Of a stretch of 45,195 nt of DNA, positions 1 through 45,195 are shown piece after piece. Where the stretch lies: the IMG/VR virus record IMGVR_UViG_3300045988_169289; one strand, given 5' to 3'. Numbering within the stretch: the first letter of the stretch is position 1; the number at the start of each line of letters is the position of its first letter. Source of the stretch: a virus. Under the pieces are notes generated by a model. It was not told the origin of the DNA, did not search any database, and saw only the letters and a list, made by a program, of their open reading frames with translations. The position numbers were made by a program, and so were the translations under genes.

Positions 1-100
1 CCCTCGTTACCGAGACGCCCTTATCGAGTTGCTAGCTCTTCCCCTTCAGCGGGTGAGCAGGGGACTCACACCCCTTAGTAACGCGCCCTGCTGGGCGCAC
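1..100 (-). mobile_element. First 100 nt of the group II intron (duplicate of 45077..45176 created by the contig overlap)
   Basis: The reverse complement of 96..100 is GTGCG, the canonical group II intron 5' end. The sequence continues as domain I across the contig junction. Confidence 0.8.
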
Positions 101-119
101 TCACGAAAATCCCCGCCAA
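1..119. repeat. Terminal direct repeat copy 1 (circular-assembly overlap)
   Basis: Bases 1..119 are repeated exactly at 45077..45195. The repeat lies inside group II intron domain I, so it marks closure of a circular 45076-bp molecule rather than an att site or packaging repeat. Confidence 0.9.
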
Positions 120-145
120 CCGAAGGCTGACGGGGATTGTTTTAT
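101..145. terminator. Bidirectional intrinsic terminator between the convergent gene blocks; insertion landmark of the intron
   Basis: The minus-strand RNA folds as AUCCCCGUCAGCC-UUCG-GGUUGGCGGGGAU (13-bp stem with 2 G-U pairs and a UUCG loop, coordinates 109..137), followed by UUUCG. The plus strand has the same stem followed by tgtttt. It directly follows the stop codon at 142..144. Confidence 0.8.
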
Positions 146-684
146 TTCCCGGTTTTTACCCAATCGAAGACTGACTTCACTGGATTAACCACAAAAGATA
201 CTGTTTTCCCAATCCAATTGTCTTTTTGGTAAAAAGCAACAAGCAGCCCAATTACCATAACGGAAAACGACACTATCGCAATTAGATATACATAATATTC
301 AGAATCGTAATATGTTCTATATCTATATCGAGATATTTTATCTATTGCTGTAAAAATAAGAAAATAGGATTCTCCCAAAGCCCTTTCGAAAGTTCTATAA
401 GGGCTCATTCCGATCAACAAAAATAGCGTCGCCATTCCAAAATAAACAACACCGCCAGCTCCTCCAATCAAGACAGCCAGTCTTTTCCAGGGCGTATCGA
501 AACGAGCGCACCATTTTTGCAACCTCGTTTGTCTCACAATACCCTGGGCCTCTTCCGCTTTTCTTTGAAGTTCTTCTCGCCGTTCAATCTCATGCCCCTT
601 TTCTACCAAACGGTGATACGCCGGGATTGCGTACGAAAGCAAAATGACAACCCCGAAGAAAACAAACAACCAAAACGCAACCAT
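142..684 (-). CDS. AT-rich multi-pass membrane protein of unknown function (moron next to int)
   Basis: ORF 142..690. SD AAGGAG lies 5 nt upstream of the ATG at 684. Hydrophobic segments include VAFWLFVFFGVVILLSYAI, LAVLIGGAGGVVYFGMATLFLLIG and YVYLIAIVSFSVMVIGLLVAF. It is visibly more AT-rich than the flanking genes. Confidence 0.7.
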   Translation of the reverse strand: MVAFWLFVFFGVVILLSYAIPAYHRLVEKGHEIERREELQRKAEEAQGIVRQTRLQKWCARFDTPWKRLAVLIGGAGGVVYFGMATLFLLIGMSPYRTFERALGESYFLIFTAIDKISRYRYRTYYDSEYYVYLIAIVSFSVMVIGLLVAFYQKDNWIGKTVSFVVNPVKSVFDWVKTGK

Positions 685-686
685 GG

Positions 687-1937
687 TCACTCCTTTTTTA
701 CTTTGCTAAAACAATAGTCCGCCCATGCTTCCATCAGCTCACGTCGGCGCAGGAACATCGTCTGCCGCTCATACGCACCGTTGTATCCGTCGTTCAGCTT
801 GTGGTGTAGACAAAGATGCGCCACCCGCACGTCAAATCTTTTGTCATTACCCAGGCTATCGTCCTGACTCCAGGTCATGAAAGTTGCTCTGGCTATGCCG
901 TGCTGAGTCGGACGCACCGTTTTCCCACGCTTTAGACTCTCGGCCTTGTCCGTCCAATCACCGGGCGTCAGTTTGACAAGCCGCCCGAGCATCGTGTCCG
1001 TCATCACGTTACCGTAACGATTCGGGAAGATCAGTCCCTCGTGCGGACGGTCGATACTTTTCAGAAACGCAATCACCTTCGGGGCCAACGGCACAATCAA
1101 TGCTCCGTTGCTGGAGACCTTCAGCTGTTCTGGCGGGACTGTCCAAATCTTCTCTTCCCAGTCGATCTGATCCCAACGGGCTTCCCGTGCCGTCTGCGAA
1201 CGCGTCGCGGTCAGAATGGAAAACTCGAAGCATTGTCGGCTACTGATCTGCTTTTCGGCCATAGAGGCCGCGAAGAAGTCCGGCAACTCGCTTACTGCCA
1301 ACGCCCCACGGTTCTGTTTGACGTGACGGTTATTCGGCAAAAGAAACTGCAACGCCCCATGACGATCCGCCGGATTATCCCTGTCGGTGTAGCCCTTCGC
1401 CTTCGCCCAGTCGAAAACCTTTTTGGCGAAACCGAGGCACCTATCCACAATGTCCGGTTTATCCCAAATGGCCGCCGCAATCTCGGCCACGTCCGCAGGC
1501 TTGATCTCGTCGATAATCTTGTCACCGATTCTCGGCCACACGTGACAACGCATCCGGCTTTCGAAAACGCGATGAGACTTTGAAAGCTCCTCCCAGTTGC
1601 CTACGTCGATATTCCACTGCATGTACTCGTCGCAGACTTTTCGGAAAGTTTTCTTCGCCACAGACACGGGCTTTTTCTTTTTCGAGGCTTCGATCTCTTT
1701 CACAAAATCTTCAGCACCAAGCCCCATCAGCCGGGCAGTCATAGCCCGCGCATTCGCCAAAGCAATACTTGCAGCACTGCCCAGACCTACGTCATACCTC
1801 TTGCCATTTACCTGACGACGCAGCACCCAAGCCCGTGAGCCACCTTTAATCACGAGGTACAAACCTTTGGTCAACTCGTCCCGATACACGCCGTCGCCAA
1901 GATTCCCCAGTGTCCTTTGTGAGAGTTTGGCTTTCAT
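687..1937 (-). CDS. int: Tyrosine recombinase / phage integrase (P4-type with N-terminal arm-binding domain)
   Basis: 416 aa. The N-terminus GLYLVIKGGSRAWVLRRQVNGKRYDVGLG is typical of DUF4102-type integrases. The C-terminal catalytic region has ATRSQTAREARW, HGIARATFMTW, HLCLHH and GAYER (R, H-x-x-R, H, Y). Confidence 0.9.
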   Translation of the reverse strand: MKAKLSQRTLGNLGDGVYRDELTKGLYLVIKGGSRAWVLRRQVNGKRYDVGLGSAASIALANARAMTARLMGLGAEDFVKEIEASKKKKPVSVAKKTFRKVCDEYMQWNIDVGNWEELSKSHRVFESRMRCHVWPRIGDKIIDEIKPADVAEIAAAIWDKPDIVDRCLGFAKKVFDWAKAKGYTDRDNPADRHGALQFLLPNNRHVKQNRGALAVSELPDFFAASMAEKQISSRQCFEFSILTATRSQTAREARWDQIDWEEKIWTVPPEQLKVSSNGALIVPLAPKVIAFLKSIDRPHEGLIFPNRYGNVMTDTMLGRLVKLTPGDWTDKAESLKRGKTVRPTQHGIARATFMTWSQDDSLGNDKRFDVRVAHLCLHHKLNDGYNGAYERQTMFLRRRELMEAWADYCFSKVKKE

Positions 1938-1939
1938 AA

Positions 1940-2318
1940 AAACTCCTCAACCAGGGAAGATTCTCTTCCCTAGTTTCTTCCCTAGTTGAGGTTAACACAA
2001 ATTGATAAAGGTGAACACTTGTGAATAGGGAAGAACCAGGGAAGAAAGGGCACTTCAAGTCCCGCTGTTACTAACGAAAAACCCCTGAAGCCAATAGCGA
2101 CAGGGGTTTACGAGAAAATCGAAAAAGCGCTGATTGGTAGGCCCAGTTGTACCAAAACACCCGCATGAACAAAGGCGTGCAGGGCGACTCCAAAAATCTT
2201 CCCTAGTTTTTTCCCTAGTCACGCAGGAAAAAGCGTAAACTCCGCAACAGATGTCCCGAGCGCCAAGAGCGCCTGAGACACGGAACCCCGAGCACCGCAA
2301 GGTCCCCGGGGTTCAATT
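1940..2318. other. Putative attP region with seven arm-type repeats TCTTCCCT(A/G)G and a tRNA-3'-end-like core candidate
   Basis: Direct copies are at 1964..1973, 1976..1985, 2197..2206 and 2211..2218 (8-nt partial copy ttccctag). Inverted copies are at 1951..1960, 2026..2034 (9 nt) and 2036..2045. The central segment 2054..2075 (ttcaagtcccgctgttacta) resembles a tRNA T-loop, T-stem and acceptor 3' end. Confidence 0.55.
2077..2113 (-). terminator. Intrinsic terminator ending the late (structural) operon
   Basis: The minus strand reads AACCCCUG-(13 nt loop)-CAGGGGUU followed by UUUCGUU. Stem arms are at 2081..2087 and 2101..2107. Confidence 0.6.
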
Positions 2319-4856
2319 TTATCTCATCGGTTGATCCGCCATTCTCGGCGCGCGCGTCGGCGTGAGACTGTCAAGCGGCAACCAGTAGTCCTGTCCCGTC
2401 CCACGGCGCAACTTCTTTTCCATCCGCGACAGGTATCCCGGAGACATCCACTCATTGAACTCGTTCATAAAGGCGCGGTCAATCGCCGTTGACGTGTACC
2501 ACATATTGAGGAACGGAAGGTGCGAGCGGATTGAACGCACAGTTTTCGCACCCGGTTTTGTGTCCTTGTCGTAGATAGGTGCACGAGCCCAAGCAAACGC
2601 CGCGTCCGAAGCCTCAATCACCGAACCAAGCTGAGGGCCAAGAATGTTAGCCGCGCCAGACATTGCACCGTAACGAGAATCATCCGAGAGTCCGTTCACA
2701 ATCCAGTCCCCAAGGAAACCTAAGCCGCCACCCTTTGTCAGCGCAGCCGCCCAGAATTTTCCGGAGAAAACATCTTCTGCATCCTTACCATTGAGCAAGT
2801 CTTGAATCTGAAGGGACAATGCCCCCATGACCGTCGTCGCCACCACCACTCCTGCTGCATACCCCAGCTGATCCACAAAACTCCCGTGGCGATTCAAGAA
2901 CTGAACGCGCCGCCAATGGCGTTCCATCATTGCCAAAGGAAACGACTTGAAGAGCATCGCAGCACGCCACAACTCGCCCGACATTGTTCCTCGCTTATTA
3001 CCGCGGCTTGCTTCCGTCCGAGTAATCAAGTCAGGACCGAGGGAAGCCATTTCGCCTTCATTGAGGATAAAGCCGATGACCTTACTCGCAAGAGATTCAG
3101 CGTTCTCGTCAACGATCATCCTCTTCGGATCCGAAGAAATTTCCTTCAGCCGCTTATACGACAGGAACTTCACGCCCTTGAATTCTTCTGTCCCGGCCTC
3201 CTGCATCAGCTTCCATTCAGCCTCTCCGATGCCGCCGTCCTGAAGTCGCGCCCGATCATAATCATCCAACGCCGACCAATCTTTCTCAATGAGTTTACCG
3301 AGGGACGCCAGCATATTGAGGTTGAATGCCCGGCGCACCGCATCAGTCCACGCCGTCAGGAAAGAAGCCTTCATTGAGGCATTCGCCAGTTTGGCCGTCC
3401 ACCCTTGTCCCAAATTATCGCTACCCCACCGAATGAAGTCGGACGAGATACTGTCGGCAATGAGGCCGCAACGATTCGCATAGTCTTTCCACTCAGAGCC
3501 GTAGGCCGAAAAGAGAAAACGCATCCCCTGCCAAAAATCCATACGGTTGAAACCGGTAGCCACAAAGTACGTCGAAATATCGGAAAAGGACGAAATAAAC
3601 GCCTTCCCCAATTTACCGGCAACTTCGAGATTTCGCCACCCAGAGAGGAAGCGCACGGCAGGTTCAGAGTTGACCGCCATCGCACTCGCCTCACCGGAAA
3701 GCACGCGCCACATTTCATCCAACGTAACCCGCGTCAAGCCGTGGTGATCTGAATACTTAGTTAGGAGTTCCCAACTGCTTTTTTCGCGCCGAGCATCAAG
3801 CGCCTGGGCGTCGGCAATCTCTTTGAGAAATTTGAACGTCGTCTCCGCTTGTGGCCCAAATCCCTCCATCATCGCTATGTCGTGGCTCATCTTGGAAACG
3901 TGCCCGATGAGCGTACTCGTCAAACTACCCTGACCGTACTTCGCTTCGTACTGCAGGTAAGAATCCGCATCCTTGAAATGCAGCTCACGATGAGGATACT
4001 TCTTGTACCCCACCAGACTCGGTTCTGCCGGGGTTTCCAAAGCGTCCCACAGATTATCTGCGTTATGTCCGGAAGTCACAATGTCTTCCCATGCCTCACC
4101 AAGGAAGTCCCGCAACTGACTGTCGGTCATCCGCTGACCGTTGTCCTGCTTATAGCGGGTTCTGTCCATAAGCGGGAACACCTCATCAATCCAAGCATTC
4201 TTCCCGCCGCCTTTTTTATTTCGAACTTTCGCCCAATCGTGCGACTGCGGAATATAGCCATAGTCAATAAGACCAATCCTTGCACCTGCATGTAAGGCAC
4301 GGCCCCGCATATCCTTCGCCGTCTTTGCCCATGCCTCAGCTGCAGCCTTTGCACGGGCGTTCTTTGTGTCTTCACCATAGACCTCACGTGCGAAATCGCG
4401 AGCATCTTCGGCGTTTTCTACAAAACCGAGCCATTTCGAGCGAATGCCGTTAAGCGTATCAAGCATCGAAGTCAGGTACTCGTTTCGAATGCCTTGTGCA
4501 GCGCGTTCAACACCGAGCATCAGTTTGGCGACGCCCGCGTGAGCGTGAATGTCCTCTTCCCGCGCAAGGCGATCCAATTCTCTCAGCGAGCGGTTTTGTG
4601 CGAGAACCTGCTTATAACGCGCAGCCTTCTTTTGCCGAGCCTGCTCCTGTAAATCCTTCGCCAGCTCACCACCGGCGGCCTGAATGCGTTCCGCCTGAGT
4701 CATTGAGCCCCAGCGTTCCCAAAAGTCTTTACGCTTGGAAAGCGTCTGCATTTTGGACTCGAAGGCGGCAATAATCTGTTCGCCTTCTTCGTCGCTGATT
4801 GTGCCTTCTTTGCGACCGAGCGTCTGCCCGATCAAGTCCTTACATTCTTGTTTCAT
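2319..4856 (-). CDS. Large virion-associated protein, probably an internal/ejection protein (unknown family)
   Basis: ORF 2319..4886. The ATG at 4856 overlaps the upstream stop as ATGA. It is the last gene of the internal-virion-protein block. No polymerase or hydrolase motif was recognised. Confidence 0.55.
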   Translation of the reverse strand: MKQECKDLIGQTLGRKEGTISDEEGEQIIAAFESKMQTLSKRKDFWERWGSMTQAERIQAAGGELAKDLQEQARQKKAARYKQVLAQNRSLRELDRLAREEDIHAHAGVAKLMLGVERAAQGIRNEYLTSMLDTLNGIRSKWLGFVENAEDARDFAREVYGEDTKNARAKAAAEAWAKTAKDMRGRALHAGARIGLIDYGYIPQSHDWAKVRNKKGGGKNAWIDEVFPLMDRTRYKQDNGQRMTDSQLRDFLGEAWEDIVTSGHNADNLWDALETPAEPSLVGYKKYPHRELHFKDADSYLQYEAKYGQGSLTSTLIGHVSKMSHDIAMMEGFGPQAETTFKFLKEIADAQALDARREKSSWELLTKYSDHHGLTRVTLDEMWRVLSGEASAMAVNSEPAVRFLSGWRNLEVAGKLGKAFISSFSDISTYFVATGFNRMDFWQGMRFLFSAYGSEWKDYANRCGLIADSISSDFIRWGSDNLGQGWTAKLANASMKASFLTAWTDAVRRAFNLNMLASLGKLIEKDWSALDDYDRARLQDGGIGEAEWKLMQEAGTEEFKGVKFLSYKRLKEISSDPKRMIVDENAESLASKVIGFILNEGEMASLGPDLITRTEASRGNKRGTMSGELWRAAMLFKSFPLAMMERHWRRVQFLNRHGSFVDQLGYAAGVVVATTVMGALSLQIQDLLNGKDAEDVFSGKFWAAALTKGGGLGFLGDWIVNGLSDDSRYGAMSGAANILGPQLGSVIEASDAAFAWARAPIYDKDTKPGAKTVRSIRSHLPFLNMWYTSTAIDRAFMNEFNEWMSPGYLSRMEKKLRRGTGQDYWLPLDSLTPTRAPRMADQPMR

Positions 4857-7800
4857 GCCGGAATCCCGTTGTTTCTGATGATGCACATTGCGGCCGTCGC
4901 CAACCCAGCCATATCCGTATCCGCCTGCTTATCAATCGAGGCTTCATCCGCCAAAATCTCCGCAGCCGTCTTTTGGTGCTCAATGCCATTTTCATCCTTG
5001 AATTTATAGACAAAATCAGGATTAAGCGCAGCCAAATCCTCAACCTGCACACGTTCGGAATTTTCTTCGGATAGCCCTTCGAGTTCGTGAGCCTGATGTG
5101 TCTCAAGTTCAGCCGCAGCCTTCGCCTCAGCATCCAACCCTGCATCCGGCGGAATATCGGGCGGAGGTTCTGACGCAACTCCGGCATCTTCGGCCACCGT
5201 CTCTACGATCGACTTCATCACGTTTTCGGCCGGTTTTTCTGCCTGCTGCATCGCTTGCAAGGTATTGCGCATCGCCACAACGTCCACTGCCGGGAGTGCC
5301 TCACGGAAGCCCTCGGTAGCCCCCTTCTCGCGCATCGCCGCATTGCCTTCGTCAATCAGGCGGTTTTGCGTATCCCGGAAGATACCCATCACGTCGGCGA
5401 GGTCTGTCGAGACGTTTTCTGCTTCACCAAACAAACCTGCCTGAGGCCCATTGCCGGACGACTTCAGCCGGTTTTCCACCGCAGCCGCGAACGGTTCAAG
5501 CACCCGAGCAATGGCCGCAGCTGAGTTCTGATTCTCAGCAATGAACCCTAAAAGCTGCTGCACCGCCGGGTTATCGCCAAATACGTCACCCTGTCCGACG
5601 ATACTTTCAAGCGGCGTCCCTTCGATCTTCGCGTTACGGATGCGGTTCACCACGTCCACCAACACCGACCCCAGGTCAACCGCGTCGTTCGAGGCTTCTC
5701 GGATGTTGATAACGTGAGGCGCGAAAGCCGCCATCGCGTTCAAAATGCGCTTGATCCCCTGCTTATCGGTATCGTCCGCCACCAGAGCCGTCAACGTCCG
5801 ATCTCGGTAGGCTTCATAGAAGACGGCCGCACGGAGTCGATTCGTCGCGGTCTCTGTCGGCCGACCGTCTGCCGTGAGGAGCTTGCCGAGGGAATTCGGT
5901 TCACCAATATCAATCGTGAACTGCCGCACCGTTTCCGGAGTCGGCGCACCGTCCTCATCGAACTGATACTTCCAAACATTGTTCCGGATCCGCGGCGAAT
6001 CCTGCACCGCCGTTTCGAGAGCCGACTTTTCCAAGACGTTTGAGGAGTTCGACCGTTCGATAAAGCCCGTCTCCACCGCTTCCGGCGGCATGATGCGCAC
6101 CAGCACCGGGTGCTGCATCCCTGCCACTACTTCCGGATTGATCCCTACGGATTGCGCATCGGCCATCAAGTCCTGTCGGTATTGCTCAGCCGTACCACGG
6201 TTGTAGGCTTCGGAGAGCCCGGCCATGCGTCCGTTACCCGCTATCGCGTGCATTCGAGACGGATCAGTACCGTATTCAGCAACCGGCGTCCCGTCGAAGT
6301 TGTTGGAGCGGAGAACCGAATCCGCCTCGACCACGGCGTAGGTCATCGGGATTTTATGGCTGCCGTCGGCCACGGTTTCCGTATTCCCCAAATACCGTGA
6401 ATCAGGCAGCGTTCCAAAGGACACAATCGGCGCACCGGAATCCGTCGTGCGGGAGACGGAAAGTCGCGTGTAGTCCGGAGCTGTGGCAATGGCGTTCATC
6501 TGTCCGACAGACACTGCGCCCGTGCGGTCACGGTTCTGAAGCACCACAATCGTCCCCGTGTCGCCCATCTGGAAGGACTTCGCAAAGGCGTTCTTCCCCT
6601 GTCGAACCGCTGCATCATTCACCGGGGCATTTTTCATTGCCTGAGAAACGTCCACCTGTTCACCGGAGTTCATCGCCTGAGCCGCCTGCTGCTGAGCGCG
6701 AATCGCCGCCGTATAAGCATTCGGAGCCGAACCGTCCTGCAACGGAGCTGTAACCTTTTGGTTATTCGTACGCTGAGCCTGAATGACACGGGCCGCCGTC
6801 ACCTGTCCGGAATTCGACCGGAAGGACGCCATTTTCTTTTCGACGTCGTACATCCGGTTAAGCACCCGGCGAACATCGGGCGAAAGTTCCGGTAGATCTT
6901 CGCCGAACTGCGCCTTGTAGCGTTCGCCGATTTCCTTCTTGGCTGCATCGTCGCCGGCACCTTCGCCCACGAGGTCCCGGTACATATCCATCAACCACCA
7001 GGCGAAGTTCCGGAACATACCCTGCAAATACCCTGCCGGCACCTCACCTTCGGACAGATAGCGTTCCGTCCAAGCCGCATAACGCTCCTGCAGTTTGGCT
7101 TTCTGCTCAAAGGGCAGCGCGTTGTACTCCTCAACGGACTTGAGACCGAACGCCTTCAGCAACGCGTCAATGTCGGCCCGCGCTTCCGGGGAAAGGTTTT
7201 CGTCGGCCGCGTGCGCAAAGAGGTTCGTCAGGTACCAGTGCGAATGTTCGTGTGAGAACGTGGAAAGATTCGCATTCGGCGTAAGTTTGATGGTGTTCGT
7301 CTGCGGGTTGAAGGAACCGCGGATTTCGCTTTCACCCCTGCCATGCTGAAACAGCACGTCCCCGCGATCCTGTTGCAGTTTCTGTGACAACTCCTTTTCA
7401 GCCTGCAAGCGATTGTTTGTCCGTTCGCCACCAGGGAGGACAGTATCTTTCGCGTATGTGCGCACCTCAACGCCGGCATCCTCCAGAACCTTCAGCACTT
7501 CCGGTGAGGTCCCTTCAGGCACCACCGCGCCCGCAAACTCGCTCAAGCCTACTGCACGTTGAGGCTTTGCCTCAAAATAATCCGTAAGCCCCTTTTGCAC
7601 GTCCGTGAGAATTTTCACGCCGGAGTCCAACAGTTCTGACGGGAACCCTCCCTTCGGCTCCTTGAAACCGTTTTTGACGAGCGCAGCGCGGACTTTCTCA
7701 GTCGTCGGCTTCCCCTTCGCAGAATCGGCCAACGCCCGCATCGCATCGTCCATCGCTGCAAAGGTATCCTTGTAGCCGTAGAAGTCTGCCGCCCGACTCC

Positions 7801-10800
7801 TGAAGTCACTCATCGCGGCATCAATGCTCTTGTTAGCCTCATCAGCCGTCGCCGGATCAACCACCCTTTCGCGATTCGCCTGAATGCTTTCTACTGACGA
7901 GAACTTCTTCGAGGCCGCTGCGCGAACCTTGCCCGGCCCAAACGTCATCGTGTCTTGCGTGTTTTTTGCCACACGCTTCGTCATAGCCTTGACAACGTTC
8001 TGCAGCGTCACCGGAACCAGTTTGCCGCCGACCTTGATTTTCGGCTCACCAAAAAGGCCATTCGTCTTTTTGGCAACCCAGGCATCAAAACCTTCCGAAT
8101 TATTCTCGAAGACCTCGCGAATTCGCTTTTCCGTCGCGTAGGAATCAATCTGCGGCTCCGTCGGCGCTTTACCAATCTTCTCAACATTGTTGATCAGGGT
8201 ATAAAGATAGGCATCCACCAAACGACCGCCGTTGCGAATCTTGTCGGCATTCCGCTTCTGAACGCGAGTCGCCTTATCACCAAGCGCATCAACCGCCTGC
8301 ACGTACGCTTCGTTGTAGGCCTGCATCGAACCTGCCACATCGAGCGATTGGTTAACACCAATCTTTTGGAACAACGGAAGCAACAGATGCTCAAGAGGCG
8401 TCCCGGCGTAGGGTTGCAGATACACAGGTTCAACCTTGATGCCCTTCTCATCGAGAAACATCTTCTGCGAGACAACCGAGTTACGGAATCGCCACATAAA
8501 GTCGTCACGGTCTGGGCTATCAATGAGCGACCTCATGGTATTGTCCATGCCGCCGCGGAAAAACCGCTCAGTCTTCCGATACTCCTGCCGTAGAGCCTCG
8601 GCCTTCTTCTTATCAACGGACTTTCCCCACTCAAACGCGGGGAACGTATTCGTATAGGCGTCCGCGCTGTAAACCGGCGTTCCTGTCGCGGGATCAATAA
8701 GCCCCTTTGTACCGATCAGGGTAATGTCGCCAAAACCGGAATAACCGGAATTCACCTTCGTGATGCCTATTGACGGAACGGCCAATCCGCCGAGTGCGTT
8801 AGCCTTCAACAAATTGTCGGCATCGATATGGTGCACCGCAACGAGCCGATCGGTCGGTTGACTCGGAGCATCGTAAGAGAATGCTCCTGTCGTCTGATTG
8901 AACTCCTGCGGTTCGTAGTACGCCGCCCCTTCGGCACGATAGGAATCATCCACTGAATCAAACGCCCCGCGTTGATCTTCGCGGACAAAACCCCTAAGCA
9001 AATCTGATAAACTGACGGTATCAGCAGACGACCACGCAGTAGGCACCCCAGCACCGGGGGACTGCGCGGCACCGGGAGGGACACTAGTAGCGTCTGTGGG
9101 TGCAAGTGGTGCTATAACCCCCTCCCCGCCTGCGGTACCAATTTCTTCCACTTCCACGGCATCAATGCTGTGCGTCGCCAACCGCTCACCACCGGCCGAA
9201 GGCAAATAATCCCGCACAATCAACTGAACACGATAGTTTTTTCCACCGTAAGAAGCTGCAGCTGTAAACTTGTGGATTCCGCGAACATCGGGGTTTTGAT
9301 GCTGAGTGTCTGCGTGAGATTCGATCAGCTTAGCGTCCGAAACAATTTGTTCGAAGTTTTGGACAATGGCGTCATACAAGCCGGCGTTTTTCTCTGCGAA
9401 CTTAAACGGAGGTAACGACTTTTTGGCGTCTCCGCGAGAACCTGTAAGAACCCAGCCACTGTCAGAGTTTTTGACGCCTTCTGACAGTTTTCCTACCAAC
9501 GTATCGATAGCAGCCTTGTGCCCTGCTTCGGGAACGTCGCTCATGTGAACCACGCTGACGGCTTCGTTTTCTCGTCCGATTGTCTGCGGCCCCATGTGCC
9601 ATTCTTTACCCTGCGTCACCGGCATATTGAAGGCTTCTTTCGGCACCTCGGCAGACTTTCCGTCCTCCGACCACACGATCTTTGCCGAGAAGTCCCGCAC
9701 CTTGTCCGGCTCAATCCCCAAACGCTTCGCGAGCGACACCACGGCCCGAGCGTTAATCGCTGCCTGTGTCCCGGCCTGCTCGAAGTTGAACTGACTCTTC
9801 CCCTTATTGAAAAGAGCTGTTCGCTGATCCTCGTAGACAAGACGGGCCGCGTCCTGATACTTCTGCGTCCGAATCTGCTCAGGACTGCGCCAAAACGCTC
9901 CGCCGAAGGCCGCACCCAAGGCCGCGCTTACCGCCAAGTCCACGCCGTTCAAGTCGTACTGCTGAGCCAGTTGGTTGTAATCCTGATGCTCAAGGATGAA
10001 TTTGATCCCCTCGACTTCGGCCACGTTCGTCCCGGCGTTCGCTGCAGCACCGTAGGCCGCGGACATCCCGCGACTCGCACCGAGAACCGCCGGAAGCCGC
10101 ATACCGATTGCGTTCATCCCGAACGACACCAGGCCGGCATTGATAGCCGTGTTACGGTCTACGCCCTCATCCATCAGGCGATTCGTCTCGTCGATGCCCA
10201 CGTCAGCACCGAAAGCCAATGCGCCGCCGGCGACACCGCCCGCCAAACCGTAGCCCATTGCCTTCGGAAGCGTCTTGAAAAGTCCGTAAACAATCTGAGA
10301 AGCCGTGCCCATCGTTTCGGGATCGACCTCGAAGTGAACCTTGTTGTAGTCGCGAATGTCACGGGCGTTCTGATCCATGACGGCCTTTTGCCCCTCCCAC
10401 CAGGCGCGGGTTTCGTCCGTACCCATGCGGGAGAGAATGTCGGCCCCGGTGTTCTTGAAAGCCGTGATAGCGGAACTCGCCGTCTGCAGCACCGCAGCGG
10501 GAATGCCTTTCCACGTATCGCCTAGCCCCGAGAAGACGCCGAGAGGCGTATTGACGCCCGGAAGCGGACGTTCCTCAAACACCTTGTCCTTCAGATCAAG
10601 AACAACGCCGGGCTCATTGCGCAGGAAGTAACGGCGCAGTCGATCTGCCTCAACCGACGACAGTTTCCGTCCCGGCGTGTAAACGTCCTTACCCTCAGCA
10701 TTCCGAGACCATACGCCGCCCGTCACGCCGTCCTGACCGCTGTAAATCGACTGATCCGAGAAAGTCGGATGATTCGGCTTTTTGTATTTGTCGCCCAAGT

Positions 10801-11089
10801 GACCGCGCTCATCCTCAGACATCGTGCCGGACTGCAGCTCTTTCCAAGCGCCGCGCAAGTCGTAGTCGTAAACGTCTTTTTCGCGGTGATTTTCCGTCGC
10901 CCATGCCTGATATTTTTCTTCCTCATCAGGCGCCAAAACGGTATTGAACTTATCCGAATAGTCTTCCGAAAACGCATCGCGCGGGCCAACGGCATCCGTA
11001 CCCCAGCGATTGATCTTTGCCTGCCGCATCTGTTCTTCGCTCATCTGCGGCTGCTGAGAGGACGGGCTATAGATTTCCGAAAACAGCAT
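4853..11089 (-). CDS. Giant (2078 aa) multidomain internal-virion/ejection protein, polyvalent-protein-like
   Basis: One uninterrupted ORF in the position of T7 gp16. A Gly/Ala-rich hydrophobic region spans about aa 270-400 (GLAGGVAGGALAFGADVG...LGAAFGGAFW). An HExxH motif HEHSH occupies aa 1280-1284 (nt 7238..7252). QNRDR, GAPIV and GNGR motifs at about aa 1518-1621 are reminiscent of ParB-like domains. Confidence 0.7.
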   Translation of the reverse strand: MLFSEIYSPSSQQPQMSEEQMRQAKINRWGTDAVGPRDAFSEDYSDKFNTVLAPDEEEKYQAWATENHREKDVYDYDLRGAWKELQSGTMSEDERGHLGDKYKKPNHPTFSDQSIYSGQDGVTGGVWSRNAEGKDVYTPGRKLSSVEADRLRRYFLRNEPGVVLDLKDKVFEERPLPGVNTPLGVFSGLGDTWKGIPAAVLQTASSAITAFKNTGADILSRMGTDETRAWWEGQKAVMDQNARDIRDYNKVHFEVDPETMGTASQIVYGLFKTLPKAMGYGLAGGVAGGALAFGADVGIDETNRLMDEGVDRNTAINAGLVSFGMNAIGMRLPAVLGASRGMSAAYGAAANAGTNVAEVEGIKFILEHQDYNQLAQQYDLNGVDLAVSAALGAAFGGAFWRSPEQIRTQKYQDAARLVYEDQRTALFNKGKSQFNFEQAGTQAAINARAVVSLAKRLGIEPDKVRDFSAKIVWSEDGKSAEVPKEAFNMPVTQGKEWHMGPQTIGRENEAVSVVHMSDVPEAGHKAAIDTLVGKLSEGVKNSDSGWVLTGSRGDAKKSLPPFKFAEKNAGLYDAIVQNFEQIVSDAKLIESHADTQHQNPDVRGIHKFTAAASYGGKNYRVQLIVRDYLPSAGGERLATHSIDAVEVEEIGTAGGEGVIAPLAPTDATSVPPGAAQSPGAGVPTAWSSADTVSLSDLLRGFVREDQRGAFDSVDDSYRAEGAAYYEPQEFNQTTGAFSYDAPSQPTDRLVAVHHIDADNLLKANALGGLAVPSIGITKVNSGYSGFGDITLIGTKGLIDPATGTPVYSADAYTNTFPAFEWGKSVDKKKAEALRQEYRKTERFFRGGMDNTMRSLIDSPDRDDFMWRFRNSVVSQKMFLDEKGIKVEPVYLQPYAGTPLEHLLLPLFQKIGVNQSLDVAGSMQAYNEAYVQAVDALGDKATRVQKRNADKIRNGGRLVDAYLYTLINNVEKIGKAPTEPQIDSYATEKRIREVFENNSEGFDAWVAKKTNGLFGEPKIKVGGKLVPVTLQNVVKAMTKRVAKNTQDTMTFGPGKVRAAASKKFSSVESIQANRERVVDPATADEANKSIDAAMSDFRSRAADFYGYKDTFAAMDDAMRALADSAKGKPTTEKVRAALVKNGFKEPKGGFPSELLDSGVKILTDVQKGLTDYFEAKPQRAVGLSEFAGAVVPEGTSPEVLKVLEDAGVEVRTYAKDTVLPGGERTNNRLQAEKELSQKLQQDRGDVLFQHGRGESEIRGSFNPQTNTIKLTPNANLSTFSHEHSHWYLTNLFAHAADENLSPEARADIDALLKAFGLKSVEEYNALPFEQKAKLQERYAAWTERYLSEGEVPAGYLQGMFRNFAWWLMDMYRDLVGEGAGDDAAKKEIGERYKAQFGEDLPELSPDVRRVLNRMYDVEKKMASFRSNSGQVTAARVIQAQRTNNQKVTAPLQDGSAPNAYTAAIRAQQQAAQAMNSGEQVDVSQAMKNAPVNDAAVRQGKNAFAKSFQMGDTGTIVVLQNRDRTGAVSVGQMNAIATAPDYTRLSVSRTTDSGAPIVSFGTLPDSRYLGNTETVADGSHKIPMTYAVVEADSVLRSNNFDGTPVAEYGTDPSRMHAIAGNGRMAGLSEAYNRGTAEQYRQDLMADAQSVGINPEVVAGMQHPVLVRIMPPEAVETGFIERSNSSNVLEKSALETAVQDSPRIRNNVWKYQFDEDGAPTPETVRQFTIDIGEPNSLGKLLTADGRPTETATNRLRAAVFYEAYRDRTLTALVADDTDKQGIKRILNAMAAFAPHVINIREASNDAVDLGSVLVDVVNRIRNAKIEGTPLESIVGQGDVFGDNPAVQQLLGFIAENQNSAAAIARVLEPFAAAVENRLKSSGNGPQAGLFGEAENVSTDLADVMGIFRDTQNRLIDEGNAAMREKGATEGFREALPAVDVVAMRNTLQAMQQAEKPAENVMKSIVETVAEDAGVASEPPPDIPPDAGLDAEAKAAAELETHQAHELEGLSEENSERVQVEDLAALNPDFVYKFKDENGIEHQKTAAEILADEASIDKQADTDMAGLATAAMCIIRNNGIPA

Positions 11090-11091
11090 TG

Positions 11092-13200
11092 TTATTCCTT
11101 CGTCTTCACTAAATCGAACGTATAGAGGGAGCCGTCGTCACCAAACACCGATTCCCCATTAAGCATCAGACTGTAGGTCACACTGCCGTCTGAGTTCACC
11201 TTCTCAGTCTGCAGGGCGAGTTTCGGCATCTTGGCGGCCAACTCTGCGCCGGTCATCGCCAGTCCGCTGACGTAAAACGTGCCACGGGCCTTTTTGACTT
11301 CTTGCGCCTGGGTTTCTACGAGATTCTCCAAGTCTTCGGAGAAAATGGCCGACGCGTCGATCCCTTTCGGCATCACGGTTTTCTTACCGTTGTACGTTTC
11401 AACATCGCCGCCGACGGCCGCAGCCAGGGCGTCTTCAATGCTTCCGGAACCCGCCCATTGCTGATAGGCCAAGATGCCGCGTGCCAGTTCCACCGTATCG
11501 GCCCGGGCCGCATCCGACTTAAACAGCCCCTGCGTTCCATCGTTGTCCGGATTGATAGCTGCGTAAAGTCGGGCCACATTGCCGGTTTCCACGGCCGGAT
11601 CATCTTTGACCTGCTTTTCGGCGATGAGCTGCAACCCCCGAAGGTACATTTCTCCGGAGGTTATGCCGCCGTCGCCTGGAACAATGTCAAACCCCGCCAT
11701 CGCTATGGCGTACTTGTTGCTGTTTCCCTTCAGTTGCCCTGACACCATACGAATCCCGTCCGGACCCGCCGTGTCAGCAATCGTTTTCAAAAGTGCTACG
11801 CGGGTTTCAATCGGCGAGCTATCAAGAAGCGTCACCAGTCCTGCAGCCTCCTGCTTAGAGAAAAGGCGTTGCGGCACCTGCCAATCCTTCGCCATCGCGT
11901 CCGCCATTTCCACACGCTTCTGAAGTTGCGCTTTCAGCTCATCTGCGTTCTGCCAATTGAGAGGGGTGATGCCGTACTGATTCGTAGCCATCGCGACACC
12001 GATAGGATCAGACTCGCGTTCCTTCAAAATTTTTACCCCAAGAGCTTTTGCTTCTTTCGTTCGGGCGGAGTTCACGAAATCCATCACTCCGGCGCTATCC
12101 AAGCCCCAAAGATTTCGGGACGCCTGAGCATCCCGCACCTTTGCCGCCTTTTCTGGATCAAGTTCGTCCAAACGCTGCAGTAGCGTAACCGGCAACTCTT
12201 CATTGTTGTCTAGCGCCTTGTAGGCCGTATTAACAAGATCAGACGCTTCCATGCGCTTTTCCCATTCACGCACCGCCAGCGCCTGCCGAACCTTCACCGT
12301 AACGCCCTGCCGAACGTCGGCATCAGTGCCCTTTGTGGCCTCGTGCGTCGCCTTCAGAATGTCCGAATCGCTTCCGGAAGTCGCGAGCACCTTTCCCACC
12401 AGGTACTCAATGTCCTGTTTCTGCTGACCGGCTTTGATGAGTTTTTCGCTTTTAGCGACCTGCTCAGCGCTCATATCGTCTTTGTGCGCCTTCAGCCACG
12501 CACGAGCCGCCGCGGGGTTCTTGCCCTCAATGAAAATACCGATAGCGTTCGAGTTAACGGTGTCCATCAGTTTCGGCACATCAACCGGAAGGCCAGACTT
12601 GTCAGCCTGCCACTGCAGTTCAGACATTGCAACGGCGTAGCCTGAGTTCGCCCTGTCCATATCGCCGGACTGGACACCGTTTAAAACGTCATTCGTCGCA
12701 GTATTGAAAGTCGCCGCGTGCGTCGCCTTCTCGAATACCGCCTGTTGCTTCACCATATGGGATTGAAGTTCTGCCCCCAACTGCTGATAGGCCGCCTGCG
12801 AATAGAGGTCATACATCTTCCGCTGACGATCTGTCTTCAGTTGACCGCGGCGATTTGCGAAGAGTGCGCGTCCCTTTTCGAGATACTCTTCCGACAGACT
12901 TTTCCCGTCAGGGCGGTTAAGGGCGTTACTGCCCGTGAGATTGCCCCAACCCTCTTCCGGATTCGACTTCAAATCTTCGAGTTCGCTCTTGGACTGATTG
13001 ATAGCGTCCTGCACGAGCGTCTTGTCGGTTTCGGCCTGCCACTTATCCACAGCCGAGACAATCTTATCAGCAGCCCCGGCGACGAGTTTGTCAGTACGCC
13101 ACTTGGAATCCGGCATAGCATGAAGCGTCCCGAGCCCCCTTACAGCGTTCGGAGTCACGCCGCCCTGATACGGATTACCGGGCACAGTGATAGTTCCCAT
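11092..13200 (-). CDS. Internal virion protein (gp15-like position)
   Basis: ORF 11092..13212. The ATG at 13200 overlaps the upstream stop as TAATG. It is about 700 aa, mostly helical/coiled by composition, and lies between the small and giant internal proteins. Confidence 0.5.
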   Translation of the reverse strand: MGTITVPGNPYQGGVTPNAVRGLGTLHAMPDSKWRTDKLVAGAADKIVSAVDKWQAETDKTLVQDAINQSKSELEDLKSNPEEGWGNLTGSNALNRPDGKSLSEEYLEKGRALFANRRGQLKTDRQRKMYDLYSQAAYQQLGAELQSHMVKQQAVFEKATHAATFNTATNDVLNGVQSGDMDRANSGYAVAMSELQWQADKSGLPVDVPKLMDTVNSNAIGIFIEGKNPAAARAWLKAHKDDMSAEQVAKSEKLIKAGQQKQDIEYLVGKVLATSGSDSDILKATHEATKGTDADVRQGVTVKVRQALAVREWEKRMEASDLVNTAYKALDNNEELPVTLLQRLDELDPEKAAKVRDAQASRNLWGLDSAGVMDFVNSARTKEAKALGVKILKERESDPIGVAMATNQYGITPLNWQNADELKAQLQKRVEMADAMAKDWQVPQRLFSKQEAAGLVTLLDSSPIETRVALLKTIADTAGPDGIRMVSGQLKGNSNKYAIAMAGFDIVPGDGGITSGEMYLRGLQLIAEKQVKDDPAVETGNVARLYAAINPDNDGTQGLFKSDAARADTVELARGILAYQQWAGSGSIEDALAAAVGGDVETYNGKKTVMPKGIDASAIFSEDLENLVETQAQEVKKARGTFYVSGLAMTGAELAAKMPKLALQTEKVNSDGSVTYSLMLNGESVFGDDGSLYTFDLVKTKE

Positions 13201-13976
13201 TACTTGCTCCAACTGAAATTAGAAGGCATCTTGAGGCTCCATCCTTGAGCCCCGGATGAGCCAGACGACGTAGCACCGCTACCGGAACTGCCACCGAAAA
13301 CAGCCTTGAAATCGCTTAAGGTTGCGCCGCTGTACGAGGACTTGCCAGAACCGGACTGGGAGTCGCCCATCGGGCCATTCATAATGTCCATCGCATAGTT
13401 GTTGAAAGTGGTCAGCGCAGCCGCCCATGGAGAAATAGACTTTGCAGCCGAACGGTAGGCAAGTGCCTGATTCTTGTAATCGACAGCCGACCGGCGGTAG
13501 CCCCAGGACTCAGCAACGGCATTCGCCATCACCTGATTCACCTGCATTTCCTTCACAATGTCAATGGAGGTCAGCACTTCGGCTGTCGATCCGGAACCGC
13601 CCACGCGGACGCCCGCTGCAGCCTGCCGGGTTTTGGTGGTTGACTTTGCCTGCCCGGCCTCATACCCAATAGCCGCCGCCTGACGTTCGCCGCCGGCCAT
13701 CACGTCGTCTGCCGCCGTCTCGTAGCTCTGCGCCTGCAAATTCATTAAGTCGGCATTCATTTTCATGAGCGCCTTTTCCTGCTTTGCAGCGCGATAGGCA
13801 AGCCACGTCCCGCCGATCTGCATCACGGACGTGTAACCGACCTTGAATCCTTGCTGAAATTGAGAGAAGCCGCCCGCACCTTTTGCGCTCATGAAAGCGT
13901 TTGCGGACGACGAAATCGCGGAGGATTGTGTAGATCCTTCGCTTGTCTGTTTGGTTGGATGGAGATATTGAGGCAT
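13200..13976 (-). CDS. Small internal virion protein (gp14-like position), Gly/Ser-rich C-terminus
   Basis: 258 aa. SD GGGAG lies upstream of the ATG at 13976. It is the first gene after the lysis cassette and is preceded by the conserved CGTCCATAAA motif. Confidence 0.45.
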   Translation of the reverse strand: MPQYLHPTKQTSEGSTQSSAISSSANAFMSAKGAGGFSQFQQGFKVGYTSVMQIGGTWLAYRAAKQEKALMKMNADLMNLQAQSYETAADDVMAGGERQAAAIGYEAGQAKSTTKTRQAAAGVRVGGSGSTAEVLTSIDIVKEMQVNQVMANAVAESWGYRRSAVDYKNQALAYRSAAKSISPWAAALTTFNNYAMDIMNGPMGDSQSGSGKSSYSGATLSDFKAVFGGSSGSGATSSGSSGAQGWSLKMPSNFSWSK

Positions 13977-13981
13977 TCGGC

Positions 13982-14004
13982 ACTCCCGGATTTTCGCCGA
14001 GAGT
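13982..14004 (-). promoter_or_regulatory. 5' UTR hairpin occluding the SD of the 258-aa gene
   Basis: The minus strand reads ACUCUCGG-cgaaaau-CCGGGAGU (8 bp including one G-U). The 3' arm contains the SD GGGAG and ends 5 nt before the ATG at 13976. Confidence 0.5.
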
Positions 14005-14022
14005 AAACCGAAAGATCAGAAC

Positions 14023-14033
14023 TTTATGGACGG
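14023..14033 (-). promoter_or_regulatory. Conserved motif CCGTCCATAAA, copy 5 (candidate late promoter or RNA element)
   Basis: The plus strand reads tttatggacgg. The motif overlaps the TAA stop of the i-spanin gene and ends 46 nt upstream of the ATG at 13976. Confidence 0.55.
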
Positions 14034-14437
14034 ACTACTTTGGTGAGGGCGTCGTGGTTTGCGGCGCAGCGCTGATAAAGTCGGCCGCATTCCGAACCAG
14101 AGTCAGCCAGTCTTTGAACCAAGCCTTCCAGCTCGGTAACTCTTCGGCTAAGAGCGTCTGTGGAATTTCCACCGGCGGAGCCGTTACCGTCCGCGTGGCG
14201 CAACCTTGCACGAGCCCGATCAAGCTCAGCACGCAAATCGTTGTACTCAGCCTGCGCCAGGTTGATCGTGTCCGTTGCTTTTGAAAGTCCTTCTGCATTT
14301 TTCCTCTCCGCCGCCCGTAGCGCGTCAGACTGCGCCGCCTCCATGAGGGCGATTTCGCGGTCATAGTGTGCGGAGGTCAACCAAGCCCCCGCACCGAAGG
14401 CCAGGACGACCGCCACCATGTAGACGTAATCTTTCAT
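14024..14437 (-). CDS. i-spanin (Rz-like)
   Basis: 137 aa. It has an N-terminal TM segment (YMVAVVLAFGAGAWL) followed by coiled-coil sequence. It lies in the lysis cassette and contains an embedded out-of-frame lipoprotein ORF. Confidence 0.7.
   Translation of the reverse strand: MKDYVYMVAVVLAFGAGAWLTSAHYDREIALMEAAQSDALRAAERKNAEGLSKATDTINLAQAEYNDLRAELDRARARLRHADGNGSAGGNSTDALSRRVTELEGLVQRLADSGSECGRLYQRCAANHDALTKVVRP
14035..14298 (-). CDS. o-spanin (Rz1-like), embedded in the i-spanin gene
   Basis: An alternative frame lies inside 14024..14437. SD GGAGAGG is 5 nt before the ATG at 14298. The signal peptide MQKDFQKQRTRSTWRRLSTTICVLSLIGLVQGC ends in a lipobox-like LVQGC. Confidence 0.6.
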   Translation of the reverse strand: MQKDFQKQRTRSTWRRLSTTICVLSLIGLVQGCATRTVTAPPVEIPQTLLAEELPSWKAWFKDWLTLVRNAADFISAAPQTTTPSPK

Positions 14438-14439
14438 AA

Positions 14440-14721
14440 TCAGCCTGCTATGTAGCCCGCCGGGGCCGGAATGTCTACGAATTCTTTCGCAAATTCCTGA
14501 GGCTTATACGCGCGGAACTCACCGTTCGGCAGCCGCACAATGTAGTCGCCGAGATCTACAGACACCGGCCCTTGCTTAGTGCAAAGTACGCACACATCCT
14601 GACACACCCAACCCAGCTGAACGATACGCGACCCCATCAGGGCGCACAACTCAGGCGAGTCAACATCGCCATCAAAAACAATGGCGTGAACCGTCGTGTA
14701 ACGATACTGATATTCCTTCAT
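14440..14721 (-). CDS. Hypothetical protein (93 aa)
   Basis: ORF tightly packed in the minus-strand operon between the lysis genes. No motif was recognised. Confidence 0.5.
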   Translation of the reverse strand: MKEYQYRYTTVHAIVFDGDVDSPELCALMGSRIVQLGWVCQDVCVLCTKQGPVSVDLGDYIVRLPNGEFRAYKPQEFAKEFVDIPAPAGYIAG

Positions 14722-14733
14722 TTTCTTTTCTCC

Positions 14734-14970
14734 TTACTTCTTGGATTTCTTCGCCTTCTTCACTCGGCGGTCTTGGCGGTAGTCGTAAGCGTCCTTCAGC
14801 ATCCACGCGAAGCAACGCTGGTCTTCCTCGTTTAATTTCACCGAGGCTTCCGCAGCCGTTTCACCATCGCTGATGCGAATATCGAGGTAAATCTTTCCGC
14901 GGTTTTGGCGCATACGAAGATCAGTTCCTTTGCCGGTGAATCCCTCTTTGGACAGAGATTTCTTTTTCAT
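14734..14970 (-). CDS. Hypothetical basic protein (78 aa)
   Basis: The ORF overlaps the endolysin stop by 4 nt and has Lys-rich termini. No motif was recognised. Confidence 0.45.
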   Translation of the reverse strand: MKKKSLSKEGFTGKGTDLRMRQNRGKIYLDIRISDGETAAEASVKLNEEDQRCFAWMLKDAYDYRQDRRVKKAKKSKK

Positions 14971-15344
14971 TTACTACTCCTGTAGTCCCAAAAAGCGTGA
15001 TGCCCACGCACATCAACATGTACGAATGCGTCGTAAAGTCCGACGCCGCCGTCTTTATTGAGCTCCAGGCACAAGTCCTGAAACTCGGAAATCAGAGACG
15101 GATCATCCGGTCGAATGTCCGCCGCCATGCCTTTCGTGTGATACGAGTTCGGTACAGCCCCCTTGATCGTCGCGTTGTATTCCGGACTGCGGTAGCCCGA
15201 ATTCACGAGAACCGGCTTTCCCCACTCGCGCCGGATGCGGTTCAAAAGGTTCAAAAGTTCATCGCGTACCACGTGCGGAAAAGGAGACTTGTGCGGATCC
15301 TTCGGACTCTGCAACTCCTTTTCATCAAAGAAACCGTATTTCAT
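14967..15344 (-). CDS. Endolysin, peptidase M15 (D-Ala-D-Ala carboxypeptidase-like) family
   Basis: The sequence SGYRSPEYNATIKGAVPNSYHTKGMAADI ... FVHVDVR matches the H-x(6)-D ... H zinc-binding pattern of M15 peptidoglycan peptidases. It is adjacent to the holin gene. Confidence 0.8.
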   Translation of the reverse strand: MKYGFFDEKELQSPKDPHKSPFPHVVRDELLNLLNRIRREWGKPVLVNSGYRSPEYNATIKGAVPNSYHTKGMAADIRPDDPSLISEFQDLCLELNKDGGVGLYDAFVHVDVRGHHAFWDYRSSK

Positions 15345-15628
15345 CGGCCGCCTCTTTCTAGGAATCCTTTCAAAATATTCACCCCATCTTTGCCCATCAT
15401 CCCGCCGAGCCCGGCTAATGCGCCACCGGCTTCATCCGGCAAACCGTAGGAATGAGCCGCCATGCAGATCAAAAAACCGATAAAGCCGGACAGCAACCCC
15501 GCCGCGAAAAATTCACCCCACGGAAAAGGTTTTGTTTTGTCCAGTGAGTTCAATCGCATAAGAAACTGAGCCATAGCCGCCACCATGAAGGCAAAGATGT
15601 ATCGGAAGTATTCGTGGTAGTCCTGCAT
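15341..15628 (-). CDS. Holin
   Basis: 95 aa with at least two TM segments (IFAFMVAAMAQFLM and FFAAGLLSGFIGFLICMAA) and a charged C-terminus. It overlaps the endolysin start by 4 nt. Confidence 0.65.
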   Translation of the reverse strand: MQDYHEYFRYIFAFMVAAMAQFLMRLNSLDKTKPFPWGEFFAAGLLSGFIGFLICMAAHSYGLPDEAGGALAGLGGMMGKDGVNILKGFLERGGR

Positions 15629-15634
15629 GGGAAT

Positions 15635-15673
15635 CTCGCCCCTCTTCTAATGGAACCATTTTCGAGGGGCGAG
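15635..15673 (-). promoter_or_regulatory. 5' UTR hairpin occluding the holin SD
   Basis: The minus strand reads CUCGCCCCUC-(19 nt)-GAGGGGCGAG, a perfect 10-bp stem. The 3' arm contains the SD GAGGGG and ends 6 nt before the ATG at 15628. The hairpin starts 7 nt after the conserved motif. Confidence 0.6.
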
Positions 15674-15680
15674 GTGACTA

Positions 15681-15691
15681 TTTATGGACGG
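15681..15691 (-). promoter_or_regulatory. Conserved motif CCGTCCATAAA, copy 4
   Basis: The plus strand reads tttatggacgg. The motif abuts the TAG stop (15692..15694) of the tail tubular B-like gene and ends 52 nt upstream of the holin ATG. Confidence 0.55.
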
Positions 15692-18316
15692 CTACGTAGA
15701 GACGTTGAGCACCAAGCCTTGCACCGTGAGCGGCAACGGGTCGGCCTGCCGGATGCAGACAGAACCTTCGGTTTGCCATGTCGGCGCAAGGCGCAGCTCG
15801 ATTTCCTCTGTTTTGAGTTCCGGAGGTGTCCCCGGTGTTTCTGTCGTGCGCTGCTTGTATTCCGTGAGATTATCGAAGTCCGCCCCCACGAACACGCCCG
15901 ACGAGCGGCAGACCTGCAGGAAGGCTTGAATGATGTTCTTTTTGATTCCTCCTCCAAGCGCCGCCTTGTTCTGCATTGTGAGCGGCAACGTCTTAGCATC
16001 AGCCTCGAAAGGCAATCCGACTATCACTTTGGACGCAGGCGAATCAAGGTCAACCGCTCCATTCGTTACAACTTGTTGAGGCATGACGGCACCATCAGCA
16101 AGGATAGAAACCGTCTTGCCTTCGAGCCAATTCAAACCGGTAACGTGCGTTGTCGGCTCCCCGGAATACACGCCGCCCGAGTCCACAAAGAACGCATCCT
16201 GGATGTTTTCAACGTTCATTGAAGTCATCCGCTCAATGTAGCGTTTCGTCTGCCCGTTGATTTCACGACGAACGACAACGTAAAGATGGTCCTCTTCGCC
16301 CTCTTCCACGGCCGCCACGGACTCAAACACACCGTCGGTAATGTGCTGATGCCAGGCCAAAACTTCCTGTTCTGGAATGTATGTCAGCCCCAAAAGCGAG
16401 CCATCGGAACTGATATACCAAAGAAGCGGTATAGGCGCCAAAGCCAATGCCGAGTCCAAAACATTTTTGAAGTCGAAAAGATGCGAAGCCCGGAGGCACA
16501 GATCCGACGACACAAAGCCGCCCGCCGAATATTCATAAGCAAAGTCTCGGACGTGCCCGCCACGAGCCGCACAATAGACAACGGCATTGCCGACGACCTG
16601 CGGCATCACCCGGCTAGATCCTGTATTACTCTGAGGCTTTGCGGCAATGGACGACGGAGAAATCACACTGCCGTCCTGCGGACTGATGCGGAAAGCCATG
16701 CTGGACGTGAGGAGAATCAGGCTTGTCAGCGAAACGACGTGCTGTACTGCGCTGAATTCTCGACTTGCCATTTGAAAACTCACGCGGTCATCATCGCGAT
16801 ATGGGAGGGAATAACTGAAGTCCGACTCACTGCCCGTACGCGTCATCAGCACACGTTGCGGATCCGAATGCAATCCGGCAAAGATACGCCGCTGCTCGAA
16901 GTACCCGACGGCCCGAGGATAGTCACCAGCGCCACCTGCCGTCGCCGTACCCGTAGCACCGGAGCCCGTACCACCGCGAAATGTCAGTTTCGGTGCCGTG
17001 TACTCGGAACCCGCCGCCCTGATCTGTACGGAAACAACCTTCCCGTTTTCAACCACAGCCCGCAGTTGAGCGCCGGAACCAGTACTGTCGGACACCTCCA
17101 CTGTTGGAACGCCGGAATAGGTGGACAGAGAATACGTCTCTGTTTTTGTCTTCGAACCGCCGAAAATACCCCGCGTCTGCCCGGAAACCACCACCTTCGG
17201 TGAAGTGTAGTTATTCCCTTCGGAAACAATGCGGATGCCTTTCAGCGTCGTATAGTAGTTGGTGTAACTGCCGCCGCTTGAAGACGTTCCGGACGATGAA
17301 TGTCGCTCAAGCACCAACTCAACTTTGCCGCCGTAGCCAGTATTGGCCGAATCGCTGAGCGTCACTGAAAGCGAAGGGTAGCCAGAACGTGAAATCCACA
17401 TCGTGCTAATGTTTTCCACCGGCAAAAGTCCATTGACGCAGTTGGTGTAACCGCTTCCGCCGTTTGTTACCGTCACTGACTTAATGCCGCGAGACGTAGA
17501 GAACACATCATCAAAGCGACGAATCGTTATATCCGTCTTCGGCGTAATGTTGTCGTCGATGATTTCCGGCGTTTCACTATCGCCAATGTAGCCGTAAAGT
17601 CCGCCCTTGTTTTTATAGAAGCGATAGAAGGCTGCGCCCTTCATCACGTCGCAGGTAATCTTGACCGTAGTCCCGTAAGCGTAGAGGTTTGCCACGACAC
17701 TCACCGCTTCACTCGCTTCGCTTTCCTCTGTTTTGTCGGCATTGAGGCAAGATACCCGATACTTCTGAGTGTACTTGTCGGCGTTCGAATCTTCAGCCGC
17801 AGCCGTTGCACGTACCGCCGCTACCCCCGTCGGCGTCGGGAGTTTCGTATTGGTCTCGACTGTTACGATTCGCCAGTCCCGTGCGCCATAGCGACGAATT
17901 TCAGTCGGCGGATAGTTTTCGTGCGCCACCGTCACAATATCGCCGGACTGCACGTAATCCAAGGCGAACAAGTCGGCAGAGTCCCAAGGTGTTGTGACCT
18001 GATACTCCGTCCCGTCGTCATTCACCAGCGTCGCACCGTAGCTATGGAACCGGGCGTACTTGTGTCCGAGCTCAATAATCATCGTCTGCCCGGCACTGTA
18101 CGTGAACGGGATCAGCCGCACTGGGCGCGAGTCGTTACCCACTTTGTTCACGAATTCGAACCCCGGGCGGTTGCGGATAGGTCCCTGCGGCAGGCAGATG
18201 AAGTTTTGGCACTTCAAAAGCCCGGCCTGATACTTCACGTCGTCGCGGCGGCCATACATATCCGGCGAGATTTCGCCCCCGGCAAAGCTAAGCTGAATTA
18301 CTTTATCAACGGCCAT
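15692..18316 (-). CDS. Tail tubular protein B-like (nozzle) protein
   Basis: ORF 15692..18352. SD GGGAGG precedes the ATG at 18316. The N-terminus MAVDKVIQLSFAGGEISPDMYGRRDDVKYQAGLLKCQNFICLPQGPIRNRPGFEF is typical of podovirus tubular B/stabilisation proteins. It follows the tubular A-like gene. Confidence 0.55.
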   Translation of the reverse strand: MAVDKVIQLSFAGGEISPDMYGRRDDVKYQAGLLKCQNFICLPQGPIRNRPGFEFVNKVGNDSRPVRLIPFTYSAGQTMIIELGHKYARFHSYGATLVNDDGTEYQVTTPWDSADLFALDYVQSGDIVTVAHENYPPTEIRRYGARDWRIVTVETNTKLPTPTGVAAVRATAAAEDSNADKYTQKYRVSCLNADKTEESEASEAVSVVANLYAYGTTVKITCDVMKGAAFYRFYKNKGGLYGYIGDSETPEIIDDNITPKTDITIRRFDDVFSTSRGIKSVTVTNGGSGYTNCVNGLLPVENISTMWISRSGYPSLSVTLSDSANTGYGGKVELVLERHSSSGTSSSGGSYTNYYTTLKGIRIVSEGNNYTSPKVVVSGQTRGIFGGSKTKTETYSLSTYSGVPTVEVSDSTGSGAQLRAVVENGKVVSVQIRAAGSEYTAPKLTFRGGTGSGATGTATAGGAGDYPRAVGYFEQRRIFAGLHSDPQRVLMTRTGSESDFSYSLPYRDDDRVSFQMASREFSAVQHVVSLTSLILLTSSMAFRISPQDGSVISPSSIAAKPQSNTGSSRVMPQVVGNAVVYCAARGGHVRDFAYEYSAGGFVSSDLCLRASHLFDFKNVLDSALALAPIPLLWYISSDGSLLGLTYIPEQEVLAWHQHITDGVFESVAAVEEGEEDHLYVVVRREINGQTKRYIERMTSMNVENIQDAFFVDSGGVYSGEPTTHVTGLNWLEGKTVSILADGAVMPQQVVTNGAVDLDSPASKVIVGLPFEADAKTLPLTMQNKAALGGGIKKNIIQAFLQVCRSSGVFVGADFDNLTEYKQRTTETPGTPPELKTEEIELRLAPTWQTEGSVCIRQADPLPLTVQGLVLNVST

Positions 18317-18935
18317 ACCAGCCTCCCATTTCCTCCGGAAGGCGCATATCACCCGTATAAGGCGTTCGTGCCATATCCACCGAAGTATCCTGCAAAGCGT
18401 CGCGCTTAATAGCGTCTTTCACCATCAGCGTGTAAATCTTCAGTTGTTCTTCTGCCATGGAAGCACCAGTCGCCCCGGTAATCGCTGCACCTGCGAGTTT
18501 GGCCGCCAGCAAATGCGCCAGAGCATCGGCAAAATCCGACGGGAACAACTCAGCCGGCACCAGCGCCGTCGTATACCGAGCCCAATCCGCCGGAACGTCC
18601 GTCAGAATCGCCATACCGTAATCCGACCGTTCCAGATGATAGGAATACAGGTCACGGCCCGACTTGTCGAATACACGCTGAATCTGCAGGCAATCTGACG
18701 GATATCCGTAGGCATAGGCCGCACCAATCGGAGTTTCTTTCAGCTGATTGAGTTTGGTGCGCTTTGTGGCAAATGTCCACGCCGTTTCAGTGAGAATACG
18801 GTTAAGCGCCAACGGGTAGAACCGGGCACAATGATCCGCCTGCGGAGAACCTTCGGGCGGATCAATGGAAGTCACCGTGCCCGTATCGCCGAGATACGAC
18901 AGCGCGATGTTACAAATATCGACAACGGTAGCCAT
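18306..18935 (-). CDS. Tail tubular protein A-like / head-tail adaptor
   Basis: 209 aa. The N-terminus MATVVDICNIALSYLGDTGTVTSID...CARFYPLALNRILTETAWTFA matches a pattern I associate with podovirus adaptor/tubular A proteins. Its position after the capsid genes fits. Confidence 0.5.
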   Translation of the reverse strand: MATVVDICNIALSYLGDTGTVTSIDPPEGSPQADHCARFYPLALNRILTETAWTFATKRTKLNQLKETPIGAAYAYGYPSDCLQIQRVFDKSGRDLYSYHLERSDYGMAILTDVPADWARYTTALVPAELFPSDFADALAHLLAAKLAGAAITGATGASMAEEQLKIYTLMVKDAIKRDALQDTSVDMARTPYTGDMRLPEEMGGWYGR

Positions 18936-18945
18936 AGGGCCTCCT

Positions 18946-18975
18946 ATGAAAACGGGGAGCCGTCAGACTCCCCGT
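18946..18975 (-). terminator. Intrinsic (probably partial) terminator after the capsid genes
   Basis: The minus strand reads ACGGGGAG-ucugacgg-CUCCCCGU followed by UUUCA. It lies between the 133-aa capsid-associated gene and the tubular A-like gene. Confidence 0.55.
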
Positions 18976-19027
18976 AAAACTGCGCACCGCCAGCCGTCAG
19001 ACCAGCGGAGAGATAAGGATCACCTCC

Positions 19028-19429
19028 TTAAGCAGCGTAGTTCGGATTCGCTTCATAATCCCCGATTCGCTTCCCGCGCGGGCTATCCGGACGGAGCGTC
19101 ACGCCGGCAGACACCTTGCCAGACATGGACGTGCCCGCAAACACCAACTTGGTGTACTGGGGTAAGCCCTGCGGAATCGGGATATTGATCCCACCACCGT
19201 CCGTGAGGTCAGTCAGCTTGTAGGAAAGGATTTCCGTGAACGTGGAGTTATCGGAACTGCCCTGAAGCGCAACGCTTGAGAGCCCCGTCACCGCACCGAC
19301 GTTGCGGACGTAGATATAGCCGACACCTTCGGAAATACCGGCCTTACCAATATCAAGAACCTTCGAATCCTTGCTTGCGCCGGAAAGCGTCAGTTCATTG
19401 GCATACATGGTCAAAAAATCAACATGCAT
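19028..19429 (-). CDS. Putative head decoration/cement protein (133 aa)
   Basis: ORF 19028..19573. SD GGGAGAAAG precedes the internal ATG at 19429, which removes the overlap with the capsid gene. It lies immediately downstream of the major capsid gene. Confidence 0.4.
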   Translation of the reverse strand: MHVDFLTMYANELTLSGASKDSKVLDIGKAGISEGVGYIYVRNVGAVTGLSSVALQGSSDNSTFTEILSYKLTDLTDGGGINIPIPQGLPQYTKLVFAGTSMSGKVSAGVTLRPDSPRGKRIGDYEANPNYAA

Positions 19430-19442
19430 CGTTCTTTCTCCC

Positions 19443-20441
19443 TTAGCTGATCTTGGCTTCGTCGATGCGGATAGCGTCGTCGGCTTCAATCGGAATCGTG
19501 AAGAAGTGCGTCGCCATCTGTTCGGCAGCTTCCACAATCTTGAGGCACTGCGTGGACTTTTCATAGGCGGCAATTTCCAAGGCCGTCTGAATTTCCGTGC
19601 GGCAAAGCATCACCTGATGACGGCGCAACTGAGCCGGAATACGGTTCTTCGCGCGGATCAGCGTCTTGATAAGAGAATCAGACTGCAGATCAACTTCGCC
19701 ATCCTTCATCGGTATGTTGCACACACGAACGCAGGCTCGCCAATCGTTAAGAGCCGCACCGGGTTGCCACTTGTAGTGGTCAACGTATGCTTCCATCTTG
19801 CCCTTGCCGTCGGGGGCGTCTACAGTCTGCTGACCCTTATCTGTATGCTGCAAACCATATTTCGAGCCCTTCGGGTAAAGTCCGAAGAATTCGTCAAAGT
19901 TAACAATATAGACAGAAGTGTAGCCATCAGCCGTACCGGTATAACCAGCATCAGCAGCAACAACATTGTGCGACGCCGGAACCTTTTTGTTCATCGTGGC
20001 ATAGCGCGTAGCCAAGCCAGTGAACTTGCGAATATCCTTGTCATTGTCGCCGTAATAAAGAGCGGCAGCGACGGCATCGCTCATGCCCTGAATAAAGGCC
20101 TTTTCTTCCGAGAGGCGGAACTGAGCCGTGTTGCCGTTGATATTGGCAAGGTCAATATCAACGTTAGCGTAGTTTTCAACGTTAGAGGTCACGTCCACCA
20201 CAGAGGCAGTCGAAGACTTCGTCGGCTGGACGCCTTCGTACATCCCGCGCCACGTCGGTTCAGGGATGCCAGTTCGGATTGAATGCTTGAAGCCCGTGGT
20301 CATGTTGCATTCGCGCCACGGAATATGTCGCAGGATAGCGTTATTCTGCGACAAGACTTCTGCAATCGGAGCAATCTCGCCGTTCTCATCCGTGCGGGAT
20401 GCGACATCAGCAAGGGTAGGATACTGAGCAATAGCAGCCAT
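19443..20441 (-). CDS. Major capsid protein
   Basis: 332 aa, directly after the scaffold gene. The N-terminus ...VLSQNNAILRHIPWRECNMTTGFKHSIRTGIPEPTWRGMYEGVQPTKS is typical of a podovirus HK97-fold capsid family. Confidence 0.75.
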   Translation of the reverse strand: MAAIAQYPTLADVASRTDENGEIAPIAEVLSQNNAILRHIPWRECNMTTGFKHSIRTGIPEPTWRGMYEGVQPTKSSTASVVDVTSNVENYANVDIDLANINGNTAQFRLSEEKAFIQGMSDAVAAALYYGDNDKDIRKFTGLATRYATMNKKVPASHNVVAADAGYTGTADGYTSVYIVNFDEFFGLYPKGSKYGLQHTDKGQQTVDAPDGKGKMEAYVDHYKWQPGAALNDWRACVRVCNIPMKDGEVDLQSDSLIKTLIRAKNRIPAQLRRHQVMLCRTEIQTALEIAAYEKSTQCLKIVEAAEQMATHFFTIPIEADDAIRIDEAKIS

Positions 20442-20450
20442 GCTTTCCTC

Positions 20451-21137
20451 TTAGTTCATCTTGGAATTGTTGAAAAACCGGGCCAACGGGTCTCCCTGTC
20501 CGCCCTCACCGTTGCCGCGCGGTGAAACGTCGTCGGAGATCGACTGAGCGATCTGATAGAACATCTTGATAATCCCCGGATGCGTATCGAGCCCCGTCTG
20601 TACGAGGAGCTCCCGCGCCTCCGGCGGGCAATACTTCTGAAATGCCTTCGCCGCAATGCCGAGGTTTTGTTTGGCCTTCGCGCCGCCGAGTTCCTTGTCC
20701 GCAGCGAACGCCTTGAGGTTTTCACTCTTGAAGGACGCCAGCGCCTGTTCCTGCGCCTGCTGCAGCACCGGACTCATCTTGTTGATGATCGTGGCAAAGG
20801 ACTTCTGCGAGAGGCCCATTTCGTGGCAGACACCCGCCAACGTTTCGCAAACATCGTCGTTCAATTCCGCGCCTTCGGGAACTTCGATGCCTTCGTTGGT
20901 GTAGGAATCTTCGGGCGCACCGAGCCATTCATTGGGCTTATCGCCCTTGTCCGTCCCGTCGTCACCCGCCGCAGATTCTCCACCATCATTGGCCGCGTCC
21001 GCCCCCCGGGTCGCCGGAGGTACTGCATCGGCGGCAGCGGGCGTACCTCCGGCGACACCGGGATCAGTCGTACCGGTATCAGGAGGCGTAGCGCCAGCGT
21101 CCGCACCGGTATCCGTAACAGTTGCCGCATCTGTCAT
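20451..21137 (-). CDS. Scaffolding protein
   Basis: 228 aa with an acidic, low-complexity N-terminal half and a helical C-terminal half. It lies between the portal and capsid genes. Confidence 0.6.
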   Translation of the reverse strand: MTDAATVTDTGADAGATPPDTGTTDPGVAGGTPAAADAVPPATRGADAANDGGESAAGDDGTDKGDKPNEWLGAPEDSYTNEGIEVPEGAELNDDVCETLAGVCHEMGLSQKSFATIINKMSPVLQQAQEQALASFKSENLKAFAADKELGGAKAKQNLGIAAKAFQKYCPPEARELLVQTGLDTHPGIIKMFYQIAQSISDDVSPRGNGEGGQGDPLARFFNNSKMN

Positions 21138-21454
21138 TTGTTTTCCTCTCGCATTGAATTGATCTGCTCTTCAAGCCCGGCCGAGCGAAGTCGCCGGAGA
21201 ATGTCAAGCCCTACATCGCGCCGAGCACTGAGGAGCATCATTCGCATCGGATCAGTACTCGTCACCGAGTCCGTCTGCCCCGTAAGGGAGAGAACCCAGT
21301 GCATTGCCCGACGGCCGAACTCGGTTTCCATCAGGCTTTTCAGCGCGTTGTCGAGTTTCTTTTCTTCCTGCTTTCGCAGCCGTTCTTCTTCTGCGCGGGC
21401 TTCTTCCTCTTCGAAAATGCCCTGCATCCGAGTGTCTGCCATTGTTTCCGTCAT
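21134..21454 (-). CDS. Small conserved head-module protein (Bbp19-like position)
   Basis: 106 aa between portal and scaffold. It overlaps the scaffold start as ATGA. It has a Glu-rich N-terminus followed by RRAMHWVLSLTG...ARRDVGLDILRRL. Confidence 0.4.
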   Translation of the reverse strand: MTETMADTRMQGIFEEEEARAEEERLRKQEEKKLDNALKSLMETEFGRRAMHWVLSLTGQTDSVTSTDPMRMMLLSARRDVGLDILRRLRSAGLEEQINSMREENK

Positions 21455-21463
21455 CCCATCACC

Positions 21464-21474
21464 TTTATGGACGG
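21464..21474 (-). promoter_or_regulatory. Conserved motif CCGTCCATAAA, copy 3
   Basis: The plus strand reads tttatggacgg. The motif starts 2 nt after the portal TAA stop and ends 9 nt before the ATG at 21454. Its CCGUC can pair with GACGG, which overlaps the last base of that start codon (AUGACGG). Confidence 0.5.
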
Positions 21475-21476
21475 CC

Positions 21477-23144
21477 TTACATCACGCCCTGAGAGGGTTG
21501 CTCTTGTTCGGGACTCATCGCTATATCCGCGCCGCCGACACTGCCTGCCGCCTGCCCCAAATCCTTGATAGTGGAAGCCGCTTGCGCCGCCTGCATCTGC
21601 TGCTGTTGCTGCGCCTGCTCTTCGGCGCGCTGCTTGCGAATGATTGCCACCCGAGAGCCCGCAACAATCATGGACGGCGGAACGCCGTTCATATCCGCCA
21701 AGAGATCAATCGTTTCATCGGCATCCAATTTGTCAAGCGCTTCCGGCCGCATCTGCGCCAGAACGCCAATCTGCTGCACCGTGCGCATAACGCCGTCCAC
21801 CGCAGAACTTTTCTGCATCTGCGCCAGTACCGAGATATATTCAACATTAAGTTCCTTCCCCTGCATTTCCTGCGGAGGCTCAGGCACCAAGTCAGCTTCT
21901 ACGAGATAGCCGAACGCCGTGGACACCAACGGATCAAGCATTTCCGTGTGGAGACGCTCAAGTACCGGCCCGAGCATCATCACCTTTTCCTGTTCCAACG
22001 CCTGGATTTCGGTAGCCGTACGGTCAGTACCTTGATTCGCCGCGATCATCTGGAAGATGTTCACATTGAAGTAGCGCTGTATCTGCGCCCGTGCGTCTGC
22101 GATCTGCGCCTGCAGCATTTCAGGCGATGCCTGCACTGCCCAAGCCGAGCGAATCACGTCATTGTCCGCAGGGTCAACCGGGATGCGACCGCCGGGACGG
22201 AATAGCTGCATTGCGCCCTTGTACTTTGTCGGGTATTGAATCGGTGGATTCGAGAGATAATCCGTGAGGATGCCCATCTGCTTTTGCAGGCGCTGCAGAC
22301 TTTTAGCCGCCGACAAGGCTTTCGCACCGGGGCCACGCCCGTAAACAGAGCCAGCCGTCGTGAGCCATCGGGGACACAGCGCCGGAAATTGGTCATAGCC
22401 GGACTCACCCAGCACCTTGCCGTCACTGCGGCCTTGTTCCCAATACACAGACCGCCACGGCTTATTGTGGTTGTCGTGCTTCATCACGTTACGGTCAAGA
22501 CGCGGCTCAATGGCGTGCATCACGTCAAAGCGACGGTACGGGTTATCGCGTAAGGAACTTCTGACATCGTTGCTGACGGCATCGATACCGAACTTCTGCA
22601 CCATCTGCTTCGCCGTCATGCTGATATGACGATAAACCGTGTCGATACGGTCGAACGGATCAGCCGCGAGCCAGTATTCCCCAACCGTAAGATTCATCAT
22701 ATCGATGACACGGTCAGGGTGACGCTGCACAATGGAACACGCCGTCCCGAACGCCGGAAGCTCAAGATAGGAGCGATGCAGCGAGTTGTAGACCTCAGAT
22801 TTTGCGAAATACATCAAAATCAAGTCCTGCAGGTCAGACAGCCACTGTTTCACGTCCGGCGATTCGTCTAAGTCCGGATCCATTGTGGTGAGACGCAGCC
22901 ACGGCCGCGACGGCGAACTGACGCCGGCCAAGAGCCCAGCCGCCAAAATGTCGGCACTGTCGGCGGCTTCGGCGTCGTAGAGACGCGTGTAACGCTTTCC
23001 GCCCTCGTACCCTTTCTCACCAGGGAACGCCCCTAAGTCCGGCACCTCATAGTCGCGTATGTCGTGCCAAAGGTTTTCCCACGTCTCACGTTCCGCTTTC
23101 AGCCCGGCCAAGCGCTGCTGAAGCTGCTTGACATCAACTGCCAT
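21477..23144 (-). CDS. Portal (head-to-tail connector) protein, podovirus type
   Basis: 555 aa. The N-terminus ...ERETWENLWHDIRDYEVP...RLYDAEAADSADILAAGLLAGVSSPSRPWLRL resembles T7 gp8-type connectors. Its position upstream of scaffold and capsid fits. Confidence 0.8.
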   Translation of the reverse strand: MAVDVKQLQQRLAGLKAERETWENLWHDIRDYEVPDLGAFPGEKGYEGGKRYTRLYDAEAADSADILAAGLLAGVSSPSRPWLRLTTMDPDLDESPDVKQWLSDLQDLILMYFAKSEVYNSLHRSYLELPAFGTACSIVQRHPDRVIDMMNLTVGEYWLAADPFDRIDTVYRHISMTAKQMVQKFGIDAVSNDVRSSLRDNPYRRFDVMHAIEPRLDRNVMKHDNHNKPWRSVYWEQGRSDGKVLGESGYDQFPALCPRWLTTAGSVYGRGPGAKALSAAKSLQRLQKQMGILTDYLSNPPIQYPTKYKGAMQLFRPGGRIPVDPADNDVIRSAWAVQASPEMLQAQIADARAQIQRYFNVNIFQMIAANQGTDRTATEIQALEQEKVMMLGPVLERLHTEMLDPLVSTAFGYLVEADLVPEPPQEMQGKELNVEYISVLAQMQKSSAVDGVMRTVQQIGVLAQMRPEALDKLDADETIDLLADMNGVPPSMIVAGSRVAIIRKQRAEEQAQQQQQMQAAQAASTIKDLGQAAGSVGGADIAMSPEQEQPSQGVM

Positions 23145-23439
23145 TCGCGCCTCCGAGCGTACTCGTTTGGTTAAACAGCTTCGTCTTTTTCAGCTTGCCA
23201 CCCGTGAGGTCAGTAGCCGCCCGCTTGCTGGACGTGTTCGAATCCAACAAGGAATCAATATCGGGTTCTTTGCCGTTGGCCTTCTCGCGCTCCTGCGCCT
23301 CATTTTCATAAGCCTGCTTTGTTGCCTGATACTGCTTTTCGGCCAAAGCTTTCTCACGATCCTGTTGGCGCTTTTGGGTATAAATGTTGAGGCCGCCGGT
23401 GACAGCACCGACGATTGCCCCAGCGATTGTCTGCGCCAT
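23134..23439 (-). CDS. Small charged protein 3 of 3 upstream of portal (ends ...KLKKTKLFNQTSTLGGANGS)
   Basis: 101 aa with an N-terminal Gly/Ala hydrophobic segment, a coiled charged middle and a basic C-terminus carrying an LGG motif. Confidence 0.5.
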   Translation of the reverse strand: MAQTIAGAIVGAVTGGLNIYTQKRQQDREKALAEKQYQATKQAYENEAQEREKANGKEPDIDSLLDSNTSSKRAATDLTGGKLKKTKLFNQTSTLGGANGS

Positions 23440-23441
23440 AG

Positions 23442-23759
23442 CTACGCCCCCAAAAGCTTTTTCTTCTGCAGCTTGAGATCATCCGTACTGATGCCGCCAA
23501 GCCCCGTCAACGAATCGCCCGGACCGGAGTCAGCGCCGAAGTCACCAAGCCCTGAAAGCTGAGAGGAATCAGCGTCGTTCCCGTTGGACTTGCGTTGTTG
23601 CTGATCCAACAAAGATTGCTGCTTCTTTTTCTGCGCTGCTAATTCGGCCTCCTGCCGACGTGCTTCTTCCTTGGCCTTGTCGCGGGCATCTTTGCCCGTT
23701 ACTTTGTTGAAAGCCTTCTTTACGGCCTTTACCGGATTTAATTTAGAGAAAAATCCCAT
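23442..23759 (-). CDS. Small charged protein 2 of 3 (ends ...LKLQKKKLLGA)
   Basis: 105 aa with a Lys/Glu-rich coiled region, a Gly/Asp/Ser-rich segment and a basic LLGA C-terminus. Confidence 0.5.
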   Translation of the reverse strand: MGFFSKLNPVKAVKKAFNKVTGKDARDKAKEEARRQEAELAAQKKKQQSLLDQQQRKSNGNDADSSQLSGLGDFGADSGPGDSLTGLGGISTDDLKLQKKKLLGA

Positions 23760-23762
23760 TTG

Positions 23763-24008
23763 TTAGCCCCCCCCCAACGTGTTGCGCTTGCGGAATAACT
23801 TTCCGCCTTCACCGTCCGCAGCACCAGACGTACCAGCGTCCATTGCCGCGTCTTCACCACCTGTTGAAGGCTTACTTGCGTTCGCGTCGTCTGCCCCTGT
23901 GGATTCAGCACTAGCAGGCTTGCCAGGAGTGCCGTTGTTACGCCTACGGGACGTAATGCGAGAAACAATATTGGCAAGGTCCATTTTCAAAGCAAGGCCA
24001 TGGCTCAT
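23763..24008 (-). CDS. Small charged protein 1 of 3 (ends ...KLFRKRNTLGGG)
   Basis: 81 aa. SD GGAGGTGA lies upstream. It has a low-complexity Gly/Ala/Asp middle and a basic LGGG C-terminus. Confidence 0.45.
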   Translation of the reverse strand: MSHGLALKMDLANIVSRITSRRRNNGTPGKPASAESTGADDANASKPSTGGEDAAMDAGTSGAADGEGGKLFRKRNTLGGG

Positions 24009-24078
24009 TTCTTGTCACCTCCAAGCCGATGCTTTCGCAAATGCCGACGTTCCAACTCTTCTGCTGAAGGTTCAGCCA

Positions 24079-24543
24079 TCACAGACTCCTTATAAATGTC
24101 ACCTGACAGCCTGAATGCGGCCGTTTCTGCAAAGCCGCGGCGAGTGGTGCTTGCTCGTCGCAGACCCACTGAAACGACGTACACCCCCGCTTTTTTGCCT
24201 CACGCTCACACATCACAAAAAGCCGTCCGGGCACCGTCGTCCCTCGGTATTCGGGCAATACGAAAATCGTGTCGTTGCAGGCCGTGAGTTCTCCAGAATG
24301 CTGATGAGGCGCGACAAAGATCGACGCAGCCCCCACCGCTTTTTCTCCGTCGTAGGCGACAAAGGCAAACGCCAGCGAGTTTTCGGAGAGTGCGCGGTAG
24401 AAGTCTTCCGTCGGATCAAAGATCGGGCCGTTACCTGATTCGCGGAAATTCGTTTCCAGCAAATCTCGGTGCTTCCGCAGCAGGTCATAACAGGACATGA
24501 GTACGTATCGCATACCCGCAGTTTCAGCGGGGCGACGGTACAT
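24079..24543 (-). CDS. GNAT-family N-acetyltransferase-like protein
   Basis: 154 aa. ...AFVAYDGEKAVGAASIFV...IFVLPEYRGTTVPGRLFVMCEREAKKRGC resembles the GNAT acetyl-CoA-binding core. The alternative start M11 (ATG at 24513) lies 1 nt after a CCCGC-N7-GCGGG hairpin (24515..24531). Confidence 0.55.
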   Translation of the reverse strand: MYRRPAETAGMRYVLMSCYDLLRKHRDLLETNFRESGNGPIFDPTEDFYRALSENSLAFAFVAYDGEKAVGAASIFVAPHQHSGELTACNDTIFVLPEYRGTTVPGRLFVMCEREAKKRGCTSFQWVCDEQAPLAAALQKRPHSGCQVTFIRSL

Positions 24544-24575
24544 TTATGGACGACAATCGCTCAATCGTCCATAAA
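24543..24575. promoter_or_regulatory. Divergent pair of the conserved motif (copies 2 and 2b) forming a 33-bp palindrome
   Basis: tttatggacga (24543..24553), 11 nt, then tcgtccataaa (24565..24575). One copy faces the GNAT gene on the minus strand and the other faces the Com-like gene on the plus strand. Confidence 0.6.
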
Positions 24576-24630
24576 CTTCAAAGCCCTGCAAATACGATGC
24601 GTTCATGAAATTTCATGGGAGGGTACTGCA

Positions 24631-24843
24631 ATGGAAGTTCAAGTCCGTTGCCGATGCGGCAAACGCCTTTTCGACCTTTCGCTAGACAGGCCTCCAGGCG
24701 GACGCATCTACATCTTGTGTCGCTGTAAAACGATGAACGTCATCGACCTTTCCGCGTATTCCAATCTGCAGGCCCATTCGGAGCCTGTTTCAAAAGAGGC
24801 CCCTGAGCCCACTTCTCAGCGCCAAGCGAGCGCACAATCCTGA
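24631..24843 (+). CDS. Com-like zinc-finger protein (candidate translational regulator)
   Basis: 70 aa. SD GGGAGGG lies 8 nt upstream. MEVQVRCRCGKRLFDLSLDRPPGGRIYILCRCKTMNVIDL resembles phage Mu Com (RCxxCxKLLF ... IRCPRCK...I.L), but with CxC instead of CxxC knuckles. Confidence 0.45.
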   Translation: MEVQVRCRCGKRLFDLSLDRPPGGRIYILCRCKTMNVIDLSAYSNLQAHSEPVSKEAPEPTSQRQASAQS

Positions 24844-24856
24844 GAACCTTGAGTTC

Positions 24857-24879
24857 CATAGCAAAAGGAGTTTGCTATG
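24857..24879 (+). promoter_or_regulatory. Translation-occluding hairpin over the SD and start codon of the 209-aa gene
   Basis: CAUAGCAAA-AGGAG-UUUGCUAUG is a perfect 9-bp stem. The 5-nt loop is the SD AGGAG, and the AUG (24877..24879) is the last three stem bases. Confidence 0.7.
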
Positions 24880-25506
24880 GCTGAATTTGCTTCTAAAGGT
24901 GTTGCCGGTAGCGCCCTTGGTCTGGCTATCGGTGGCTTGTCTGCTGCTTTGCTGCAGGGCGGCAACGGTGGAATCCTCGGCGGCCTCTTTGGTGGAAACA
25001 ACTGCGCCCCGCAGATGGCCGCGATGGGCGTCATTGCTGAAAAGGACGCCAAGATCGCCGAGCTCACTTCGCAGAAGTACTCGGACAATCGGGACGCGAC
25101 GCTTTATCAGGCGACGCGCTCTGAAAACGAGAAACTCGAAAATCGTCTGATGGCTTTCATCACGCCGCTTTCTCAGGAATCCGCGAGCAACCGCGAACGC
25201 GTCGCCGTGCTTGAAGCTCAGCAAGCGAAGAACGGTGAAATCGCCGACCTGCGCGAAAAGCTCATTCGCTCCGAACTCGGTGCCAAGATCGATAGCGTTG
25301 CTCAGACGTGCGGCTGTGGTATTGCCCAGCTCAACAACGCCGTTGCCGGTATCAACAACACGTTGAACCAGATCACCCACACGGTTATCCCGCGCACGGC
25401 GATCTGCCCCAAAGTGATGGAACGTTACAACAGCTGGACTGCGCCCACAGCCGCGGCTCCGGCGGTTCAGCCGGTGACCGGCAGCATCAACGTCAACCGG
25501 GGTTAA
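24877..25506 (+). CDS. Glycine-zipper / coiled-coil protein of unknown function (209 aa)
   Basis: The N-terminus is KGVAGSALGLAIGGLSAALLQGGNGGILGGLFGG (a glycine-zipper-like hydrophobic segment). A long heptad-like charged region follows, then a Cys-containing C-terminal domain. Confidence 0.6.
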   Translation: MAEFASKGVAGSALGLAIGGLSAALLQGGNGGILGGLFGGNNCAPQMAAMGVIAEKDAKIAELTSQKYSDNRDATLYQATRSENEKLENRLMAFITPLSQESASNRERVAVLEAQQAKNGEIADLREKLIRSELGAKIDSVAQTCGCGIAQLNNAVAGINNTLNQITHTVIPRTAICPKVMERYNSWTAPTAAAPAVQPVTGSINVNRG

Positions 25507-25509
25507 GCC

Positions 25510-25845
25510 ATGAGAATGCCGATTGGAAACTTGCCTGCGGTGGTTGTGGAATTTGCTCAGCAAGTCCTCATCCCCGCGGCAGAAAAGCAGGGCGGCTCTC
25601 TGCCCTTCGCCGTCGGCATCGTCTCGGGGCTCGTCGCACAGCGGGCCCCGGCGATGATCGAACCTTATCTGCCGATGCTCAAGTCATTAGGAGCGGTGGA
25701 TGAGCAAAACCGCATCGACGTGGACTTGCTGTACGGCGAAGCCTCAAAGAATCTCGAAGCGCATCCGTTCTCCATCGGGCCTTATAAGCCTGACCGAGGT
25801 GACTTAGATGCGCTGAAGGAAATCATGAACCGGCATGGAGAATGA
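25510..25845 (+). CDS. Hypothetical protein (111 aa), cassette member
   Basis: The ORF starts 4 nt after the 209-aa gene stop. No motif was recognised. Confidence 0.5.
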   Translation: MRMPIGNLPAVVVEFAQQVLIPAAEKQGGSLPFAVGIVSGLVAQRAPAMIEPYLPMLKSLGAVDEQNRIDVDLLYGEASKNLEAHPFSIGPYKPDRGDLDALKEIMNRHGE

Positions 25846-26027
25846 TTATGGAAATGAAGGAACTTATGAAAGCCCGCGCGGAGCAATCCATGCACTGCCT
25901 GCTCGAAAAGATCGACAAGGTATGCGATGAGGCCCGCGACAGTGGCGGCTTAAGCGGTGAGGACGTTCGCACGCTTGAAAAAGCGTGGTGCGCGGTAGCC
26001 ACCATCAAGGCCGTGTGCAAGGAGTAA
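25842..26027 (+). CDS. Hypothetical small helical protein (about 60 aa), cassette member
   Basis: It overlaps the upstream gene as ATGA. SD GGAGA suggests an alternative start at 25848. It is followed by a terminator. Confidence 0.45.
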   Translation: MIMEMKELMKARAEQSMHCLLEKIDKVCDEARDSGGLSGEDVRTLEKAWCAVATIKAVCKE

Positions 26028-26032
26028 CGAAA

Positions 26033-26062
26033 AACCCCGGTTCATCGCCGGGGTTCTCTTTG
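26033..26062. terminator. Bidirectional intrinsic terminator between the plus-strand cassette and the minus-strand AT-rich genes
   Basis: AACCCCGG-ttcatcg-CCGGGGTT is followed by ctcttt on the plus strand. On the minus strand the same stem is followed by TTTCGTT. Confidence 0.7.
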
Positions 26063-26127
26063 CAATCTCAGTTCTACGAGTCGCTACTGAAACGGGGTTC
26101 TCTTTTTTTACGACAGCCGTGCCTCAA

Positions 26128-26649
26128 TCAATAGATTGCCGGAATCGGTATTCCGCCGATAAAGGGTGGAATGCCATTTTTATTCTCACGACGCCGAATC
26201 ATTTTTTTAAGATTTCGCTGTACTGTCGGCGCGTTCTGATTCTTCGCGAGCCATACCCGCGCCGCCTGCATCAACCCGTGGCAGAAGTCCAAGACGTCCG
26301 TGAGATAGGTCTCGTTGCAAACATTGTTGCTGAGGTGTATCCGGCCGTTTGGAATCGTAAGGATCAGCTTTTTGTTGCCTTTGCGGTCATCCACAGTCCC
26401 CGTATGAAGGAGATCATTGCGAAGCTGCTTCATCAGTTCGGGTGTCGCCAATGAGAAAAACTCTTGCGGCAGGTTCTTTTCGCACCATGCTACGTAGTTC
26501 ACATTCTTCGCCCAAAAGCCCTCTGTTTCTAAGGCCGCGCACATATCAGGCAGAGTAAGCGCTGCCATCGTTGCGACGACATACAGTTCGGCCTTAAGCG
26601 CCCTGTCTATCTCGTCCAGCAGCATTTCGACGCAGTTCGGCTCCGACAT
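26128..26649 (-). CDS. Candidate HEPN-like (DUF4145-like) protein, 173 aa
   Basis: SD AAGAGGAGAA precedes the ATG at 26649. The protein is helical and carries an Rx4H motif RNDLLH at aa 77-82, the hallmark spacing of HEPN RNase domains. The gene is AT-rich. Confidence 0.35.
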   Translation of the reverse strand: MSEPNCVEMLLDEIDRALKAELYVVATMAALTLPDMCAALETEGFWAKNVNYVAWCEKNLPQEFFSLATPELMKQLRNDLLHTGTVDDRKGNKKLILTIPNGRIHLSNNVCNETYLTDVLDFCHGLMQAARVWLAKNQNAPTVQRNLKKMIRRRENKNGIPPFIGGIPIPAIY

Positions 26650-26830
26650 ACGGTTCTCCTCTTTGAGTTCTTACCCAATCGACAAGATCAAAGAGGTCAA
26701 GATCGGACTCGCCATACCGGTCGACCGAATAAGTGCGGACAACAAGGCGGCCTTTATCGTTAACCCACAGCTCTACGGGGTAGCCTTCCTTAAGTTCCCG
26801 AACGGGGAGCACTGCGATCTTTGTTTCCAT
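26594..26830 (-). CDS. Small protein (78 aa) overlapping the HEPN-like gene by 56 nt
   Basis: The ORF lies in the same AT-rich island and its 3' end overlaps the start of 26128..26649. No motif was recognised. Confidence 0.4.
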   Translation of the reverse strand: METKIAVLPVRELKEGYPVELWVNDKGRLVVRTYSVDRYGESDLDLFDLVDWVRTQRGEPYVGAELRRNAAGRDRQGA

Positions 26831-26861
26831 GATCTTTCTCCATTGTCCGAATTATGCCGCA

Positions 26862-27149
26862 TCAGCAGTCCACCGCCCTCGCAAACTCAGGGAGTGTCTT
26901 CAGGTACTCGTAACCTTGGCGAATGAAGTTCTCCGAGCCGTCTGCGACGGAGGGGGTGAAAGCAAAGCGGGCAGTTTTCAAAAGCCTAGTCTGATCGTAA
27001 TAGCCGACATTGAGCATCAGGGCTTCTTTATCCCCTGACACTTTTTCAATTTTGACATAGCACTTTTCTACGACGACTTCCTTTTCAATAAAGTCATCCG
27101 AAGAGTACGCATAAACCTTTTTCATGGTTAGCTTGGTTTCCAACGCCAT
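26862..27149 (-). CDS. Hypothetical protein downstream of the tailspike (95 aa)
   Basis: ORF 26862..27161. SD TGGAG precedes the ATG at 27149, which lies just after the tailspike TAA stop. The C-terminus is ...NFIRQGYEYLKTLPEFARAVDC. Confidence 0.5.
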   Translation of the reverse strand: MALETKLTMKKVYAYSSDDFIEKEVVVEKCYVKIEKVSGDKEALMLNVGYYDQTRLLKTARFAFTPSVADGSENFIRQGYEYLKTLPEFARAVDC

Positions 27150-27151
27150 GA

Positions 27152-30100
27152 TTAACTCCAAGTTTGTATTTTTGACAGCGCTTCAGCGCCTTCAAAATCG
27201 AGGTTGTTGCTGTTGCTTAAAATCTTTGTATTCGTAGCTTTTTTTCCCACGAATACATGGAAAAACTCAGAAGCCCCGTCCAGGTTTTGAACATCAAATC
27301 TATTGCTGTCTATGTCTATAGCGACTTGACTTGTTTCTATGTTTTTGTTCAAAACAGAAACTACGTGTATCACTCCCGCCTTCGTATTATCGGCGGAATT
27401 TCCACGACGACTTTCGTTCAAAAAGCTGTTGCCACGAATTCGCACGAGACATTTACATGGAGCATCGTGAAGGAAATATATTGAAAGGTAAGCGGCAAAT
27501 TCAGAACCACTATTATCGGATGGCCCCGCAGAATCAAAGCAATTATTTTCTATGTTTATAACCCTTGTGAGAACAGGACGGATATATAGCGGGCCCAATT
27601 CTCCGCTCTCCGCGCACGGAACAGCCCCAACAAAAGAATTCGTGATTGAGATTTCTTCAAAGGCTGTACCATAATACTTTGCGTAAGGTGCCGGCGATAT
27701 AGCGCAATTATTTAACTTTAAAATTTTTCCTGTATTTGAAATTACATTTCCGCTATTGAACCACCAGAAAACTCTAGAGTCGGAGATATAAAGAGCGTTA
27801 ATATAAGACGATTCCCAAAAAACAAATCCAGGAACATCCGAATTGACAATTGTCATGTTCCCTATGTATTTCGCCCCTATCAGGAATCCGGGAGTGTTTT
27901 GATCAGAGCGATCAACGTATCGTTTTACATTAGTCGAATTACAAATTCGAATGCTATGAATATCACTAGCCGCAAAGTGATAACCTGTTTGCCCGATTAT
28001 CTGATTATCGGACAGAGTAATGACCTTCGCCCCCATCGACAGGCCGTCCAAGACGCTGTTTGTCACGCTCATCTTCAGTACGTCGCCATGCGAGTCGCAC
28101 GAATACTTTCCCGAGTAGGATTTAAAAACGCAGCGATCAATGAAGACGTTATCCGAGTTGATAGATACCAATGTGCCGTCAAGTAAAAATCTTGCCCCCC
28201 CGGACGCGAAGCAGTGCCAAACGCATTGTGCATTGGTTTGCTTGACGTAAATATTTTTGCAGCCAAACGAGACGATACCATACCGAACGTTGCCACCATT
28301 ATTAACGACGGTCGCGCCATCGATGGATACGCCATGGCAAAGATTCGTCGACAATGCAATGTAAGGGTTTGCATCAGCGAATCGAACGCCGTCAATAGTA
28401 AGATCAACAACATTGCTAAAAACCAAAAGTTCCACGACTTCGGTTTTTAGCTTTGTAGAAAATCTTCCGCCAATAACCCTAATGTTAGATAAGGTATTTT
28501 TAAAAAGCAGAATATCAGAGCTGTCCTTATCGAAAGGCAGGGTTAGCGTATCAATTAGCTTAAGTTCATTTCCATCAATTTCGTTGACTCTTAAAAGTTC
28601 GCCTCTTTTATAATATTTTCTCGATGTGTCTATATTAGTATTCTTGTCGACAATAGCCGCAAGTTTATAGCCCGCATTCTCTTTTTCTTCTGTCAAGAAA
28701 AGATCGTGGTTTGTATCGGCCGCAAGGCACGAGACAGTAATTACAACCGATTCTCCATACGCAACCGTCGCCGAAACAGTGACTACGGGGTTATTGCAAG
28801 TAAAATCGGTGTTACTGTCGCTATCATGAAACGTCGGATTATAATCGACAGCATATTCATCGCTTGATAGTTCCCTGTCTTTTATGTACACATTCGTGAC
28901 GGTAATACTTGTTATTCCGAATACAGGTATTTGGTATCTATTACCCGCTGAACGTTTAAACTCAAAAATTCTCGTCGAGCGTACGGCTACGCTTTTGCTA
29001 AGATTGGCTCTGTCGTATGTTACGTTTGTATCACCACACACGAAAATATGCGTGTTATTTTCGGCAATAATATCCGCGCCGCCAAAATCGAAAACTTTAT
29101 TTGACTTCTTATTGATAACCGCATCAGACACCAGATAGGAGCGGGAGGAAAATTTAACCACCCCCGCATCGCTATCAACTGCCAGCTGAATAGCTTGTCG
29201 GTCATCGGTTACGCCATCCCCAACGGCGCCAAACTGATCTACCGAAACCGTGTCCCCATAGATAAGCAACTCAGCCAGCAACCCGCCGAGCAGTTCTTCA
29301 GAAAACTTCTCGGTCGACTCCACGATCCGGTAGACCGCGCCACCTCCATCCCCCGGCTCATAGTATCCCTGTGTAACCGCCGTCATCCCGGGCGCTAGGA
29401 ACTTCGCCACCTTCATATCGGCAACGGACTTAAACACGTGGGGCTTCGCGGCGAGCCAGTCGAGTACCGGCAACGGCGACGTACCGCCCGGCATTATCAG
29501 GGACTGTCCCCCCGTAATCGCGTTTGCCTGCTCCGCCCACCCCTTGGCCTCGGCCGCATAGTCCTTCGATTTCAGCAGCTCTTCGAGGTTCTTCGCGATC
29601 GCCGCAATGGCCTCAGCGTTTTCCGCCGTGACACCGACCGACTTGATATTTTCGGACACGGTGACGATCTGATCCTTAAATGCGAGGAGTTTGTCGGCGT
29701 ACTCTTTGGAAGTGGCCGCAGAGGCGGCGGCGTTCGTCTCGGACTGCAGAGCCTTAGCCGCCGCATCAAGCGCAGAAGCCGTTGCTTCGAGCAACTTATC
29801 GCGTAGCTGCCGTGGGGTGATGGTGTCCGTGGGATCAGTAATGAGCGCGCGATTGACTTGCTCGACAAGCTGCTGACAGAGAATCGTCAGCCGGTCGAGC
29901 GAATCATTGAGCACCGTCGGAAAGAACGCCCCTCGGTTTGTGAAAACCGTCGGCTGTACATAGGCTTCGCCCGAGATAACGGCAAGCGCCGCGCCTTTTA
30001 CCAGTGGCTCCTTAAGCGTAATCTTGCCGCCAGGGTTGACATCTTGGTCGTCATTAAGGACGCAGACGTACGCATTTGGGTTAAGAACCGCATCAACGCC

Positions 30101-30226
30101 ATGGGGCGGCGCAACGTGAACTTCGGCATCCTCAGACTTCAGTAATTTGAAAGAAAAAGAAAACTGCGTCTGCACACCGTCGCCGACATAAATATCGCTT
30201 CGGCGAAGTTGAGATTGAATAGCCAT
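27152..30226 (-). CDS. Tailspike / tail fibre with right-handed beta-helix (pectate-lyase-like) depolymerase domain
   Basis: 1024 aa. The N-terminal virion-anchor region is MAIQSQLRRSDIYVGDGVQTQFSFSF... The motif DQFGAVGDGVTDDRQAIQLAVDS (about aa 330) is typical of the pectate_lyase_3 / tailspike fold. The C-terminal two thirds are Asn/Ser/Val-rich and AT-rich. Confidence 0.8.
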   Translation of the reverse strand: MAIQSQLRRSDIYVGDGVQTQFSFSFKLLKSEDAEVHVAPPHGVDAVLNPNAYVCVLNDDQDVNPGGKITLKEPLVKGAALAVISGEAYVQPTVFTNRGAFFPTVLNDSLDRLTILCQQLVEQVNRALITDPTDTITPRQLRDKLLEATASALDAAAKALQSETNAAASAATSKEYADKLLAFKDQIVTVSENIKSVGVTAENAEAIAAIAKNLEELLKSKDYAAEAKGWAEQANAITGGQSLIMPGGTSPLPVLDWLAAKPHVFKSVADMKVAKFLAPGMTAVTQGYYEPGDGGGAVYRIVESTEKFSEELLGGLLAELLIYGDTVSVDQFGAVGDGVTDDRQAIQLAVDSDAGVVKFSSRSYLVSDAVINKKSNKVFDFGGADIIAENNTHIFVCGDTNVTYDRANLSKSVAVRSTRIFEFKRSAGNRYQIPVFGITSITVTNVYIKDRELSSDEYAVDYNPTFHDSDSNTDFTCNNPVVTVSATVAYGESVVITVSCLAADTNHDLFLTEEKENAGYKLAAIVDKNTNIDTSRKYYKRGELLRVNEIDGNELKLIDTLTLPFDKDSSDILLFKNTLSNIRVIGGRFSTKLKTEVVELLVFSNVVDLTIDGVRFADANPYIALSTNLCHGVSIDGATVVNNGGNVRYGIVSFGCKNIYVKQTNAQCVWHCFASGGARFLLDGTLVSINSDNVFIDRCVFKSYSGKYSCDSHGDVLKMSVTNSVLDGLSMGAKVITLSDNQIIGQTGYHFAASDIHSIRICNSTNVKRYVDRSDQNTPGFLIGAKYIGNMTIVNSDVPGFVFWESSYINALYISDSRVFWWFNSGNVISNTGKILKLNNCAISPAPYAKYYGTAFEEISITNSFVGAVPCAESGELGPLYIRPVLTRVINIENNCFDSAGPSDNSGSEFAAYLSIYFLHDAPCKCLVRIRGNSFLNESRRGNSADNTKAGVIHVVSVLNKNIETSQVAIDIDSNRFDVQNLDGASEFFHVFVGKKATNTKILSNSNNLDFEGAEALSKIQTWS

Positions 30227-30264
30227 GGGCGAGACCTCAGAATTTAGTCTCTGCAGTCTCGCCC
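30227..30264 (-). promoter_or_regulatory. 5' UTR hairpin abutting the tailspike start codon
   Basis: The minus strand reads GGGCGAGAC-(20 nt)-GUCUCGCCC, a perfect 9-bp stem. The 3' arm ends at the base before the ATG at 30226 and covers part of the SD region (GAGGUCUCGCCC). Confidence 0.6.
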
Positions 30265-30277
30265 CGTGGCCCCGGCG

Positions 30278-30289
30278 TTTATGGACGGG
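30278..30289 (-). promoter_or_regulatory. Conserved motif CCCGTCCATAAA, copy 1
   Basis: The plus strand reads tttatggacggg. The motif abuts the TerL TAA stop (30290..30292) and ends 51 nt upstream of the tailspike ATG. Confidence 0.55.
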
Positions 30290-31636
30290 TTAACGCCACG
30301 ACCTATCGAACTCCTCGTTTGCGTCGTAGTCGTTCGAAGAGCCGTAGAGCTGCCGTTCGAGCCGCTGATCTAGTTTCGGCGCGACGGGCGCGGCGAAGGT
30401 GAGCGCCAAAGCATCCGCCAAGTCAGGGCTTCGCCCAATGCGTTCCTTGATCTTGTCTTTCGACTCCAAAATCTTCAGCCCTTTGCCCGTGGTGTAGCCG
30501 TACGTCGGCGCGGACAAGTCAGCCTGTAGCATCGTATCCGGAGGGATTGCCCCGCCGTCTTGTAGCCATTTCGCCATTTCCGCCCACATTTCCATGCGTT
30601 TATTTGCGTAGTGCGGATCAGAAGAGGCACCGGCAAAGGCCACTTCCGTCACGTCAAACCGCAGCTGACGCAGACGGTCAACGACGCCCGCCCCATTGCC
30701 AATATCGATAAACACCGCGTCCGGTTGCCATTCCCTGATCTGAATCGCCACCTGATCCGCGAGTGCCATATTGTCAAGTTTCCGGATAACAGTCGGCGGC
30801 CAAGACACGACGCCCTGACGCTTGAATATCACGGACGCATCAGACCCGAAACGCGCCACGTCAACGCCCATGATGCGCGGAGACGCGGCGTAATCGTGCT
30901 CTCGGTACTGTCGGCACGCAGCAGCGCGGACGGTATCAATCGGGATCAGCACATTGTCGGCCGCTGCATTGAAGTCGCACATGAATTCCTGACGGAACTC
31001 ATTCTCGGACATTTCGAGTTTCAACGCCTGTAATTCTTCGTCCGGAATGACGTGTGTCCGATCCACCGAGTACACCATCGCAATCCAATCGGGGTCACCC
31101 GCCGCCATGCGCTCCAGCGCCTTGTCATACATCTGACTGAAGAGGTTCACCCCCTTCGGCGTTCCGATGAATACCGCCCACCCCTTGCGGTCAGCGAGAG
31201 CCGGGCGCAAGACTTCCCCCCAAACTTCGGGCTTCATCTGCGCAACTTCGTCAAGAATCGCGCCGTCGAAGTATGCGCCGCGCAGGGCGTCCGGATTATC
31301 GGCACCATAGATGCGAATAGTGACACCGTTCGGTAGCGTGATGGACAACTTCTGCTCATTGACCTTGCACATCGGTATTGCGGCCGTGTAGTGCTTCAAA
31401 TAGCCCCAGGCGATCTGTTCGGCCTGATTCCGGAACGGCGCAATGTAGGCGTAAAAGCCTCGCTCCTTCGCGTCAACGATAGCCCGTTTAATAAGGTGAT
31501 TAACGCTGAGAACCGTCTTACCCAAGCGACGATGCGCCACCAGGACACCGAAGCGGTGAGTTTCAAGCGCCTGATGAATCTCGTCCTGAGGATACCGGGG
31601 CGCGTAGGGAATTTTTATCCGTAACGGTAAAGTCAT
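30290..31636 (-). CDS. terL: Terminase large subunit
   Basis: 448 aa. Walker A-like VAHRRLGKTV and Walker B-like GAILDEVAQM are present, followed by a C-terminal nuclease-like region. It overlaps the TerS stop by 4 nt. Confidence 0.85.
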   Translation of the reverse strand: MTLPLRIKIPYAPRYPQDEIHQALETHRFGVLVAHRRLGKTVLSVNHLIKRAIVDAKERGFYAYIAPFRNQAEQIAWGYLKHYTAAIPMCKVNEQKLSITLPNGVTIRIYGADNPDALRGAYFDGAILDEVAQMKPEVWGEVLRPALADRKGWAVFIGTPKGVNLFSQMYDKALERMAAGDPDWIAMVYSVDRTHVIPDEELQALKLEMSENEFRQEFMCDFNAAADNVLIPIDTVRAAACRQYREHDYAASPRIMGVDVARFGSDASVIFKRQGVVSWPPTVIRKLDNMALADQVAIQIREWQPDAVFIDIGNGAGVVDRLRQLRFDVTEVAFAGASSDPHYANKRMEMWAEMAKWLQDGGAIPPDTMLQADLSAPTYGYTTGKGLKILESKDKIKERIGRSPDLADALALTFAAPVAPKLDQRLERQLYGSSNDYDANEEFDRSWR

Positions 31637-32085
31637 TCTTTGTCGCTACTCCATCCGATGCTGAGACCACCCGCAAACGTCGTCTTATTGTCCTTTTCGT
31701 AGAAACCGACGTGCTTTCCGATCAACTCAAGTGCCTTATTGGCTGCCGGTGCGTCTACCTGTTCCTGCACCTGCAGTCCTGCATCGTCGTAGACCGGAGA
31801 CCGACATTCGCCATCGAACTCGGTTTTCCCGTAAGTCTTGGCATTGATCCGGTATTGGTCGATATGCCACTGCAGCACCTGATCCTGAGTGATTTCGAGC
31901 CGTTGCGTTCGAGCGGCTTTTCCGTCCGCAACAGCCTCCATAACGTTAACATTTGACAACAGGCGGGACGCCTGCTCACGCGCCGTCTTCGCACTATATC
32001 CCGCCCGAATTGCAGCCTGAGTCGCGTTAAGATCGACAAGGTACTCTTGCACAAATCGTTCCTGTTTCGGCGTCAGTTTCGGCAT
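31633..32085 (-). CDS. terS: Terminase small subunit (P27/Terminase_2-like)
   Basis: MPKLTPKQERFVQEYLVDLNATQAAIRAGYSAKTAREQASRLLSNVNV is the typical N-terminal HTH of this family. I chose the internal ATG at 32085 within ORF 31633..32145. Confidence 0.8.
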   Translation of the reverse strand: MPKLTPKQERFVQEYLVDLNATQAAIRAGYSAKTAREQASRLLSNVNVMEAVADGKAARTQRLEITQDQVLQWHIDQYRINAKTYGKTEFDGECRSPVYDDAGLQVQEQVDAPAANKALELIGKHVGFYEKDNKTTFAGGLSIGWSSDKE

Positions 32086-32465
32086 TCTCTCCTCTCCCAA
32101 TGATCCACAACTCTCCCCCGCATGAGCCCTGCCGCCACAGCCCATACAGTTGATTTTGGCATATCAAGCATATCGGCTATGGCCTTGAAGCTGAACCCCT
32201 CATCCCGCAGCTGAAACACCTGATCTATCTCGGCGTCAGTGTACTTTGCCACCGGCGAGTCCTCCCCAATCCGAACCCCGTTGCTGCTCACTGCCACCAT
32301 CCGCAAAGAAACTCGGACACTCTTGGCGGGCTTGCGCGACGGCGTTTTCGATGACACGCTTGCGGGAGATTGACTCTTTTGGCAAGGCTTGGGCTTCGGC
32401 GGCAGCCCGGGCAAGTCGGGTTGCCACCAAAGGCGGGAAAACAAAAGCAATTCCGAGTCGTTCAT
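32073..32465 (-). CDS. HTH-containing protein (130 aa), candidate late-gene regulator
   Basis: The C-terminal half, AKYTDAEIDQVFQLRDEGFSFKAIADMLDMPKSTVWAV, looks like a sigma-70 region 4 or resolvase-type HTH. The N-terminal half is Pro/Ser/Lys low-complexity. It lies immediately upstream of TerS. Confidence 0.45.
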   Translation of the reverse strand: MNDSELLLFSRLWWQPDLPGLPPKPKPCQKSQSPASVSSKTPSRKPAKSVRVSLRMVAVSSNGVRIGEDSPVAKYTDAEIDQVFQLRDEGFSFKAIADMLDMPKSTVWAVAAGLMRGRVVDHWERRECRN

Positions 32466-32469
32466 TCAT

Positions 32470-32837
32470 TTAAAACTCCTCTATGTTCCAACCGCACCCC
32501 TGACGCTTTCCCTTCGGGAAGACCACAAACATCCGGAACGGATACTGGGACGCAGCCACCTTCACCTTTACTCGGGCGTCGTCCTGAAACACGGCGAGCG
32601 CCCCTTTCACCTCATGAAGTTCGATTTCACCGTTCGGGCGGAGCACCATGAAGTCAGGCGTGTACCAGCATTTCCCGGCGGCAATCTTGACTTTCATGGA
32701 CTCTCGAACCAAAACTTCTCAATGCGCCCCGCCTGCTGTTCTGCCTTCAGAAAAGCCGCGTAGGCGGATTCCGTCGCGTTCATTTCGCCGGGCTTCAAGC
32801 GCCCTTTGGCGTAGAGACGTTTCATTGCGGGCTTCAT
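32470..32837 (-). pseudogene. DUF1064-like PD-(D/E)XK nuclease split into two ORFs by a 1-nt frame change
   Basis: The N-terminal part is 32694..32837 (MKPAMKRLYAKGRLKPGEMNATESAYAAFLKAEQQAGRIEKFWFESP). The C-terminal part is 32470..32697 (MKVKIAAGKCWYTPDFMVLRPNGEIELHEVKG...). Together they reconstruct a single-domain family layout. The two parts overlap as ATGA. Confidence 0.45.
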
Positions 32838-33034
32838 TCTTCGCCCTCCCTATGGTTCTTTTCGACCTGGGCATCACGGACACCCAGCCAAAAGTACTGT
32901 TGCTCCAGTTTGTTCGTGAACTGCGCGGCCTCTATGGACGGAGCCGAGCCTTTCAGTCCCACGTCGTGACCGGCCTTGTAGGCGCGGTTAATCTTTTCTG
33001 CGACGGCGCGGGAAACTCCGGCAGGCGTTTTCAT
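32834..33034 (-). CDS. Small protein, paralog A (YKAG-x-D-x-x-LKG motif)
   Basis: I chose the internal ATG at 33034 within ORF 32834..33079. ...INRAYKAGHDVGLKGSAPSIEAAQFTNKLEQQYFWLGVRDA aligns with the protein encoded at 33222..33464. Confidence 0.45.
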   Translation of the reverse strand: MKTPAGVSRAVAEKINRAYKAGHDVGLKGSAPSIEAAQFTNKLEQQYFWLGVRDAQVEKNHREGEE

Positions 33035-33270
33035 TTCGCACCTCCAATATCGAAAAGCCACACCACGAAAGCGGCACAAAAAGCTGCGGTCACCGTGCTC
33101 ACGGCAAGATACGTCGCCGCCTTAAAAACGACGATCCACCCCATCTTTTCAAAGCTCCTCCACAGCGCAAACCCACAAAGAATGACGCACAGGAACACCG
33201 GCACTCGCCAGCTGCAGAACTTCAGAGCGTCCCAAAAAATGTCGAGCATATTTTTCCCTCCTTCTTCCAT
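33031..33270 (-). CDS. Small membrane protein (79 aa)
   Basis: Two hydrophobic segments are present (VPVFLCVILCGFALW and AVSTVTAAFCAAFVVWLF). The start is uncertain (33270 or 33249). Confidence 0.45.
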   Translation of the reverse strand: MEEGGKNMLDIFWDALKFCSWRVPVFLCVILCGFALWRSFEKMGWIVVFKAATYLAVSTVTAAFCAAFVVWLFDIGGAK

Positions 33271-33464
33271 TGATCCCGGCGCGCCTCTAAGGCGCCCAAC
33301 ATAAAGAGAACTCGTTCGAGTTTTGACGAATACTTTTCCGCCTCTTCGTCCCAGTCTTCGCCCTTAAGTTCAGTGTCGTACCCCGCTTTGTAGATGCGTT
33401 CTTTTTCTTTCATAGTGAACGGAACAAAGCCCCCAATCGCGTACAAAAACTTTCCCCGGCTCAT
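33222..33464 (-). CDS. Small protein, paralog B (YKAG-x-D-x-x-LKG motif)
   Basis: The internal ATG at 33464 overlaps the upstream stop as ATGA. ...KERIYKAGYDTELKGEDWDEEAEKYSSKLERVLFMLGALEA aligns with paralog A. Confidence 0.45.
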   Translation of the reverse strand: MSRGKFLYAIGGFVPFTMKEKERIYKAGYDTELKGEDWDEEAEKYSSKLERVLFMLGALEARRDQWKKEGKICSTFFGTL

Positions 33465-33598
33465 TTGTCCTCCTTTTCCTTGTACTTCAACAACTCCTTC
33501 AACTCCAAGGCCGCGAGTTTGTTGATGCCCCAACAAATAAGCACCACGGCAACGCCTGCGCCGACAAAGGTAAAGACGGTAGCGATGAAGTCGCTCAT
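33461..33598 (-). CDS. Tiny single-pass membrane protein (45 aa), absent from the ORF track
   Basis: MSDFIATVFTFVGAGVAVVLICWGINKLAALELKELLKYKEKEDK, read from the minus strand. It has ATGA overlaps with both neighbours. Confidence 0.4.
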   Translation of the reverse strand: MSDFIATVFTFVGAGVAVVLICWGINKLAALELKELLKYKEKEDK

Positions 33599-33900
33599 TC
33601 CTCATCCTCCTTTTCCTTTCTCACCGTCCACCAATCGGGCATATCAACGACGGCCCATGAAATTTCGTCGCAATCGTCGGGGCGAAAAGTATTTCGCTTG
33701 GTGACGTACCAAGAGCCATCCTTTCGCACACGCTTGCTGACGACTTCATAGAAGTTCTTTGTCCACCCCATGTACCCGCGGTGGAACTCAGCTCTCCCCC
33801 GGATCAGGGTTAAGAAAACGATATCCGTCGAAGCATCGGGCCACGTGGTTCTGTCCTCAGGATCAAAACGCTTCCAATCAATTTTTCCCGTCTGCTTCAT
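33595..33900 (-). CDS. Hypothetical protein (101 aa)
   Basis: ORF with ATGA-type coupling to both neighbours. It is Trp-rich and ends in an acidic tail (KEKEDEE). Confidence 0.5.
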   Translation of the reverse strand: MKQTGKIDWKRFDPEDRTTWPDASTDIVFLTLIRGRAEFHRGYMGWTKNFYEVVSKRVRKDGSWYVTKRNTFRPDDCDEISWAVVDMPDWWTVRKEKEDEE

Positions 33901-34082
33901 TCCTCGTCCTCCTTCTCGAACTGCGCGTGAACGCGCCGGATTTCCTTCTTCAGCCGCAGCAGCTGCAGGGACAGCCCGCGGCTTTTGAAATACTTCGGCG
34001 ACTTTGTTTCCACATCCACGAGAACGACCGCGATCTTTGCCGCGTCCTGCGGCTCCAGCTGCACATGTTTCGGGTTACTCAT
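33897..34082 (-). CDS. Hypothetical protein (61 aa)
   Basis: The internal ATG at 34082 overlaps the upstream stop as ATGA. It ends in the acidic tail EKEDEE, like its neighbour. Confidence 0.4.
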   Translation of the reverse strand: MSNPKHVQLEPQDAAKIAVVLVDVETKSPKYFKSRGLSLQLLRLKKEIRRVHAQFEKEDEE

Positions 34083-34360
34083 GCCAACCCCTCCTTTTTG
34101 GTTTTTTCGATAAATTCCACGGCGACTTTTTCGCAGTTCGCTCCTGTCATTTGCCAGTCTTCCGGAACTTTCCACTGCTCGGGCTCAACATCATCAAGTC
34201 CCACCCAGACGAAGGAGGGACTCAGCTCATTCGCCGGAATACTGATTACAACGTTCCAGGTGTCGAACACCACGGCCTCCGGCCCGCGCACTCGTTCTCT
34301 GACATAGACATCGCATGAAATGCGACTCGCTATAGGATCAAGAAAAGTTTCGGTACTCAT
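34079..34360 (-). CDS. Hypothetical protein (93 aa)
   Basis: ORF in the operon. No motif was recognised. Confidence 0.45.
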   Translation of the reverse strand: MSTETFLDPIASRISCDVYVRERVRGPEAVVFDTWNVVISIPANELSPSFVWVGLDDVEPEQWKVPEDWQMTGANCEKVAVEFIEKTKKEGLA

Positions 34361-34386
34361 TCAACTTTCTCCAATATTTTCAAAGT

Positions 34387-34406
34387 TTTTAACGGTGCCG
34401 TTAAAA
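34387..34406. repeat. 20-bp perfect palindrome ttttaacgg-tg-ccgttaaaa in an intergenic gap
   Basis: Read directly from the sequence. It lies between the stop at 34410 and the next start at 34360. No T-run follows on the transcribed strand, so a protein-binding site is more likely than a terminator. Confidence 0.5.
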
Positions 34407-34409
34407 TGG

Positions 34410-35000
34410 TTATTTAATCCGCATCGTTTCTGTCGGGGCCGACGCGTCCTCAAAGACGTTTCCCTTATGCAAGACAGCCCCAAACCCAAACCCTGAAGCC
34501 CGCGCGGCCATTTGCCACAGCAGCAGATTCACCGGCGTCGTTCTGACGTGCTTTCGTGCCGGGCGAATCCACGCGATGTTGTCGAGAATCGCAGCCGGGT
34601 GAGAATTCAGCGAAATCGCAATCACACCGACGCCTTTTTCGCCGGACGCGTCCAACCGGTCAACGATCTTTTGAGCCGTTTCCTCATCAGCGGCGAAGTA
34701 AAACCTGTCGCAGTGCTGCAGATACCCTTTCCACTTTTTGTCACTGGTGAAGTCTTCAAAGCTGGATTTCGTTTCAACAATGACGACCTCCCACTTTTTG
34801 TTGACCGCGATGAAGTCCGCCCGTTGTTTGGTGAACCCAGGAATAACCTCGTCACCGTGATACAGCGGCAGGCCAACTTCCCGACACACCGCATACTTTT
34901 TATCGGCGTAGTACGTTCCGAGGATGCGGCAGAGGTACCGCACGCGGCCTTTCTTGTCGTTTCCCGTGAAGAGTCGCGGAGCAATGATTCCTAAAGTCAT
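34410..35000 (-). CDS. MmcB-like PD-(D/E)XK nuclease-fold protein
   Basis: ...RADFIAVNKKWEVVIVETKSSFEDFTSDKKWKGYLQHCDRFYFAA matches the D ... E-x-K core and the CD-x-FYFA signature I associate with the MmcB family. Confidence 0.5.
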   Translation of the reverse strand: MTLGIIAPRLFTGNDKKGRVRYLCRILGTYYADKKYAVCREVGLPLYHGDEVIPGFTKQRADFIAVNKKWEVVIVETKSSFEDFTSDKKWKGYLQHCDRFYFAADEETAQKIVDRLDASGEKGVGVIAISLNSHPAAILDNIAWIRPARKHVRTTPVNLLLWQMAARASGFGFGAVLHKGNVFEDASAPTETMRIK

Positions 35001-35650
35001 GCCGCCCTCCGTTCGGGAAAGAATGCCTTATTGCGAGCCAAAAACCGCGCTAATTCGTCGCTGGACGGGGCCACATGACCAGACACAGCAGGGCGGTGGT
35101 TCGGAACGCTCCAAAGGGCCAATTTGCCCATCAGCGCACGATGCACGCGCAGCCCGTAGGCCTTCGGACTTTCGTGAGCCGGGTCTAGCCAGTATTCCCG
35201 CCCGTCTTTGGCCTTCCCCATGTTGCGGACGCGGACCGAAGGATCGAACCCGAAGAACTCGCTGTAAGAGTCGATCAAGTCCCGGACGCGGTACGTCAGA
35301 TAATCGGAATCGACCCAACGCCGTTTCTTCCACGTAGCGTCATCGACCAGCGAGCCGTCCATCCTGTGCGCTTCAGAGCGATCAATCGGTAGCTTTTCAA
35401 GCTGAGAGCAAAGGAAGATCAGCTGACGCACCGCGGAGTTCTGAAGCAGTTCCGTCATCTTTCGCCACCCTTCGGGGTTCTCATCGATTGCGCTGTGATA
35501 GAGGCAAAGCCCGGGGGAATCCGGTTCATTGCCAATCCCGCGCGTTCCGGTCTGTGCCCAGCATTGGCACCCCTCAGCCCGGCAGAACATCGGGCCCTTA
35601 CCCAGGGTATAGGCCCCACCCTGATCCGATTCAAAAGTATTCTTAGCCAC
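34997..35650 (-). CDS. Hypothetical protein with Cys-rich N-terminus (about 217 aa)
   Basis: ORF 34997..35665. SD AAGGAG lies 6 nt before the GTG at 35650. The N-terminus contains CRAEGCQCW ... GLCLYH. Confidence 0.5.
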   Translation of the reverse strand: MAKNTFESDQGGAYTLGKGPMFCRAEGCQCWAQTGTRGIGNEPDSPGLCLYHSAIDENPEGWRKMTELLQNSAVRQLIFLCSQLEKLPIDRSEAHRMDGSLVDDATWKKRRWVDSDYLTYRVRDLIDSYSEFFGFDPSVRVRNMGKAKDGREYWLDPAHESPKAYGLRVHRALMGKLALWSVPNHRPAVSGHVAPSSDELARFLARNKAFFPERRAA

Positions 35651-36437
35651 GATAGGCTCCTTCAAAAATCTTCACGTAGTTTCTCGACTGCATCAGCCAA
35701 TCGAAATCGGCATGCCACTTACTGTCGGCCTTTTGCCCTAAGAGGAATGGCCGCTTAGCCACAGCCTCGAAGTACTGCCTGCACCAGTCAAGCCCATCCG
35801 CCCTTGTCTTCGCTTCGGAATCTTTGATCATGTCGTGCCACCGGGCCCGCATAGCCTGCTGACGAGCGGGGGTCACCTTGCGCACGGCTCCGAGGTGCTG
35901 TCCGAGGATGCTGTTGAATAGCTCAACGATCTCCTTCGCAGGGCAGATAGAAAGAGGATCACTCGTCGTTTCTTCGCTCGGGAAAGGCTCCGCAGGGACC
36001 TTTCCCACGAGAGATATATCCTCTTTGGTTATTGGTTGTTGGTTATTGGTTAGCATTCCATTTGCATTGCATTCGCATTGCGTTTGCTCTGCATTTGGAT
36101 ATGCACTTGCATCGATTTCGGGCTTTTTTGCCCACCGGGACGCCGCCGCACGCTTTCTTTTATTGGAAACCGCCTGCGCTTTTTCGATTTCCTCGTCGCA
36201 ACGCGACTGCCGATACTCGCCGTTTTCCAAAGTGAAGAACCTTTGCAATACGTAGTGCATAGCCTCTTGCTCTGCAGGTGCATATCCACGTGCAATGCGT
36301 TTGCATTCGTCTTGCATAAGCGGACGCTCTTCCTTGTAGTACCGGACGAGCAAATCCATGTAGACGCCGCGCTCTGTTGGTGTCAGGTCAAGCGTCCCGG
36401 CGATCCAGTCGCCTAAATGAAGCTGCACATAGTTCAT
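35643..36437 (-). CDS. DUF1376 (YdaU-like) replication-initiation/organiser protein
   Basis: MNYVQLHLGDWIAGTLDLTPTERGVYMDLLVRYYKEERPL is the typical DUF1376 N-terminus. The alternative start at 36455 overlaps the cro stop as TAATG. Confidence 0.65.
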   Translation of the reverse strand: MNYVQLHLGDWIAGTLDLTPTERGVYMDLLVRYYKEERPLMQDECKRIARGYAPAEQEAMHYVLQRFFTLENGEYRQSRCDEEIEKAQAVSNKRKRAAASRWAKKPEIDASAYPNAEQTQCECNANGMLTNNQQPITKEDISLVGKVPAEPFPSEETTSDPLSICPAKEIVELFNSILGQHLGAVRKVTPARQQAMRARWHDMIKDSEAKTRADGLDWCRQYFEAVAKRPFLLGQKADSKWHADFDWLMQSRNYVKIFEGAYRG

Positions 36438-36454
36438 ACGGCCGCCGATGAGCA

Positions 36455-36676
36455 TTACAGCTCTTTCGCTTCCGGATACAAATCCGGTCGAATCAATGAA
36501 CGTGGGATACCGGTGGCATCAGAAAAATCGTTGACACGATCAGCGCTAACACGTTTGTGTTTCCACATCGAAATCGTCTGCTTACTAACGCCAAGCTTTT
36601 CAGCAAGACATTTCTGGGTTTTGAATTTCAGCAACGCCAAGGAAACGACGTTGACATTCTTCAAGTCAAAATCCAT
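36455..36676 (-). CDS. Cro-like HTH regulator
   Basis: 73 aa. ...TQKCLAEKLGVSKQTISMWKHKR is an HTH. It is the first gene of the leftward operon and is divergent from the CI-like repressor. Confidence 0.7.
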   Translation of the reverse strand: MDFDLKNVNVVSLALLKFKTQKCLAEKLGVSKQTISMWKHKRVSADRVNDFSDATGIPRSLIRPDLYPEAKEL

Positions 36677-36807
36677 TTAAACCTCACTCCGTCAATTTAA
36701 GTGAGACAATTATATCCATTTGAAGTGGCGTTTGTCCATAGCCCTTCGCCTACACGGAGTCCATTTAGGGTGTACTCTGTCAATTGCTTTTAATCCGGGA
36801 GAAGCAC
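36677..36807. promoter_or_regulatory. Immunity switch region (divergent promoters and repeated candidate operator elements)
   Basis: TCCATTT occurs three times (36672, 36715, 36760), spaced 43-45 bp apart. ACTC(C/T)GTCAATT occurs twice (36686, 36774), with a related ACTCCGTTTGTCA at 37652. The region is AT-rich. Confidence 0.55.
36709..36738 (-). promoter_or_regulatory. Candidate sigma-70 promoter for the cro operon
   Basis: The minus strand reads TGGACA-N18-TATAAT. The -35 is at plus coordinates 36733..36738 and the -10 at 36709..36714, about 30 nt upstream of the cro ATG. Confidence 0.5.
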
Positions 36808-37446
36808 ATGAACGACTACGAAGCCCGTTTTAGGGCGTTGCTGCTCAAACGCGGCCTAACCCAAGCAGAACTTGCAAAACAAGTAGGCAAGTCACGACAA
36901 GCGGCCAGTACGTGGTCACATGGAACGTTGCCAAGAGATGAGGAGACATTACAGCGATTGTGTCAAATACTCGGTACAACACCGTCATACCTGAGATATG
37001 GTGCTGGCGGCCAACCGGACAGTGCCGGGAATCTGACATCTAGTAAGGACAGTATCATGTTGAAGATTCTTCGCGATCCAGACGAGCAACTACGTCCGGC
37101 CATTGAAGTCATGCAAGTTTCTGTCGCGTGGCTCCGCTCATTTGTTCCGTCTTCGCCCTTAGACGAACTCAGACTCCACCTGGTGCGTGGCGACTCCATG
37201 GCACCAACCGCAGCTGCTGGAGACCTCCTCGTCGTAGATACTAGTGTCACAGACTACGATGCTGATGACCTGTATCTACTCAAGAATCCCCGCGGAATCC
37301 ACACGTTCAAACGCCTGCAGATGGTTCCCGACGGATTTAACATCATCAGCGACAACGTTCGCTATCCGCCGATTCTTGTTCCAACGTTAACGGGGTACAA
37401 CGTCGTTGGCAAAGTAAAAATTATCGGCCATTTCTTTGCGCCATAA
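36808..37446 (+). CDS. CI-like repressor (XRE HTH + S24 LexA-type autopeptidase)
   Basis: The N-terminal HTH is LTQAELAKQVGKSRQAASTWSHG. The C-terminal part has VRGDSMAPT (catalytic Ser) and TFKRL (Lys). I chose the ATG at 36808 within ORF 36784..37446. Confidence 0.85.
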   Translation: MNDYEARFRALLLKRGLTQAELAKQVGKSRQAASTWSHGTLPRDEETLQRLCQILGTTPSYLRYGAGGQPDSAGNLTSSKDSIMLKILRDPDEQLRPAIEVMQVSVAWLRSFVPSSPLDELRLHLVRGDSMAPTAAAGDLLVVDTSVTDYDADDLYLLKNPRGIHTFKRLQMVPDGFNIISDNVRYPPILVPTLTGYNVVGKVKIIGHFFAP

Positions 37447-37537
37447 CCCCTCTGAGCGCAAAATCTTCTCATCGGCAAGGAACTGCGAAAACATAAACAT
37501 AACATCGCAGAAGAAACAACATTGAAGTGCCGAATAC

Positions 37538-37566
37538 AAAGCCGCCTCCGGGCGGCTTTTCTTTTG
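37538..37566 (+). terminator. Intrinsic terminator after the repressor gene
   Basis: AAAGCCGCC-tccg-GGCGGCTTT is followed by tcttttg. Confidence 0.75.
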
Positions 37567-37626
37567 CCTTTAGCGTCCATCAGTTTTTGACATAGATCAA
37601 CCTTCCGCCAATTTGTCCACTTCAGC

Positions 37627-37655
37627 TTGACTATTTTAAATAGACAAAGTACACT
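37627..37655 (+). promoter_or_regulatory. Candidate sigma-70 early rightward promoter
   Basis: TTGACT-N17-TACACT. The spacer contains the 13-bp palindrome ctattttaaatag. The inverted repeat GACAAA-N10-TTTGTC overlaps the -10. Confidence 0.6.
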
Positions 37656-37699
37656 CCGTTTGTCAGTTTTAGATGGACGAAATCCACAACGGAGGCAAC

Positions 37700-37963
37700 A
37701 TGACCATCACCATCGAAACCATCAGCTGCGTCAGAGACGTATGGAGCGCGATCAGCGAAGCCGCCCGGGAGGCTGACGCCCACGGCCTGACCATGCTGAA
37801 GGGTGTAGCCACCAAATTCGACAACCTCTGCGACGAACTTATCGACCAGGCAGGCGACGAAGGCAACACGTCTTACGAACTGCTCTGCAATGAGCGCGAA
37901 CTCGGCCGGGCCGACTACCGCTTTGCAAATAAGGCCCGCCGTAGCGAACTGTTATCCGCCTAA
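37700..37963 (+). CDS. Hypothetical acidic early protein (87 aa)
   Basis: SD GGAGG lies 5 nt before the ATG at 37700 within ORF 37673..37963. It is the first gene of the early rightward operon. Confidence 0.5.
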   Translation: MTITIETISCVRDVWSAISEAAREADAHGLTMLKGVATKFDNLCDELIDQAGDEGNTSYELLCNERELGRADYRFANKARRSELLSA

Positions 37964-37975
37964 GAGGAGCACGCC

Positions 37976-38200
37976 ATGACCGACATCATCAACATCTACA
38001 AAGAACCCTGCGCCGCCATCTTCTCCGGCAAGCCCCTGCCGCCGCCGGGACCCGCGTGGAAAAGCGCTCTGCTCCAAGTGATCGGCGGGGCCGTCTGCAT
38101 CCTGCTCTGCGCGATGTTCGGAGCCTCAGTCATCTACGGGTGCATGAAGTTGTACCACTGGATTCCCGAGTTCATCAGCTGGATTGCGACATTCATCTAG
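37976..38200 (+). CDS. Small membrane protein (74 aa)
   Basis: Hydrophobic segments are ALLQVIGGAVCILLCAMFGASVIYG and a C-terminal ISWIATFI. Confidence 0.5.
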   Translation: MTDIINIYKEPCAAIFSGKPLPPPGPAWKSALLQVIGGAVCILLCAMFGASVIYGCMKLYHWIPEFISWIATFI

Positions 38201-38222
38201 CCCACAAAAGGCCTCGTGCCTT

Positions 38223-38289
38223 TTGATCTGCGGCTCTTAATTAATCATCGGAGCTTTCATTTATCTCTACCTCGGGAGCCGCAGATCAA
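38223..38289. repeat. 14-bp perfect inverted repeat with a 39-nt AT-rich spacer
   Basis: ttgatctgcggctc (38223..38236) pairs with gagccgcagatcaa (38276..38289). The spacer contains ttaattaa. The repeat lies in a 146-bp non-coding gap of the early operon. Confidence 0.8.
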
Positions 38290-38346
38290 AGGGCGCACCA
38301 GCCGACAGACCGCTTCTGTCCGCGCCCTGCCTTACCGGAGAAAGAA

Positions 38347-38589
38347 ATGATTGATCTCAGCAACCACAACGAAGACTTGATCCGCGACGCCAACACTTGG
38401 AAGCCGCTCAACGTCAACCCGCTTGAACGCGTGATGGTGTTCGAAAGCGGTAGCCAAAGCTACATCGTCTACACCGGGCTGCATACCGTCTCTGTGCTTG
38501 ACGACAGCCGTGGAGATGCACCGAACTCCTACGCCTTCGAAGAAGACGAGTTCTCCCGTCTGATGGACGCCCTCAACCTTGACGAGTGA
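38347..38589 (+). CDS. Hypothetical protein (80 aa)
   Basis: ORF with SD GGAGAAAG upstream. No motif was recognised. Confidence 0.5.
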   Translation: MIDLSNHNEDLIRDANTWKPLNVNPLERVMVFESGSQSYIVYTGLHTVSVLDDSRGDAPNSYAFEEDEFSRLMDALNLDE

Positions 38590-38596
38590 GGCGGCC

Positions 38597-38875
38597 ATGA
38601 GCGACATCGTCATCCCGTCCGACAAGTTCGCGCGGCTCTACGAAAAGACCGTCTGCGACTATGCGGAATTGATCGAAGGCGCGTTCTCTTTGAAGGACTG
38701 CGAACGCTTTTACGACTGCGCCGACCAATTCGACGACACCTGCCGCAAAATCCTGGAGATCGACGCAGGCTGGAAACCGGAGATACAGGTAGTCATGGAT
38801 CGGTCGTGGCTTGCCTTGGAAGCGGCTTTCGACGCCGCGACTGAGGCTTTTACGGAGGACGACGATGAGTTGTAA
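38597..38875 (+). CDS. Hypothetical acidic protein (92 aa)
   Basis: I chose the internal ATG at 38597 (SD GAGTGAGG) within ORF 38579..38875. The protein is Asp/Glu-rich and ends in EDDDEL. Confidence 0.45.
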   Translation: MSDIVIPSDKFARLYEKTVCDYAELIEGAFSLKDCERFYDCADQFDDTCRKILEIDAGWKPEIQVVMDRSWLALEAAFDAATEAFTEDDDEL

Positions 38876-39122
38876 CTACCCCGCCGGCATGAGCCGCGCC
38901 GATCTGATCCACGTCGGTGCGATAGACGACCCGGACGAGCCGCCCGAATGGTTCGACGAACTCGTGAACGACGACTGGATGAACGACACAGATTTTCTCT
39001 GGAACGAATACCGGGAGTACATCGAAGCCATCGACCACTACATCAGCGTCGAAAGCGCCGCCGAATGGCTCAACGAGTACTACCCCACCGCAATCAACGA
39101 AGACAGCCGCACTGCGGCATAA
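38865..39122 (+). CDS. Hypothetical highly acidic protein (85 aa)
   Basis: I chose the internal ATG at 38865 within ORF 38811..39122. By my count it has about 21 Asp/Glu, 3 Arg and no Lys. Confidence 0.45.
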   Translation: MSCNYPAGMSRADLIHVGAIDDPDEPPEWFDELVNDDWMNDTDFLWNEYREYIEAIDHYISVESAAEWLNEYYPTAINEDSRTAA

Positions 39123-39130
39123 GGAACATC

Positions 39131-39742
39131 ATGGAAAACGAAACCACCACCCCGAGCGCTGAATTCTTCAAGGAACTCGCCGCCGCGCAGTCGGAATTTG
39201 GAACCGTACGAAAAAATCGTACAAACCCCGCGACGCACTCGGAATACGCCGACCTGCAGTCGGTGTTCGACGCGGTAAAGCCTGCCCTCAACAAGCACGG
39301 CTTCTTCATCTATCAGCGCGTGACGACGAACGCCGACAGCGTGAGCGCGGAAACGTTCTTGGCCCACGCATCCGGCCAGACGCTTTCGTCGGGACCGTTC
39401 ACCGTCCCGTCCGCCGGACTGATGAACCGCGGGACGAACGCCGCTCAGGCTATCGGTTCGGCGCGTACGTACGCTTGCCGCTACAGCGTCGTGTCGTTCC
39501 TCTGCCTTACGGCGGACGATGACGACGACGGGAATGCAGCCAACGCCAAGCCGCAGTCCGAATTCGTGCTCACGCAGGACATGGTAGACGCCGCCAAACG
39601 CGTTGCCGCCGGAGGCGTAGCGGCTTACAAGGCCTACTACGAAGCGCAGTCCACCGAACTCAAGACCGCGCTCAGCAAGTCCGGTTGGCACCGCGACTGC
39701 TACAACATCGCGAAGAAGGCTGACGCAGGGGCCGCATCATGA
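39131..39742 (+). CDS. erf: ERF-family single-strand annealing protein
   Basis: I chose the ATG at 39131 within ORF 38948..39742. ...SEYADLQSVFDAVKPALNKHGFFIYQ ... NAAQAIGSARTYACRY resembles the ERF recombinase core. It is paired with a YqaJ exonuclease. Confidence 0.65.
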   Translation: MENETTTPSAEFFKELAAAQSEFGTVRKNRTNPATHSEYADLQSVFDAVKPALNKHGFFIYQRVTTNADSVSAETFLAHASGQTLSSGPFTVPSAGLMNRGTNAAQAIGSARTYACRYSVVSFLCLTADDDDDGNAANAKPQSEFVLTQDMVDAAKRVAAGGVAAYKAYYEAQSTELKTALSKSGWHRDCYNIAKKADAGAAS

Positions 39743-40386
39743 CCGACAGCAACCCGTATCAGCGGACAGCCGAATGGTTCGAGGCGAGGACGGGATGCCT
39801 CACAGCATCCGCCGTCGCCGACATCCTGCCGAGCGTCAAGGCGCTTAAGTCCGGCGAGATCAAGAAGACCTACCGCGAAGCCCGCGAGAAACTGATGAAC
39901 ATCATCATCGCCGAACGCGTTTCCGGAATCGCACGGGACAACTACACCAGCGCCGCCATGCAGTGGGGCATCGACCACGAAGACGACGCCCGCACGGCTT
40001 ACGAGGTCCACACAGGGAACCTCGTGGAGTTGACCGGGTTCATCCCGCACCCCGAAGTGAAGTACCTGGGGGCGTCCCCCGACGGCTTGATTGACGACGA
40101 CGGCATTCTGGAGATCAAGTGCCCGAGCCCCGCAACGCACATCAGCTATCTGCGCGGGGGCGTTGTCCCGGAAGAGTACCGCCCGCAAGTGCTGTTGCAG
40201 TTGGTGGTGACCGGACGGAAGTGGTGCGACTTTGTGAGCTACGACCCGCGAGCGAAGGGGCTCGAACTCTTCTGCGTGCGGTGGACGCCTACGCAGGAAG
40301 AGAGGGACGCCCTGCTCGAAGAATGCAAAAAGTTTCTCGAAGAGACTGAAAAAGTTTTGAATGAATTGAAGGAGAAAGCGAAATGA
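39739..40386 (+). CDS. YqaJ-type (lambda Exo-like) recombination exonuclease
   Basis: The sequence W..ARTGCLTASAVADIL ... GASPDGLIDDDGILEIKCP contains the PD-(D/E)XK D ... E-x-K core typical of YqaJ. It overlaps the erf stop by 4 nt. Confidence 0.8.
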   Translation: MTDSNPYQRTAEWFEARTGCLTASAVADILPSVKALKSGEIKKTYREAREKLMNIIIAERVSGIARDNYTSAAMQWGIDHEDDARTAYEVHTGNLVELTGFIPHPEVKYLGASPDGLIDDDGILEIKCPSPATHISYLRGGVVPEEYRPQVLLQLVVTGRKWCDFVSYDPRAKGLELFCVRWTPTQEERDALLEECKKFLEETEKVLNELKEKAK

Positions 40387-40646
40387 GCATCTACCACGAG
40401 CCAATCTACACAAAACAATTCGAAGTAGCCAGGTTTGCGTTTTGGGTCAATGTTGGGATCCGTAAGGCGGAGAGAATTGAAGTGTCTTTTTGGGATGACA
40501 AGATCATCGCAGGATGCAAAGACGTAGTAATCGAAAAACCGTTGTCGAGCAAACCTCCAAAACCCGACTACGACTGGGCGGCCGACATCTGCCAGGAAGT
40601 TGCTGAAAAGATTGTCAACATGATTGAAGCAGGGGAATGGAAATGA
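40383..40646 (+). CDS. Hypothetical protein (87 aa)
   Basis: It overlaps the exonuclease gene stop as ATGA. No motif was recognised. Confidence 0.45.
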   Translation: MSIYHEPIYTKQFEVARFAFWVNVGIRKAERIEVSFWDDKIIAGCKDVVIEKPLSSKPPKPDYDWAADICQEVAEKIVNMIEAGEWK

Positions 40647-40954
40647 ACGGCTACGACAGAAACATGAGACAACTCGGGGAGACCTCAAGCGCCGCCGAGA
40701 TGTTCCTTGAGAGCAAGGAGCGACAGGCCAGGCGAGACCATTTCGTCCGCCGCATTCAGCTCGAACGCGATCTCTCAAGAACCGCGAACGCGGCTTCCAA
40801 AATGGCCGCTTGCGTTGAAGCACTTGTCGGCGGTGACCGGAAGGTGCTCGAATTGTCTGTCTCGTCTTACGCCAGCACAAGCAGCGAGTTGGTGCGGATA
40901 TTCAGTCAGCTGAGCGAGTTCTACCGAACGGAGGCCAAAGATGCAGGCAAGTAG
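40637..40954 (+). CDS. Hypothetical protein (105 aa)
   Basis: ORF in the operon, helical by composition. Confidence 0.45.
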   Translation: MEMNGYDRNMRQLGETSSAAEMFLESKERQARRDHFVRRIQLERDLSRTANAASKMAACVEALVGGDRKVLELSVSSYASTSSELVRIFSQLSEFYRTEAKDAGK

Positions 40955-41495
40955 AGAACTCCGCCGGGCAGTCGCCAAAGCCAACCGTCGTAGCGGCCGG
41001 AAGACGCAGCACCACAAGACGCCGCTGCAGATTTTGCAAGACACAGGCGTAGGCGTCTTCACGCGGTTCGTTCCGCTCACCGACGATCAAAAGACGCGCC
41101 TGGGACTTGCTCTGCAGGGACGCATTAACAACGTCATGGACGGAAGCCCCAAACGCGAGGACTGGAGTTATCTCTTGTCGTCGCTGATCGAAGGGTATCT
41201 CACCGTCCGTTGCATTGCCGACGACCGAATTCGTGGGGAATGGATGCGTGACGTGAAGGCCGCCGCCAAGTTGTTCGACGCCGCGGTCACGCACTTTCAG
41301 CGCACTGGAATCGTGACGCAGGCCAACATCAGCGCCGTCGCCGGGGTGTTGACTGATCTGGAGGCACTGAAGTACGACGGATCGGTGAACCGCGCGGACA
41401 ACGTGGCGATTCTCAACTACGCGAACGAGAACTTTGAGTCCGTGGTGAAGGAGCTGTTCGACGGAATGCCGCAGTGCGGGCTGTTGGAGGAGTGA
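40941..41495 (+). CDS. Hypothetical protein (184 aa)
   Basis: ORF in the operon with a basic N-terminus. No motif was recognised. Confidence 0.5.
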   Translation: MQASRELRRAVAKANRRSGRKTQHHKTPLQILQDTGVGVFTRFVPLTDDQKTRLGLALQGRINNVMDGSPKREDWSYLLSSLIEGYLTVRCIADDRIRGEWMRDVKAAAKLFDAAVTHFQRTGIVTQANISAVAGVLTDLEALKYDGSVNRADNVAILNYANENFESVVKELFDGMPQCGLLEE

Positions 41496-41497
41496 AG

Positions 41498-41716
41498 ATG
41501 CAAACGAAGTTACTGACTGTTAAGGAAGTCGCCAAGCGCATCAACAAGTCCGTGAGCACGATCTACAGCTACTGTCGTGAGTATTACGACAACGGACAGG
41601 GCAATGGCCCGCGGCTGCGGAAGCGCAAATTTATCAAGCCGTTGCGCATCGGCGGCACCCTGCAATTTAAAGAATGCGAGCTCGAACGCTGGATCGCCGA
41701 AGGCGCTGTATGTTGA
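41498..41716 (+). CDS. AlpA/excisionase-family HTH protein (candidate Xis)
   Basis: MQTKLLTVKEVAKRINKSVSTIYSYC... is the typical N-terminal HTH of small MerR-like excisionases. I chose the ATG at 41498 within ORF 41474..41716. Confidence 0.55.
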   Translation: MQTKLLTVKEVAKRINKSVSTIYSYCREYYDNGQGNGPRLRKRKFIKPLRIGGTLQFKECELERWIAEGAVC

Positions 41717-41862
41717 CAAACGCACAAGAATCCGCGCATAATGCCCGCGTTCGGTTGAACTACCGAACCGGGATTGGCGTCCCGAACGAGTACACGGCAC
41801 ATGATGCCGCCTTACGTTCTGACGTTCGTGCGGATTTTTTGTGCATAGCAGTCTTCCTTGAC

Positions 41863-41935
41863 GGGCAGACTGTATGGGGCACGCTTGCGTGCGCCGGATC
41901 CGTGTACCCGGTACGCCAACCCGTACAGTCTGCCC
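41863..41935. repeat. 12-bp perfect inverted repeat with a 49-nt spacer inside a structured, probably non-coding region
   Basis: gggcagactgta (41863..41874) pairs with tacagtctgccc (41924..41935). The spacer contains the palindrome cggatccg. Confidence 0.75.
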
Positions 41936-41991
41936 ACCCCGATTGGCGTCGGCGTGAGCAGGTTCAAAACTTGTTACACGGAGGACACGCT

Positions 41992-42267
41992 ATGCAAGCG
42001 TTCCAAAGTGCTGCTCAAACGCAGCCGTCAACATTCAATCTCCCGTTCGCCATCACGGCGCTCATCAAACACCAGCTGACCTCCGGCGAAGCCAGGGACT
42101 ACGCGATTATGTCGTGTTCCGAAGCTAAAAACATCCTCATCGCCGCAGCCGATTCGGCCGAAAGCGATAGCCAGATGCTTTCCACCGCAGGGCTTCTCAG
42201 CGTCATCAAATCCGCCGCTTCCATTTTGGAATGCGCCGAACTCCTTGTAAACGAGACGGAGAAATGA
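41992..42267 (+). CDS. Hypothetical protein (91 aa)
   Basis: A strong SD GGAGGA lies 6 nt before the ATG at 41992 within the long ORF 41674..42267. The upstream part of that ORF is dominated by inverted repeats. Confidence 0.45.
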   Translation: MQAFQSAAQTQPSTFNLPFAITALIKHQLTSGEARDYAIMSCSEAKNILIAAADSAESDSQMLSTAGLLSVIKSAASILECAELLVNETEK

Positions 42268-42269
42268 AA

Positions 42270-43046
42270 ATGACACAAGAACTTCTTACCATCACCGCCG
42301 ACGGAACCCCGGTCATTGATACCGTCACCATCGCCGAAGGTGTCAACGTAGAACACAAGGCCGTGATCCAACTCGTTCGCAAATACGAAAGCGATTTCAA
42401 CGCGTTCGGCAGGGTCACATTTGAAATGCGACCCTTTGAAACGAACGGCGGCCCCCAAAAGCGCGAAGTCGCACTGCTCAACGAGGATCAGGCCACGTTA
42501 CTTTTCACCTACCTCAAGAACACCGAAATCGCCCGCTCTCTGAAAATCCGTGTCGTAAAGGCGTTCCGAAATTGCCGCGACGAACTCGCCAAAGCGAAGA
42601 CCGTCCCGACTCAGTTCCAAATTCCCCAGACGATGCAAGAAGCCTTGCGTTTGGCCGCCGATCAAATGGACAAGAACGCCGCGCTTCAGAAACAGATCGA
42701 AGCGGACGCGCCAAAAGTCTCGGCTTACGACGATCTCGTAGACGACACAGGGCTTTTCACTGCCACCGCCGTCGCGAAAATTCTGCATATGAAACGTTGC
42801 GACCTGTTTACTTGGTTAAAGCGCAATCAGGTTGCTTATCAGCAAGGGAAAGATTGGCTTCCTTATTCCTCGTGGGAAAAGAAGCAATGGGCCGTTGTAA
42901 AGATTAGGGAATTGGACAACAAAAAGACCGGCGAACCCATCACCAGCCGACGCCTTCGCTTCACAACCGCCGGAATCTTTCAGATGCACAAGATGATGCA
43001 GGCGCAGAAAATCAACGTGCCCGAACAACTTAACCTCGCTATTTAA
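42270..43046 (+). CDS. Antirepressor: Rha-family N-terminal domain plus KilAC/ANT C-terminal domain
   Basis: The N-terminus is ...PVIDTVTIAEGVNVEHKAVIQLVRKY...LNEDQATLLFTYL (Rha). The C-terminus is ...APKVSAYDDLVDDTGLFTATAVAKIL...QVAYQQGKDWLPYS (KilAC-like). The start is 42264 or 42270. Confidence 0.7.
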   Translation: MTQELLTITADGTPVIDTVTIAEGVNVEHKAVIQLVRKYESDFNAFGRVTFEMRPFETNGGPQKREVALLNEDQATLLFTYLKNTEIARSLKIRVVKAFRNCRDELAKAKTVPTQFQIPQTMQEALRLAADQMDKNAALQKQIEADAPKVSAYDDLVDDTGLFTATAVAKILHMKRCDLFTWLKRNQVAYQQGKDWLPYSSWEKKQWAVVKIRELDNKKTGEPITSRRLRFTTAGIFQMHKMMQAQKINVPEQLNLAI

Positions 43047-43058
43047 AAGGAGCTACAA

Positions 43059-43292
43059 ATGAAACAGATCGATCTCACCCCTATCTACAAGGCCGCCGCG
43101 AAAGTTATGGCAGAAAACGGTATCGAAGAAATCCGCCTCCGCCTTCTGAAAGACGATGACGGTCCGTCCGCCATCGACTTCGAGATCAACGGCACGGGCT
43201 ATATGTCTAACTTCGAGGAATATATCCCCACCATCAAGGCCGTTGAGTCCGGCATGATGAAGTTGGTCATCAGCCGCCCTGACAACGCCTAA
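43059..43292 (+). CDS. Hypothetical protein (77 aa), last gene of the rightward operon
   Basis: SD AAGGAG lies 6 nt upstream. The stop is 12 nt from the intron 3' end. Confidence 0.5.
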   Translation: MKQIDLTPIYKAAAKVMAENGIEEIRLRLLKDDDGPSAIDFEINGTGYMSNFEEYIPTIKAVESGMMKLVISRPDNA

Positions 43293-43345
43293 CATCTTCT
43301 GGCGATCGAGTAGGGGGGTAGGGTCACCCCATCCCCCTCTCACAA

Positions 43346-43374
43346 CACCGTACGTGCGGTTCCGCATACGGCGT
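43346..43374 (-). ncRNA. Group II intron domain V (catalytic hairpin) with CGC triad
   Basis: The minus strand reads CGCCGUAUGCG-GAAC-CGCACGUACGGUG. It matches the domain V consensus (GCCGUAU ... ACGUACGG), with CGC instead of AGC at the catalytic triad position, as in class IIC introns. Confidence 0.75.
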
Positions 43375-43391
43375 TTCGTTTAAACAACTTC

Positions 43392-44720
43392 CTATGAGGC
43401 GAGTTGATACAGCCCCAACCTGAAAAATGCAGCATTTGGGAAGGCATCATGCATATGCTTCGCATGAGCGTTCCACCATGCGCCACGTCCGTTACCCGCA
43501 CTAGCTCTCGCCCTTTCTTCATCGTGGAGCCTCTTCCGTAAATTCTTATAACGTGTCTTCGGCTTCTTCCACGCCAACCAAATTAGCGCTCTGAGGTGGT
43601 GGCGAATCCATTCGTCCATTTCCTCATAAAACGTCTTCCGGTCGTCTTGGCGATAGTAGTTCCGCCATCCCCTCAAAATTGGGGTTATGCGTCCAATCGT
43701 GCTTTTCAGTGAGGTTCCTCGGGCACTGAAGAACACCTTTCTGAGCTTGTCCTTCAGATGGTCTACGGCTTTCTTTGCTGCAATAACCCGGGCGTAGTTC
43801 CCTCGTGAGAAGGTATACCCAAGGTAGACAGATTCGCAGGGCCGAAAGGTACCGCTCTTGTCGCGGTTGACCCGCAACTTGAGCTCCTCCTCGATGAAAC
43901 GCGTGATATGGCGAAGAACCCGCTCCGCCGCTGTCTTTGACCGCACGTAAATGTTGCAGTCGTCCGCGTAGCGGCAGAAGTGCAGGCCCCTCTTTTCAAG
44001 CTCTCTGTCCAATTCCGTCAGCATGATGTTTGACAGCAACGGACTCAGGGGGCCGCCTTGCGGGACTCCCTCTATCCGCGGCTTCACCAAGCCGTTTTCC
44101 ATAATGCCCGCGTTCAGATACCGACGAATCAGTTTGAGAACTGTTTTATCGTCGATAACTTTCGCGATGATCCCCATCAGCTTGTCGTGATTGACCCGGT
44201 CGAAAAAGCTTTCCAGGTCAATTTCCACTACCCATCGGTATCCGTCCTTGACGTATTGCTTCGCCTGGCTTACCGCCTGGTTGGCACTGCGTCCCGGTCG
44301 AAAACCGTAGCTGTATTCTGAAAATTGCGGCTCGAAATCATCCTGCAGAACGATCACCAATGCCTGCTGAATCGTCCGATCCAGCACAGTCGGGATGCCC
44401 AGCATTCGTTTCTTGCCGTTGGGTTTCGGAATGTCCTTCCTCCTTACAGGGCAAGGAATATAGGCTCCGTTTTCCAGTTTTTGGTTGATAGAACTCCCGT
44501 ACTTCTCCAGGAGAGGCAACAGCTCATCAACGGTCATGCCGTCAACGCCGGCACTCCCTTTGTTTGCTATCACCTTCCGCGCCGCTTCTTCCATACTCAT
44601 ACAGACGTATTTAATCCGCGGGTACGCTCTAGGTTGCGCTTTCGTCCAAGACAGTGTCGCCATGTTCGGTTTGCTCCGCCTCTTAACCTGCCCATCCCGT
44701 TCAGCAACTTCCGTTTGCAT
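43392..44720 (-). CDS. Group II intron-encoded reverse transcriptase/maturase (no endonuclease domain)
   Basis: The ORF contains KGSAGVDGMT, PKPNGKKRMLGIPTVLDRTIQQA, FCRYADDCNIYV (YADD motif) and the maturase X motif ILRGWRNYYRQ. It ends shortly after domain X with no HNH motifs. The true start is probably internal (M20, M41 or M43). Confidence 0.9.
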   Translation of the reverse strand: MQTEVAERDGQVKRRSKPNMATLSWTKAQPRAYPRIKYVCMSMEEAARKVIANKGSAGVDGMTVDELLPLLEKYGSSINQKLENGAYIPCPVRRKDIPKPNGKKRMLGIPTVLDRTIQQALVIVLQDDFEPQFSEYSYGFRPGRSANQAVSQAKQYVKDGYRWVVEIDLESFFDRVNHDKLMGIIAKVIDDKTVLKLIRRYLNAGIMENGLVKPRIEGVPQGGPLSPLLSNIMLTELDRELEKRGLHFCRYADDCNIYVRSKTAAERVLRHITRFIEEELKLRVNRDKSGTFRPCESVYLGYTFSRGNYARVIAAKKAVDHLKDKLRKVFFSARGTSLKSTIGRITPILRGWRNYYRQDDRKTFYEEMDEWIRHHLRALIWLAWKKPKTRYKNLRKRLHDEERARASAGNGRGAWWNAHAKHMHDAFPNAAFFRLGLYQLAS

Positions 44721-45076
44721 TCCGGGCGTTCAGTCACCGTGCCGGTGTTATTCTGGATGTCGTACTCGACTCATGAGAGTCACTGTTTCTACTCACGTTT
44801 AAACGTTCGGCCCTTCAGGTTACCCCTACTATGGCCTCTGCTGACTTCCGCCACAGCCTCCGATCTGCTCCCGCTTCTCGTAGTTCCGAAGAACACTGTG
44901 ACGGATCTCCCCAGGTATGACGCGTTACTTTCCCACTTTACCTGTCAGATCTACCTTGCGACCATGTCCCGGCTGAGTATTGGGTTTGAGTATGAGAGCC
45001 CTCTTCCCCGATCGCCTAGCCTCATATCTGCTTCCTGTTCGTCAGGCCAGTGGTTTGCTATCGACTTCCTTCAGAC

Positions 45077-45195
45077 CCCTCGTTACCGAGACGCCCTTAT
45101 CGAGTTGCTAGCTCTTCCCCTTCAGCGGGTGAGCAGGGGACTCACACCCCTTAGTAACGCGCCCTGCTGGGCGCACTCACGAAAATCCCCGCCAA
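45077..45195. repeat. Terminal direct repeat copy 2 (identical to 1..119)
   Basis: Exact 119-bp identity with the window start. Confidence 0.9.

What the first reader, a model, noticed from the sequence alone, without database searches (positions are those of the whole stretch)
4853..11089. 2078-aa single-ORF internal virion protein with a membrane region, an HExxH zincin motif and ParB-like motifs (polyvalent-protein architecture)
The gene sits where T7-like phages encode the ejected core protein gp16, but the product is about 60 percent larger. It has a Gly/Ala-rich hydrophobic stretch (aa 270-400) suited to membrane insertion. An isolated HEHSHWY metalloprotease-like motif lies at aa 1280-1286 (nt 7238..7252). 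A region at aa 1518-1621 carries QNRDR, GAPIV and GNGR, which recall ParB/sulfiredoxin-fold domains found in phage and plasmid polyvalent proteins. Such proteins are injected with the DNA and are thought to carry anti-defence activities. No peptidoglycan hydrolase motif was seen. The 845-aa protein that follows (2319..4856) is also unassigned.
Basis: partly seen in the sequence, partly recalled or inferred. Interest (0 to 1): 0.65.

Follow-up and report, generated by a model that had tools for sequence, protein, structure and literature searches.

The report
Phage ejection protein carrying swappable effector domains
This 2078-residue gene of a gut temperate phage encodes a protein, probably packed in the virus head, that joins a membrane-channel-type module to an RNase-like, a zinc-protease-like and a ParB/DdrB-like domain. 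It is a clear but not unprecedented example of the "polyvalent" proteins that phages are thought to inject with their DNA.

Summary
One uninterrupted 2078-aa ORF lies at 4853..11089 (-), and every quoted motif is at the stated position.

The polyvalent-protein reading is supported. Residues 1617-1915 align with the phage P1 anti-restriction protein DdrB.

The HExxH motif lies in a real domain of about 170 aa, found in 3875 protein clusters. H1280, E1281, H1284, E1335, E1342 and Y1370 are invariant. A zincin fold is only weakly supported: no Pfam hit at threshold and no Foldseek hit in the PDB.

The positional claim is off by one gene. The next gene (2319..4856) is the T7 gp16 (IVP-D) homologue, 31% identical to BcepC6B gp17. 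The big ORF shares its Gly/Ala-rich module with BcepC6B gp16 and so is an additional ejection protein carrying passenger domains.

Phages about 95% identical in the flanks carry no cassette, a PBECR5 cassette, or LPD23 + DUF6782 ± ART cassettes at aa 736-1212/1245.

Verdict: a new member of a known kind (Iyer 2017; Hardies 2016). All functions are inferred.

The parts
4853..11089 (-). Whole 2078-aa ORF (stop codon included): an internal-virion, polyvalent protein
10589..10969 (-). N-terminal domain, aa 41-167 (YDLRG...GH..DKYKKPNHPTFS). It is a widespread phage domain with no Pfam or PDB match and unknown function. Elsewhere it is fused to lysozyme- or glucosaminidase-type proteins and to structural proteins.
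   Evidence: 17 invariant residues; pLDDT 90; no PDB fold match; BFVD matches
9854..10450 (-). Gly/Ala-rich hydrophobic module, aa 214-412 (phrog_1145 / 14422 / 11561). It is shared with BcepC6B gp16 and the Acinetobacter phage TPWB-05 949-aa protein, and is the putative membrane or channel module.
   Evidence: (E 2e-7 to BcepC6B gp16 aa 115-259)
9206..9490 (-). LPD3 domain, aa 534-628 (large polyvalent-protein-associated domain 3). It is replaced by MuF_C in variant P0008.
7454..8881 (-). Variable cassette, aa 737-1212. Block A is PBECR5 (aa 737-892, nt 8414-8881) with conserved H753, P772-S773, D810 and Y812. Block B (aa about 1020-1215) carries the invariant motif YFExKPxR...EFxGA. The cassette is absent or replaced in near-identical phages.
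6830..7342 (-). HExxH domain, aa about 1250-1420, a zincin-like putative metallopeptidase present in every variant. HEHSH lies at nt 7238-7252.
   Evidence: negative results
6092..6544 (-). DdrB-like ParB/sulfiredoxin-fold domain, aa 1516-1666 (LQNRDR, GAPIV, GNGR, AY), with an insertion of about 45 aa
5300..6091 (-). DdrB-like helical region, aa 1667-1930, homologous to P1 DdrB aa about 170-431 (phrog_5143 / 2299 / 14693)
4856..5299 (-). Acidic C-terminal tail, aa 1931-2078, conserved among close relatives; function unknown
2319..4856 (-). Downstream 845-aa gene, translationally coupled by an ATGA overlap. It is the IVP-D (T7 gp16) homologue of this phage: phrog_684, 31% identical over its full length to BcepC6B gp17.
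   Evidence: PMC4819975 Table 2
11092..13212 (-). Upstream 706-aa internal virion protein: a muralytic N-terminal part (phrog_10475; similar to BPP-1 bbp11) plus a phrog_992 part (similar to BcepC6B gp15)
13200..13976 (-). 258-aa internal virion protein (IVP-B / T7 gp14-like; phrog_418; 36% identical to BPP-1 bbp12)

Best explanation
The ORF encodes an internal virion (ejection) protein of a temperate podophage of the BPP-1/epsilon15/BcepC6B type. The genome is 45.1 kb and circular, and the host is probably a Sutterellaceae bacterium.

The conserved N-terminal part (aa 1-735) holds a Gly/Ala-rich hydrophobic module. That module is shared with the protein that lies between the gp15-like protein and the T7-gp16 (IVP-D) homologue in related phages: BcepC6B gp16 and the TPWB-05 949-aa protein. 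This part is inferred to secure packaging into the capsid core and to take part in the trans-envelope ejection channel.

Passenger domains hang on this chassis:
- LPD3;
- an optional PBECR5 (BECR-fold RNase-like) cassette;
- a constant HExxH zincin-like domain;
- a DdrB-type ParB domain plus a DdrB-like helical region.

The protein is inferred to be ejected ahead of or with the DNA. The HExxH domain most likely cuts the polyprotein, or host proteins. The RNase-like and ParB/DdrB-like domains most likely blunt host defence, as the P1 Dar proteins blunt type I restriction.

Shown here: the ORF, the domain content, the synteny, the homology and the cassette polymorphism. Inferred: packaging, ejection, proteolysis and any anti-defence activity.
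For: - Domains: Pfam finds LPD3, PBECR5 and ddrB-ParB above their cut-offs.
- Homology to P1 DdrB: 29% identity over aa 1617-1915, with LQxRDR, GAPI, GNGR and AY conserved. DdrB is an internal head protein of the P1 Dar anti-restriction system and is co-ejected with the DNA (PMC12810830; PMC5512222).
- Gene order: tail tube B, then the 258-aa IVP-B-like protein, the 706-aa muralytic protein, this ORF and the 845-aa IVP-D homologue. The same order is seen in a 74%-identical relative, in TPWB-05, in BcepC6B and in BPP-1.
- The hydrophobic module matches the same three PHROG families as BcepC6B gp16 and the TPWB-05 protein, and BLASTP gives E 2e-7.
- HExxH domain: 3875 clusters, nearly all inside proteins of 1000-4400 aa. 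HExxH, two Glu and one Tyr are invariant. The domain is present in every variant and in BPP-1 Bbp10, next to a PBECR1 domain.
- Cassette swapping occurs between flanks that are about 95% identical.
- Literature: polyvalent proteins (PMC5512222), and internal virion proteins that host passenger domains destined for the cytoplasm (PMC4819975).
Against: - There is no direct evidence that the protein is packaged or ejected.
- The hydrophobic module has no segment that reaches standard transmembrane hydrophobicity.
- The HExxH domain has no Pfam hit at threshold, no PDB sequence hit and no Foldseek hit (best E 0.8), although the model is confident. Its link to the DUF6782 metallopeptidase family reaches only 41% hhalign probability.
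- PBECR5 matches only positions 4-164 of the 239-position model.
- The role of P1 DdrB itself is poorly defined, and the gene is non-essential.
- No sequence similarity to T7 gp15 or gp16 was shown for this ORF.
Confidence: 0.65

Rival explanations
1. It is the direct orthologue of T7 gp16 (IVP-D), enlarged by insertions.
For: It lies in the internal-virion-protein cluster after the gp14-like and gp15-like genes. BPP-1 Bbp10, listed as IVP-D by Hardies (PMC4819975), has the same size, the same position after bbp11 and the same HExxH domain.
Against: The next gene is a full-length homologue of BcepC6B gp17 and of epsilon15-like gp17 proteins, which are the IVP-D representatives in Hardies' Table 2. 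The big ORF matches only profile positions 796-1093 of phrog_9880 (its own aa 1029-1422). Bbp10 aa 733-2046 match positions 912-2218 of that profile. The ORF's hydrophobic module matches BcepC6B gp16, not gp17.
Confidence: 0.1
2. The passenger domains serve the phage's own DNA entry or host take-over rather than defence evasion. On this view the ParB/DdrB part clamps or protects the entering genome end, as T7 gp16-C binds DNA, and the RNase shuts off host mRNA.
For: T7 gp16-C is a cytoplasmic DNA-binding hub (PMC8954989). ParB-fold domains bind DNA and nucleotides (PMC5512222). The ParB/DdrB and HExxH modules are constant in all variants, as expected for a core function. Iyer et al. also consider mRNA targets for PBECR domains.
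Against: The closest characterised homologue, P1 DdrB, belongs to an anti-restriction system and is dispensable for growth. Presence/absence polymorphism of the RNase cassette among near-identical phages fits an accessory, conflict-driven role better.
Confidence: 0.2
3. The HExxH domain is not a peptidase. It could be another metal-dependent hydrolase or a purely structural helical module.
For: A confident AlphaFold model has no Foldseek match to any solved zincin. There is no Pfam or PDB profile hit. The model shows only a two-stranded hairpin ahead of the HExxH helix.
Against: HExxH plus downstream Glu, Glu and Tyr are invariant over 139 diverged sequences. A strand-then-HExxH-helix arrangement is typical of zincins. 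There are weak matches to DUF6782, Tox-MPTase4 and Reprolysin models. Zincin-like peptidases are the commonest domain of polyvalent proteins (PMC5512222).
Confidence: 0.2
4. The long ORF is an artefact: several genes fused by assembly or frameshift errors.
For: Nothing beyond its unusual length.
Against: The same uninterrupted architecture appears in many independent assemblies at 74-92% identity, including contigs of NCBI genome assemblies. The flanks are about 95% identical at the DNA level to a prophage in the Duodenibacillus massiliensis genome.
Confidence: 0.01

Closest known systems
Polyvalent proteins of phages and conjugative elements (Iyer, Burroughs, Anand, de Souza & Aravind 2017, PMC5512222)
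   Same: It is a single polypeptide with several conflict-type domains (LPD3, PBECR5, DdrB-ParB, an HExxH domain), encoded among late/virion genes. Orthologues show mosaic domain swapping, as described for Helicobacter jhp1044.
   Different: The array is mounted on an ejection-protein module (phrog_1145). The HExxH domain and the N-terminal domain are not covered by the Pfam models derived from that study.
Phage P1 DdrB (Dar anti-restriction system)
   Same: It shares the DdrB-type ParB domain with conserved LQxRDR, GAPI, GNGR and AY, plus about 260 aa of following helical region at 29% identity. Both proteins also carry an HExxH motif.
   Different: P1 DdrB is 995 aa, belongs to a myovirus and is encoded in the darA operon. 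Its HELGH domain is C-terminal and resembles ours only at motif level (hhalign probability 16%). Our ParB domain has an insertion of about 45 aa. P1 packaging depends on DarA and Hdf, and neither was looked for in this window.
Bordetella phage BPP-1 Bbp10 (2052 aa)
   Same: It has the same lineage, position after the SLT-bearing bbp11, and size. It is also polyvalent (LPD22 + PBECR1) and carries the same HExxH domain (33% identity) directly after its PBECR domain.
   Different: The rest of the sequence is unrelated. Bbp10 is followed directly by the tail fibre, and Hardies lists it as the IVP-D homologue. Here a separate 845-aa gene is the IVP-D homologue.
BcepC6B gp16 and the Acinetobacter phage TPWB-05 949-aa protein (epsilon15-group 'gp16-like' internal virion proteins)
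   Same: They share the Gly/Ala-rich phrog_1145 module and the same slot, between the phrog_992 protein and the phrog_684 IVP-D homologue. The TPWB-05 protein also carries the DdrB-like region.
   Different: Those proteins carry a transglycosylase domain and are 763-949 aa. Ours lacks it (it lies on the upstream 706-aa protein) and adds the N-domain, LPD3, the PBECR5 cassette and the HExxH domain.
T7 gp16 / N4 gp50 (ejection proteins with enzymatic passenger domains)
   Same: The concept is the same: an ejected internal protein with membrane-active regions delivers enzymatic domains to the periplasm or cytoplasm.
   Different: No sequence similarity to T7 gp16 was shown, and the passenger set is different.

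Membership tests
Polyvalent proteins (Iyer et al. 2017) | Two or more distinct effector-type domains in one polypeptide | tested here: met
   LPD3, PBECR5 and ddrB-ParB all score above the Pfam cut-offs, and there is a conserved HExxH domain
Polyvalent proteins (Iyer et al. 2017) | Encoded by a phage or conjugative element, next to virion or transfer genes | tested here: met
   The window is a circular temperate phage genome, and the gene lies within the internal-virion-protein cluster
Polyvalent proteins (Iyer et al. 2017) | Delivered into the host with the nucleic acid | not testable with these tools
   This needs virion proteomics and ejection assays
DdrB-like ParB domain (PF18763) | Profile match above the gathering score | tested here: met
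   67.7 bits for the whole protein and 75.9 bits for the segment, against a cut-off of 27.6. Only profile positions 25-119 of 121 are matched, with a long insertion.
DdrB-like ParB domain (PF18763) | Conserved active-site Arg (GxxR) and the family-specific Tyr helix | tested here: met
   GNGR (R1621) and AY (Y1629) align with P1 DdrB and the TPWB-05 protein. The features are as described in PMC5512222.
PBECR5 (PF18814), BECR-fold RNase | Profile match above the gathering score | tested here: met
   87.8 bits against a cut-off of 25. Only profile positions 4-164 of 239 are covered.
PBECR5 (PF18814), BECR-fold RNase | [quoted passage not shown] | tested here: inconclusive
   H753 (28 of 30), S773 (30 of 30) and T790/T813 (26 of 30) are conserved among homologues. 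Their placement on the fold was not verified because no structure was predicted for this segment.
Zincin-like metallopeptidase | HExxH on a helix | tested here: met
   The motif is invariant in A1 and 99% conserved in 139 representatives. It lies in model helix 41-58.
Zincin-like metallopeptidase | Third zinc ligand (Glu) on a following helix | tested here: inconclusive
   E1335 and E1342 are invariant and lie in model helix 93-113. The geometry could not be inspected.
Zincin-like metallopeptidase | Recognisable zincin fold or profile | tested here: not met
   No Pfam family reaches threshold. There is no PDB profile hit and the best Foldseek match to the PDB has E 0.8. hhalign to DUF6782 gives only 41% probability.
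T7 gp16 / IVP-D | Homology to established IVP-D representatives | tested here: not met
   The adjacent 845-aa protein, not this ORF, matches BcepC6B gp17 and epsilon15-like gp17 proteins (PMC4819975 Table 2).
Epsilon15-group gp16-like internal virion protein (phrog_1145 module) | Shared N-terminal hydrophobic module and the slot between the phrog_992 and phrog_684 genes | tested here: met
   phrog_1145 E 6e-16, phrog_14422 and phrog_11561. The same three families hit BcepC6B gp16 and the TPWB-05 protein. BLASTP gives E 2e-7. Synteny is shown.

The most novel reading that the evidence does not exclude
The stretch between aa 736 and about 1212-1245 may be a dedicated recombination slot inside an ejected structural protein. 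Near-identical gut Sutterellaceae phages would use it to exchange ready-made effector cassettes: none, a PBECR5 RNase, or LPD23 + DUF6782 peptidase with or without an ADP-ribosyltransferase. This would tune which host defences each phage can overcome.

On this reading, the constant HExxH domain just downstream is an uncharacterised zincin clade, with no solved structural relative, that releases the cargo after ejection. The N-terminal YDLRG...KKPNHPTFS domain would be a new fold tied to cell-wall passage.
Probability: 0.25. Interest if true: 0.6.

Novelty: new member of a known kind. Interest (0 to 1): 0.4.

Why it matters
Polyvalent proteins are widely predicted but almost untested experimentally. 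This locus offers a natural series of phages whose compared structural region (about 16 kb) is 93-96% identical at the DNA level and which differ mainly in which effector cassette sits inside one ejected protein. A related prophage lies in a cultured host, Duodenibacillus massiliensis.

That series would allow direct tests of three points:
- whether such cassettes set host range against particular defence systems;
- whether the constant HExxH domain processes the polyprotein;
- how large cargo passes through a podovirus ejection channel.

The work also flags two widespread phage domains that lack any curated family or structural relative: the HExxH domain (3875 clusters) and the N-terminal domain.

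Tried and rejected
- DNA search (megablast) of nt 1-25000 against 50,697 phage records gave no match.
- A sequence search of the whole protein against the PDB gave nothing below E 0.3.
- Profile searches of the HExxH domain (A1) and the N-domain (A2) against the PDB gave only chance hits.
- Foldseek against the PDB gave no significant match for either confident model.
- hhalign of A1 against the C-terminal HELGH region of P1 DdrB aligned only 15 columns, with 16% probability, so a specific relationship was rejected.
- A diversity-generating retroelement like that of BPP-1 was considered because of the reverse transcriptase. It was rejected: no template/variable repeat pair was found, and the enzyme is a group II intron maturase.
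- BLASTP of the 845-aa protein against Bbp10 found no similarity. The idea that Bbp10 equals this ORF fused to the IVP-D gene therefore remains untested at profile level.
- tblastn of aa 1-430 against cultured phages found only the Azobacteroides phage ProJPt-Bp1.

Full report
**1. The observation**

The window carries a single open reading frame at 4853..11089 on the minus strand. It starts with ATG, encodes 2078 aa and has no internal stop. An AAGGA ribosome-binding site precedes the start. The start lies 2 nt after the stop of the upstream gene. The stop overlaps the ATG of the next gene as ATGA, so the three genes look translationally coupled.

All quoted motifs are at the stated residues: HEHSHWY at 1280-1286, QNRDR at 1518, GAPIV at 1552 and GNGR at 1618.

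Residues 201-400 are 27-32% Gly+Ala and hold the protein's most hydrophobic stretches. The 19-residue Kyte-Doolittle means peak at only about 1.2-1.4. 'Membrane region' is therefore plausible but not demonstrated.

The ORF is not an assembly fusion. The same uninterrupted architecture is found at 74-92% identity in many independent assemblies. One is an NCBI contig with identical neighbours.

**2. The genome around it**

The two ends of the window are identical over 119 nt, so this is a circularly assembled genome of 45,076 bp. It encodes an integrase, an Erf-like recombinase, an Ant-like protein, small and large terminase, portal, protease, major capsid protein and tail tube proteins A and B. 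That makes it a temperate podovirus with a T7-like structural module.

No cultured phage matches at the DNA level. A prophage in Duodenibacillus massiliensis (Sutterellaceae) is 93-96% identical across the structural genes, which points to the likely host group.

Read in the direction of transcription, the gene order is:
- tail tube B (886 aa);
- a small peptidase-type lysin;
- a 137-aa ORF;
- a 258-aa protein (phrog_418 'internal virion protein', 36% identical to BPP-1 bbp12);
- a 706-aa protein, muralytic in its N-terminal part (similar to BPP-1 bbp11) and phrog_992 in its C-terminal part (similar to BcepC6B gp15);
- the 2078-aa ORF;
- an 845-aa protein;
- the integrase.

**3. The positional claim is off by one gene**

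The 845-aa protein matches phrog_684 at E 1.7e-181. It is 31% identical over its full length to BcepC6B gp17, and it matches the corresponding proteins of phiV10 and SPN1S, of VP5-like Vibrio phages and of Liberibacter phages. Hardies et al. list epsilon15 gp17, BcepC6B gp17, VP5 gp18 and SC1 gp9 as the IVP-D (T7 gp16) homologues of this group (PMC4819975). The T7 gp16 homologue of this phage is therefore the next gene, not the large ORF. That gene is also not 'unassigned'.

The large ORF occupies the slot just before it. Its Gly/Ala-rich module (aa 214-412) hits phrog_1145, phrog_14422 and phrog_11561. The same three families hit the N-terminal part of two other proteins:
- BcepC6B gp16, an SLT-bearing 'tail structural protein';
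- the 949-aa protein of Acinetobacter phage TPWB-05.

Direct BLASTP of aa 253-397 against BcepC6B gp16 aa 115-259 gives E 2e-7. In both of those phages the protein lies between a phrog_992 protein and the phrog_684 protein.

Hardies et al. treat epsilon15 gp15 and gp16 as IVP-C candidates. [quoted passage not shown] The large ORF fits that description: an ejection-protein chassis with passengers. Here the muralytic domain sits on the 706-aa protein, as in BPP-1 bbp11. In BcepC6B and TPWB-05 it sits on the gp16-like protein.

**4. Domain content**

Pfam gives three domains above their curated cut-offs:
- LPD3, aa 534-628;
- PBECR5, aa 737-892 (87.8 bits against a cut-off of 25);
- ddrB-ParB, aa 1516-1666 (67.7 bits against 27.6).

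All three were defined in the polyvalent-protein study of Iyer et al. (PMC5512222).

Residues 1617-1915 align with P1 DdrB residues 117-431 at 29% identity. LQxRDR, GAPI, GNGR, AY and PVLVR are conserved among this ORF, DdrB and the TPWB-05 protein. The ParB domain here has an insertion of about 45 aa between GAPIV and GNGR.

DdrB is one of six internal head proteins of the P1 Dar system. They are co-ejected with the DNA and modulate type I restriction (PMC12810830). It is dispensable for plaque formation.

**5. The HExxH motif**

An exhaustive search with aa 1235-1430 found 3875 cluster representatives at E <= 0.001. Nearly all of the 150 best are embedded in proteins of 1000-4400 aa.

In 139 of the listed representatives (mostly 35-54% identical to the query), H1280, E1281 and H1284 are 99% conserved. 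E1335 is 99% conserved, E1342 100%, Y1370 99% and D1306 96%. In a 30-sequence alignment, T1277, H1280, E1281, H1284, E1335, E1342 and Y1370 are invariant. This is a real, probably catalytic, metal-binding-type domain, not an isolated motif.

An AlphaFold model is confident (pLDDT 84, pTM 0.81). It shows a β-hairpin, a helix carrying HExxH and further helices carrying the invariant Glu and Tyr residues.

Support for a zincin fold stops there:
- no Pfam model reaches threshold; 4 of 30 members touch DUF6782 'putative metallopeptidase' at E >= 0.01, with single weak touches of Tox-MPTase4 and Reprolysin models;
- a PDB profile search finds nothing;
- Foldseek finds no solved structure (best E 0.8);
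- hhalign to the DUF6782 domain of sister variants aligns the hairpin and HExxH helix at 41% probability;
- the HELGH domain of P1 DdrB matches only at motif level.

I read it as a zincin-like metallopeptidase of a clade without curated or structural representation. This is likely but not proven.

The domain is present in every length variant of the protein. It also occurs in BPP-1 Bbp10, directly after a PBECR1 domain. That argues for a core role, such as processing of the polyprotein, as Iyer et al. propose for MPTase domains.

**6. Cassette polymorphism**

Among the closest 120 homologues, aa 1-735 and aa 1213/1246-2078 are typically 85-97% identical to this ORF. The part in between differs:
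- absent in the forms of 1553-1622 aa, where residue 736 joins residue 1213;
- the PBECR5 cassette, as here, in the forms of 2065-2126 aa;
- LPD23 + a DUF6782 HExxH domain (2139-2154 aa);
- the same plus ART-PolyVal (2106-2113 aa);
- ART-PolyVal without LPD23 (1827 aa);
- both the LPD23-DUF6782 and the PBECR5 cassettes (2409 aa);
- a 1865-aa form that lacks only residues 745-941.

One variant (P0008, 2383 aa), which carries both cassettes, also replaces LPD3 with MuF_C.

At the DNA level, the Duodenibacillus prophage is about 93-96% identical on both sides. It diverges exactly over window nt 7329-9609, which is aa 494-1253.

The PBECR5 cassette is itself one coherent unit. Block A (aa 743-890, with conserved H753, P772-S773, D810 and Y812) and block B (aa 1020-1215, with the invariant motif YFExKPxR...EFxGA) co-occur in nearly all of the 32 homologues found. 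This kind of mosaicism is what Iyer et al. describe for Helicobacter jhp1044.

**7. The N-terminal domain**

Residues 41-167 form a separate, widespread domain with 17 invariant residues, including YDxRG, H, D and KKPNHPTFS. It has no Pfam or PDB sequence match. A confident model (pLDDT 90) has no fold match in the PDB.

Among predicted viral structures it matches large structural proteins and a glucosaminidase-domain protein of a crAss-like phage. One homologue is fused to a GH24 lysozyme. A role in cell-wall passage is a guess only.

**8. Mechanism, with shown and inferred steps separated**

Shown here: the ORF, its domains, its place in the ejection-protein cluster, its homologies and the cassette polymorphism.

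Inferred:
- The protein is packaged in the capsid core with the other internal virion proteins and is ejected at infection.
- The N-terminal hydrophobic module takes part in the envelope-spanning conduit, by analogy with the T7 ejection proteins (PMC8954989).
- The C-terminal passengers reach the cytoplasm.
- The HExxH domain releases or activates them.
- The PBECR5 RNase-like and DdrB-type ParB modules act on host nucleic-acid-based defences, or on host or phage RNA.

**9. Novelty and score**

The class (polyvalent proteins), the individual Pfam domains, the link to P1 DdrB and the idea of passenger domains on podovirus internal proteins are all published. BPP-1 already has a 2052-aa counterpart. 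This is a new member of a known kind, found in an uncultured lineage of gut phages.

Three things are worth keeping:
- the clean natural series of cassette variants;
- two uncharacterised widespread domains;
- the corrected assignment of the ejection-protein genes.

Interest is 0.4.

Noticed in passing
window 1-119 and 45077-45195: The 119-nt termini are 100% identical, so the window is a circularly assembled, complete phage genome of 45,076 bp.
   Followed up: partly
window 43305-45092 (-), probably running over the contig junction: A group II intron. Rfam finds D1-D4 at 44810-45092 and domain 5/6 at 43305-43376, and there is an RVT_1 + GIIM reverse transcriptase/maturase ORF at 43392-44720. 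It is not a diversity-generating retroelement like that of BPP-1: no template/variable repeat pair was found. The interrupted gene was not identified.
   Followed up: partly
window 41857-41941 (+): A C4 antisense RNA (RF01695, 66 bits) lies just upstream of an Ant-like ORF at 42231-43046. This is a P1/P7-type immunity-I module in a podovirus.
   Followed up: no
window 27152-30226 (-): A 1024-aa tailspike-like ORF (tail-protein N-terminus and a pectate-lyase-like repeat) sits between the terminase and portal genes. It lies in a 41.7% GC island within a roughly 55% GC genome, which suggests a recently acquired receptor-binding gene.
   Followed up: no
window 6239-6421 (aa 1557-1617 of the big ORF): The ParB domain has an insertion of about 45 aa between GAPIV and GNGR. 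The insertion repeats a β1-like element (VVEADSVLRSNNFDG) that resembles the segment preceding LQPRDR in P1 DdrB. The loop before LQNRDR is shortened. This may be an internal duplication or a permutation.
   Followed up: no
window 11092-13212 (-), compared with L006 4709-7000 and L005 5627-8476: The muralytic domain moves between neighbouring ejection proteins. It is on the gp15-like 706-aa protein here and in BPP-1 bbp11, but on the gp16-like protein in BcepC6B and Acinetobacter phage TPWB-05.
   Followed up: partly
window 10589-10969 (aa 41-167): A widespread phage domain (YDLRG...GH..DKYKKPNHPTFS, 17 invariant residues) with a confident predicted structure, no Pfam family and no PDB fold match. 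Elsewhere it is fused to GH24 lysozyme or to glucosaminidase-type proteins.
   Followed up: partly
L001 (CALDCF010000020.1): A 90%-identical copy sits in a metagenome bin labelled Collinsella (Actinobacteria). The isolate-genome hit is Duodenibacillus (Sutterellaceae), so the bin assignment is probably a binning artefact.
   Followed up: no

Follow-up and report, generated by a model that had tools for sequence, protein, structure and literature searches.

Several phages and bacteria place a regulatory site where a −35 element would otherwise stand. Phage T4 middle promoters combine a TAnnnT-type sigma-70 −10 element with a box specific to the phage, the MotA box, which takes the place of the −35 element and is read by a phage protein; MotA acts together with AsiA in 'sigma appropriation'. 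Lambda CII promoters and PhoB pho boxes also have the activator site in the −35 region alongside a usable −10 hexamer, the site comprising two repeats in each case (TTGC-N6-TTGC for CII and two 11-bp pho-box repeats for PhoB). T7 uses its own RNA polymerase with a 23-bp promoter extending across the start site, and its class III promoters are phi6.5, phi9, phi13 and phi17. The late promoters of Mu (Plys, PI, PP and Pmom) carry a recognizable −10 hexamer and no −35 hexamer, and are served by host sigma-70 holoenzyme and the C protein of the Mor/C family, whose activators have 100–150 amino acids, a C-terminal helix–turn–helix (HTH) and a site that overlaps the −35 region (PMC2582627). RinA, ArpU and LtrC of Gram-positive temperate phages are reported to be small activators whose genes directly precede the small terminase gene and which control late morphogenesis and lysis genes (PMC3152322).

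We computationally analysed a window of 45,195 nucleotides (the whole stretch of DNA) from a temperate BPP-1-like podovirus, a prophage of the gut bacterium Duodenibacillus massiliensis. The window holds six exact copies of CGTCCATAAA (0.04 expected) and none of 100 dinucleotide-preserving shuffles contained more than one, in agreement with the rarity claimed for this word by a sequence-only reading. That reading placed the sites correctly, but drew them 1–2 nt too long by including flanking bases, and the longer form that it called usual, YCCGTCCATAAA, is true of only two of the six copies; the preceding base is C in four copies and T in two. The core GTCCATA occurs 10 times (2.4 expected). 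All six copies are oriented along transcription and head late gene blocks. Four lie on the minus strand beside the stop codon of the preceding gene, as claimed: the copy of the internal-virion-protein block (14023..14032) shares bases with the TAA stop (at 14024) of the 137-aa gene upstream, and those of the holin/endolysin (15681..15690), scaffold/protease and capsid (21464..21473) and tailspike (30278..30287) blocks follow the stops of tail tubular protein B, portal and large terminase, which finish 1, 3 and 2 nt ahead of the motif at 15692, 21477 and 30290, respectively. From the motif end to the downstream start codon, four of the six copies measure 46, 52, 55 and 51 nt, as in the range of 46–55 nt given earlier. 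The remaining two form the divergent pair previously seen between the GNAT and Com-like starts, with 13 nt between them: 24543..24552 on the minus strand (GNAT/small-protein/portal block) and 24566..24575 on the plus strand (opposite-strand Com-like cassette). A near copy of uncertain status, CGTCCATAGA (32931..32940, minus strand), precedes the genes for the resolvase, the HTH protein and the terminase; here an nAnnnT hexamer lies at 18 nt, not 17.

Each of the six copies is followed, at exactly 17 nt, by a hexamer of the form nAnnnT, for which the background frequency is 0.0507 and the chance of six out of six at this distance is approximately 2e-8. The conserved positions match −11A and −7T of sigma-70 promoters, which places the 10-mer at −39 to −30. 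Profiled for information content, 33 sites from 11 phages gave 1.8 bits at the −11A and −7T equivalents and no signal upstream of the motif, consistent with the earlier remark that no TTGACA-like element accompanies the copies. Given this separate hexamer downstream of every copy, the likeliest role of CGTCCATAAA is that of the upstream (−35-position) half in six late promoters, which supports the earlier view of the copies as late-promoter elements facing gene blocks. The base approximately 7 nt past the hexamer (the predicted transcription start) is A at five of the six sites. Canonical sigma-70 promoters were not above chance in the late region, and neither an RNA polymerase, for which the sequence-only reading had also found no candidate, nor a sigma factor, gp55-like or other, was detected among the phage gene products.

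On the minus strand, the hexamers are TACTCT for the internal-virion block (14000..14005; predicted start ~13993 (A), ATG 13976), GAAAAT for holin/endolysin (15658..15663; predicted start ~15651 (A), holin ATG 15628) and GAGACT for the tailspike (30255..30260; predicted start ~30248 (A), ATG 30226). The plus-strand Com-like cassette has TACGAT (24593..24598), a predicted start at ~24605 (A) and an ATG at 24631 with GGGAGGG ahead of it. At the portal junction, the scaffold/capsid hexamer AACAAT (21441..21446, minus strand) overlaps an ATG of a 106-aa gene, and the predicted start (~21434) falls within this gene, which counts against the promoter model. The GNAT site (24511..24525, minus strand) consists of GAAACT (24525–24520), 6 nt and the ATG (24513–24511). 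This hexamer-to-ATG distance is 6–7 nt at the terminase-to-GNAT junction in every clade, and the GNAT transcript is therefore predicted to be leaderless. In several cases the −10 hexamer is weak.

The tailspike, holin and internal-virion promoters would each be nested in a hairpin with the ribosome-binding site (RBS) on its 3′ arm. In the internal-virion hairpin (13976..14012, minus strand; z −2.46), the 5′ arm contains the −10 hexamer and the 3′ arm the RBS GGGAG, and the structure can form only in read-through RNA; the holin hairpin (15635..15673, minus strand; z −4.33) has the holin RBS in its 3′ arm (GAGGGGCGAG) and the predicted transcription start in its loop; and the tailspike hairpin (30221..30271, minus strand; z −4.89) has the −10 hexamer in its 5′ arm and the RBS and start codon in its 3′ arm. 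Motif-to-ATG leaders folded with z values of −2.5 to −7.1 in 12 of 13 cases, the predicted locally initiated RNAs were almost without structure, and the portal and GNAT junctions had no comparable hairpin. With the promoter inside the hairpin, the RBS would therefore be free in locally initiated RNA and hidden in read-through RNA. At one junction the hexamer TACCTT doubles as the RBS complement, so the hairpin could account for part of its conservation. An intrinsic terminator (GGGGAG...CTCCCC then TTTT; 18949..18975, minus strand) follows the capsid block, in the sole large co-directional late gap that lacks the 10-mer; it is also present in BPP-1, L091, L092, L093 and L095.

Related phages retain this arrangement at syntenic junctions, where the sequence-only reading had suggested looking: with 54–66% portal identity, GTCCATA, the 17-nt spacer and the hexamer are kept at the same three junctions despite differing flanking sequence. 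Across related loci, the exact 10-mer is followed by the hexamer at 17 nt in 30 of 34 distinct contexts, compared with 4 of 70 for the antisense control GT[CT]CATA (about the background rate; three Com-cassette copies left out). At these junctions the more distant clades, BPP-1 among them, use other motifs, and each motif has a fixed spacing of its own: GGTGCCCGTGCC in BPP-1 (four copies, hexamer 15 nt on), GTGCGCATCA (16 nt), TG[CT]CATAAAG (CATAAA 17 nt ahead of the hexamer), GGGTATCAGTGA (three copies, 16 nt at two of them) and TGCACGTACC (three copies, 15 nt). Some of the sites ahead of the small terminase gene lack −11A (TTCAAT in L091; TGGAAT in L093 and L095) or −7T (TACAAC in L092). The Com cassette on the opposite strand has its own motif copy in its own orientation, and L041 has a terminator directly upstream of a motif copy.

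The motif is probably read by the product of a 130-aa ORF (32073..32465, minus strand), a homologue of BPP-1 Bbp27, which the sequence-only reading had nominated and which is the best candidate for the activator. Its conserved HTH domain lies in the last ~75 residues (about 32073–32300), and most family members are only ~75 aa long. The HTH gene runs with its stop into the start of the small terminase gene (ATG 32085), and in the clades examined it is found just ahead of small terminase. The protein occurs in BPP-1 and in 60 of the 87 related loci, which together represent every clade examined, and its gene is the only non-structural one tested that is common to all clades; phiV10 has neither the protein nor the repeated motif. 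Recognition helix and motif change together, even at 86–88% DNA identity: BPP-1, L091 and L095 have both the helix SKGA[IV]AKIC and the motif GGTGCCCGTGCC in common, and L093 (88% DNA identity to L095) has SKWAIGRIC and, at the sites found, TGCACGTACC. This covariation is imperfect, as L047 has a window-like helix but the TG[CT]CATAAAG motif, and the L092 helix is a few residues from window-type helices with a very different motif. The domain gave only generic below-threshold matches (HTH_23, HTH_38 and Sigma70_r4_2), and the structure model is confident only at residues ~71–111. As the HTH gene adjoins the terminase genes, its product could alternatively be a packaging protein.

We therefore favour, with a probability of approximately 0.7, a model in which the 10-mer is the upstream element (~−39 to −30) of six late promoters and the HTH protein reads it. 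Each promoter would combine the motif with a weak −10 hexamer of the sigma-70 type (nAnnnT), separated by a 17-bp spacer, with transcription starting ~7 nt past the hexamer. Host sigma-70 holoenzyme would read the hexamer, and the small HTH protein, bound at the motif and possibly touching RNA polymerase, would substitute for a TTGACA-type −35 element. Encoded, in this model, at the end of the early operon immediately ahead of the terminase genes, it would turn on the tailspike, GNAT-to-portal, scaffold/capsid, lysis and internal-virion blocks and the opposite-strand Com-like cassette, presumably late.

The same architecture might be read by something else (a different phage protein, a regulator of the host or an alternative sigma factor), leaving the HTH protein to packaging or another task. 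We regard this as unlikely, although it is the alternative to which the gene overlap with small terminase, the generic family matches and the helix–motif pairing of L047 lend weight. One L047 site, CTGTCATAAA, matches a PhoB half-site consensus, but each promoter has a single motif and not pho-box tandem repeats. The clade-by-clade change of motif with HTH helix, also among close relatives, argues for the HTH protein, as do the lack of any other shared non-structural gene among those tested and of a detectable sigma factor. Far less probable is the proposal of the sequence-only reading that the 10-mer serves by itself as a late promoter of the T4 TATAAATA kind, with a −10 element only, used by a phage sigma-like factor with a start 5–10 nt downstream. 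CATAAA, the AT-rich 3′ half of the 10-mer, bears a loose resemblance to a −10 hexamer and there is no upstream TTGACA element, but the separate −11A/−7T hexamer at a fixed 17 nt puts the motif in the −35 slot, the ATG 6–7 nt past the hexamer fits that register alone, the equivalent motifs GGTGCCCGTGCC (BPP-1) and GTGCGCATCA are GC-rich and unfit as melting elements, and the search for a sigma factor, gp55-like or other, found none.

An action in RNA, also raised by the sequence-only reading, seems just as improbable. The motif would be a processing site, or be bound by an RNA-binding protein (the Com-like zinc-finger protein or a different one) that opens the hairpins downstream; it is always in sense orientation, and the RBS-sequestering hairpins after several copies recall the action of Mu Com on mom mRNA. 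Yet the Com-like gene is limited to the closest relatives and phages lacking that gene retain the motif, an RNA site would not require nAnnnT at a fixed 17 nt, such hairpins are missing at the portal and GNAT junctions, and the L041 motif comes after a terminator. The opposite-strand cassette would still need a promoter, for which its intergenic space holds little else. We give least credence to the copies being boundary or linker sequences of recombinational module exchange with no role in expression. The lysis cassette, tailspike block and Com cassette are inserts each headed by a copy, but modules carrying their own promoter would give the same pattern, 10 bp is too short for homologous recombination, and strict orientation, fixed hexamer spacing and covariation with a DNA-binding protein would not be needed.

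The proposed regulation by a −35-slot motif and a small activator is of a type familiar among phages, with a protein family and motif that are undescribed. The position of the HTH gene just before small terminase is as in RinA, ArpU and LtrC phages; NCBIfam models of these families gave no sequence match to the HTH protein, the hosts here are Gram-negative, and RinA has one promoter upstream of terS whereas 4–6 are spread over the late region here. The promoters resemble CII and PhoB promoters in pairing an activator site in the −35 region with a −10 hexamer, but have a single word each. T4 middle promoters share the sigma-70-type −10 with a phage-specific box in the −35 place; no MotA or AsiA homologue was detected in the phage, and the candidate here is a small HTH protein with weak resemblance to sigma region 4. 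Unlike in T7, no RNA polymerase of its own was detected in the phage, and its proposed promoters are bipartite with a sigma-70-type −10, but as with the T7 class III promoters the sites stand before the portal-containing block, scaffold/capsid, internal virion proteins and tail fibre (the last in BPP-1), each directly past the previous stop codon, and a terminator follows the capsid block as in T7. The site of Mu C is a 16-bp imperfect dyad, centred at −43.5 and bound by a dimer, in contrast to the single asymmetric word of 10–12 bp at ~−39 to −30, without a dyad, found here, and the HTH protein had no match to the Mor family in Pfam or PDB. As in Mu, however, several proposed late promoters have a −10 and no −35 hexamer, with a candidate small HTH activator at the −35 region.

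The 10-mer CGTCCATAAA is present in exactly six copies in the 45,195-base window, all exact matches, on the minus strand at 14023–14032, 15681–15690, 21464–21473, 24543–24552 and 30278–30287 and on the plus strand at 24566–24575. Shuffles that preserved dinucleotides gave an expectation of 0.04 copies, and none contained more than one, confirming the over-representation claimed from sequence alone. The placing of the copies relative to stop and start codons also agrees with the sequence-only reading, and the longer form YCCGTCCATAAA, said to be the usual one, is found at two of the six copies and not at the others. Allowing one mismatch added two sites in the window, including a near copy (CGTCCATAGA; 32931–32940) on the minus (late) strand.

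The portal of the prophage is 99% identical to that on a contig of Duodenibacillus massiliensis (Sutterellaceae), and the nearest isolated phages are those of the Bordetella BPP-1 group (portal identity of 45%); a near-identity DNA search with the late region gave no match among 50,697 phage records, and a scan found no tRNA genes. The immunity and early regions are lambda-like, with an S24 repressor (36784–37446, plus strand), a Cro-like gene (36455–36676, minus strand) and genes for replication and recombination. After the early region, the minus strand carries a resolvase-like gene, the gene for a 130-aa HTH protein, the small and then the large terminase genes, the tailspike block, GNAT with small proteins and a T7-type portal, the scaffold/protease and a GP7-type capsid protein, tail tubular proteins A and B, the lysis cassette, the internal virion proteins and the integrase. 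Relative to the related phages compared below, the window has three additional modules (tailspike block, Com-like cassette on the opposite strand and lysis cassette), each headed by its own copy of the motif. In line with the earlier reading, scans of the window ORFs examined found no phage RNA polymerase, whether of the single-subunit (T7) type or by any RNA polymerase domain; all window proteins longer than 500 aa are structural. The internal-virion-protein position is occupied by a 2078-aa protein (4853–11089, minus strand) with 'polyvalent protein' domains (PBECR5 nuclease, ddrB-like ParB domain and LPD3). A group II intron reverse transcriptase/maturase (RVT_1 and GIIM) lies near one prophage end (43392–44720, minus strand), and a 95% identical copy at a different site in the closely related locus L001 (5684–7009, between the tailspike block and the Com cassette) suggests that the intron is mobile within these phages.

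An information-content profile of 33 aligned sites from 11 phages had zero information upstream of the motif, where no TTGACA-like −35 hexamer was found, and two 1.8-bit peaks downstream (an A and, four bases on, a T) that correspond to positions 2 and 6 of a hexamer (nAnnnT) starting exactly 17 nt past the 10-mer. All six window copies have this hexamer at 17 nt (TACTCT, GAAAAT, AACAAT, GAAACT, TACGAT and GAGACT); given an nAnnnT background of 0.0507 on the late strand, the chance that all six would have it at a single fixed spacing is ~2 × 10−8. In related loci, the exact 10-mer occurs in 34 distinct contexts, 30 of which likewise have the hexamer at 17 nt; the other four are intragenic sites in more distant phages or are antisense. 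In an antisense control using GT[CT]CATA, 7 of 73 contexts had the hexamer, a rate near background given that three of the seven were Com-cassette copies. In sigma-70 promoters, sigma region 2 flips out two bases of the −10 hexamer, −11A and −7T, and the canonical spacer is 17 bp. Because the hexamer has both bases at this spacing, the 10-mer would lie at about −39 to −30, with its last six bases (CATAAA) at the place of TTGACA; the base 7 nt past the hexamer is A at five of the six window sites. A consensus scan of the late region found no canonical sigma-70 promoters above chance, and the feature of an activator-dependent sigma-70 promoter with a replaced −35 (that is, a −10 hexamer at a fixed canonical distance) is present. 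The copies are thus best read as late promoters, the role that had been suggested for them; the evidence is comparative only, yet unusually consistent.

The related set comprised 80 viral contigs and 7 genome contigs with related portals (87 loci), 45 of which contain the exact 10-mer. When syntenic junctions in related phages were checked as the sequence-only reading had proposed, the motif was present at the junctions from large terminase to GNAT (a), from portal to the next small gene (b) and from tail tubular protein B to internal virion protein (c), with phages of ~61% portal identity having one late-strand copy at each; the flanks are unrelated between clades. Elsewhere, the same junctions have variants such as TGTCCATAGA, TGTCCATATA, TGTCCATACA and TGTTCATAAA, and because these replace the 10-mer at the same places, the conserved core is Y-GTCCATA-N-R. 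The degenerate motifs were missed by k-mer counts in the related loci and were revealed by reading the syntenic junctions. A 35%-identity clade has GTGCGCATCA at all three junctions (spacing of 16 nt), and the related locus L047 has TG[CT]CATAAAG with CATAAA at 17 nt. BPP-1 has four exact late-strand copies of GGTGCCCGTGCC, preceding terS, GNAT, bbp19 and the tail-fibre gene and followed after 15 nt by TAnnnT or AAAACT, with an ATG 6–7 nt past the hexamer at three of the four promoters. Three copies each were found of GGGTATCAGTGA in a Castellaniella prophage (L092; 16 nt at two of them) and of TGCACGTACC in the related locus L093 (15 nt). Such words, each private to a phage clade, point to a phage-encoded reader.

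The register bears directly on other readings of the motif. The sequence-only reading had likened it to −10-only elements of the T4 type, a register that is wrong for a −35-slot element: a separate −10-like hexamer lies 17 nt downstream, and the motifs of sister clades are GC-rich. Nor was a phage sigma-like factor of the T4 gp55/gp33 type recovered; Pfam, PHROG and NCBIfam scans of the window ORFs examined gave no significant sigma-family match, and sub-threshold Sigma70_r4_2 matches to the HTH protein were the sole sigma-like matches. An ECF-type promoter, with 'CGTC' as the −10 and a GGAAC-like −35 upstream, is rejected on the lack of conservation in the upstream region, and an activator site far upstream of a core promoter is rejected because start codons at the portal junction are only 9–21 nt from the motif. 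Action at the RNA level through the Com-like protein, which would resemble translational activation of the Mu Com/mom type, had also been proposed; among the related loci, only the closest ones (L001 and L004 among them) have the gene, so its product is not a general factor, and the motif is kept in clades that lack it.

The candidate reader is the HTH protein (32073–32465, minus strand); of the 87 related loci, 60 encode a homologue, as does BPP-1 (Bbp27, 78 aa). Its gene directly precedes that of the small terminase in the window and in the related clades in which terS was located (BPP-1, L091, L092, L093 and L095 among them) and is the sole tested non-structural gene common to all clades, and phiV10 (epsilon15-like) has neither an HTH homologue nor a repeated motif. 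A profile search recovered 394 relatives (typically 73–80 aa), mostly from Betaproteobacteria with some from Pseudomonadaceae, all unnamed or hypothetical by label. Only the last ~75 residues of the window ORF are conserved; the Pfam matches of this domain, all below threshold, were to generic HTH families, with Sigma70_r4_2 recurring consistently, and a PDB sequence search with the protein gave weak matches to ECF sigma region 4 (E = 0.2–0.8). The AlphaFold model (mean pLDDT of 59) is confident only for a three- to four-helix HTH, and Foldseek found no match to it in the PDB below E = 0.2. BPP-1, L091 and L095 have a common recognition helix (SKGA[IV]AKIC) and all use GGTGCCCGTGCC; L093, as near to L095 in DNA identity (88%) as L091 is (86%), has the helix SKWAIGRIC and the word TGCACGTACC at the sites found. 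The GTCCATA clades have xSTV in the helix in common, and the GTGCGCATCA clade has IRTLRDI. This covariation of helix and motif makes the protein, already nominated from sequence, the best candidate reader, although the match is imperfect (L047 and L092 have window-like helices yet different words).

Further observations concern the surroundings and distribution of the HTH gene. In BPP-1-type phages, the motif copy before the small terminase gene lies within the last codons of the HTH gene (KTVPV encoded by AAGACGGTGCCCGTGCC; 10222–10235 in L091 and ~10218–10232 in both L093 and L095); the HTH protein of L093 ends in KSVHV, the DNA word being altered along with the tail, and the hexamers at terS-front sites (TTCAAT and TGGAAT) are without −11A. 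In the 61%-identity clade, AGTCCATAAA is conserved where the resolvase-like gene begins, ahead of the HTH gene (at 3351, 6231, 6422, 6425 and 3558 in L011, L017, L018, L022 and L023, respectively), with GATACT 16 nt rather than 17 nt past it; together with the window near copy at 32931, it could represent a weak autoregulatory promoter. The repressor/Cro intergenic region (36670–36790) contains four TCCAT(T)T-like words (aaTCCATTTAA, taTCCATTTGA, tGTCCATAGc and gaGTCCATTTAG), one with the GTCCATA core but without a −10 hexamer at 17 nt, that could be operators or a resemblance by chance. HTH homologues also occur in small integrative elements on a Cupriavidus necator contig (L090) and a metagenome contig (L094) that encode a primase as well as an integrase, with a small-terminase-like gene in addition in L090, and have no portal or capsid genes; these may be phage satellites using the same switch.

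The late junctions differ in how the promoter meets the first gene. At junction (a), the ATG lies 6–7 nt past the hexamer in all clades examined, BPP-1 and the new loci among them, so a leaderless GNAT mRNA is predicted, a geometry that shifts the window GNAT start to 24513 and is indirectly in keeping with the 6–8 nt expected between hexamer and transcription start in an activator-dependent sigma-70 promoter. At junction (b), an ATG of the small gene overlaps the hexamer (ACAATG or GAGAATG), and in some relatives the motif is even inside the small gene and read as Val-His-Lys; transcripts from here would probably serve the scaffold and capsid genes. The longest-ORF starts in the window are probably wrong for GNAT (24079–24543) and the small terminase (31633–32145), the most likely starts being 24513 and, overlapping the HTH stop, 32085 (MPKLTPKQERFVQEY). 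In BPP-1 (L088, 26255–26318), the annotation of bbp26 (small terminase) probably places the start 21 codons upstream of the true one, as the motif, a 15-nt spacer, AAAACT and 6 nt lead to a predicted leaderless start at MKNAST.

The motif-to-ATG leaders of 46–55 nt at junction (c) and before the tailspike and holin genes instead contain a strong hairpin. Consensus folding of junction leaders (RNAalifold on a MAFFT alignment) detected no structure, as sequence alignment does not bring the stems into register, and the hairpins were therefore scored by single-sequence folds and shuffles; z scores ranged from −2.5 to −7.1 for 12 of 13 leaders from different phages, the stems of which are unrelated in sequence. 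These hairpins hold the ribosome-binding site in their 3′ arm and the −10 hexamer in their loop or 5′ arm, such that RNA from the predicted start, without the 5′ arm, is nearly unstructured (−0.2 to −5.4 kcal/mol), versus −13 to −34 kcal/mol for read-through RNA at the hairpin junctions. The three hairpins of the window have no T run, whereas their equivalents in the 35%-identity clade and BPP-1 do; the related locus L041 has no hairpin but a terminator directly upstream of the motif. The one large co-directional late gap without the motif (18936–19027, minus strand) has an intrinsic terminator after the capsid block, an arrangement also found in BPP-1, L091, L092, L093 and L095.

In the mechanism that we propose, the HTH protein would be expressed from the early operon, its gene occupying the place that Q has in lambda. 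Bound to the single asymmetric word between −39 and −30, it would enable the sigma-70 holoenzyme to use the weak −10 hexamers, either replacing sigma region 4 or contacting it, so that four to six promoters would fire along the late region. Since no motif copy precedes the terminase genes in the clade of the window, these would be read from upstream, possibly aided by the near copy at 32931 (18-nt spacing). A bolder version, which we consider unlikely, combines a free-standing surrogate of sigma region 4 with a promoter-in-hairpin design: the ~75-aa Bbp27-like protein would take the −35-reading place of sigma-70 region 4, giving the host holoenzyme a phage-private −35 specificity that could be re-tuned by a few helix residues, and the first gene of each late block would be translatable only from locally initiated or leaderless transcripts, read-through RNA leaving it silent. 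The analysis offers a proposed transcription map and late switch for temperate podoviruses of a widespread but unstudied group, to which both BPP-1, the model phage for diversity-generating retroelements, and prophages of Sutterellaceae from the human gut belong, as well as a testable function for ~400 small 'hypothetical' proteins. It also suggests start-codon corrections (leaderless GNAT and BPP-1 terS), a compact design in which promoter, terminator-like hairpin and ribosome-binding site overlap, and matched activator–promoter pairs of different specificity as possible orthogonal expression parts.

This kind of regulation is already known, with T4 MotA, lambda CII and RinA as related cases and Mu C, a small phage activator of a late promoter with a −10 hexamer and no −35 hexamer, as the clearest example (PMC2582627). 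Mu Mor/C proteins bind as a dimer to a dyad of ~16 bp centred near −43.5, in contrast to the asymmetric 10-bp word at −39 to −30 here, near which the 33-site profile has no conserved partner half-site; Pfam gave no Mor match for ten members of the HTH family (E up to 0.5), and Mor was absent from the PDB sequence and fold matches of the HTH protein. Genes for RinA/ArpU late activators are directly upstream of terS, the same position as here, but an NCBIfam scan (E up to 1) gave no RinA or ArpU match, its only entries being an unrelated family and an ECF-sigma model (E = 0.08). The positions of T7 class III promoters parallel those of the window, but no phage polymerase is present. The system falls outside the Mu C, T4 MotA, lambda CII and RinA families: each site is one asymmetric word, neither dyad nor repeat, and the protein matches none of their sequence families. 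Searchable literature yielded no description of BPP-1 late promoters, these motifs or the function of Bbp27; the motifs and the HTH family therefore appear to be undescribed, and the system as a whole, as judged from sequence comparison, would be a variant of known phage regulation.

Follow-up and report, generated by a model that had tools for sequence, protein, structure and literature searches.

The stretch of viral DNA analysed here, referred to below as the window, is the complete 45,195-nucleotide contig of IMG/VR record IMGVR_UViG_3300045988_169289, which is circular since bases 1-119 recur at 45077-45195. PHROG and Pfam scans showed that the window is a temperate phage with a T7/BPP-1-like structural module, and that it also has an integrase, a cI/Cro pair and replication genes. 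Its portal protein is 99% identical to that of a Duodenibacillus massiliensis prophage, while the nearest cultured relative is Bordetella phage BPP-1 (Rauchvirus), the portal of which is 45% identical. The window represents a temperate podovirus of the BPP-1-like kind, the host of which is Duodenibacillus massiliensis or a bacterium closely related to it. All late genes are carried by the minus strand (Table 1), and in addition to those listed they include genes for the protease/scaffold, the capsid and tail tubular protein A. No phage RNA polymerase encoded in the window was detected by the Pfam and PHROG scans. Two large proteins were considered for this role and rejected, the 2078-aa one being a polyvalent protein with PBECR5, ParB-like and LPD3 domains and the 855-aa one being a virion protein. 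Relatives were gathered through the portal protein, the IMG/VR portal search returning 80 loci with portal identities from 99% to 31%; a megablast search of the region 13000-22000 against a phage collection gave no match.

Table 1. Genes, predicted late promoters and hairpins of the window
Feature	Position	Strand	Details
Small terminase (TerS)	31633-32145	minus	
Large terminase (TerL)	30290-31636	minus	
Tailspike	27152-30226	minus	
Acetyltransferase (GNAT)	24079-24513	minus	
Portal	21477-23144	minus	
Tail tubular protein B (tubB)	15692-18352	minus	
Holin	15341-15628	minus	
Internal virion proteins (IVPs)	from 13976 downwards	minus	
Com-like 70-aa zinc-ribbon gene	24631..24843	plus	in accessory cassette
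Candidate late activator, 75-aa helix-turn-helix (HTH) protein	32073..32300	minus	ORF readable from 32465
Possible first late promoter	32901..32941	minus	motif CCGTCCATAGA; 18-nt spacer; -10 CAAACT 32912-32907
Predicted tailspike late promoter	30248..30288	minus	motif 30288-30278; -10 GAGACT 30260-30255; predicted start A at about 30248; 22-nt leader
Tailspike hairpin	30227..30264	minus	5' arm overlaps -10; 3' arm has GAGG and ends at ATG
Predicted divergent promoter of accessory cassette	24565..24605	plus	motif 24565-24575; -10 TACGAT 24593-24598; predicted start A 24605
Predicted GNAT late promoter	24513..24553	minus	motif TCGTCCATAAA 24553-24543; -10 GAAACT 24525-24520; predicted start is A of conserved ATG at 24513
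Small GNAT hairpin	24515-24531	minus	between spacer and +1
Predicted post-portal promoter	21434..21474	minus	motif 21474-21464; -10 AACAAT 21446-21441; predicted start about 21434
Predicted holin late promoter	15651..15691	minus	motif CCGTCCATAAA 15691-15681; 17-nt spacer; -10 GAAAAT 15663-15658; predicted start A at about 15651; 23-nt leader to ATG at 15628
Holin hairpin	15635..15673	minus	CUCGCCCCUC-N19-GAGGGGCGAG; z = -4.7
Predicted IVP late promoter	13993..14033	minus	motif 14033-14023; -10 TACTCT 14005-14000; predicted start A at about 13993; 17-nt leader
IVP hairpin	13982..14004	minus	ACUCUCGG-N7-CCGGGAGU; 3' arm with GGGAG; z = -2.1

The initial annotation had drawn a hairpin in front of each of four late genes, and all four were recovered on the minus strand at the positions it gave, each being more stable than shuffled sequence (z from -2.1 to -5.0). 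The leader of the holin gene (15617-15691) folds at -27.6 kcal/mol and that of the tailspike gene (30215-30288) at -35.4 kcal/mol (z = -5.0), and none of 200 shuffles was equally stable in either case. The IVP leader (13965-14033) folds at -19.7 kcal/mol (7/200 shuffles) and the GNAT leader (24500-24553) at -18.8 kcal/mol (z = -3.0, 1/200 shuffles). The holin, tailspike and IVP hairpins each carry an SD-like sequence, GAGG or GGGAG, in the 3' arm. In the case of GNAT, a single nucleotide separates the hairpin from a conserved ATG (M11) that has no SD. A further pairing, CCGUC with GACGG, had been proposed at 21464, and it did not hold up because the leader there folds no better than shuffled sequence (z = +1.3, 189/200).

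The comparison with related phages shows that the hairpins are conserved. Close relatives carry wobble or compensatory changes, for example an A-U pair replaced by G-C in the inner tailspike stem of L011, and at orthologous sites the register of the fold is retained although the arms differ in sequence. An example is given by the sites that follow tubB, where the arm sequences are wholly different in each group and the register is kept. The SD sits in the 3' arm in every orthologue despite the full turnover of arm sequence, which argues for selection on SD pairing. RNAalifold applied to a MAFFT alignment of nine post-tubB sites did not yield a structure, as the loops vary in length and the 3' arms are brought out of alignment; the orthologous hairpins were judged from per-sequence folds. 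The view of the initial annotation that several late genes are controlled at the level of translation is thus plausible to the extent that stable, conserved hairpins bury the SD sequences of several of them, holin included. The other part of that view, in which a sequence motif preceding the hairpins serves as an RNA operator for the Com-like protein, is not supported by the properties of the motif described below.

The motif is present in the window as four copies of the exact 11-mer given in Table 1 for the holin promoter, all on the minus strand and 0-2 nt past the stop codon of the upstream gene, and as three copies with one mismatch, at 24543(-), 24565(+) and 32931(-). It can be written as (C)CGTCCATAAA, with the core GTCCATAnA, upstream of which only a pyrimidine at -1 is conserved. 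In the relatives, the gene strand has the core at three homologous positions, namely after TerL and before GNAT, after portal, and after tubB. These positions are kept in groups whose portals share no more than 54-81% identity, and the opposite strand is almost free of copies. A set of 35 non-redundant copies of GTCCATA[N][A/G], taken from the window and from relatives with portal identity of 54-99%, was examined for the hexamer nAnnnT, A2 and T6 being the two best-conserved positions of a -10 element. The hexamer is found exactly 17 nt downstream of the motif in 31 of the 35 copies, its background frequency being 0.051, and every other offset from 0 to 44 is occupied in 0-6 copies. The 31 spacers of this length all differ from one another in sequence. 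All six window copies with the GTCCATAAA core, i.e., the four exact 11-mers and two of those with one mismatch, have the 17-nt spacing. Three of the four exceptions are intragenic (L005, L016 at 16628 and L018 at 3351), and the fourth is the window copy at 32931, which is followed by CAAACT at 18 nt. At the seventh nucleotide past the hexamer, 19 of the 31 copies have A and 4 have G.

This architecture is most likely that of sigma-70-style bipartite late promoters, of which the motif would be the upstream half, a phage-specific sequence at the -35 position, and the motif family would then mark no fewer than six late promoters. Weak -10 hexamers, often of the form GAnnnT, follow the motif, the -35 position holds CATAAA, which is unlike TTGACA, and a scan for consensus sigma-70 promoters found none at the motif sites. 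Because the motif does not look like TTGACA and varies from one phage group to another, a factor encoded by the phage and working together with the RNA polymerase of the host probably reads it. Replacement of the -35 element by a phage-specific one is known from the middle promoters of T4 (a MotA box with a sigma-70 -10) and from the late promoters of Mu (C) and P2 (Ogr). As in these systems, a sigma-70-like -10 is combined with a phage element at several promoters across the late region. The window element differs from these in that it covers about -40 to -30 and has a strictly kept spacer of 17 nt. The centre of the MotA box is at -30, and the sites of Mu C and P2 Ogr are dyads located further upstream. 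The possibility that CATAAA is itself a -10 element, including a sigma-32-like or ECF-like one, was rejected, as the SD abuts the motif at the post-portal site and no conserved -35 lies upstream.

The copies at 24543(-) and 24565(+) stand back to back with 11 bp between them and fill the sole intergenic space from which transcription of the GNAT-to-portal block and of the opposed accessory cassette could be driven; this cassette includes the Com-like gene, a 209-aa gene and others downstream of 24565(+). The predicted start of the post-portal promoter, a site at which there is no hairpin, falls within the 5' end of a 106-aa ORF; the promoter cannot therefore serve the nearest gene and probably feeds the protease/scaffold and capsid genes. 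The candidate at 32901..32941, which lies inside an 81-aa ORF and 94 nt upstream of a DUF1064 gene, does not follow the 17-nt rule and is a possible, less well supported first late promoter.

A motif that is asymmetric, intergenic, oriented with transcription and found at module junctions, with a copy on both sides of the inserted tailspike/accessory cassette, could also be a DNA site that a protein binds for a different purpose, for instance as a stoperator-like repressor site or as a recombination sequence at module boundaries. We consider this very unlikely: it leaves unexplained both the invariant A2/T6 hexamer at 17 nt and the presence of an ATG at the start position, and a search for further motif copies in the early region, which took in the intergenic space that separates the repressor gene from the cro-like gene (36677-36783), found none.

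At the GNAT sites of every group the ATG begins 6-7 nt past the hexamer, no SD is present, and the distance from the motif to the ATG is constant at 29-30 nt across diverged groups. The GNAT mRNA is thus probably leaderless, and in the annotation of the window the GNAT start should be M11 (24513). Predicted from the position of the -10 hexamer, transcription would start about 7 nt past it, which at GNAT is the A of the ATG. For tailspike, holin and IVP, the nucleotide at this position lies in the loop of the hairpin. The same is true of six out of seven post-tubB sites in relatives (L003, L014, L016, L017, L043 and L049), the seventh, that of L048, folding weakly.

The arms of the hairpins overlap the predicted promoter elements. 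In the holin hairpin, the promoter spacer contributes its last 10 nt as the 5' arm, the -10 element and the predicted start are located in the loop, and the 3' arm contains the SD. The 5' arm of the IVP hairpin is the -10 hexamer itself, which doubles as an anti-SD. In relatives, TACCTT replaces the IVP hexamer TACTCT at the orthologous post-tubB site and pairs with the SD AAGGTA, so that there too the -10 is the anti-SD. Two RNAs can accordingly be compared at each site. For the window and the post-tubB sites, the folding energy of read-through RNA, which includes the motif, is -17.6 to -33.8 kcal/mol, and the SD is paired. The corresponding value for RNA beginning at the predicted start is only -0.2 to -5.4 kcal/mol; such RNA has a leader of 17-23 nt and leaves the SD free. 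The values for read-through and promoter-derived RNA are -27.4 versus -4.4 kcal/mol for holin, -33.8 versus -3.9 kcal/mol for tailspike and -19.7 versus -3.9 kcal/mol for IVP.

We propose the following scenario. The 5' arm of each hairpin would be supplied by the promoter spacer and the -10 hexamer and the 3' arm by the SD. A transcript arriving from an upstream promoter would contain both arms and fold, and its ribosome-binding site would be hidden. A transcript initiated at the gene's own late promoter would be made without the 5' arm and would be translatable. Translation of the tailspike, holin and internal virion protein genes would in this way be tied to the firing of their own late promoters, and in the case of holin the arrangement would stop premature lysis, as for T4 lysozyme. 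Activator-dependent late promoters with predicted starts inside hairpins that occlude the ribosome-binding site are, in our judgement, the best explanation of the data, and one that is probably correct. It explains the buried or missing SDs of several late genes. It also dispenses with the unlocking of the hairpins by a protein, which had been suggested before: if the start is in the loop, as predicted, mRNA made from the promoter needs no unlocking. If all late promoters fire together, the silencing of read-through RNA would bring a clear benefit only if early transcription entered the late region. Read-through RNA also contains the motif, immediately 5' of the hairpins, and the motif may have an additional role at the RNA level.

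Alternatively, the main target of the hairpins may be the upstream transcript, with a function in weak termination or insulation, or in RNase III or 3'-protective processing as in T7. SD occlusion would in this case be incidental, and the motif would still be a promoter. The hairpins are indeed found at the boundaries of transcription units. In relatives with the diverged motif GTGCGCAT (see below), the orthologous hairpin is followed by a run of 5-6 T and is terminator-like, and in L048 a separate strong hairpin followed by five T (-24.5 kcal/mol), missed by our terminator scan, lies directly ahead of the motif and its promoter. However, a U-tract is absent after all four window stems, the tails of which are AUUCCCAUG, AUGGCU, GCCGAAUG and UAUG, and none of the four was flagged as terminator-like by the scan. 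The window stems are 8-15 bp long (up to about 20 bp for tailspike with outer pairs), which is short for RNase III, an enzyme whose T7-type sites have about two turns of dsRNA, and the constant placement of the SD in the 3' arm through complete arm turnover would not be expected of an incidental pairing. We therefore regard a main role on the upstream transcript as unlikely, and the fallback offered by the initial annotation, in which the hairpins are 5' stabilisers or RNase III sites, may describe a fate of read-through RNA but is not needed.

The promoter architecture extends beyond the closest relatives of the window. The motif and the hairpins are kept in L003, L014, L016, L017/L022, L043 and L049. 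In L054, all three sites have the form G[T/C]CATAAA-N17-nAnnnT. In groups with 35% portal identity, GTGCGCAT-N18-nAnnnT is present at four sites including one before TerS. All 11 intergenic copies of GTGCGCAT have the N18-nAnnnT continuation, which is seen in none of the nine chance copies in other phages. BPP-1, which has the same gene order as the window and a different upstream motif, contains three copies of GGGTGCCCGTGCC-N15-(AAAACT/TACTGT/TAGAGT)-N6/7-ATG at equivalent late positions. No hairpin-gated site was seen at the tubB/IVP junction of BPP-1, and our literature search, which did not reach the genome paper, found no direct statement about the late promoters of this phage. The motif thus varies by lineage while its position and spacing stay fixed, which points to a co-evolving phage-encoded reader.

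The initial annotation had suggested another phage factor, the product of the Com-like gene, acting on RNA. The motif (GUCCAUAAA in RNA) would be a single-stranded operator, and the 70-aa zinc-finger protein bound to it would melt the adjacent hairpin and unlock several late genes. There are features of the window that are in line with this view. Read-through RNA has the motif 1-18 nt 5' of the SD-occluding hairpins, as in the layout of Mu com/mom. The phage does encode a Com-like protein, which has CxC pairs in the window and, in its L011/L012 orthologue, CxxC...CxxC pairs like those of Mu Com. In the 209-aa gene, located downstream of the Com-like gene, the AUG is part of a stem of 9-10 bp, the loop of which contains the SD. 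Nevertheless, the motif behaves as a DNA element: the hexamer fixed at 17 nt in 31/35 copies puts it at about -40 to -30 of a predicted promoter, upstream of the predicted 5' end of the mRNA, so that it would be missing from promoter-derived mRNA. This spacing, the leaderless arrangement at GNAT and the position-7 purine are promoter features that have no role in an RNA operator. The distance from the motif to the hairpin varies from 1 to 18 nt, and the post-portal site has no hairpin. The RNA sequence of the motif shares only CAUAA with Mu com-mom RNA, a likeness that was dismissed as not meaningful.

The distribution of the Com-like gene also speaks against this view. The gene belongs to a plus-strand cassette that has been inserted at the TerL-GNAT junction along with the tailspike block, whereas in other groups TerL, the motif and GNAT are directly adjacent. 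A tblastn search over the sampled loci of relatives found the gene only in the closest clade (L001 and L008-L013), and it is absent within 10 kb of portal in the six more distant groups named above that keep the motif and hairpins. The protein has no match in 50,697 phage records, the complete genome of BPP-1 included, and among 5.8 billion proteins it has two relatives, one near-identical and one 64% identical. Its similarity to the Com family is itself marginal, with no Pfam match at E <= 0.01, a PHROG 6417 'translational regulator' match at E = 0.032 and a BLASTP match to Mu Com at E = 0.089. As relatives lacking the Com-like gene in the sampled regions, and BPP-1 lacking it in its complete genome, keep the architecture, the Com-like protein cannot be its factor, and the gene is, on the evidence of its distribution, not part of the promoter/hairpin system. 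The regulon governed by a Com-like protein appears highly improbable, and the claim is removed. The Com-like protein may instead regulate the adjacent 209-aa gene, and by analogy the two may constitute a pair of the Mu Com/mom type, with which they have in common a small zinc-ribbon gene and a hairpin over a start region. The late sites differ from Mu in that the motif is at the -35 position of predicted promoters and does not co-occur, together with its hairpins, with the Com-like gene.

The candidate for the reader of the late promoters, inferred from gene position and sequence, is the 75-aa HTH protein. Its gene is always located just upstream of the small terminase gene and is present in 60 of the related loci, and the protein is homologous to Bbp27 of BPP-1 (E = 3e-14). 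Its recognition helix is P-x-S-T-V-W-A in all GTCCATA phages, IPIRTLRD in GTGCGCAT phages and QSKGAIAK in BPP-1, and so co-varies with the type of motif, a link that is confounded by phylogeny. Likeness to sigma region 4, including that of ECF sigma factors, is below threshold (E = 0.004 to 0.8), as is likeness to the HTH domains of resolvases and LuxR. The structure model has a mean pLDDT of 66, and a fold search of the PDB gave generic HTH matches alone (E >= 0.086). It is tempting to generalize and suggest that throughout BPP-1-like temperate podoviruses, stand-alone Bbp27-family HTH proteins of ~75 aa retarget host RNA polymerase to a lineage-specific -35 motif (GTCCATAnA, GTGCGCAT or GGGTGCCCGTGCC). 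This would be a previously undescribed system of leaderless and hairpin-freed mRNAs, in which nothing but the late promoters of the holin, tailspike and ejection protein genes themselves would license translation of these proteins. We put this extension forward tentatively and consider it rather doubtful in its present form. The analysis does name a small HTH protein as a candidate late activator.

The logic of a promoter located within an inhibitory hairpin has precedents. In IS10 and IS50, the element's own promoter starts inside an inverted repeat. Outside transcripts, which carry both halves of the repeat, reportedly have an occluded ribosome-binding site, a finding that is attributed to Davis, Simons and Kleckner in 1985 and to Krebs and Reznikoff in 1986; our literature search for this read-through mechanism found no direct statement of it. 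Unlike the arrangement in the window, that of IS10/IS50 concerns a single transposon gene and serves to silence accidental activation. A closer parallel is provided by phage T4, where long transcripts of gene e (lysozyme), soc, I-TevI/II/III and segB, as well as those of mobE of Aeh1, hide the ribosome-binding site in a hairpin, and where a late promoter is located in the DNA encoding the 5' strand of the hairpin, so that late transcripts cannot fold and get translated (PMC3014915, PMC2988022). The predicted arrangement in the window shares with T4 the hairpin that hides the SD on long transcripts, its absence from RNA made from the gene's own promoter, which lacks the 5' strand, and the presence of a lysis gene among the targets. 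By this analogy, it is the logic of gene e and I-TevI and is already known in kind. The differences are in the promoters and in the phage. The late promoters of T4 consist of a -10 element only, TATAAATA, read by gp55, whereas those of the window are bipartite, with a phage-specific motif at the -35 position, 17 nt and nAnnnT, and leaderless starts are used in parallel. The window phage is a temperate BPP-1-like podovirus, and the starts and translation effects that were measured in T4 are predicted in the window. The T4 design would thus recur in an unrelated lineage of temperate phages with a different type of promoter. For uncultured prophages of gut Sutterellaceae and for the model phage BPP-1, the analysis provides a testable late-promoter consensus and predicted starts. 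For annotation of such genomes, genes with an occluded ribosome-binding site are not to be presumed silent.

Three plus-strand copies of GGGTGCCCGTGCC are found in the Bordetella phage BPP-1 (NC_005357, locus positions 8445, 10607 and 13992), and in every case (3/3) a 15-nt spacer separates the copy from an nAnnnT hexamer, with an ATG a further 6-7 nt on. These sites are predicted from their sequence to be, with good probability, leaderless late promoters, and BPP-1 is a cultured, tractable phage that carries them. The position of the copy at 8445 also suggests that the start of the BPP-1 small terminase (TerS) gene has been annotated too far upstream.

In two related loci (L014, ~11660-11760, and L016, ~11648-11740), inspection by eye showed that the reading frame of the homologue of the 106-aa gene, which follows the portal gene, is open across the GTCCATAnA motif, with GTC CAT AAA translated as V H K; no ATG, GTG or TTG was seen, again by eye, ahead of the conserved G-I-F/Y region of these homologues. 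In the window, two neighbouring ORFs encode paralogous products with a common motif, ...YKAG.D..LKG... KLE..., and the one-mismatch motif copy at 32931 falls within one of them.

Features of the window
Feature	Position	Strand	Details
Direct repeat, left copy	1-119		119 nt
2078-aa virion protein	4853-11089	-	polyvalent: PBECR5, ddrB-ParB and LPD3 domains
26-codon ORF	24605-24685	+	possible leaderless mini-ORF
Stem at 209-aa gene start	24850-24885	+	9-10 bp, CCAUAGCAAA/UUUGCUAUGG
Terminator-like hairpin	26147-26175		with T-run
DUF1064 / Holliday-junction-resolvase-like gene	32470-32837	-	split into ORFs of 47 aa and 80 aa
ORF with 32931 motif copy	32834-33079	-	
Paralogous neighbour ORF	33222-33605	-	
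C4 antisense RNA	41857-41941	+	RF01695, 66 bits
Group II intron	43305-45092	-	RF02001, RF01998, RF00029 (D1-D4, D5/6)
Reverse transcriptase	43392-44720		442 aa
Direct repeat, right copy	45077-45195		119 nt

The 209-aa gene, located downstream of the Com-like gene, has its start within a stem, the loop of which contains the Shine-Dalgarno sequence AGGAG. The two genes may constitute a genuine local Com/mom-like pair, distinct from the late-promoter motif. Transcription from the cassette promoter is predicted to begin at the ATG of the 26-codon ORF, which overlaps the Com-like start in a different frame. Genes of the minus strand at 26128-27161 converge with the plus-strand cassette at the terminator-like hairpin, which probably ends both units.

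The DUF1064 gene, split in the window, is unbroken in the L022 group of related loci, which suggests a frameshift or a pseudogene in the former. The PBECR5 domain of the polyvalent virion protein is a barnase/EndoU-like nuclease.

The terminal direct repeat, the copies of which are identical and spaced by 45076, identifies the window, on sequence grounds, as a circularly closed contig of ~45.1 kb rather than a fragment. The reverse transcriptase, flanked by group II intron domains, is intron-encoded and does not represent a diversity-generating retroelement of the BPP-1 kind. The C4 antisense RNA is an immunity RNA of the P1/P7 type, residing here in the genome of a BPP-1-like podovirus.

Follow-up and report, generated by a model that had tools for sequence, protein, structure and literature searches.

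What is a small block of plus-strand genes doing inside the minus-strand late region of a gut phage, and why should it be headed by a gene recalling the translational regulator Com of phage Mu when its cargo is not Mom? Decades of work on Com have dealt almost exclusively with its control over Mom, its target motif has been defined biochemically, and two reports describe the wider regulatory role of com-like genes as unexplored (PMC6240691, PMC4684702). The locus analyzed here lies in a 45,195-nt stretch of viral DNA (the window), which is a BPP-1-like temperate prophage of a gut betaproteobacterium and carries an integrase. Our answer is that a known switch, in a new variant, probably gates an uncharacterised module that is itself probably associated with lysis.

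Gene layout and boundaries of the cassette

That four plus-strand genes break the minus-strand late block, as an earlier note on this DNA had proposed, is borne out by the list of open reading frames, which places genes of the sizes given there (70, 209, 111 and 61 aa) at 24631-26027. An independent gene call for this contig puts all other genes across about 15.6-35.5 kb of the window on the minus strand, and the PHROG-assigned genes from 687 to 36455 lie on that strand throughout. The first gene encodes a Com-like protein, and the remaining three (the trio) are referred to below as big, mid and small (Table 1).

Table 1. Features of the cassette and its leader; coordinates are those of the window.
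Feature	Position	Strand	Description
Divergent control region	24544..24630	.	Between GNAT gene (minus) and Com-like gene; assigned from sequence
Inverted repeat	24544-24574		TTATGGACGA-N11-TCGTCCATAA, in divergent control region
Palindrome	24604-24617		CATGAAATTTCATG, in divergent control region
SD of Com-like gene	24617-24623		GGGAGGG, in divergent control region
Com-like zinc-ribbon protein, 70 aa	24631..24843	+	CxC...CxC knuckles C7, C9, C30, C32
Candidate Com-binding hairpin 1	24819..24833	+	GCGC[CAAGCGA]GCGC; CC(N)4GAG, C-G closing pair
Candidate Com-binding element 2	24842..24857	+	GAGAACC-UU-GAGUUCC; exact SELEX motif match
Putative translation-inhibition (start-codon) hairpin	24856..24880	+	10-bp stem; arms CAUAGCAAA (24857-24865) and UUUGCUAUG (24871-24879); 5-nt loop AGGAG (24866-24870) with SD GGAG (24867-24870); AUG (24877-24879) in 3' arm
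Big protein, 209 aa	24877..25506	+	Conserved N-terminus MxEFASKG; Gly/Ala-rich TM-like helix 10-26
Mid protein, 111 aa	25510..25845	+	Starts 3 nt after big-gene stop; predicted four helices and small sheet
Small protein, 59-61 aa	25842..26027	+	Start overlaps mid-gene stop (ATGA); likely two-helix; four Cys in window allele
Bidirectional intrinsic terminator	26033..26062	.	9-bp stem, AACCCCGGU (26033-26041) paired with GCCGGGGUU (26047-26055); common to cassette and convergent minus-strand gene 26128-26649

Upstream, the divergent control region folds with a z-score of -2.3 in comparison with shuffled sequences, and a search of it for a sigma-70-like promoter found none, from which we infer an activator-dependent promoter. 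The adjacent GNAT gene was considered as a Mom-like neighbour and discarded, since it bears no resemblance to Mu Mom. Downstream, the cassette had been credited with a terminator of its own. A terminator is indeed present, but its stem is as stable read from one strand as from the other (z -3.1 and -3.0, with no shuffle among 200 as good) and its U-run is better on the minus strand; hence, we regard it as bidirectional rather than as belonging to the cassette. The canonical lysis cassette of the phage lies about 9 kb away on the opposite, minus strand (14024-15628), and comprises a LydA-type holin (15341-15628; PF16083, E 5e-9), an M15 endolysin and Rz and Rz1-like genes that are separate from the plus-strand cassette (14024-14437).

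A diverged Com-like zinc ribbon

The 70-aa protein combines a zinc finger with a disordered tail rich in Pro, Ser and Gln. Its knuckles had been read as CxC rather than CxxC, and they are so (C7-x-C9 and C30-x-C32), while the zinc-ribbon cysteines of Mu Com are C6, C9, C26 and C29 (PMC3299994). All four cysteines are invariant in the 12 aligned family members. CxC occurs in both knuckles of the window allele and of its near-identical copies (L003, L016, L017, L026 and L027) and CxxC in all other aligned members, so that the window protein is missing one residue per knuckle. Judged from this alignment, the CxC/CxC form is specific to one lineage, its relatives being canonical. The CxC knuckles could be defective in putative zinc binding.

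The likeness to Com claimed for this protein holds for its family and not for its own Pfam match. The window protein has no match to PF10122 (Zn_ribbon_Com) at E<=1, and it matches PHROG 6417, a 'translational regulator', at E 0.032. Four of the 12 family members do match PF10122 (best E 3.3e-5). Among the relatives compared by bit score, the best reaches 19.5 against a gathering cut-off of 22.9 bits. The family profile, on the other hand, aligns with Mu Com in hhalign at a probability of 96.5% (E 7.5e-10) over 32 columns, covering Mu residues 3-34 and thus the whole finger. These comparisons support the placement of the putative zinc-finger protein in a diverged branch of Com. The gene is directly upstream of the big gene and co-oriented with it, both in the window, where 33 nt separate them, and in every locus that has one (about 30). 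A blastn search with the cassette against 50,697 phage records returned nothing, and neither did tblastn with a canonical Com-like relative.

Leader hairpins and their comparison with Mu

A hairpin presenting the SD in its loop and burying the AUG of the big gene had been described with a 9-bp stem 14 nt past the Com-like gene; the hairpin stands, this 9-bp stem beginning with the 14th nucleotide beyond the stop codon, and it extends to 10 bp through C24856-G24880. Folded alone it is stable (dG -12.3 kcal/mol, z -3.7, none of 200 shuffles as good), and in an 81-nt context its z-score is only -0.9 to -1.1. It is conserved in relatives, and three of its pairs covary through compensatory changes. 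Across 20 leaders, which are not phylogenetically independent, 89% of cells pair and five pairs show double changes; the covariation score is matched by none of 500 shuffles, and pairing is 21-50% in slid controls. At L006, where protein identity is 30%, the same three-hairpin layout is rebuilt from different sequence (z -3.1).

The other two hairpins of this layout, unnoticed in the earlier note, are of Com type and abut the start-codon hairpin as in Mu. Hairpin 1 is contained in the 3' end of the Com-like gene in the window and is intergenic in many relatives; since none of the 19-20 rows in which it is covered shows a change in the stem, it yields no covariation signal. In stem and loop type it equals the Mu target AUGC[CUGCGA]GCAU and the Com-Dam leader of phage B3, GCGC[CAUCGA]GCGC, to which it is nearly identical. 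Element 2 reproduces exactly the recognition motif defined for Com by SELEX, GAGNNCC(N)2-3GAGNNCC (PMC6483171), and can form a hairpin, GAAC[CUUGA]GUUC (24844-24856), with CC(N)2GAG in the loop and a C-G closing pair. Two of its stem pairs covary, and its 3' CC is common to the base of the start-codon hairpin; in the minimum-energy fold of the free window leader this second hairpin does not form.

The exact SELEX pattern occurs twice in the window against an expectation of 0.14, and it is found in the leaders of 27 fetched loci, the other Com-positive leaders carrying CC(N)2-4GAG variants. Three to four motifs are present in all leaders that follow a Com-like gene, including two loci in which this gene is disrupted or undetected (L021, L025), and in none of 12 Com-negative leaders, though lineage and GC content vary along with this contrast, the Com-positive loci all having about 50-56% GC. 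The energy needed to open the ribosome-binding site was tried as a further discriminator and rejected, given that the ranges overlap (11-14 kcal/mol in Com-positive and 3-16 kcal/mol in Com-negative loci). Further motif copies were observed outside the leader, at window position 2258 and, in the L009 group, on the minus strand after the cassette. These copies belong to a conserved, structured and terminator-like element near the integrase (2245-2318 in the window), which holds three GAGCNCC motifs. Its interpretation as a tRNA or attachment-site remnant was dismissed, as ARAGORN finds no tRNA, and an Rfam search assigns it to no family; possibly, it serves Com as another target or as a decoy.

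The arrangement closely parallels com-mom of Mu, where a small four-cysteine zinc ribbon is likewise encoded just ahead of its target, on a shared transcript, a C-G-closed hairpin with a CC(N)xGAG loop lies partly inside the com reading frame, and this binding hairpin touches a second hairpin with the SD in the loop and the start codon in the 3' arm. The locking hairpin of Mu, CCCAC-ggagaaacauu-GUGGG, has a 5-bp stem as opposed to 10 bp here. The window differs also in its two upstream Com-type hairpins (loop spacers of 2 and 4 nt), in its CxC knuckles, in the lack of overlap between its genes and in a cargo of three non-enzymatic proteins in place of a DNA-modification enzyme.

The Com likeness might be superficial, the zinc ribbon having a different function, for instance in binding DNA, and the hairpin affecting mRNA stability alone, or the CxC variant might be inactive and its cargo silent in this lineage. 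For family members, Com is equalled or outscored by generic zinc-ribbon families of Pfam, the window knuckles are each one residue short, and the ribosome-binding site is occluded in some Com-negative loci too. We nonetheless judge this unlikely: the profile match spans the whole Mu finger, the cis motifs are exact matches to the SELEX consensus that track the Com gene across lineages, and the CxC allele recurs together with intact cis elements in independent assemblies, including an isolate of Duodenibacillus massiliensis.

Cargo proteins

The features attributed to the big protein, a membrane-like N-terminus, a long helix and a cysteine-containing C-terminus, are confirmed by hydropathy (best 19-residue window 1.74, at residues 8-26) and by the AlphaFold model, which comprises helix 10-26, a Gly-rich linker, helix 45-169 of about 125 residues and a low-confidence Cys/Pro-rich tail, with an overall pLDDT of 61.6 and low confidence outside the long helix. 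Its C-terminal motif, ICPxxMxRxNSWxAPT..APAxQPVxG, is invariant, and its N-terminal half varies as a mosaic between cassettes with neighbours that are about 98% identical. The family forms 471 clusters at 50% identity, with no fusions. The big protein has no match in Pfam, PHROGs, NCBIfam, PADLOC, PDB or BFVD, Foldseek returned nothing for its model, and PDB sequence searches with the big and mid families gave only coiled-coil noise.

The mid protein is modelled confidently (pLDDT 92, pTM 0.81); its fold has no match in the PDB (best E 3), and its only fold relatives are uncharacterised phage proteins, including crAss-like ones. Homologues of mid are syntenic in all divergent loci examined, and small, called as 59 aa in the independent gene call, can be aligned across them. 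Inspection of the mid and small sequences revealed no signal peptide or lipobox motif, nor a SAR segment in mid. None of the three proteins matches a holin family in Pfam or PHROG or contains an enzyme domain. That the cargo is not Mom-like, as previously stated, agrees with a BLASTP E of 1.2 between the 209-aa protein and Mu Mom. The cassette was also rejected as a known defence system, since PADLOC models match none of the window proteins and only at noise level their relatives (E 0.006-0.03), and an NCBIfam search of the cargo yielded only noise.

Com-linked cargo other than Mom has precedents, and the claim that the cassette resembles no described system was therefore overstated. In phage B3 (ORF47-ORF48) and in FluMu Hin1523, Pnm1 Nme1821 and Hia5, a Com homologue directly precedes a DNA methyltransferase (PMC3299994); as opposed to the trio, these cargos are still DNA-modification enzymes. 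In the accessible parts of two reports on Pseudomonas R-tailocins, com-like genes (PF10122) precede LlpA bacteriocins, other bacteriocins, a lytic enzyme and cargo of unknown function (PMC6240691, PMC4684702), the tailocin lytic enzyme following a com-like gene in some strains (PMC6240691). As in the window, non-modification cargo forms there a mobile unit with a com-like gene in phage-derived clusters, sometimes at the lysis cassette. The cargo families differ, those parts of the reports contain no cis-RNA analysis, and the hosts are Pseudomonas as opposed to gut Sutterellaceae and Oxalobacter.

Distribution and lysis-gene neighbourhood

The trio is found in gut phages of Sutterellaceae and Oxalobacter, in Bacteroides phages and in contigs binned with other diderm gut taxa, and the order big-mid-small is kept in every locus examined. 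Homologues occur in DAC16-type Bacteroides phage isolates, the neighbouring genes in DAC16 being all annotated as 'hypothetical'. In 37 of 60 related loci, holin, endolysin or Rz genes lie in the same orientation as the trio and no more than 2 kb from it. At least six arrangements show this adjacency, L021 adding a divergent one, and the holin and endolysin families differ among them; at L015 the trio is flanked by a holin (E 2.3e-27) on one side and by a lysozyme (E 6.5e-36) on the other. In the window and in roughly half of the context types it lies away from recognised lysis genes, and searches of Pfam, PHROG, PDB, NCBIfam and Foldseek gave no homology or fold evidence for a lysis role. The trio was discarded as a primary lysis system because the window phage has a holin, endolysin and Rz/Rz1 of its own.

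The switch could be real and the cargo an accessory 'moron', providing superinfection exclusion or a toxin or bacteriocin with its immunity, parked near lysis genes and prophage ends, where insertions are tolerated. The cassette is mobile, adjoining an integrase or host junction at L009, L039 and L054 and a repressor at L004, and in the window it is a stand-alone unit on the opposite strand with its own control region and a terminator. A mosaic N-terminal half is what would be expected of a specificity determinant, bacteriocins are among the Com-linked cargo in the accessible tailocin accounts (PMC6240691, PMC4684702), and Sequestin, an unrelated anti-defence gene, lies inside the L054 lysis cassette, which points to the lysis region as a general hot spot for accessory genes. 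Against this stand the lack of any PADLOC match, the homologues in DAC16-type Bacteroides phages, the fold relatives of mid in crAss-like phages and an adjacency to lysis genes that, recurring in so many arrangements and even between holin and endolysin, exceeds random parking. We hold the accessory reading to be doubtful, if a serious contender.

In a further reading, the big protein would be a virion- or fibre-associated coiled coil of the fibritin type, with the two small proteins as assembly chaperones. It has a long single helix with conserved termini, the trio follows tail-fibre genes (Gp10_C, DUF4376) at L059, L060, L062 and L065, and the window tailspike gene is about 1 kb away. Yet a hydrophobic Gly/Ala-rich N-terminal helix is unusual in a soluble fibre, translational gating and opposite-strand placement are atypical of structural genes, there is no structural PHROG match and the trio occurs in podo-, sipho- and myovirus-type genomes, whose tails are unrelated; this makes a fibre role very unlikely.

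A proposed Com-timed envelope module

On balance, we lean towards a translational switch of the Com type, which would control a conserved module of three genes that acts at the envelope late in infection and is functionally linked to lysis. In the scheme that we infer for RNA binding, unlocking, coupling, membrane topology and lysis role, the four genes would be transcribed as one unit from the putative activator-dependent promoter. The Com-like protein would be translated freely, with the big gene presumably locked by the confinement of its SD and AUG within the 10-bp hairpin. Accumulating Com would then bind the two upstream CC(N)2-4GAG loop hairpins. The second of these overlaps, by its last bases, the foot of the locking hairpin, and with Com bound the ribosome-binding site may open. 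The mid and small genes would follow through translational coupling, as suggested by the 3-nt gap and the overlapping ATGA. The outcome would be a delay and a threshold, so that leaky or early transcripts would give no cargo.

The big protein would be anchored in the inner membrane by its glycine-zipper-like helix and project a helix of roughly 18 nm ending in the conserved Cys/Pro motif, with the two small helical proteins as its presumed partners. Holin T of phage T4, with about 210-220 aa, has one N-terminal TM helix and a large Cys-containing periplasmic domain, and its lysis is tuned by two small partners of about 60-110 aa, RI and RIII, the genes t, rI and rIII not forming a contiguous operon. 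The likeness of the trio to this set is an analogy of size and topology, no similarity of sequence or fold being detected, and mid, unlike the T4 partners, lacks a signal or SAR segment. Rz-type i-spanins also combine an N-terminal anchor, a long helical periplasmic domain with cysteines and a location in lysis cassettes. The trio, however, has no outer-membrane lipoprotein partner, and the same phages carry separate Rz/Rz1.

Among the toxin, exclusion and lysis-timing functions suggested earlier, gene context favours a lysis-timing module. Since Com would delay the trio relative to directly translated genes, we favour a pro-lysis or end-stage role, as a trigger or envelope-disrupting accessory, over that of an early antiholin. 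It is also possible, if only tentatively entertained, that the trio is an unrecognised and widespread component of the lysis programme in phages of diderm gut bacteria, in which a membrane-anchored protein spanning the periplasm would trigger lysis or disrupt the envelope under regulation by two partners, with its timing set by Com in betaproteobacterial phages.

About 30 natural and diverse pairs of Com and leader with covarying hairpins, one branch of them CxC in both knuckles, provide material for testing how RNA is recognised by Com and how a ribosome-binding site is opened by it. The trio itself spans hundreds of protein clusters that lack annotation and includes one confidently predicted fold without a solved relative, and its recurrent position in lysis cassettes offers a testable hypothesis for genes that pipelines label as 'hypothetical'. 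Should the trio prove to be a Com-timed lysis component, Com would here be seen for the first time in the role of a lysis clock.

Leader RNA upstream of the cargo genes

The cassette of four plus-strand genes, which encode a 70-aa Com-like protein followed by the proteins termed here big (209 aa), mid (111 aa) and small (about 60 aa), is very probably governed by a Com-type translational switch, and the leader RNA that precedes big furnishes the strongest new evidence for it. Com, the zinc-finger translational activator of Mom in phage Mu, recognises hairpins of 3-4 bp that have a C-G closing pair and contain CC(N)2-3GAG in their loop; its SELEX consensus is GAGNNCC(N)2-3GAGNNCC, and its native site, GAAUGCCUGCGAGCAUCCC, touches the translation-inhibition structure containing the mom start codon (Nowacka et al., PMC6483171). 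We read the Mu leader as AUGC[CUGCGA]GCAU, then CCCAC-ggagaaacauu-GUGGG. In the window, a first hairpin (element 1), GCGC[CAAGCGA]GCGC, precedes GAGAACC-UU-GAGUUCC, which forms hairpin 2, GAAC[CUUGA]GUUC. Directly 3' of this motif, and sharing its first C's with it, lies the locking hairpin, with AGGAG as its loop and the AUG in its 3' arm. This last structure, proposed in an earlier note with a 9-bp stem, is real but extends to 10 bp; folded alone it attains -12.3 kcal/mol (z -3.7, with 0 of 200 shuffles folding as well), and within its 81-nt context the fold is unexceptional (z about -1). Hairpin 2 is absent from the minimum-energy fold of the free window RNA, and the opening energy of the ribosome binding site does not separate loci with a Com-like gene upstream of big (Com-positive) from those lacking one.

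By chance, 0.14 copies of the exact bipartite pattern would be expected in the 45-kb window, which has two. The pattern is also found in the leaders of 27 fetched loci, the remaining Com-positive leaders having CC(N)2-4GAG variants instead. In phage B3, the accepted Com-Dam operon has GCGC[CAUCGA]GCGC. Within the last 90 nt, every leader following a Com-like gene contains three or four CC(N)2-4GAG motifs and 12 of 12 leaders without such a gene contain none, a difference confounded with lineage and base composition because all Com-positive loci come from lineages of about 50-56% GC. In an alignment of 20 leaders, 89% of cells pair, and double-sided changes are seen at five pairs, two in the Com-type hairpin and three in the locking hairpin; none of 500 shuffles reaches this covariation score, and pairing falls to 21-50% when the 3' partners are slid. 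The stem of element 1 shows no variation across leaders. Locus L006, from Oxalobacter, encodes a big protein that shares only 30% identity with that of the window; the L006 leader reads GAGCGCC-ACA-GAGCGCC, then GAGCACC-CA-GAGUGCC, then CUUUUGCCA-aaggagaaaacaa-UGGCAAAAG, a different sequence with the same three-hairpin layout (z -3.1), and in another locus (L061) AACGC[CGCGA]GCGUU is nested in a helix engaging the SD by base pairing.

A conserved structured element near the integrase gene presents three GAGCNCC motifs, which follow the bipartite pattern of the Com target (GAUGUCCC-GAGCGCC-AA-GAGCGCC-UGAGACACGGAACCCC-GAGCACC-...CCCCGGGGUUC-AAUUUUA). The element terminates in a GC hairpin of 8 bp; a stretch of 131 nt that includes the element folds with z -3.0, and minus-strand homologues lie at about 5180-5250 of seven related loci (L009, L010, L014, L019, L020, L035, L038). 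It is always about 300 nt upstream of the integrase gene and antiparallel to it, and is adjoined by direct repeats of TTCCCTAGT resembling arm-type sites. The element is not a tRNA and Rfam gave no match; candidate identities are a small RNA, a terminator module, an element associated with attP and a second target of Com.

The Com-like zinc-ribbon protein

Searched alone, the 70-aa protein of the window has no match to the Pfam Com family and a weak, full-length match to the PHROG 'translational regulator' (E 0.032). About 60 related loci were recovered, and in about 30 of them a small zinc-ribbon ORF lies directly upstream of the big homologue. The products of these ORFs share 38-62% identity with the 70-aa protein, and most have canonical CxxC...CxxC knuckles. 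A profile of 12 family members aligns with the entire finger of Mu Com (96.5% probability, E 7.5e-10; the Com sequence used matches the Mu genome at 100%), and four of the 12 reach PF10122 (best E 3.3e-5). The N-terminus of the Oxalobacter Com-like protein, MDAIRCKNCNKKLL, may be compared with that of Mu Com, MKSIRCKNCNKLLF. The CxC/CxC form of the window corresponds to the deletion of one residue per knuckle, and is not a sequencing error, because it is common to near-identical copies from independent assemblies, an isolate genome included.

Two loci keep a full Com-type leader (motifs and hairpin) with a Com-like ORF that carries a frameshift in its first knuckle (L025, 3730-3942) or is not detectable (L021, upstream of 4001). 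These are possibly natural loss-of-activator variants or assembly errors.

A widespread three-gene cargo module

Clustering of the big family gives about 2,000 clusters when the identity level is 90% and 471 when it is 50%, all of its members being 80-260 aa long and none fused to another domain. Its invariant core is a C-terminal ICPxxMxRxNSWxAPT..APAxQPVxG; the N-terminal MxEFASKG is conserved, and a few types of the hydrophobic, Gly-rich segment exist and are interchangeable. AlphaFold predicts a helix (10-26), a disordered glycine-rich linker, a single helix (45-169, pLDDT up to 90) and a C-terminal tail at low confidence. The predicted fold of mid is confident (pLDDT 92, pTM 0.81). Foldseek gave no related solved structure (best E 3), the sole structural relatives of mid being uncharacterised phage proteins, crAss-like included. 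The small protein is helical, and its sequences can be aligned between all lineages. The cargo proteins have no matches in Pfam, PHROG, NCBIfam, PADLOC or PDB sequence searches. All examined loci, low-GC Bacteroides-type contigs without Com among them, have the three genes in the order big-mid-small.

Recombination has made a mosaic of the big gene (24877-25200 against L003, L016, L017 and L025-L027). In these cassettes mid and small, and Com where intact, are 93-100% identical to the window and big only 59-78%. Family alignments place most of the differences in the N-terminal hydrophobic, Gly-rich segment and the initial portion of the helix; the few N-terminal segment types, e.g. LANGVGIPALVLGSLGFL, recur in very distant homologues.

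Genomic setting of the cassette

PHROG and Pfam searches identify the window as a temperate, BPP-1-like podovirus-type prophage. In the isolate Duodenibacillus massiliensis Marseille-P2968 (Sutterellaceae), a prophage (L003) has a Com-like gene and a leader that are almost the same as those of the window; its mid and small proteins are 98% and its big protein 64% identical to their window counterparts. The four cassette ORFs lie where the earlier note had placed them and are indeed the sole plus-strand genes inside the late block. The terminator that the note assigned to the cassette is stable, but equally so on both strands, and therefore also serves the convergent minus-strand gene. The control region spans 87 nt with two palindromes, and no sigma-70-type promoter was detectable upstream of the cassette. 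The neighbouring GNAT acetyltransferase was rejected as Mom-like, since it does not resemble Mu Mom (E 30); an inverted repeat begins right at its start codon and may thus control both directions. Elsewhere in the window, the reverse transcriptase was rejected as a retron or DGR enzyme because it is encoded within a group II intron.

Features of the window
Feature	Position	Strand	Remarks
Integrase	687-1937	minus	PHROG/Pfam
Conserved structured element	2245-2318	plus	about 70 nt
Virion and internal-core proteins	2319-13976	minus	PHROG/Pfam
Rz-like i-spanin	14024-14437	minus	
Embedded Rz1-like lipoprotein	within 14035-14364	minus	lipobox LVQGC
Two small unknown ORFs	14440-14970	minus	within lysis cassette
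M15 endolysin (Peptidase_M15)	14967-15344	minus	E 5e-15
Holin, LydA-type	15341-15628	minus	PF16083, E 5e-9
Tail tubular proteins	15692-18935	minus	PHROG/Pfam
Major capsid protein, protease/scaffold, portal	19443-23144	minus	PHROG/Pfam
GNAT acetyltransferase	24079-24543	minus	divergent from Com-like gene
Inverted repeat	24544-24574		
Cassette genes	24631-26027	plus	
Element 1	24819-24833	plus	
Bipartite motif with hairpin 2	24842-24857	plus	
Locking hairpin	24856-24880	plus	
Terminator	26033-26062	both	
Tailspike-like protein	27152-30226	minus	PHROG/Pfam
Terminase	30290-32145	minus	PHROG/Pfam
Replication genes	up to 36455	minus	PHROG/Pfam
C4 antisense RNA	41857-41941	plus	early region; P1/P7-type immunity RNA; RF01695, 66 bits, E 9e-11
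Group II intron	43305-45092	minus	Rfam domains D1-D4 and 3' domain
Intron-encoded reverse transcriptase	43392-44720		

Association with lysis genes

As the window phage has a canonical, complete lysis cassette (14024-15628) away from the module, we reject the latter as its primary lysis system. Among relatives, tblastn with Pfam-confirmed holin, endolysin and Rz sequences, which detects known lysis genes only, places the module co-oriented with lysis genes and at most 2 kb from them in 37 of 60 related loci, which are not independent, and in at least six arrangements; L021, with a divergent module, is a further lysis-adjacent case. The holin and endolysin families differ between arrangements, which argues for repeated association over the inheritance of one block. 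In the window type and several other lineages the module is placed away from lysis genes.

Position of the module relative to lysis genes in related loci
Arrangement	Loci
After holin-M15-Rz	L001, L007 group, L054-56
Before holin-M15-Rz	L002
Between holin_4_1 holin (E 2.3e-27) and lysozyme (E 6.5e-36)	L015, L018
Between lysozyme and holin	L041
After lysozyme, with or without Rz	L006, L013, L058, L061, L065
Before holin-lysozyme-spanin	L046, L059, L062

In a related prophage (L054-L056), a Sequestin-family (PF21825) anti-defence sponge gene (6716-6964, plus strand) has the endolysin gene on one side and the Rz-like gene on the other. It precedes the putatively Com-gated module by two genes, and a DUF3310 gene stands immediately 5' of the Com-like gene. 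The lysis neighbourhood thus tolerates unrelated accessory genes.

Proposed mechanism and relation to known Com systems

The Com-like gene would be co-transcribed with the cargo and translated freely, and its accumulating product would bind the two loop motifs and open the adjacent locking hairpin. Translation of big would follow, together with that of mid and small through coupling, which we propose because of the 3-nt gap between big and mid and the overlapping ATGA of mid and small. Cargo synthesis would be delayed and thresholded, as for Mom, the early expression of which harms the host (PMC3299994). Since gating would put the module behind adjacent genes that are translated directly, for example the holin gene of L015, we infer that a pro-lysis or end-stage envelope role may be favoured over that of an early antiholin. 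The case for a lysis-associated cargo is evenly balanced, and we lean slightly towards the combined reading of a Com-type switch with a lysis-linked cargo module.

The experimentally studied Com cargos are all DNA-modification enzymes (Mom, B3 Dam and the Hin1523 family; PMC3299994). Nonetheless, Pseudomonas tailocin cluster surveys describe com-like genes before several other cargo types, comprising bacteriocins (lectin-like and others), cargo of unknown function and, in certain strains, a lytic enzyme, and the review states that the general role of Com still awaits exploration (PMC6240691, PMC4684702). A non-Mom cargo behind a com-like gene, having already been noted in those surveys, is therefore not itself new. 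The present case joins a diverged Com branch, here in the CxC form of the window, to a clearly readable Com-type leader and a widespread new cargo module. The regulatory logic is a known one. Experiments would be worthwhile on the cargo, on its association with lysis cassettes and on the series of Com and leader variants that nature provides.
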